A stretch of 20,316 nucleotides of DNA from a virus. The translations under genes and the position numbers were made by a program. Where the stretch lies: the IMG/VR virus record IMGVR_UViG_3300047468_000065, positions 1 through 20,316 of that record; one strand, given 5' to 3'. The notes under the pieces were generated by a model, which was not told the DNA's origin, did no database searches, and saw only the letters and a program-made list of their open reading frames with translations. This document shows positions 1 through 20,316 of this stretch, one piece after another. The stretch's first letter is position 1, and every line of letters begins with the position of its first letter.

Positions 1-120
1 CCGCCGCGCCGACCACGTGGACGGCGCCCGGTTCTGCGAATGTCTCAAGTCCGCCGACTGGCCGCCCGGCGCCGACTACGCGGTGCACGGCTACCTGGAC
101 ACCAACCCTTCCCGCGACGA
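1..120. repeat. Left copy of the exact 120-bp terminal direct repeat (equals 20197-20316)
   Basis: Base-by-base comparison of the first 120 nt with the last 120 nt of the window shows they are identical. Confidence 0.95.
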
Positions 121-847
121 GGTGGACGTAGCCCGCGCCAAAGCCGCGGAACTGCGCGACCGGGAACTGCGGGTGCAGGTCCGCCACCGCGACCGGGACC
201 GCTGCCGCTACTGCGGTACCGCGGTGCGGTGGGCCGACCACCGGTCCGGCCAGGGCGGCGTGCTCGACCATGTCGACCCGTCCTACGCCGCCGGTGCGGC
301 CAACCTCGTGGTGGCGTGCCGTAACTGCAACAGCCGCAAAGGCAACCGCACCCCCGCGCAGGCCGACATGGTGCTGCTGGACCCGCCCGCCGACCCGGTG
401 CCGGACCCGGCACCGACCCGCGGAACGGGCGCGGGTCCGACTACTCACGTGCCTGCACGGGACGGGACGGTGACGGGTCCCCGCCCCTCGCCGCCCCCAC
501 TGCAACTGGACCTGACCGGGGGGGAACTGACCGGGGCGGCTGGGCTCACCGGCAACGGCGAGCCGCCCCGGTCAGGTGGGGAAGGCGGGGCCGGCGACGT
601 GGACAACGTCGGCCCCGCCCGCACCCGACGCACCCGCACCCGCCCCAACCCGTACCTGCGGTCAGGTTCCACCGGTCCAGCGCCGGAAAACCACGCCGGC
701 CTGCCCGGACCCGACGCGGGTCCCTCCGCATTCGACCCACCCGGCTACGACCCGCCCGACTACGACCCGCCCGGGTTCGACCCGCCCGGCTACGACGCGG
801 ATGAGGACCCGGGCTGGCCACCGCCGGACCCGCAGGCCCCGCCATGA
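2..847 (+). CDS. HNH endonuclease, 3' part, with a long Pro-rich low-complexity C-terminus
   Basis: Shows the HNH/zinc-ribbon pattern CRYCG...LDHVDP...NLVVACRNCNSRKGNRTP. High third-position GC. The C-terminal ~150 aa are Pro/Gly/Asp-rich and include (F/Y)DPPG repeats. The frame is open back to base 2. Confidence 0.8.
   Translation, partial: RRADHVDGARFCECLKSADWPPGADYAVHGYLDTNPSRDEVDVARAKAAELRDRELRVQVRHRDRDRCRYCGTAVRWADHRSGQGGVLDHVDPSYAAGAANLVVACRNCNSRKGNRTPAQADMVLLDPPADPVPDPAPTRGTGAGPTTHVPARDGTVTGPRPSPPPLQLDLTGGELTGAAGLTGNGEPPRSGGEGGAGDVDNVGPARTRRTRTRPNPYLRSGSTGPAPENHAGLPGPDAGPSAFDPPGYDPPDYDPPGFDPPGYDADEDPGWPPPDPQAPP
731..796 (+). repeat. 15-bp in-frame tandem repeat, about 4.4 copies, encoding (F/Y)DPPG pentapeptides
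   Basis: The units are ttcgacccacccggc / tacgacccgcccgac / tacgacccgcccggg / ttcgacccgcccggc / tacgac. Confidence 0.9.
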
Positions 848-1131
848 GGCGGTGGGGTGGCCGCCGCGCAGCACTGCTGACCCTGCTGGTCCTGACCCGC
901 GACCGCCACATCTGCCAGTGCACCGGCGGCTGCACCTGGCACGTGGCCGGCGACGGCGGTACCCGGTGCCCGCGGCGGGCCACCACCGCCGACCACTGGC
1001 CACTACGCCGCGACGAGGGCGGCCCCGACACCCTGGACAACCTGCGGGCCGCCTGCCGGTCATGCAACTCAGCCGACGGGGCCCGCTACGGCAACACCAA
1101 ACGGGCCGGCTACCCCACCCAACGGATGTGA
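844..1131 (+). CDS. Second, small HNH endonuclease (95 aa)
   Basis: ATGA overlap with the upstream HNH gene. Motif CQCTGGC...ADHWPLRRDEGGPDTLDNLRAACRSCNS, an H-N-(H/N) core with Cys pairs. Confidence 0.75.
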   Translation: MRRWGGRRAALLTLLVLTRDRHICQCTGGCTWHVAGDGGTRCPRRATTADHWPLRRDEGGPDTLDNLRAACRSCNSADGARYGNTKRAGYPTQRM

Positions 1132-1208
1132 CCACAGTGGACGCATGTCCCTGACCGGCGGCTCAGCACCCGACGGGACCAGCGCAGGACCACACTAGGT
1201 AGGTGGAA

Positions 1209-1517
1209 ATGAATCTGTCCGGGAAGCTCCCCGACGACGAGGTGAACGGCATGCACCGGGTGGCCCTCGACCTCGTCGAGGACCCGGCACAGGTCCGGCT
1301 GGCCGTCATCGAATACAACGTGTCCAAAGTGGTCACCGACATTGAGACGGGGGCCCGCACCCCGACGCTGCGGATTCTGCGCATCGAGCCGGTGGTGGAC
1401 CGCGACGAGGTGCTGCGGGTGTCGGCCCTGCTGGGTCGCGAACGTAACCGCCGCCACCACCGCGGCCCGCTGCCCGGTCAGCTGGACCTGCTGGACCCCG
1501 ATGTGGAGGTTGACTGA
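1209..1517 (+). CDS. Hypothetical protein
   Basis: ORF with high GC3. ATG 1209 (alternative GTG 1203) is preceded by AGGTAGGTGG. I recognise no motif. Confidence 0.55.
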   Translation: MNLSGKLPDDEVNGMHRVALDLVEDPAQVRLAVIEYNVSKVVTDIETGARTPTLRILRIEPVVDRDEVLRVSALLGRERNRRHHRGPLPGQLDLLDPDVEVD

Positions 1518-1518
1518 C

Positions 1519-1800
1519 ATGCCTGCCTGCAAGACGTGTCGCTGCACCATTTTCTGGGCGGTGTCCGCCTATGACCGGCCCATGCCGGTGGACCTGGCCC
1601 CCTCACCCCGCGGCAACCTCGTGCCGGTCCGCGACGACCGGGACCGGGTGGCGCGCGACGCGCAGGGCCGCCCGTACCTGCGGGTCCTGAACGCCGCGCA
1701 GGTGGCCGCCTACCAGGGCCCCCGCTGGATCGGGCACTTCGCCACCTGCCCGCAGGCGCCCACGCACCGCAGCAGACCCCGGGCCCGGGTCGGATCATGA
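1519..1800 (+). CDS. Hypothetical Cys-rich protein, possible zinc finger (CxxC...H..C)
   Basis: ATG 1519 lies 1 nt after the upstream stop and is preceded by GGAGG at 1505-1509. The product begins MPACKTCRC and ends ...HFATCPQ. The ORF-track start at 1342 would overlap the previous gene extensively. Confidence 0.6.
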   Translation: MPACKTCRCTIFWAVSAYDRPMPVDLAPSPRGNLVPVRDDRDRVARDAQGRPYLRVLNAAQVAAYQGPRWIGHFATCPQAPTHRSRPRARVGS

Positions 1801-1982
1801 CCGGCCTACTGGCGGCGCTCGGGCTGGTGGCGGCGTTGGTGCGCCGGTGGTGGCGCGACGCGGTCACCGACCGGGTGGCCTGGCTGGTCGAGGACCTGCG
1901 CGGCAGCGACACGTCACCCTTTGACGACGACACCGCCCACTGGCTGGCCCCCTACCGGCACAAGATCGGCAGCAGTCGATAG
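1797..1982 (+). CDS. Small protein with one N-terminal hydrophobic (TM-like) segment
   Basis: ATGA overlap with the upstream gene. N-terminus LLAALGLVAALV followed by RRWWR. Confidence 0.5.
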   Translation: MTGLLAALGLVAALVRRWWRDAVTDRVAWLVEDLRGSDTSPFDDDTAHWLAPYRHKIGSSR

Positions 1983-2002
1983 CCCACTGAACGGAGAAAA
2001 CG

Positions 2003-2269
2003 ATGCCCGCCAACCCGCCCGACCTGTCCGAGGTCATCATCCGTGTGCACGCCTGCGGGTGTGTCACCGTCACCGGGCAGCTGCCCCCCAACGTCGTGGC
2101 CGGCACGCTGGCCATCGCGGCGCTACAGGTGGCCACCCACCCCGCCGGTATCACCACCGGGCACTACCCGTGCAACGACGGCACCACCGCCAACGCCGCC
2201 GACGGGCAGGTGGTCCGGGAACTGATCGCCGAAAGGTTCCTGCAGCCGCTGCGCAACCGGACCGCCTGA
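2003..2269 (+). CDS. Hypothetical protein
   Basis: GGAG sits 6 nt upstream of ATG 2003. High GC3. Confidence 0.6.
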   Translation: MPANPPDLSEVIIRVHACGCVTVTGQLPPNVVAGTLAIAALQVATHPAGITTGHYPCNDGTTANAADGQVVRELIAERFLQPLRNRTA

Positions 2270-2272
2270 AAG

Positions 2273-2292
2273 GACCACTGTGGACACCCCCG
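2273..2292 (+). repeat. Exact 20-bp direct repeat, copy 1 (gaccactgtggacacccccg)
   Basis: Identical to 9274-9293. It spans the GTG start codon of gene 2280..2795. Confidence 0.9.
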
Positions 2293-2795
2293 ACATTCCC
2301 CACACCCCCGACGGTGTGCTGGTCCTGGTGGTCACCGACCACGCCGCCCTGCTGACCCGGCTGCCCCGGTCCCTGGACGCCTACCGTTCCGTGATCGGCG
2401 GCGGCTGGCTGGAAGGCCTGTACCCGGCGGTCTACCAGGTCAACGACCGGGCCCTACCGCCGTGGCGCGCCTACTGCGACGAGGACGGACTAGTCAAAGG
2501 CCTACCGCGCAACCTCACCGCCACCCGGCTGGCCCGCGCCGCCGGCTGGACCCGGGAAGAGTTCCTGCACGGGCCGGTCATGTTCATCGGCGACCGGCGC
2601 GACGATGACGGTGACGTGCCGGCGCCGCTGGTCACCCTGGCCCGCGCGTTCATCACCATGCCCGAGGACCCCTACTGGTGCCGGGGCTGCGGCCAGGTCG
2701 CATGGCACCCCAACGACTCCCGACTGGGCTACTGCGCCACCTGCCACACCTACGCGGTAGACGCCGACACGTCAAGATCAGCCGGGACTGACTAG
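2280..2795 (+). CDS. Hypothetical protein, possibly DUF3846-like, with a C-terminal CxxC...CxxC tail
   Basis: GTG start preceded by AAAGGA. The central pattern (GGGWLEGL...YCDEDGLVKGLPRNLTATRLA...HGPVMFIGD) resembles my recollection of the DUF3846 family. The C-terminus has CRGCG...CATCH. Confidence 0.45.
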   Translation: MDTPDIPHTPDGVLVLVVTDHAALLTRLPRSLDAYRSVIGGGWLEGLYPAVYQVNDRALPPWRAYCDEDGLVKGLPRNLTATRLARAAGWTREEFLHGPVMFIGDRRDDDGDVPAPLVTLARAFITMPEDPYWCRGCGQVAWHPNDSRLGYCATCHTYAVDADTSRSAGTD

Positions 2796-2834
2796 CGCTC
2801 GCCAACCATCGACGTACCGAAAGGAGTGGGCCCC

Positions 2835-3656
2835 ATGGTTACCCGCGACGACGTCATGCGGCGTACTGGGCTATGGCCCATCAACTCAGTGCCCTACTCA
2901 CAGAGCGGTTACAACTCCCCCACCGGCCACCGGCAGGACTGTTCCGGCTACGCCTCCATGTGCCTGGACCTCCCGACCCCCGGGTACTCCACCGTTTCCT
3001 TTGTCACCAACGGGGTGGTGTACGAGATCGGGTGGGAGGAAATCCAGCCCGGTGACCTCATCGGACACATGGGTGAGGGCACCGGCGGCAACGGTGGACA
3101 CGTCCGCGTCTACAAGGGACGGACCCCCGACGGCGGTTGGCAGTGGTATGAGCAGGCGGTCGGATCGACCGGACCCGACCTGACGACAGCGTCCGAGGTG
3201 GACACTGACTGGTACCGGGCATACAGGTTCGTAGATATCGAGGAGGATGGCATGGGATTCGAGGAGTGGTCAGCGTCCAACCCCGACGCGCAAGCATCAT
3301 GGGCCCTGACTCAGGGCAGCGAAGGGTATGCGGGTCACCAACGCGATACCGCGCTGGCGTTCACGTGGGAGAGCGCGAACAACGCCAACAACCGACTGTC
3401 CAGATTGGAGCCCGTGGTTGCCCTCGCGTCCGTCGCTGCCATCCTGGGCGCGGTGTTCTCTGCGCTGGCCTACCTGCCCGAGGATGCGGCCACCTGGGCC
3501 GTTCCGGCTGCCGGCGTGCTGGGCTTCATCGCCATCGTTTCGATCCTCGTCTACATCTTCACGAACCGCTACGGTACGAGCCCCGCCCCACCAATGCCCC
3601 CCAACGACCGGACCCGCCTGGTCACCTCGACCGGCGCGCCTCGTCGGCGGGACTAG
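2835..3656 (+). CDS. NlpC/P60-like cysteine peptidase (endolysin) with two C-terminal transmembrane segments
   Basis: AAGGAG at 2821-2826 lies 8 nt upstream of ATG 2835 (the ORF track begins at GTG 2826). Catalytic-type motifs DCSGY, PGDLIGH and GGHVRVY are present. Two hydrophobic segments of about 21 aa lie at nt ~3411-3476 and ~3498-3560. Confidence 0.7.
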   Translation: MVTRDDVMRRTGLWPINSVPYSQSGYNSPTGHRQDCSGYASMCLDLPTPGYSTVSFVTNGVVYEIGWEEIQPGDLIGHMGEGTGGNGGHVRVYKGRTPDGGWQWYEQAVGSTGPDLTTASEVDTDWYRAYRFVDIEEDGMGFEEWSASNPDAQASWALTQGSEGYAGHQRDTALAFTWESANNANNRLSRLEPVVALASVAAILGAVFSALAYLPEDAATWAVPAAGVLGFIAIVSILVYIFTNRYGTSPAPPMPPNDRTRLVTSTGAPRRRD

Positions 3657-3742
3657 GCCCGCGTCCATCGTCAGGAAAGTTTGACCGCACACATTAGACG
3701 CTCAGCCGGGACCACCGGCACCGTTGGAAAGGAAGGCAAGAC

Positions 3743-3910
3743 ATGACAACGCAACAGGTCAACCCCGGCGGGGACCAGCCCGACCCGGCCACGCCCGACC
3801 CGGCCACGCCGGACCCGGCCACGCCCGACCCGGGCACCCCGGACCCGGCCACGCCCGACCCGGGCACCCCGGACCCGGGCACCCCCGACGCGGTGGCGTC
3901 GCTGCGGTGA
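3743..3910 (+). CDS. 55-aa repeat microprotein (seven PDP(A/G)T repeats), translationally coupled to the methyltransferase
   Basis: GGAAAGGAAGG lies upstream of ATG 3743. This frame has much higher GC3 than the overlapping frame of ORF 3724. Its TGA (3908-3910) overlaps GTG 3907 of the next gene. It is below the size cutoff of the supplied ORF track. Confidence 0.6.
   Translation: MTTQQVNPGGDQPDPATPDPATPDPATPDPGTPDPATPDPGTPDPGTPDAVASLR
3779..3889 (+). repeat. 15-bp tandem repeat, about 7.4 copies (cccgacccggccacg and variants)
   Basis: Seven consecutive 15-nt units were read directly. The variants differ at 1-3 positions (ccc/ccg, gcc/ggc, acg/acc). Confidence 0.9.
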
Positions 3911-4431
3911 CCGTGCAGGACCCGCTGTTTGCGCTGACCGGTGACGACGTGGCGCTGACCACCGACGAGTGGTACACCCCGCGGTGGATCTTTGCCGCCG
4001 CGGCGTTGACCTTCGACCTCGACGTCGCTGCCCCGGTGTCACCGGTCCTGCGTACCTGCCCGGCCCTGCACCACCTGACCGCCGCCGACGACGGGCTGAC
4101 CAGCCCGTGGTCGGGGGTGGTGTGGATGAATCCGCCCTACAGCAAAGCCGCCCCATGGGTGGACCGGTGGGCCGCCCACCCTGACGGGCTGGCCCTGCTG
4201 CCGGCCCTGCCCGAGGTGACCTGGTCCGGTGTGCTGCTGTCGGCAGCACACACCGTGTGCCTGCTGGGTGTCACGTTCGGGCGGCCCGACGGTAGTCAGG
4301 CCCGGCTGCGCTGGCCCTGCCTGCTCGTCGGGCGCGGGTCCGCCGCCCCGGCGGTGGCGCGGGTGGCCGCCGCCGACCCCTACCGGCGCGGTGCGTACCA
4401 CGTCCACCCGGACTGGACCGGCCCCCGCTGA
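3907..4431 (+). CDS. Phage Dam-type DNA N6-adenine methyltransferase (orphan)
   Basis: DEWYTPRWIF plus the catalytic NPPYS motif, as in the phage N-6-adenine methyltransferase family. I placed the start at GTG 3907 (alternative 3913). The upstream part of ORF 3724 has low GC3 and is better explained by the repeat microprotein frame. Confidence 0.7.
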   Translation: MTVQDPLFALTGDDVALTTDEWYTPRWIFAAAALTFDLDVAAPVSPVLRTCPALHHLTAADDGLTSPWSGVVWMNPPYSKAAPWVDRWAAHPDGLALLPALPEVTWSGVLLSAAHTVCLLGVTFGRPDGSQARLRWPCLLVGRGSAAPAVARVAAADPYRRGAYHVHPDWTGPR

Positions 4432-4560
4432 CCCCCCGTTTTTCGTGGCCGCCGGGGGTGGCGGAAGCCCCGCGGCTGCCCGATCTCTCCCCCCTTCGAC
4501 CGGGGCACCCCTCGAAAATCTCAAGATCACAAACGGCAGTCACAAGATCGAGGAGTGAAC

Positions 4561-4848
4561 ATGTCTGAACCGGACCAGGAAGAACAGGCCGCCCACTACA
4601 TGACCACCATCGACCGGGCCCACGCTGAGATAGCGCGCCTGGACGCGGTCATGCGCGACATGGACCTGACCGAGGTGGCACCCGCCGACCAGCTGACGAT
4701 GGGTCTGCAGATGTCGATGGCGCTGTGCATGCTGGCCGCCGCCGAGGCGGTCATTGACCTGTCGCTGAGTGTTGACGCCGACCAGCCGGCTGGCCGCCAC
4801 GAGGCGCGCTGGACGGTACCGCAGCGCCGACCCGCTACCTACGTGTGA
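4561..4848 (+). CDS. Hypothetical protein
   Basis: GAGGAG at 4550-4555 lies 5 nt upstream of ATG 4561. High GC3. Confidence 0.55.
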   Translation: MSEPDQEEQAAHYMTTIDRAHAEIARLDAVMRDMDLTEVAPADQLTMGLQMSMALCMLAAAEAVIDLSLSVDADQPAGRHEARWTVPQRRPATYV

Positions 4849-4851
4849 CCG

Positions 4852-5244
4852 GTGGGCCGGCGACGCGACCCGCCCCCGGACCAGACGCCACTGTTCGCGC
4901 CTGGCCCGGTCCGGAAAGGTCGCGTCGAGGTGGCCGTCGACAAGGCGGTCACCGCCGGCTACCGCGACGACGTGGTGTCGGCGGCGTTGGACGCCGGCAT
5001 GGTGGCCCTGGCCCGCACCCTGGCCCGGCAGCTGGACCACGCCGCCCGCACCGTTGACCCGTGGGCCCTTTCCCGGCTGTCGGGGGAACTGCGCGCCGTG
5101 CTGGGTCAGCTGCGGCTGGACCCGACCAGCCGGGGCGGAATGCGCCGCGACGAGTTCGCTGACCTGATAGCCACCCTGGCCCGGCCCACTCTTGCCGCAC
5201 CGGGCGGGCCCGATGACGACACCGCGCCACCACACCCGGCGTAG
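4852..5244 (+). CDS. Putative terminase small subunit
   Basis: It sits immediately upstream of and overlaps the large terminase. It is a small helical Ala/Arg/Leu-rich protein (ALARTLARQLD...LSGELRAVLGQLRL), typical of actinophage TerS. The call rests on position and resemblance only. Confidence 0.45.
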   Translation: MGRRRDPPPDQTPLFAPGPVRKGRVEVAVDKAVTAGYRDDVVSAALDAGMVALARTLARQLDHAARTVDPWALSRLSGELRAVLGQLRLDPTSRGGMRRDEFADLIATLARPTLAAPGGPDDDTAPPHPA

Positions 5245-6637
5245 CCCGGACCGGCCCACGTTCGGGCCCGCCGTGGCCACGCTGGGCGCGGCGCTGGGCA
5301 CCCCTTTCATGCCGTGGCAGCGCCGGGCGGTGGACGTGGCGCTCGAGGTGGACCCGGCCACCGGTGAGCCGGCCTACTCCACCGTCGTGCTGCACGTCCC
5401 CCGGCAGGCCGGTAAGACGACGATCATCCTGCCGGCGTCGCTGCACCGGTGCCTCACCAACGCCGACGTCTGGACGTGGTACACCGCGCAGAAACGGGCC
5501 GACGCCAGGGACACCTTCCTTAAGCAACTCAAGGCGGTACGGCGGTCCCCGCTGCGACCGCCCCGGTCGAAGCTTCGGGAGTCCAACGGGTCAGAACGTA
5601 TCGAGTTCCCCGTCACCGGTTCCACGTACGGGCTGTTCGCACCCAGCGACGACGCGATGCACGGCAAAGCCAACGCGATGGTGACGGTGGATGAGGGCTG
5701 GTCCTTCGACGAGGTCCGCGGTCGGGAACTGCTGCAGGGAATCCTGCCCACGTTCTCCACTGTGGCCGGCCAGCTGTGGATCATTTCCGCCGGTGGCACC
5801 GCCGCGTCCACCTGGCTGCACGCCTACATCGAACGGGGCCGGGCCGCGGTGGCCGCCGACCGCCGGGAAGGGTTGTGCTTCATCGACTACGGCGTACCCG
5901 ACCGCACCAAACCCGAAGACGTCACCGTCGACATGGTGATGGCCCACCACCCGGCGTCGGGGTACACGCTGCGGCGCCGGGCTGTGCAGGACGCTGCCGA
6001 ACAGATGGACGCCGGAGAGTTTGCTCGCGCGTACGGCAACGTCTGGACCACCACCCCTGAGTACGCCATTGACCAGAACGCATGGCGGACCGCGGCGGCC
6101 CGGGTGGAACTGCCCGCCCCCGGTGGCGTAGCGCTGGCCTTCGACGTGGCGCTGGACGGCGCAGACGCCACCATCGCCGCCGCGTGGCGCCGCCCCGACA
6201 CCGGCGGCGTGCACGCCGAGATCGTGCACCACGACCGCGGGTCGCTGTGGGTCCCGGACCGGGTCATCGCCGCGGTTGACCGGTGGTCGCCGGTGGGCAT
6301 CGGCTACGACACCCGCGGCCCGTCCCCCGACGTCGCGGACAAGGTGGCCCGCGGCGGTCACATGCTGCTGCCCACCGGGTCCCGGGACATGGCCGCCGCG
6401 TCGGCGGCGCTGCTGGCCGACGTGCTGGCCGCCCCGCCCCGGTTCACCTACACCCCGCACCCGGCGCTGGACGCCGCCGCCGCCGCCGCGGCCCGCCGCG
6501 ACCTCGGCGACGCCTGGACGTGGGGCCGCCGCGCATCGGCGGCGTCGATCTCACCGCTGATAGCGGTCACCCTGGCCGCCTGGTGGCTGGACCACGCCCC
6601 GGTGGAACCGGAACCGGAACGGTTCGAGATCCTGTGA
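5213..6637 (+). CDS. terL: Terminase large subunit
   Basis: FMPWQRRAV followed by the Walker A-like PRQAGKTT. Size and position are right for TerL. The start is uncertain (ATG 5213, TTG 5192 or GTG 5273). Confidence 0.85.
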   Translation: MTTPRHHTRRSPDRPTFGPAVATLGAALGTPFMPWQRRAVDVALEVDPATGEPAYSTVVLHVPRQAGKTTIILPASLHRCLTNADVWTWYTAQKRADARDTFLKQLKAVRRSPLRPPRSKLRESNGSERIEFPVTGSTYGLFAPSDDAMHGKANAMVTVDEGWSFDEVRGRELLQGILPTFSTVAGQLWIISAGGTAASTWLHAYIERGRAAVAADRREGLCFIDYGVPDRTKPEDVTVDMVMAHHPASGYTLRRRAVQDAAEQMDAGEFARAYGNVWTTTPEYAIDQNAWRTAAARVELPAPGGVALAFDVALDGADATIAAAWRRPDTGGVHAEIVHHDRGSLWVPDRVIAAVDRWSPVGIGYDTRGPSPDVADKVARGGHMLLPTGSRDMAAASAALLADVLAAPPRFTYTPHPALDAAAAAAARRDLGDAWTWGRRASAASISPLIAVTLAAWWLDHAPVEPEPERFEIL

Positions 6638-6669
6638 CACACCCACATCCGTCGCAGTGATCGGCTACG

Positions 6670-7983
6670 ATGCGCCACCCCGGGTCGTACGCTTCACCCG
6701 TGACCGTGCCTTATGCCAGCCTCGGCGGCGCCGGGCCGCCGGTGTGGAGTCCGTACGCGACCCAGCCGTTCAACCGGATCGTCTGGCCCCACGAGGCGTG
6801 GGCGGTCGCCGAACAGATGCCGTTGGTGTGGGACGCGGCGACCGCCAGGAAACTGCCGTCGGTGGCCCGCGCCCTGCAGGTCTACACCGGCATGTCCAAA
6901 CAGATGCCAATGGACGCCTACCGCGGCATTCAACCGCTGCCCCGGCCCCGGCTGCTGGAACAACCCGACCCGACCCGGGGCCGCGGCTGGTTCGTGCAGG
7001 TCCAGATAGAGGACTATCTGCTGCACGGCAACGCGCTGGCCCTCATCACCGCCCGCGACCCGGCTGGCTGGCCCACCGCGGTGGCGTGGATTCCGGCCTA
7101 CTGGTGCGCCCTGGTGTGGGACCCCCGCGACCCGGCGGCGGTGGAGTACCGGCTGCGGTGGGACATGTCCACGAAGCTGGATGAACGCAACGTGATTCAC
7201 GTCCGGCGCGGCGCCGACCCGTGGTGCCCGCCCCGGGGCGTTGGCGTCGTCGAGGAACAGCTGCGCACCCTGGACAAGGTAGGCCGCCAGGACGAGTACG
7301 AACGGTCCACCATGGCCGGCGCCGCCATACCGTCGGTGGCGGTGGTGACCCCCAACCCGCGGCTGAGTCAGGAAGAAGCCGACGAGGGCAAAGCCACCTG
7401 GATGGAGAAGTACGGCGGCGTGGGCCGCCGGCCCGGCATCTTCCCGGCCGGGACCGTGGTCACCCCGCTGTCGTGGTCACCGTCGGACTCCCAGCTGGTC
7501 GAGGCCCGTCAGCAGTCGTTGGTGGACGTGGCGAACATGTTCAACCTGGACGGGTACTGGCTGGGCGCGCCGGGCGCGACGATGACCTACAAGTCGCCGG
7601 GCCCGATGTACCTGAACCTCATACGCATGTCGATCAATCCGGTGCTGGGTGACTTCGAGGACGTCTGGTCATCGATGCTGCTGCCCCGCGGCCAGCGGGT
7701 CGCGTTCGACCGGGCCGCGGTGCTGGGCGAGGACTTCCTCACCACCATGGCCGGACTCAAGATCGCTGTAGAGACAGGGCTCAATACGCGCGACGAGGCG
7801 CGGGTCTACCTGAACCTGCCGGTGCTGGGCGGGGCCATTCCGCAGGTCGGGCCGCTGGCGCCGCCGCTGGCCGAACCTGACGACGCGGCCCTGCTGGACG
7901 CTGACTCAGCTGCCGACGGTGACGACCCGGCGGCGTTGGACCCGGTCGACCCGGGTGAGGAACAGAAAGAGGTACCGGTATGA
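6670..7983 (+). CDS. Portal protein (HK97 family-like)
   Basis: 437 aa, located directly after TerL and before the prohead protease. It has an acidic C-terminus. Overall similarity to HK97-type portals is recalled by eye. Confidence 0.8.
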   Translation: MRHPGSYASPVTVPYASLGGAGPPVWSPYATQPFNRIVWPHEAWAVAEQMPLVWDAATARKLPSVARALQVYTGMSKQMPMDAYRGIQPLPRPRLLEQPDPTRGRGWFVQVQIEDYLLHGNALALITARDPAGWPTAVAWIPAYWCALVWDPRDPAAVEYRLRWDMSTKLDERNVIHVRRGADPWCPPRGVGVVEEQLRTLDKVGRQDEYERSTMAGAAIPSVAVVTPNPRLSQEEADEGKATWMEKYGGVGRRPGIFPAGTVVTPLSWSPSDSQLVEARQQSLVDVANMFNLDGYWLGAPGATMTYKSPGPMYLNLIRMSINPVLGDFEDVWSSMLLPRGQRVAFDRAAVLGEDFLTTMAGLKIAVETGLNTRDEARVYLNLPVLGGAIPQVGPLAPPLAEPDDAALLDADSAADGDDPAALDPVDPGEEQKEVPV

Positions 7984-8696
7984 CTGCGCCCCGCGGCCCC
8001 GTACGGCGGGGCAACGCACCCGAGGTCCGGCTCTATGAACGGGCCCTGACCCTGGTGGACACCGACACCACCGACTCACTGTCCTTTCTGGAAGGTCGGG
8101 CGGTGCCCTACGGGCAGATGACCGACACCGGCTGGTGGTACCTCGAGGAAATGGACGCCGGTCTGTTCAATGCGTCCACCGACGCGCACCCCGACCTGCC
8201 GCTGCTGCTGTTCCACAATGGACGAAGCTTTCCGATCGGGGTGGCCGACGAGTGGCGCGACGCCAATGACGGGCTACACGGAATCTGGCGGCTGGACCGT
8301 GACTCACCCGAGGCGCAGCGCGCCGCCCGGCAGGCCCGCGACGGTTTCCTTACCGGCATGTCGGTCGGCTTCGCGCCGATCAAGTCGGAATGGACCTACG
8401 CCGATTGGGAGGCGTGGGACCCCGAGGACCCGGCCACCTATGACCAGGTGCACCGGCAGGAGGCGCGGCTGTTGGAAACGTCCCTGACCCCCACGCCGGC
8501 CTACGCCGACGCGCAGGTGGCGCTGGTCCGTTCGGTGGAAGGGCGCCGGGCTGGACCAGGTCGGGCCGGCGCCGGGCGCGGTGTGCGGACCCGCCACACC
8601 GCGCTCAACCGGGCCGCGGCCCTGCCCGCGGCCCGGTCTGACACGCCGGGAACGCCGTACCTGGACTACTGGCGCGAACGTCTGCGTACCCTGTAA
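7980..8696 (+). CDS. HK97-family prohead protease (peptidase S78)
   Basis: ATGA overlap with the portal gene. Motifs LLLFHNGRSFPIG, NDGLHGIWRL and GMSVGF...ETSLTPTPAY match the S78 His/Ser pattern. Confidence 0.85.
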   Translation: MTAPRGPVRRGNAPEVRLYERALTLVDTDTTDSLSFLEGRAVPYGQMTDTGWWYLEEMDAGLFNASTDAHPDLPLLLFHNGRSFPIGVADEWRDANDGLHGIWRLDRDSPEAQRAARQARDGFLTGMSVGFAPIKSEWTYADWEAWDPEDPATYDQVHRQEARLLETSLTPTPAYADAQVALVRSVEGRRAGPGRAGAGRGVRTRHTALNRAAALPAARSDTPGTPYLDYWRERLRTL

Positions 8697-8866
8697 GGCG
8701 TACCGCCCCCCGTTCCGTTCCCCCGTGATGGTGGACGCGGTGACGAGTGACCGGTCGGACCGCCCCCCGGGACCCGCCGGCACTCGTCACCACCTCCGAC
8801 CAGGTCACGGGCCGGCCTGACCGTTCGGGTCTGTTGGCATACCCCCGAACGGATCGAGGCATCCCC

Positions 8867-10105
8867 ATGGCCAACCCTGTGCTCGATCGGCTGCTGGCCG
8901 ACCGGGACAAGCAGAACGAACTAGCCGACGCCATCATGACCATGGCCCAGCAGGATGGCCGGGACCTGGTCAAGTCCGAACGGGACAACCTTGAGGCCAT
9001 CGGCCAGCGACTGTCCGAACTGGACGAACAGATCAAGCCGATCTCTGAGTTCGAGGCGCTGCGCAACTCCGCCGCGTCAGAACAGGCCCGGCAGCTGGGC
9101 CGCCGTGACGGCGCCCCGACCACCACCGGCCAGGCCAGCGGTGTGACCGCCGCCTACCGCAGCGCCGGTGCGTTCCTCGTGGACTACGTCCGGGCCCGGG
9201 ACCCGAAAGCCGACCCGGCGGAACGGGCCCACGCCGCCGACCGGGTGGCGCAGACCCGGGTGGTTGAGCACCAGACCACTGTGGACACCCCCGGTCTGCT
9301 GCCCGTCCCCGTCGTCGGTGAGGTCATCAACCTCGTCGACGCGTCGCGCCCGTTCATCACCTCGATCGGCCCGAAGGACATGGGAGGCATTCCGGGTAAG
9401 AGGTTCCAACGCCCGATCGTCACCCAACAGCCGCTCGTCGGTAAGCAGGCGGCGGAGAAGACGGAACTCCCCACCCGCAAGATGATCATCGGGTCGCTGG
9501 AATGGACCAAGGAAACATACGGCGGGGTGGTAAATATTTCCCGCCAGGACATTGACTGGACCAGCCCGTCAGCGTGGGACATCCTCGTTCAGGCGTTGGC
9601 GGACCAGTACGCCATCGCCACCGAGAACGCTGCCGGCGACGCGTTCGCCGCGTCTGTCATCCAGACGTGGGCCGCTGAGTCGGCTGACCTGACCGGCTAC
9701 GCGCAGGCGCTGTACGCCGCCGCCGCGCAGGCCTACCAGGGCTCGTCCAAACTGCCTGACCGCATCTGGGTGAGCCTGGACATGTGGGCGCTGCTGGGCC
9801 CGATCACCGACGTGCTGGGCCGGCTGACGTTCAACGGCGGCAGCGACGGCGCCGGGTCCTCGTCGGTGTCGGACTTCCGCGGAGACATGCTCGGTCTGGA
9901 CCGGGTCGTCGTCCCGTCCTTCCCCGTCGGCACCATGATCGTGGGCAACCACACCCTGTACGAGTTCTACGAAGATCGAATTGGGCTCCTGAGTGCTGTA
10001 GAGCCAGCGATCCTCGGGGTGGAGGTTGCCTACGGCGGGTACGTAGCCCACGGATCGGTGGAACCAAAGGGCTTCGCGAAGGTCACGTCGCCGCCCGCAC
10101 CCTGA
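8867..10105 (+). CDS. Major capsid protein (HK97 fold) with an N-terminal coiled-coil delta/scaffolding domain
   Basis: The N-terminus (MANPVLDRLLADRDKQNELADAI...LSELDEQIKPISEFEALR) is coiled-coil-like, followed by a capsid body of about 300 aa. There is no separate scaffold gene. A strong hairpin lies just downstream. Confidence 0.85.
   Translation: MANPVLDRLLADRDKQNELADAIMTMAQQDGRDLVKSERDNLEAIGQRLSELDEQIKPISEFEALRNSAASEQARQLGRRDGAPTTTGQASGVTAAYRSAGAFLVDYVRARDPKADPAERAHAADRVAQTRVVEHQTTVDTPGLLPVPVVGEVINLVDASRPFITSIGPKDMGGIPGKRFQRPIVTQQPLVGKQAAEKTELPTRKMIIGSLEWTKETYGGVVNISRQDIDWTSPSAWDILVQALADQYAIATENAAGDAFAASVIQTWAAESADLTGYAQALYAAAAQAYQGSSKLPDRIWVSLDMWALLGPITDVLGRLTFNGGSDGAGSSSVSDFRGDMLGLDRVVVPSFPVGTMIVGNHTLYEFYEDRIGLLSAVEPAILGVEVAYGGYVAHGSVEPKGFAKVTSPPAP
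9274..9293 (+). repeat. Exact 20-bp direct repeat, copy 2 (gaccactgtggacacccccg)
   Basis: Identical to 2273-2292. It lies inside the capsid gene and encodes (Q)TTVDTP(G). Confidence 0.9.
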
Positions 10106-10118
10106 CCGCCGCCGGGTC

Positions 10119-10152
10119 GCGCCCTGCCCCGCCGGCATCCGGGGCAGGGCGC
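10119..10152 (+). terminator. GC-rich hairpin after the capsid gene (candidate intrinsic terminator or attenuator)
   Basis: gcgccctgccccg (10119-10131) pairs perfectly with cggggcagggcgc (10140-10152), leaving an 8-nt loop. There is no U-tract. Confidence 0.55.
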
Positions 10153-10182
10153 CCCGCCCACGCACAGAAAGGGGGGCCCGCG

Positions 10183-10407
10183 GTGACCACACCCACCTGG
10201 ACACCCACCCCGGTCGCTGACCTGGAGACACCCGAGGCGCTGCTGGCCCGGTTCACCGACAACGTGTCCGGCGACATCGGCGCCGACGACCTGCGGGCAC
10301 TCACCCAGCAACTCCTGTCCCGGCTGCACTGGGCCGAGCAGGCAGTGGTGCGTTCCCGTGCCGGCCTGCCGGGGGTGGCCCCGCCCGTGTCGCCGCCGAG
10401 GTTCTGA
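10183..10407 (+). CDS. Small hypothetical head-tail region protein (74 aa)
   Basis: AAAGGGGGG lies upstream of GTG 10183. This is the non-overlapping tail of ORF 9784..10407. High GC3. Confidence 0.5.
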   Translation: MTTPTWTPTPVADLETPEALLARFTDNVSGDIGADDLRALTQQLLSRLHWAEQAVVRSRAGLPGVAPPVSPPRF

Positions 10408-10408
10408 C

Positions 10409-10774
10409 GTGGCCGCCGGGGGCCCGTTCAGCCTGGCCTACGCCCCGGCGTTTGACGCCGGCGCGATGCACCCGCCGTCGGTGGCGCAGGTCCGCAGATG
10501 GACCGGCGTCACCACGGCGTCGATCAGTGACGAGGACCTGTCGGTGGTGCTGGCCGCTGAACTGCACAGCCAGTCCCGGACCTGCCGCGTCGACCCGTAC
10601 TGGCCCGACCTGTACCAGGCGGTCCTGCGGCGCTGCGCCCGGCACCTGGCCGCCCGCGGCGTCCCGTTGGGCATGACCGGCGGGGAGGCAGAATTCGGGC
10701 CGGCCCGTCTGTCCTCTTTCGACGGTGAGATCGACCGGCTCGAAGGGCCGCACCGGCGGCTGGTGTTCGGATGA
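10409..10774 (+). CDS. Head-tail connector (gp6-like adaptor), putative
   Basis: GTG 10409 lies 1 nt after the upstream stop. Size, position and the N-terminal pattern (SVAQVRRWTGV...SDEDLSVVLAAE) resemble gp6-like connectors. Confidence 0.5.
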   Translation: MAAGGPFSLAYAPAFDAGAMHPPSVAQVRRWTGVTTASISDEDLSVVLAAELHSQSRTCRVDPYWPDLYQAVLRRCARHLAARGVPLGMTGGEAEFGPARLSSFDGEIDRLEGPHRRLVFG

Positions 10775-11151
10775 TGGCCCCCGACTTCGCAAGCATCCGG
10801 GCCAACATCGCCGCCGCCCTGGACGGCCTCACCGTCGAGGTGGACGGCACCGCCCACACCCTCACCGCCACCGCCACCACCCCCAAGACGATCGAGGCGT
10901 ACTGCGCCTGGCCGGTGATCGGGGACGCCCGACCGTTCACCATGTGCCTGGCCGAGACGGACTGGTTCGTGTATGTGGCCCTGCCTGCCGGCGACCAGGA
11001 ATCGACGGTGGCCGCCGCCGACGCGCTGTATGCGCCGGTGTGCGACGCGCTCATGACGTTGGGGCAGGTCACCCACACCCGCCCGCGCACCGTTCCCGTC
11101 GCCGACGGTGGCGCCGATGTGCCGGCCTGGCAGTACGAAGTGACCATCTGA
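10771..11151 (+). CDS. Head-tail joining / neck protein, putative
   Basis: ATGA overlap with the upstream gene. Position between the connector and the tail tube. No specific motif. Confidence 0.4.
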   Translation: MMAPDFASIRANIAAALDGLTVEVDGTAHTLTATATTPKTIEAYCAWPVIGDARPFTMCLAETDWFVYVALPAGDQESTVAAADALYAPVCDALMTLGQVTHTRPRTVPVADGGADVPAWQYEVTI

Positions 11152-11170
11152 AACGGAAGGGAACGCACCC

Positions 11171-11608
11171 ATGTCGCAACCGACGCCACCCACCGCAACG
11201 AAGCTGGGCCCCGGCCTGCTGACCATCGGCGACACCGGCACGCTGATGGACATCTCGTGCCGACTGTCCGCGGCCAAAGTCGAATGGGACAAGGACAAAG
11301 AGGACGACGTGCCGGTCCTTTGTGGAGACACGATCGCCGGTGCCACCACCTACACGTCGAAGCTGACCGGCACGATCGCGCAGGACCTGCACGACCCCGA
11401 GGGACTGGTCAACTACAGCTGGGAACACAAGGGCGAACAGGTCCCGTTCGTGTTCGTGCCCTCCACCGCCGCCGGCCAGCAGGTCACCGGCACGTTGATT
11501 CTTGACCCGCTGGACGTGGGCGGGGACGAGGTCAAGAAGAACATGATGTCGGACTTTGAGTGGGACATCGTCGGGGACCCGGTCCTCGGCGCGTACGTCC
11601 CGGTCTAG
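11171..11608 (+). CDS. Major tail (tube) protein, putative
   Basis: GGAAGGGA lies upstream of ATG 11171. The 145-aa sequence pattern (LGPGLLTIGDTG...LTGTIAQDL...VPFVFVPS...GTLILDPLDVGG) resembles small siphovirus tail tube proteins. Confidence 0.5.
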   Translation: MSQPTPPTATKLGPGLLTIGDTGTLMDISCRLSAAKVEWDKDKEDDVPVLCGDTIAGATTYTSKLTGTIAQDLHDPEGLVNYSWEHKGEQVPFVFVPSTAAGQQVTGTLILDPLDVGGDEVKKNMMSDFEWDIVGDPVLGAYVPV

Positions 11609-11616
11609 GCCCGGCC

Positions 11617-11997
11617 ATGCCCGAACCGGTGGTGCAGGTCGAGGGACGCAAAGAGTTGGTGGCCAGCATGAAGGCCGCCGGTGTGGCGTTGACCGACCTG
11701 AACAAGGCGAACCTGGCCGCCGCGCAGGTGGTCAGTCCCGTCGCTGCCGGCAGGGCGCCGCGGCGGTCCGGGCGGCTGGCCGCGTCGGGCCGCCCCGCCG
11801 GCACCCGCGCCGCCGCCCTCATCCGCTTCGGCGGCGCCGCCGTCCCGTACGCCGGGCCGGTCCACTTCGGCTGGCCCGGTCGCAACATCGCCCCGCAGCC
11901 CTTCGCCGTCGAGGCCGCGCACAGTACCGAACCACAGTGGACAGAGGTCTACCGCGCCGCGGTGGACGACATCATCGAGAAAGTCAAAGGAGTGTGA
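11617..11997 (+). CDS. HK97 gp10-like head-tail joining protein
   Basis: The pattern AGRAPRRSGRLAASGR...AVPYAGPVHFGWPGRNIAPQPF matches the gp10-like family signature (TG.L..S......YA..VEFG). ATG 11617 lies 9 nt after the upstream stop. Confidence 0.6.
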   Translation: MPEPVVQVEGRKELVASMKAAGVALTDLNKANLAAAQVVSPVAAGRAPRRSGRLAASGRPAGTRAAALIRFGGAAVPYAGPVHFGWPGRNIAPQPFAVEAAHSTEPQWTEVYRAAVDDIIEKVKGV

Positions 11998-12003
11998 CGT
12001 CCG

Positions 12004-12336
12004 ATGCCGCGTCTGACCACCCCACGAATCCGGGTACTCATGACCGACCCGGACCTGCCCGAGGACGAAGGGGCAGAGTTCTATGTGCGCGCGCTCAACG
12101 CCGACATGGTGGCCTTCGACCGGGACCGGCCCCGCTACGGCTGGCCCACCGCCGACCAGGCGCCGTTTGTGTGGCTGACCTACCTGGCGTGGAAAGGGCT
12201 CACCCGTACCGGCCAGATACCGGCCTGCACCCTGGCCGAGTTTGAAGGCCGCTGCCTGTCGGTTGAATCGTCGGACCCTGCCGCCGACCCGGGCAGCGGC
12301 GTGGACCCTACCCCCGCGGTAGCCGGGCCCGCATGA
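12004..12336 (+). CDS. Tail assembly chaperone (gpG-like), putative
   Basis: It sits immediately upstream of the tape measure. An acidic C-terminal region and an in-frame slippery-type heptamer CCCGGGC (12288-12294) lie near its 3' end. Confidence 0.5.
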   Translation: MPRLTTPRIRVLMTDPDLPEDEGAEFYVRALNADMVAFDRDRPRYGWPTADQAPFVWLTYLAWKGLTRTGQIPACTLAEFEGRCLSVESSDPAADPGSGVDPTPAVAGPA

Positions 12337-12443
12337 TCGTCGCAATCGCGTTGGCGACCCAGACCTCACCGGCCCAGTGGTGGGACGAGGACGACGCGAC
12401 GATCGCCACCGCCCTGGAACTGCTGGACACCGAGGGGGACTAG
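12333..12443 (+). CDS. Small ORF in the -1 frame of the chaperone (candidate gpT-like extension or an independent 36-aa peptide)
   Basis: ATGA overlap at 12333-12336. The -1 frame is open from 12267. It ends in TAG, which overlaps the GTG start of the tape measure by 1 nt. High GC3. The sequence includes WWDEDDATIATALELLD. Confidence 0.4.
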   Translation: MIVAIALATQTSPAQWWDEDDATIATALELLDTEGD

Positions 12444-14053
12444 TGGCCGGTAGCGCAATCCTGCAAATCAAGATCCTGGCCGACGCGGCGCAGGCTGCTA
12501 AGACGTTCCAAGACTCAGCCGGTGAGGCATCCAAATTTGCCGCCGGCATGCGGTCCGCGGCCCTGCCGGCGTTGGCGGTGGGCGCGGCGCTGGGTGTGAT
12601 GGCCAAGAGCGCCGCCGAGGACGCGCAGGCGCAGACGATGCTGGCCAACTCGTTGACCAACGCCACCGGCGCCACCGCCGCGCAGGTAGCCGCCGTCGAG
12701 GACTGGATCACCAAAACCACCCTGGCCAGCGGCGTCGCCGACGACGTGCTGCGCCCCGCTATGGCGACCCTGGCCCGCGCCACCGGTGACGTGTCCACCG
12801 CGCAGGCGGCCATGGCCACGGCGATGGACGTATCCGCCGCCACCGGCAAACCGCTTGAGACTGTCGCCGATGCCCTGGCGAAGGGCTACGCCGGCAACAC
12901 CGGCGCGCTGGGCAGGCTGGTCCCTGGTCTGGACTCGGCGGTACTGGCCACAAAGGACATGACCGCTATCACCGCGGAACTGTCCCGGCTGACCGGCGGC
13001 GCCGCCGCCGCCAACGCCGAAACGGCAGCCGGCAAGTTCCAACGCATGCAGGTTGCGCTGGCCGAAACGAAGGAGTCGATCGGCGCGGCGCTGCTGCCGG
13101 TGCTGGAACAGCTGGGCAGCAAGCTGGCGGTGGCCGCCGGGTGGGCCGCCAACAACGCCGGCATCATCCAGAAACTAGCCCTCGCGTTGGGCGCGGTCGC
13201 TGCCATCATCCTCGTTGTCAACGCCGGCATGGCCGCATACAACGCCATCATGACCGTCGTCCGGGTCGCGACCCTGGCGTGGACCGCCGTCCAATGGCTG
13301 CTGAACGTGGCGTTGACTGCCAACCCGATCGGCATCGTCATCGTTGTCATCGCCGCCCTCGTCGCGGCGATCGTGTTGGCGTACAAGCATTCGGAGACGT
13401 TCCGCAACATCGTTGCCGGTGCATGGGCCGGCATCCAGGCCGCCGCCTCGGCCACCTGGGATTTCCTCAAACCCGTATTCGAGTTCATCATCGGCTACTA
13501 CCGAATGCTGTGGAACGTGGCCCAGACCGCGGCGGCGTTCATCGTCGCCGCCTGGCGGGCCACTGTGGACGGTATCCAGTCCGCCTGGAACTGGATCAAG
13601 AAAGTGTTCGACGCCTACATCGAGGCGGTGCGCCTCATCATGACCCGCGCCGACGAGGTCCGAGACAACGTCGTGGCCGCCTTCCTCGACATGGGGCGGA
13701 AGGTGGTGGCGCCGTTCAAGGCCATCGGCGAAGCGATCAAGGAAGTCGTTGACTGGGTGGAGAAGTTCATCAACAAAGTGACAGGCTTCAAACTGCCCAG
13801 CTGGCTGACGTCGGGACTGTCCAGCATCGCCGGGGCCGTCGGGCTCTCCGTCGTGGCGGCCCCCGTGGTGAACGGGCGCGCCGCCCGCGCCGCCCCCACC
13901 GCTGGCGGGGCCCGCGCCCAACAGTCGCTGAACCTGCAAGTCGACGTGTTCCTTGACGGGCAACGGATGCGCGGCTACGTAGACCGCGTCGTGACCAGCC
14001 ACCTCGAGGCCGACGGCGCCGTGCTGGCCGCCGGGGCATGGGGCACAGGATGA
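12443..14053 (+). CDS. Tail tape measure protein (short, about 536 aa)
   Basis: Ala-rich helical N-terminal half, a central block of hydrophobic segments (ALALGAVAAIILVVNAGMAAY..., IGIVIVVIAALVAAIVLAY) and W/F-periodic repeats. Its position is right for a tape measure. The start at GTG 12443 abuts the upstream stop. Confidence 0.8.
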   Translation: MAGSAILQIKILADAAQAAKTFQDSAGEASKFAAGMRSAALPALAVGAALGVMAKSAAEDAQAQTMLANSLTNATGATAAQVAAVEDWITKTTLASGVADDVLRPAMATLARATGDVSTAQAAMATAMDVSAATGKPLETVADALAKGYAGNTGALGRLVPGLDSAVLATKDMTAITAELSRLTGGAAAANAETAAGKFQRMQVALAETKESIGAALLPVLEQLGSKLAVAAGWAANNAGIIQKLALALGAVAAIILVVNAGMAAYNAIMTVVRVATLAWTAVQWLLNVALTANPIGIVIVVIAALVAAIVLAYKHSETFRNIVAGAWAGIQAAASATWDFLKPVFEFIIGYYRMLWNVAQTAAAFIVAAWRATVDGIQSAWNWIKKVFDAYIEAVRLIMTRADEVRDNVVAAFLDMGRKVVAPFKAIGEAIKEVVDWVEKFINKVTGFKLPSWLTSGLSSIAGAVGLSVVAAPVVNGRAARAAPTAGGARAQQSLNLQVDVFLDGQRMRGYVDRVVTSHLEADGAVLAAGAWGTG

Positions 14054-15666
14054 GCATCACCCTGGCCGGCGCACAGACCGCCCCCGACACGTGGCAGTTC
14101 ACCGTCGCCGGGCTGGACCCCGCAGAGTCGCCGACGTTCACGATCAGCTACGGCGACTCGACGGCGCCGGTCGTCGTCACCACCCACGCGTCGGGTACGA
14201 CGGTGGTCACACACACGTACACGACGCCGGGTCACCACACCTACACCGTGACCGTGACCGCAGCGAAAACGCCGTACGCACTAACGCTGCAGGCTCTGGA
14301 CGACCGGCACGCCGGGCCCCGTGAATCGATGTTCTCCGACCTGGCCGTGCCCGGCGGTGGGGAATACGTCAACGAACTCGGCGAAGTGTTTACCGTGCAC
14401 GTGCCGGGCCGGATCCCGGCGGCCCGGGTCGGCAAATCGGTCGGATCGGTGATCACGACCCGGCAGGTGGCTCTGTGGCGTAGGTCCGACGGTGTCAAAC
14501 TCGCCGTGGCCGATTCGGTCGAATCCGCGTCCGGCGTCTGGGTCGAAACACCGTTCCCTGCACCGGTAAACGTGGCGCCGGGCGACTACATCGTTTCCTA
14601 TCACGGCGCCGATTTCGTTTCGGCGTTGGCGAACCCGTCGACCGACGTGGCACCCAGCCTGACCCCGGTGTCCGGCAGCCTGGGCGGCCTGGCCGGCGAG
14701 GTCATGCCGGACCAGCTGCAGCCCTACATGTATTACGCCGACGTCGTGTTTGTCGCCGACGGCGCGCTGGCCGACATCGCCGCCGACGTCGCCACCCTGG
14801 CCGACATCGCAGCCACCACACAGACGGCGGCGGGCCTGACCGTGACGGTCGACGTCGGGCCGGCGACCATCTGGGCCACCGTCCTTCCCGGCAACCCGGT
14901 GCCGGTGGTCCAGGTAGACACCTACATCGGCAACATCGGCAACGTGACCACCTGGTCGGTGGCCCGGGACCAGCCCAACCAATCGGCGCCCATCTACATC
15001 GGGTCGCGCCTCACCGAGGCGATCTCGTTCATCGACGAATTGGCGCCGTTGGGTGTGCCGATCACCTACCGGCTGACCATCACCTACCTCGACGGGTCAG
15101 GCGCCATCGTCACATCTAACACTGTGATGATCGTCGGCACCGCCGGCTGCTACCTGACCAACCCAGCCACCGGTGCGACGCTGCGGGTCACCCTGGCCCG
15201 CTGGCCCGACCGGGCCCGCGCCCCACGGCGGGCCCTGCTGCAGGTTCTGGGCCGGCCCGACCCGGTGGCACTGTCCGACGTGCATGCCACCCCCGCCGGG
15301 AAATGGACCCTCTACACCGCCACCGACATCGAGACGTCGGCGCTGGTCACCCTGCTGATCGGGCTGGGCGCGACGGTGGTGCTGCGCACCCAGCCCGGGT
15401 CATCGATCCCGGCGTGCACCGCGTCCATCGGGCAGGTCACCGAGACCCGCTACTCCGACCAGGGCGGTGACCAGCGCCGGTGGATCGACGTCGAGATTCA
15501 GGAAATCGAACCGCTACCGGCCACCGCCCTGCCGTTGGCCGCCACGCTGGGCGGGCTGGCCGACCTGGGCGCCACCCTGGCCGACCTGAACGCGCTACGC
15601 GCGACCCTGCTGCAGCTGTCGATGATCCCGACCGGCGAGGAGGCCCCCGTTGCGGCCAACGTCTGA
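14050..15666 (+). CDS. Minor tail protein: Dit-like C-terminal half with an N-terminal PKD-like plus DUF4082-like extension
   Basis: ATGA overlap with the tape measure (alternative ATG 14038). A PKD-like motif (ISYGDS...THTYTTPGHHTYTVTVTA) is followed by a pattern I associate with DUF4082 (VFTVHVPGRI...VALWRRSDGVKLA...GVWVETPFPAPVNVAPGDYIVSYH). It occupies the first position after the tape measure. Confidence 0.6.
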   Translation: MSITLAGAQTAPDTWQFTVAGLDPAESPTFTISYGDSTAPVVVTTHASGTTVVTHTYTTPGHHTYTVTVTAAKTPYALTLQALDDRHAGPRESMFSDLAVPGGGEYVNELGEVFTVHVPGRIPAARVGKSVGSVITTRQVALWRRSDGVKLAVADSVESASGVWVETPFPAPVNVAPGDYIVSYHGADFVSALANPSTDVAPSLTPVSGSLGGLAGEVMPDQLQPYMYYADVVFVADGALADIAADVATLADIAATTQTAAGLTVTVDVGPATIWATVLPGNPVPVVQVDTYIGNIGNVTTWSVARDQPNQSAPIYIGSRLTEAISFIDELAPLGVPITYRLTITYLDGSGAIVTSNTVMIVGTAGCYLTNPATGATLRVTLARWPDRARAPRRALLQVLGRPDPVALSDVHATPAGKWTLYTATDIETSALVTLLIGLGATVVLRTQPGSSIPACTASIGQVTETRYSDQGGDQRRWIDVEIQEIEPLPATALPLAATLGGLADLGATLADLNALRATLLQLSMIPTGEEAPVAANV

Positions 15667-16771
15667 CGCCTGGCGTGCCCTGATCGGCTACTCACACCCG
15701 ATCGTCACCGTCATCGAGTCGTGGCTGGGCCCGTCACAGCTAGCCGCGCACGTGCCCATCACCGCGGGCCGGGTCGCCTTCGATGACACGGCGGTCGTGA
15801 AAGGGCGCCTCACCCTGACCGTGCCGGCCCACACACCGGGCCAGCGGTGGGACCCGGCAGGCAACCCGCTGGCGCCGCTGGGCGCCTACGGGCAGCGGCT
15901 GCACCTACGGACCGGCATCGGCTACCCCACCGGTGAGCTAGAACTGCTGGACCTCGGCTGGTATCTCATCACCGGCTGGCGCCGCGACGAGGACCAGGCC
16001 ACCGTCGCCGTCGAAGCGCTGGACCTGGCCCAACTCGTCCTAGATGACCGGCTGACCGCACCCAGCAGCCCACCACCCGGCGCCACGTTCGCCTCAGAGT
16101 TTGGCCGGCTGCTGGCCGGCATCCTGCCCGTCAGCATCCCGGCAGGTTTCCCCGACCGGCCCATCGCCTCCACCGTGGTGTGGGAACGGGACCGGGACAA
16201 GGCGCTCGCCGACCTGTGCGACGCCTGGCCCGCCCGCTGGTATGTGGGGGACGACGGCGCCGCCCACGTCGCTGCCACCTACGGGCCCGTCAGCGAGACG
16301 ACACCGCCCGACCTGACCCTCACCGATGGGGCAGCCGGCACCGTCACCGCGCGGGCCCGTGGCGCCCAACGGGGGGCCCTGTTCAACCGGATCGTGGTGG
16401 ACGGCAAGGCACCCGATGATGCGACCCCGCGGCCCCATGCGGTCGCCGAGATCACGTCGGCAAGTTCACCGATCCGGGCCGCCGGCCCCTACGGGCGAGT
16501 GACCCGGTTCTACGCCTCCGACCTGGTGACCAGCCAGGCGCAGGCCGACGACGCGGCAGCGTCGATGCTGGTCCGCTACGCCTCCGCCGGGCGTACCGAA
16601 CCGGTCCGGGCGGTCCCCGACCCGTCCATCCAGCTGGGTGACGTGACCCGCGTACTTACGCAGGACGGTGACCGCTACACCGCCCGCGTGGAACACATCA
16701 CGTTGCCCCTCACCGCCAGGGACGGGCCGATGGAAGTCACCCCGGGCATGCTGCCCGCCGGGGTGGTGTAG
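15650..16771 (+). CDS. Minor tail protein (Tal/hub position; DUF5047-like N-terminus)
   Basis: GAGGAGG at 15637-15643 lies 6 nt upstream of TTG 15650. The N-terminal pattern (SDAWRALIGYSHPIVTVIESW...ITAGRVAFDDTAVVKGRLTLTV) resembles actinophage DUF5047 tail proteins. Confidence 0.6.
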   Translation: MRPTSDAWRALIGYSHPIVTVIESWLGPSQLAAHVPITAGRVAFDDTAVVKGRLTLTVPAHTPGQRWDPAGNPLAPLGAYGQRLHLRTGIGYPTGELELLDLGWYLITGWRRDEDQATVAVEALDLAQLVLDDRLTAPSSPPPGATFASEFGRLLAGILPVSIPAGFPDRPIASTVVWERDRDKALADLCDAWPARWYVGDDGAAHVAATYGPVSETTPPDLTLTDGAAGTVTARARGAQRGALFNRIVVDGKAPDDATPRPHAVAEITSASSPIRAAGPYGRVTRFYASDLVTSQAQADDAAASMLVRYASAGRTEPVRAVPDPSIQLGDVTRVLTQDGDRYTARVEHITLPLTARDGPMEVTPGMLPAGVV

Positions 16772-16775
16772 CCCG

Positions 16776-17003
16776 GTGCCCACCCCCGCGCAGGTCGCCA
16801 ACCGCCGCCAGCCGCCGCCCACCGAACGGCACTACCCGGCCACCGTCTCCGCGGTGGGTCCGCCGGTCACCGTCGCGCTCGAGCCGGGCGGCGCCCTCAC
16901 CACCGCGACCCCGCTGGACGGCGCCACCTACACCGTCGGTGCCCGCGTGCTGGTGCTGGTCACGTCGTTCGGTAACTACATCCTCGGGAGGACCACCCCA
17001 TGA
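16776..17003 (+). CDS. Small minor tail protein (75 aa), putative
   Basis: GTG 16776 lies 5 nt after the upstream stop. High GC3. The pattern ATVSAV...VTVALEPGG...YTVGARVLVL...ILG is common in small actinophage tail-module proteins. Confidence 0.45.
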   Translation: MPTPAQVANRRQPPPTERHYPATVSAVGPPVTVALEPGGALTTATPLDGATYTVGARVLVLVTSFGNYILGRTTP

Positions 17004-17623
17004 AAACCACGCCGACCTATGCGCTTCCCTATCCCGAATCCGGCGACCACACCCGAACGTGGGAGTACTGGCAGGGATTGGCCGACGCCGTCGACACGTT
17101 GCTGGCCAACCGGTTCGTGTCCGTCAATCCCGACGGGTCGATCAAAACGCCCGGCAGTAGCCGGCCTATTCCGTTCGCGCAGGTCGCCAACTACGTGAAC
17201 ACCGGCATTAACGGGAACTTCGTCATCAACACGATCACGTTCCCGGCTGGCCGCTTCACAGTGGCGCCGATGGTCACCGCGACGACCGACCACGTCGACT
17301 GTTTCGCTGGCGCGCAGGCCATCTCGGCCACCGGTTTTACGATCATGGGCCGGTCGGCCATCGGCGCCATTACCGCGGCGCTGAACATCTGGTACCACGC
17401 CATCCAGATGACACCGACCAGCGGCGTCGGCCTGGCCACCCTCGACGCGGCCCCGGGCGGCTACCTGGCCCAGACGGTGACCTGCCATGTGGCCGACTGC
17501 GCCAACGCAGGCGCCGCCCTATCGGTCTACGTGCCCACCGTCGACCCGGCAGGCGAACCGGTCACCGCCCCGACGATCGTGTGCGGTGTGTGTCAAGCAC
17601 CGATCACCGACATCGGTCCGTAG
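17000..17623 (+). CDS. Minor tail / putative receptor-binding protein
   Basis: GGGAGG lies upstream and there is an ATGA overlap. The N-terminal TYALPYPESGD...LADAVDTLL motif is typical of actinophage minor tail (fibre) proteins. It is the last gene of the tail module. Confidence 0.6.
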   Translation: MKTTPTYALPYPESGDHTRTWEYWQGLADAVDTLLANRFVSVNPDGSIKTPGSSRPIPFAQVANYVNTGINGNFVINTITFPAGRFTVAPMVTATTDHVDCFAGAQAISATGFTIMGRSAIGAITAALNIWYHAIQMTPTSGVGLATLDAAPGGYLAQTVTCHVADCANAGAALSVYVPTVDPAGEPVTAPTIVCGVCQAPITDIGP

Positions 17624-17654
17624 TGACGCGCCGCCGCGCCGCCGCCTAGGAGCG

Positions 17655-17682
17655 GTGTGCCCCGGTAACACCGTGGGCACAC
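17655..17682 (+). terminator. Hairpin downstream of the last tail gene (candidate terminator)
   Basis: gtgtgccc (17655-17662) pairs with gggcacac (17675-17682). An inner cggt/accg stem also forms, with one bulge. No U-tract. Confidence 0.45.
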
Positions 17683-17745
17683 ACCCCCCGCCGCCGGATA
17701 CCCCCGGCGTACGTTCTGACCCCCCGCGCCCGTGCTAGGTTGCGT

Positions 17746-17827
17746 TTTCCCTGGTCACGGGCCCGGGGGGTCGCCGATTCGATTCCCGGCACCTCCACCC
17801 TGCAAAAACGGTCCCTGACCAGGGAAA
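17746..17827. other. Candidate attP core region: a tRNA 3'-end-like segment flanked by a perfect 12-bp inverted repeat
   Basis: TTCGATTCCCGG + CACCTCC + ACC (17778-17799) reads like a T-loop, T-stem 3' strand, acceptor 3' strand and discriminator. It is flanked by tttccctggtca (17746-17757) and tgaccagggaaa (17816-17827). It lies about 140 bp upstream of int. Confidence 0.45.
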
Positions 17828-17936
17828 GTACAGAACGCGCTGTGCCCCGGTGATCCACTAGGGCCCCCTCGGGGGCACACATTGGACCGGGCACCGGGGT
17901 ACAGCGCGGTCATGTTCCTTCCCCTAGGAGTGATCG

Positions 17937-19241
17937 GTGCCGATGTTCAAGGTCAATATCCAGGCCAAACGGCTCGCGTCCGGGGCGGTCCGGCACGTGG
18001 TGCGGTGGCGCCCGCAGGGCACCTACGGGGCCCAGCGGGCGGTGCCGTTCGACGACCCCGGCCATGCCCGCCTGTACGCCGGCCTCGTCTACACCGCGCA
18101 GGCCGACCCCGACCCCGCGGTCCTGCGGGCGGCAGGCCTCGGCTTCCTCCTGGGTCCTGCGGACGGCAGCTGGACCGACGCCGCCCGCGGGCCCGTAGCC
18201 GCCACCGCCGCCGGGCCCACCCTGCTGGACGCCTGCGCGGCGTATCTGGCCACCCGGACGTCGGTGCAACCGGACACCCTGGACGGGTACCGCACCCTCG
18301 TCCGCCGCCACGTTGCGCCGTGGGCGGCCATGGTCGGAAATCCGCCCCTCGCAGAGGTCCACCGGGCTGACCTGGCCGCCTGGCAGGCGTGGGCGGTGGC
18401 CCGCGGCGCGTCAGCGAAAACGGTCAAGAATGTCAAGGTGGCGGTGCTGGGTCCGGTGTTCAAGCGGGCCACCTGGCGCGGCGATGAGGGCCAGCCGCCG
18501 CTGCGTACGGACAACCCGCTCGTCGGGCTGGACCCGCCCCGCGCCGGGCGGGCCCGGACCCGCCGCGCCGTGGTGGAGGGCGCCGACGCGGTGACGTTCT
18601 TCGCCGCCGCCTACCGGGTCAACGCCGACGCTGCCGACGTGCTGCTGGCCGCCGCCGCGCTCGGCCTGCGCCGCGGGGAGGTCACCGGCCTGTGCGCCGA
18701 CATGGTGGACCTGGACCGGGGCGTGGTGTACGTGACCCGGGTGGCCCGCCGGCAGGGCACCGGGGCGCCCCGCGGCCAGTCCCGGCGCCTCGAACCGGGC
18801 GGCAAGTCCGACGCCGCCGACCGGCCGGTCCCGATCCCCGCCGCCGTGCTCCCCATGTTCACCGCCCGGCTGGCCGCCGCCGCCGGGCCGGGCGGGCTGG
18901 TGTTCCCCAACGCCCGCACCGGCGGGCTGTGGCTGGGCACCGCGTGGCAGCGGTACATGACCCGGGTGCACACCGCCGCCGCCGCCGCCGGCCTCACCGC
19001 CCGGGTGACCGCCCACTCCTGGCGGCACATGTATAAGTCCGTACTGGCCGCCGGTGGGGTGGACCCGCACACCCAGAACGCCGCCCTCGGGCACACCGGC
19101 GCGTCCGGTGACCCGTACTTCCACGCCACCGGCCCCGGCTTCGCCGCGGTCCGGGCCGCCGCCGCCGGCCACGTCACCGCCCTGGCCGCGCTGCGACCCG
19201 CGTCTCACCCGGCCACCACTGTGGACACTGCCGCCGCCTGA
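17937..19241 (+). CDS. int: Tyrosine recombinase (phage integrase)
   Basis: AGGAG at 17926-17930 lies upstream of GTG 17937 (alternative ATG 17943). There is a SAM-like N-terminal domain. Catalytic-type motifs are GLRRGE, HSWRH, LGH and a C-terminal Tyr (DPYFH). Confidence 0.85.
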   Translation: MPMFKVNIQAKRLASGAVRHVVRWRPQGTYGAQRAVPFDDPGHARLYAGLVYTAQADPDPAVLRAAGLGFLLGPADGSWTDAARGPVAATAAGPTLLDACAAYLATRTSVQPDTLDGYRTLVRRHVAPWAAMVGNPPLAEVHRADLAAWQAWAVARGASAKTVKNVKVAVLGPVFKRATWRGDEGQPPLRTDNPLVGLDPPRAGRARTRRAVVEGADAVTFFAAAYRVNADAADVLLAAAALGLRRGEVTGLCADMVDLDRGVVYVTRVARRQGTGAPRGQSRRLEPGGKSDAADRPVPIPAAVLPMFTARLAAAAGPGGLVFPNARTGGLWLGTAWQRYMTRVHTAAAAAGLTARVTAHSWRHMYKSVLAAGGVDPHTQNAALGHTGASGDPYFHATGPGFAAVRAAAAGHVTALAALRPASHPATTVDTAAA

Positions 19242-19255
19242 CCAGCCGGTCAGCA

Positions 19256-19302
19256 ACGACGAAGGGCCCCGACCGGACACGGTCGGGGCCCCGTTGCGTC
19301 GT
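19256..19302 (+). terminator. Strong hairpin after int (candidate terminator)
   Basis: gggccccgaccg (19264-19275) pairs with cggtcggggccc (19280-19291) around a 4-nt loop. The stem is extended by an imperfect acgacgaa / ttgcgtcgt pairing. Confidence 0.6.
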
Positions 19303-19339
19303 GCAGCATCTGGTCAATGTGACCGATAGCCCATACCTG

Positions 19340-19560
19340 CACTTGGCGGCGTCTAGTGCAACTTGCAACATTTACCGTCAGTGGTGGTCTTGTCACACCC
19401 TAGAACGGGGCGTAGGAAGGTAAGCACCGTTAGTGCACACCCCGGACCTAGGGGTCGCGTCAACGGACTAGGCGTCCCGACCCGTTCCGCGCCCCCTACG
19501 TTGCGTAGGGCTGTCACCGCTGGACATCCGCCGGGAAGCACGATCTTTAAACCTGCACCA
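19340..19560 (+). promoter_or_regulatory. Repeat-rich, locally lower-GC regulatory region upstream of the Xis-like gene
   Basis: Direct repeats ACCGT(C/T)AGTG occur at 19374 and 19427. Two dyad-containing boxes, CGGACCTAGGGGTC (19443-19456) and CGGACTAGGCGTC (19464-19476), start 21 bp apart. A 7-bp-stem palindrome ccctacg-ttg-cgtaggg lies at 19494-19510. A weak promoter-like pair is TGGACA (19521-19526) and TTTAAA (19546-19551). Confidence 0.4.
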
Positions 19561-19582
19561 CGGGTGAACGGGAGCACCGCCC

Positions 19583-19897
19583 ATGTCGACCCAGTCCCCC
19601 CCCCCCCCCCGCGCCGCTGACCCGCCTACCGGGATCGGCGACATCGATGACGACCGGCTGTACCTGGCCAGTGAAATCGCACCGCTGCTGCGGGTGTCCG
19701 ACCGGCGCCTGCGGGAGATCCTGCACCGCGCAAAGATCCCCACCACGCCCGTCGGGCTGGGCACCCGGCGCCTGGTCCGCATCCGCGGCAGCGTCGCCAA
19801 AGCCCTGCTGAACGGTGAGTACGACCTGACCGGCGCGCCGCCGGCCCGGGCCGACACCACCTACCACGACCCGGTGAACCGCCGCCGGTCCATCTAG
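19583..19897 (+). CDS. Excisionase-like / MerR-type helix-turn-helix DNA-binding protein
   Basis: GGGAG lies 8 nt upstream of ATG 19583. The core (LYLASEIAPLLRVSDRRLREILHRAKIPTTPVGLGTRRLVRIRGSVAKALL) matches the Xis/HTH_17-type pattern: HTH, then 'R.G...R...', then a wing. Confidence 0.6.
   Translation: MSTQSPPPPRAADPPTGIGDIDDDRLYLASEIAPLLRVSDRRLREILHRAKIPTTPVGLGTRRLVRIRGSVAKALLNGEYDLTGAPPARADTTYHDPVNRRRSI
19596..19610 (+). repeat. C15 homopolymer inside codons 5-10 of the Xis-like gene
   Basis: Counted directly: 15 consecutive C (tcc ccc ccc ccc ccc cgc), encoding S-P-P-P-P-R. Confidence 0.9.
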
Positions 19898-19963
19898 GAC
19901 GGTGGACGCCATGACCCGCGGCCCACTCACCGTCGTCGCCGCCGCCTACGCGGGCGGTTGCCC

Positions 19964-20316
19964 ATGACGTGGCTACGCACCGACGACGGGGACTGTTGGG
20001 ACCCCCGCCTCGTCGCCATCATCCGCAACCGCGGTGAACATCACCGCGCCCTGGGCATGCGGGCCATGCTGCGCGAACACGCCGCCGCCCACCGCACCGA
20101 CGGCTACCTGTCCGGCTACGTGGTGCGCGGCATCCTGTCGCCGCGGTGGCTGGCCCGGTTCTGCGACCCGCCCGACGGTGGGGTGGCGCTGCTGCACCGC
20201 CGCGCCGACCACGTGGACGGCGCCCGGTTCTGCGAATGTCTCAAGTCCGCCGACTGGCCGCCCGGCGCCGACTACGCGGTGCACGGCTACCTGGACACCA
20301 ACCCTTCCCGCGACGA
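19964..20316 (+). CDS. HNH endonuclease, 5' part (the gene crosses the circular junction and continues at 2..847)
   Basis: ATG 19964 overlaps the stop of an upstream 18-codon mini-ORF (ATGA). The frame stays open to the window end and, through the repeat (20213 = 17), is in frame with ORF 17..847. The joined product is 359 aa. The N-terminal region (WLRTDDGDCWDP...TDGYLSGYVV) resembles the N-terminal domain often seen on actinophage HNH proteins. Confidence 0.75.
   Translation, partial: MTWLRTDDGDCWDPRLVAIIRNRGEHHRALGMRAMLREHAAAHRTDGYLSGYVVRGILSPRWLARFCDPPDGGVALLHRRADHVDGARFCECLKSADWPPGADYAVHGYLDTNPSRD
20197..20316. repeat. Right copy of the exact 120-bp terminal direct repeat (equals 1-120)
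   Basis: Same comparison. The repeat lies inside an open reading frame, which indicates circular closure or permutation rather than a physical genome end. Confidence 0.95.

Follow-up and report, generated by a model that had tools for sequence, protein, structure and literature searches.

A co-oriented, over-represented 11-mer in a small actinophage genome: a predicted directional recognition site with stoperator-like features

Dispersed oriented words in phage and host genomes

Among the closest known counterparts of the sequence word described here are the stoperators of L5-type (Cluster A) phages, which are short (13 bp) asymmetric words that occur in many dispersed copies in temperate actinophages, lie in one orientation to transcription and vary in sequence between immunity groups (PMC9283540). 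The L5-type repressors bind more than 20 such oriented 13-mers and stop elongation in one orientation only (PMC9283540). The word CCACWGTGGAC, found in the stretch of viral DNA analysed here (the window, 20,316 nt), is likewise short, asymmetric, dispersed and present in one orientation in a temperate actinophage. Stoperators are known from all Cluster A phages, and some of them overlap start or stop codons, as sites in the window do. Unlike Cluster A, the window has neither a repressor combining a helix-turn-helix (HTH) with a stoperator domain nor an operator at a promoter, the core of its word is palindromic, most copies are inside conserved coding sequence, and the motif is missing from close relatives.

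Words confined to one strand are also found at the nick sites of tf (TACT/RTGMC), the phiKMV-like phages (CGACxxxxxCCTA/CTCCGG) and T5. They are 9-19 nt long with one degenerate position, number between 4 and 14 (in tf, roughly one every 3 kb) and differ between relatives, and their function in those phages is unknown (PMC3517423). Unlike the phage in the window, the nick-site phages are virulent, have Gram-negative hosts and, in the LUZ24 group, keep their sites at similar positions; nicking has been demonstrated in those phages, whereas the window sites would be putative nick sites. The Chi, KOPS and SRS words resemble the window motif in being over-represented, co-oriented, placed where coding allows, host-specific and spaced at about one per 3-5 kb, but they are 5-8 nt long and non-palindromic, and it is high abundance in the chromosome of the host that defines them. 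Finally, the start-associated sequences of Cluster K and the 17-bp palindromes of Cluster O are cluster-specific short actinophage repeats of unknown function. The former are directly upstream of start codons, a placement seen for only 1/7 sites in the window, and the latter are intergenic and common to the whole cluster, unlike the window motif.

Number, orientation and coding context of the sites

The ends of the window are identical (1-120 = 20197-20316), indicating a circular contig of 20,196 bp. The phage is small and temperate, its host is a high-GC actinobacterium, and all of its genes are on the + strand. The sites and the other features discussed are as follows.

1132..1142, + strand: site 1, CCACAGTGGAC, 13-mer GACCACAGTGGAC
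2275..2285, + strand: site 2, CCACTGTGGAC, 13-mer GACCACTGTGGAC
9276..9286, + strand: site 3, CCACTGTGGAC, 13-mer GACCACTGTGGAC, in the major capsid gene (ACC ACT GTG GAC ACC, TTVDT)
11932..11942, + strand: site 4, CCACAGTGGAC, in a tail-region gene, 11560-11997 (CCA CAG TGG ACA, PQWT)
13560..13570, + strand: site 5, CCACTGTGGAC, in the tape-measure gene (GCC ACT GTG GAC, ATVD)
19216..19226, + strand: site 6, CCACTGTGGAC, in the tyrosine integrase (int) ORF, 15 nt before its end
5757..5765, + strand: site 7, the core alone, CCACTGTGG, with CC after it, within the large terminase gene (TCC ACT GTG GCC)
19964-847: HNH endonuclease
844-1131: second HNH endonuclease (HNH2), stop codon TGA at 1129-1131
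3724-4431: Dam-like N6-adenine methylase with an NPPY motif
19242-19582: gap of 341 nt between int and the early genes, the only long promoter-bearing gap
19264-19291: GC-rich hairpin downstream of site 6
19583..19897, + strand: putative reader, a 104-aa Xis/BldC-like winged-helix (wHTH) protein, first gene after int

The original prediction had located the motif correctly in every case on recount. The 11-mer occurs six times, all on the + strand with none on the - strand, and the core CCACWGTGG seven times in the same orientation, the extra copy being that at 5757; TCACAGTGG at 17256 and GACCACGTGGAC at 11-22 are also present, the copy of the latter at 20207-20218 representing the same bases via the terminal repeat. 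The extended consensus is RACCACWGTGGAC-R. There is one site per 2.9-3.4 kb, and the spacing of the seven is marginally even (p about 0.05).

The over-representation of CCACWGTGGAC is real and beyond chance. Dinucleotide shuffles give means of 0.02 for the 11-mer (100 shuffles) and 0.42 for the core. In related phage DNA (816,447 bp, 68.6% GC), the seven 9-mers and single 11-mer correspond to 0.17 and 0.025 per 20 kb, such that the density of the 11-mer in the window is ~240-fold above that in related genomes. The six copies observed also exceed the outcome of synonymous-codon shuffles that preserved every protein and the codon usage of each gene (mean 2.14, made up of the two unshuffled boundary copies plus 0.14; maximum 5; 0/3000 reached six), although this null is imperfect in that other oligomers with rare codons are likewise over-represented against it. 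A stronger argument for selection than the synonymous shuffle is provided by the compatible peptides: only five positions in the proteome could encode the 11-mer (four [STPA]TVD and one P[QL]WT) and four of them do, using the rare ACT (17/474 Thr codons), CCA and ACA. The four in-frame copies with ACT-GTG (5757, 9276, 13560 and 19216), from which selection on the DNA word had been suggested, are all present, and it is strongly supported that the 11-mer has been retained through selection on DNA rather than on proteins. By contrast, we give very little credence to the word being a functionless by-product of codon-context bias and chance. Other rare-codon oligomers do exceed the synonymous shuffles (CGTCGCTGC six times, GGCGTTGG seven times and CACCCTGGCC ten times), ACT is followed by G in 13/17 cases, and repeated 11-mers of common codons are frequent in the relatives. 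However, context bias spans at most 8-10 bases in a single frame, whereas the word covers 11-13 bases and is found in two reading frames plus non-coding sequence, and such bias would not explain the near-complete use of compatible peptides, the excess over relatives or the non-synonymous changes described below.

Origin of the sites and comparison with relatives

Comparison with the orthologous positions in L185, L186 and L188 indicates that the sites arose via point substitutions or sit in window-specific boundary sequence. Four of the seven are inside conserved coding sequence. At site 7 the relatives have GCC ACC GTG GCC, and one synonymous C-to-T change to the rare ACT creates the core, while at site 4 they have CCA CAA TGG ACC/ACG, and two synonymous changes (CAA to CAG, and ACC to the rare codon ACA) are enough to give the full motif. 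Site 3 is close to where the N-terminal (delta/scaffold-like) region meets the capsid fold, and a synonymous change together with an Asp to Val replacement is required to make it from the ACC ACC GAC GAC ACC of the relatives; at site 5 the relatives encode G-I/L-K-A, and the compatible peptide is itself the product of non-synonymous changes. The site-making substitutions ran against codon preference. The remaining three sites are in boundary sequence specific to the window: one follows a stop codon, one spans a start codon and one is in an additional integrase tail. Site 1 starts at the very next base after the stop codon of HNH2 and opens the 77-nt gap that leads up to the ATG 1209 gene; the spacing between the orthologous genes in L265 is only 8 nt. 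Site 2 spans the GTG start (2280) of a DUF3846 gene, 5 nt past the Shine-Dalgarno-like GAAAGGA, and the first ~8 residues of the product (VDTPDIPH...) are an N-terminal extension missing from the L265 orthologue. Site 6 lies within a ~10-residue C-terminal tail (...ATTVDTAAA) that is missing from the L265, L264 and L188 integrases, upstream of the hairpin and of the gap preceding the early genes. The boundary placements noted previously, including those 55 nt (site 4) and 15 nt (site 6) before ORF ends, hold, with three of the sites at gene boundaries proper.

An mRNA element acting in processing, pausing or binding would be in keeping with the sense orientation of every copy and with the three at cistron boundaries. 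It is a very unlikely explanation, in that 71-nt windows have no common secondary structure (z-scores +1.7 to -2.2, with the motif pairing differently in each), there is no Rfam match, the 4+1+4 palindrome is unable to form a hairpin alone, and processing at the int copy, seven codons before the end, would have no obvious use. Even less probable are DnaA boxes. The - strand reads GTGTCCACA at three sites and CCGTCCACA at one, similar to the actinobacterial box TTGTCCACA; GTCCAC is invariant in 6/6 11-mer sites and three sites match the box at 8/9 positions. However, DnaA-box-like 9-mers are not enriched (47 versus 40 expected with up to two mismatches), there is only one good box outside the motif, at 598, and a box leaves four further invariant bases (CCAC on the + strand) and two T-ending sites unexplained.

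The closest relatives, with portals 73-74% identical and almost the same gene set, contain no copy of the motif. The motif is known from one genome only, a second contig, L267, being 100% identical to the window. Counting against the reader proposed below, L186+L265 encodes orthologues of g1209, g1516, DUF3846, the methylase, the wHTH protein and the two HNH proteins, yet it has neither a motif copy nor a clearly comparable motif of its own, the best candidate being CACCGGGGCCAA in four copies (p about 0.04). The distribution of the sites is as expected if selection acts on how many there are and how they are oriented, rather than on where exactly they lie. The relatives also bear on the earlier alternative of a methylation or restriction motif, such as a target of the phage methylase. 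The word does have adenines on both strands, but the L265 methylase is 60% identical and its genome is motif-free, only two core copies in total, with no enrichment, occur in the 849 kb of 68 viral loci that encode homologues of the methylase, and restriction-modification words have at most eight specified bases and are usually avoided rather than accumulated. We consider this alternative very improbable.

Proteins that could read the word

The most likely role predicted for CCACWGTGGAC is that of a protein recognition site read in a single direction, and its length and form, an 11-13 bp quasi-palindrome with a fixed asymmetric 3' AC, are suited to this. The reading that we prefer, although tentatively and at well under even odds, is that a phage protein binds the dispersed, polar copies and influences transcription in one direction. 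The 11-mer would be a strand-oriented recognition site under DNA-level selection in one phage lineage, a phage-encoded sequence-specific DNA-binding protein would occupy the dispersed sites, and its effect on transcription across the co-oriented genome would be directional. The outcome would be stoperator-like or Cox/Gp36-like repression of read-through, including that from host ssrA. The attP site is a tmRNA 3' end on the + strand (17778-17799), so the prophage would be downstream of the host tmRNA gene in the same orientation and ssrA read-through would enter it.

From the predicted fold and divergence of the proteins encoded in the window, we infer that the best candidate reader is the fast-evolving wHTH protein at 19583-19897. 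Its profile matches are sub-threshold (HTH_17, E 0.038; excisionase TIGR01764, E 0.0096), and the core of its AlphaFold model (pLDDT 85-88) has as best PDB folds, with weak E-values, BldC (6AMA/6AMK), Pukovnik Xis (4J2N), P2 Cox (4LHF), RacA (5I44) and RdfS (8DGL). It is only 42-44% identical to the relatives' orthologues, against 73-80% for the structural genes, making it the most diverged of the early proteins common to them; no homologue was found in 5.8 billion proteins, and the gene contains a C15 run (19596-19610). D29 Gp36, BldC, P2 Cox and RacA, all small MerR/Xis-like winged-helix proteins with repeated words as targets, belong to the same fold class. RacA has about 25 binding sites, GC-rich inverted repeats of 14 bp at dispersed positions. 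D29 Gp36, which is MerR/BldC-like, also binds to repeats, and the genes downstream of its site are repressed by it (PMC12266134). The targets of Gp36 and BldC are direct repeats confined to one or a few loci, however, whereas the window sites are single 11-mers scattered through coding sequence. Also against this reading, the half-site centres are only about 5-7 bp apart, which is unusual for a helix-turn-helix dimer.

No repressor, L5-type or other, was found in the window, the 341-nt gap where the early promoter is expected has no site or near-site, and a search of the motif for an operator at a promoter, a common RNA structure or a position kept among relatives gave nothing. The lack of a repressor and of a site in the gap, together with the four sites inside conserved coding sequence, also weighs against the reading that we prefer. 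Assignment to the stoperators thus fails for want of a repressor, a promoter operator and a conserved position, and of the original interpretation it is the DNA-level selection, the asymmetry and the single orientation that stand, and not the stoperator label. Stoperator-like action, as distinct from membership, is possible. Every cheap coding position is filled, which looks more like a genome-wide signal than gene regulation.

A signal of that kind could be a host-specific oriented word for a DNA-tracking enzyme, either Chi-like (RecBCD/AdnAB) or KOPS-like, which the phage accumulates where this is cheap. In the Chi-like variant, the sites would tame a host helicase-nuclease that enters packaged or rolling-circle DNA from its free end. 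Chi enrichment has been reported for temperate phages without their own recombination genes, and the window lacks the RecT/YqaJ-type recombinase present in the related element L264. Selection on number and orientation rather than position, near-saturation of the compatible peptides and a marginally even spacing at about one site per 3 kb all suit such a signal, and its absence from the relatives would be natural if their hosts differ. We nevertheless think it distinctly unlikely: all 11 positions of the word are specified and its 9-bp core is palindromic, the related actinophage and prophage DNA (816 kb) has essentially no copies, and no Chi is known from Actinobacteria.

A phage-encoded nicking endonuclease with site and strand specificity may instead target the copies, the packaged DNA then having localized one-strand interruptions as in T5, the phiKMV-like phages and Pseudomonas phage tf, a reading that we regard as unlikely but somewhat less so. 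The HNH fold includes nickases, and two HNH endonucleases are encoded in the window; a small HNH protein adjoining the terminase is usually a packaging cofactor, which counts against nicking. Under such a model, sites could be expected at any place in coding sequence. The 46-kb genome of tf has 14 copies of TACT/RTGMC (mostly TACTGTGAC), all on the top strand, at a density of one per 3.3 kb; one base of the consensus is two-fold degenerate, the word in relatives is a variant and the number of sites differs, and co-evolution of nickase and sites has been proposed (PMC3517423). The site density in tf is that in the window, and the words are alike (tACTGTG-AC in tf, cACTGTGGAC here), although this could be coincidence. 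Localized nicks, however, are known only from virulent phages of Gram-negative hosts, and the LUZ24 group keeps similar site positions among relatives, whereas the relatives of the window have HNH proteins 56-62% identical and no sites. One-strand nick sites and a Chi-like host signal are the serious rivals of the reading that we prefer; neither was considered in the original prediction, and both fit the number, density and orientation of the sites about as well.

A strand-oriented word in a small temperate phage

An exact 120-bp overlap of positions 1-120 with 20197-20316 shows that the window closes into a circle of 20,196 bp, and the 'second' GACCACGTGGAC at 20207 consists of the same bases as the copy at 11-22. 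The phage is a complete small temperate siphovirus, about 70% G+C with a steadily falling GC skew, and has about 28 genes in 20 kb. The credible genes, judged by third-position G+C, all lie on the + strand, and annotation with Pfam, PHROGs and NCBIfam gave the features listed here.

Annotated features of the window
19964 to 847 (across the contig junction), +, large HNH endonuclease (HNH1)
844-1131, +, small HNH endonuclease (HNH2)
1209-1517, 1519-1800, 1797-1982 and 2003-2269, +, small proteins of unknown function
2280-2795, +, DUF3846 protein
2826-3656, +, NlpC/P60-like protein with membrane tail
3724-4431, +, Dam-like N6-adenine methylase, NPPY motif
4852-5244 and 5192-6637, +, terminase small and large subunits
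6670-7983, +, portal
7980-8696, +, prohead protease
8867 (true start) to 10105, +, major capsid protein
tail genes including tape measure (12377-14053), DUF4082 protein and DUF5047 protein, +
17937-19241, +, tyrosine integrase (int)
19583-19897, +, helix-turn-helix protein of 104 aa (wHTH protein)

A 22-nt tmRNA (ssrA) 3' end, TTCGATTCCCGGCACCTCCACC, lies at 17778-17799 between the tail genes and int, bracketed by the perfect 12-nt inverted repeat TTTCCCTGGTCA/TGACCAGGGAAA (17746-17827). It constitutes attP, and the phage therefore integrates into ssrA, where the prophage is predicted to have the same orientation as ssrA. The attP core, being the universal tmRNA 3' end, matches low-GC taxa too and does not identify the host. 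Portal relatives at 50-55% identity are found on many IMG/VR contigs of about 20 kb, and since the prophages most similar to the phage belong to an Aeromicrobium MAG and to Microlunatus parietis, the host is probably a member of the Propionibacteriales. An identical phage (100%) was assembled in JGI sample 3300053074, and the window's portal was found in Logan run SRR26077943. The NlpC/P60-like cysteine peptidase, with its C-terminal membrane segment, is encoded amid the early genes, away from those for tail and lysis, and has no homologue among the relatives or in IMG/VR. Two stretches consist of tandemly repeated 15-nt units, one at 3742-3908 in the 5' part of the methylase ORF (called frame PGHARPGH...) and the other at 710-799, within the region encoding the C-terminal tail of HNH1 (PPGYDPPDYDPPGFD).

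The motif CCACWGTGGAC is present at 1132, 2275, 9276, 11932, 13560 and 19216 (sites 1 to 6) and its core, CCACWGTGG, alone at 5757 (site 7), all coordinates in the original prediction being correct on re-checking. Copies of the 11-mer are on the + strand in six of six cases with none on the - strand, against 0.02 copies in dinucleotide shuffles, and the seven cores compare with 0.42. The flank-extended consensus is (G/A)A-CCACWGTGGAC-(A/G). Because the 5' GA varies, and overlaps a stop codon or Shine-Dalgarno sequence at both non-coding sites, it is the 3' AC that is the robust asymmetric element. At up to three mismatches the sole notable near-copy is GACCACTTTGGAC on the - strand at 1322-1334, which has one mismatch to the 13-mer and lies, opposite in orientation to the motif, inside the gene at 1209-1517. 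The long non-coding gap 19242-19582 has no copy even at this tolerance. Directly after int, 38 nt past site 6, is a strong GC-rich hairpin, GGGCCCCGACCG-N4-CGGTCGGGGCCC (19264-19291), likely a terminator lacking a T-run. The spacing of the seven sites is slightly more regular than chance would give (p about 0.05), but with the six full copies alone significance is not reached.

The codon-preserving control proposed in the original prediction gave the same answer. Synonymous-codon shuffles that preserve every protein and the codon usage of each gene yielded 2.14 copies, consisting of the two unshuffled boundary copies plus 0.14, and none of 3000 trials reached six. Related phage DNA of matching composition (816 kb) contains the 11-mer once and the core seven times, equivalent to 0.025 and 0.17 per genome length. 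In a genome-wide calibration confined to 11-mers that have three or more A/T bases and recur at four or more dispersed places, the window yields two such words against a mean of 0.04 in shuffled genomes; repetition of 11-mers is in itself frequent in these GC-rich genomes, but the words involved are made of the commonest codons. The synonymous null is imperfect, and in its simple form too lenient for this window, because some rare-codon oligomers in fixed contexts also exceed its expectation. Examples are GTC-GCT-GC and GCG-TTG-G, seen in CGTCGCTGC (e.g., at 3431, 3897, 4023, 11739 and 16267) and GGCGTTGG (e.g., at 1832, 4983, 7932, 9592, 12568 and 14622), and 13 of the 17 ACT codons precede a G. 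The strongest argument is independent of any null model. The proteome has only five peptide positions able to encode the 11-mer, four [S/T/P/A]-T-V-D and one P-[Q/L]-W-T, and four of the five do carry it, by means of ACT, CCA and ACA codons. ACT is indeed rare here, as had been claimed, making up 17 of the 474 threonine codons.

Origin of each copy

The closest relatives are L185, from ENA, and L186, from Logan (portal 73-74% and large terminase 79-80% identical), with the portal of a further relative, L188, at 64%. The rest of the L186 genome is on contig L265, assembled from that same run, namely int, the wHTH protein, HNH1, HNH2, counterparts of the small early proteins starting at 1209 and 1516, DUF3846 and methylase, all 42-66% identical to the window. 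Judged by gene content, L186 and L265 together make up an almost complete sister genome whose gene set differs little from the window's. The core CCACWGTGG has zero copies in L186 plus L265, L185 and L188, and the motif is essentially absent from 63 portal-related viral contigs, two GTDB prophages and the closest ENA and Logan relatives. The conservation of position that the original prediction looked for among relatives thus did not appear, the word being missing from all orthologous positions. An IMG/VR scan with ACCACTGTGGACAC matched 118+ contigs once each, which is the chance level, and in the literature the word itself was found only in primers and unrelated sequences. Integrase homologues are at best 52% identical, and the contigs carrying them, L264 and L265, have zero copies. 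L264, the related element whose integrase is 52% identical, has a - strand gene adjoining int (2728-3192, a possible repressor) with no counterpart in the window, and a YqaJ/RecT recombination pair (6840-8560), which the window also lacks.

Codon alignments at the four sites in conserved coding sequence have no insertions or deletions, and the three remaining sites (1, 2 and 6) are in sequence found only in the window.

Sequence at each site compared with relatives (all sites on the + strand)
5757, large terminase: GCC ACC GTG GCC in relatives, TCC ACT GTG GCC in the window
9276, capsid: ACC ACC GAC GAC ACC to ACC ACT GTG GAC ACC, one synonymous change plus Asp to Val
11932, tail gene 11560-11997: CCA CAA TGG ACC to CCA CAG TGG ACA, both synonymous, one to a rarer codon
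13560, tape measure: peptide G-I-K-A to A-T-V-D
1132 (site 1): 77-nt gap after HNH2; the corresponding gap in a relative is 8 nt
2275 (site 2): N-terminal extension of DUF3846, starting at the motif's own GTG
19216 (site 6): ten-residue C-terminal tail of integrase

The capsid Asp to Val change falls within a conserved QTTxDTPG block. Given these site-by-site substitutions and the window-only sequence, the word was built repeatedly, and by different routes, in one lineage. A de novo search of the relatives for an analogous motif, covering enriched k-mers, palindromes with 0-3 nt spacers and 11-mers with one degenerate position, returned only words of the commonest codons such as CGAGCTCG and CGACGAGGTCG (Markov expectation about 2). 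The single weak candidate is CACCGGGGCCAA in L186 plus L265, with four co-oriented copies (L186 2864, 7862 and 9877, and L265 32) and a genome-wide p of about 0.04 versus synonymous shuffles. One copy abuts the tmRNA core of the sister's attP, and the word could be the sister phage's own private word or chance.

The original prediction held that selection acts on the DNA rather than on the protein, and this is borne out by the filling of four of the five compatible peptide positions and by the substitutions traced in the codon alignments. Selection is on a nucleotide word and on one strand, and it is apparently for copy number rather than exact place, since sites occur wherever the encoded protein tolerates them and few permissive places are left empty.

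Candidate readings and reader proteins

Several readings were set aside. A promoter scan found no promoter-like site in the window or beside the motif copies; the resemblance of TGGACA to a -35 element was dismissed on inspection, the downstream sequences sharing no conserved element. Nothing adjoins the copies in a terminator scan. Internal translation starts at the in-frame GTG were also rejected on inspection, as was a transposon end or footprint, there being no indels versus relatives. Methylation, offered as an alternative in the original prediction, fared poorly, in that the methylase has an orthologue in a motif-less relative and 68 loci with homologues gave no enrichment; moreover, restriction-modification words have at most 8 specified bases and travel with the methylase, and the motif fits neither description. 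An RNA element has no Rfam match in its favor and RNA folding of the six sites gave no shared structure. The DnaA-box reading draws on the - strand sequence GTGTCCACA of three sites, but 9-mers resembling a box (close to TTGTCCACA) are not enriched and four further invariant motif bases fall outside the box. Even when taken jointly with pure context bias, these last three readings are improbable, ranking between the nick-site and Chi-like readings considered below, and the remaining probability belongs to something else.

The stoperator-like character suggested in the original prediction stands only in part. The sites are dispersed, asymmetric and of one orientation, but no repressor and no promoter operator was found, and the word is not common to relatives. 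L5-type stoperators are dispersed copies of an asymmetric word of about 13 bp, and the window is similar with six 11-mers (13-mer consensus) and one core in 20.2 kb, the asymmetry arising from the invariant 3' AC next to a palindromic 9-bp core. It also shares the L5-type trait of one orientation relative to transcription, with all six copies and all genes on the + strand. In contrast to L5-type sites, which are in promoters and short intergenic spaces, three sites here are at gene boundaries and four are within conserved coding sequence, and whereas the L5-type motif is common, with variation, to related phages, this motif is not. An L5-type repressor (N-terminal HTH plus stoperator domain) was not found by Pfam, PHROGs or NCBIfam, and no CI-, Cro- or L5-type repressor is detectable in the window, the Xis/BldC-like wHTH being the sole DNA-binding fold found. 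Integration-dependent immunity, with a repressor ORF across attP on the - strand, was rejected because ORFs 17646-17894 and 19353-19577 translate to Arg/Gly-rich nonsense, and the latter disposes likewise of a repressor gene in the gap between int and the wHTH gene. Cluster K start-associated sequences lie directly upstream of start codons and include the ribosome-binding site; the window is unlike them, as only site 2 is at a start codon.

The wHTH protein gives sub-threshold matches to HTH_17 and an excisionase domain, and its AlphaFold model, made from the single sequence, is confident in the core (pLDDT 85-88). Foldseek against the PDB ranked Streptomyces BldC, mycobacteriophage Pukovnik Xis, P2 Cox, RacA and RdfS highest, with probabilities up to 0.99 and weak E-values of only 0.05-0.4. 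The fold class includes proteins that do more than aid excision: P2 Cox is a repressor as well as an excisionase, and RacA attaches to some 25 inverted repeats scattered over the chromosome. In mycobacteriophage D29, Gp36 recognizes GC-rich repeats and shuts down the genes downstream of them (PMC12266134). Among the early proteins shared with relatives, the wHTH protein has diverged most (42-44% identity versus 73-80% for head genes), and it has no other homologue in 5.8 billion proteins, which makes a private DNA specificity conceivable. A run of 15 C at 19596-19610, near the start of its gene, codes for SPPPPR, and L265 has 13 C in the gap before the orthologue; the C15 run could be a slippage-prone switch or assembly uncertainty. 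The two HNH endonucleases are the other obvious candidate readers. For the window-specific small protein encoded at 2003-2269, the AlphaFold model was unusable (pLDDT 45), and neither it nor the wHTH protein has relatives in IMG/VR.

We place first, though tentatively, the reading in which the motif copies would be dispersed oriented binding sites for a phage protein acting on transcription. It ranks there because the only actinophage precedents are of this kind (L5-type stoperators, PMC9283540, and Gp36), because this genome would have a particular need of it, all its genes pointing one way and the prophage being predicted to sit immediately after the strongly expressed ssrA, and because three sites are at cistron boundaries, one just before the early region. 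The points against it are serious: there is no promoter operator, most sites are within genes, and the sister has the same proteins and no comparable word. If the sites did impose a polar transcription block, stoperator-like silencing would extend beyond Cluster A phages by way of a different type of protein.

One-strand nick sites of the kind known from T5, phiKMV and tf come second and are unlikely. Phage tf has TACT/RTGMC 14 times on one strand of 46 kb, and its relatives have a variant word (PMC3517423). The window likewise has a consensus word in dispersed copies on one strand only, similar to that of tf in site density, degeneracy and the word itself. The window also encodes two HNH nucleases, but orthologues of both occur in the motif-less relative. 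Known nick sites, however, hold similar positions in related phages, unlike the sites here. The third reading, a Chi-like or other signal for a host tracking enzyme, is less probable still; it best fits sites placed anywhere that fill every permissive position, but Chi-like and KOPS-like words are short (5-8 nt) and non-palindromic, whereas this one has 11 fully specified bases and a 9-bp palindromic core. It is possible, if doubtful, that a temperate actinophage evolved, in one lineage, its own oriented genome-wide signal, with the 11-mer pushed into almost all coding positions able to accommodate it, for a DNA-tracking or strand-specific enzyme, which could be a nickase leaving T5/tf-style interruptions or a host end-processing nuclease acting as at Chi. 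Either kind of signal would be a novelty in Actinobacteria and the first system of its type described for their phages, and a dated example of the birth of such signals, as sister genomes have the same genes without the word.

The motif thus acts like a known kind, the phage-specific, strand-oriented short words known from few systems (stoperators, T5/tf nick sites and Chi), and falls short of defining features of each named family where these are testable. To date one uncultivated phage is its only known carrier. Since the word is missing from sister genomes of the same gene content, the substitutions behind each copy can be read, providing a before-and-after view of signal creation, and this traceability together with the four of five coding positions filled makes it a clean case of a de novo genome-wide DNA signal. 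A 20-kb genome of this gene number leaves few proteins to consider as the reader.

Other over-represented words

A second word, CACCCTGGCC, occurs ten times in the window (2633, 5016, 5172, 6568, 12228, 12718, 14058, 14793, 15189 and 15573), always on the + strand and in the frame xxC ACC CTG GCC (Thr-Leu-Ala), against 2.5 in synonymous shuffles and 0.7 per 20 kb in related genomes. It is enriched in L185 too (six in 14 kb), partly at orthologous positions, and may represent a clade-level codon-context or DNA-level preference. Among IMG/VR relatives, the 8-bp palindrome CGAGCTCG is very strongly over-represented in L012, L025, L020, L010, L003 and L024 (49 versus 6.9 expected in L012 and 38 versus 5.4 in L025), and CGAC-N3-GTCG is abundant in L040 (33 versus 7).
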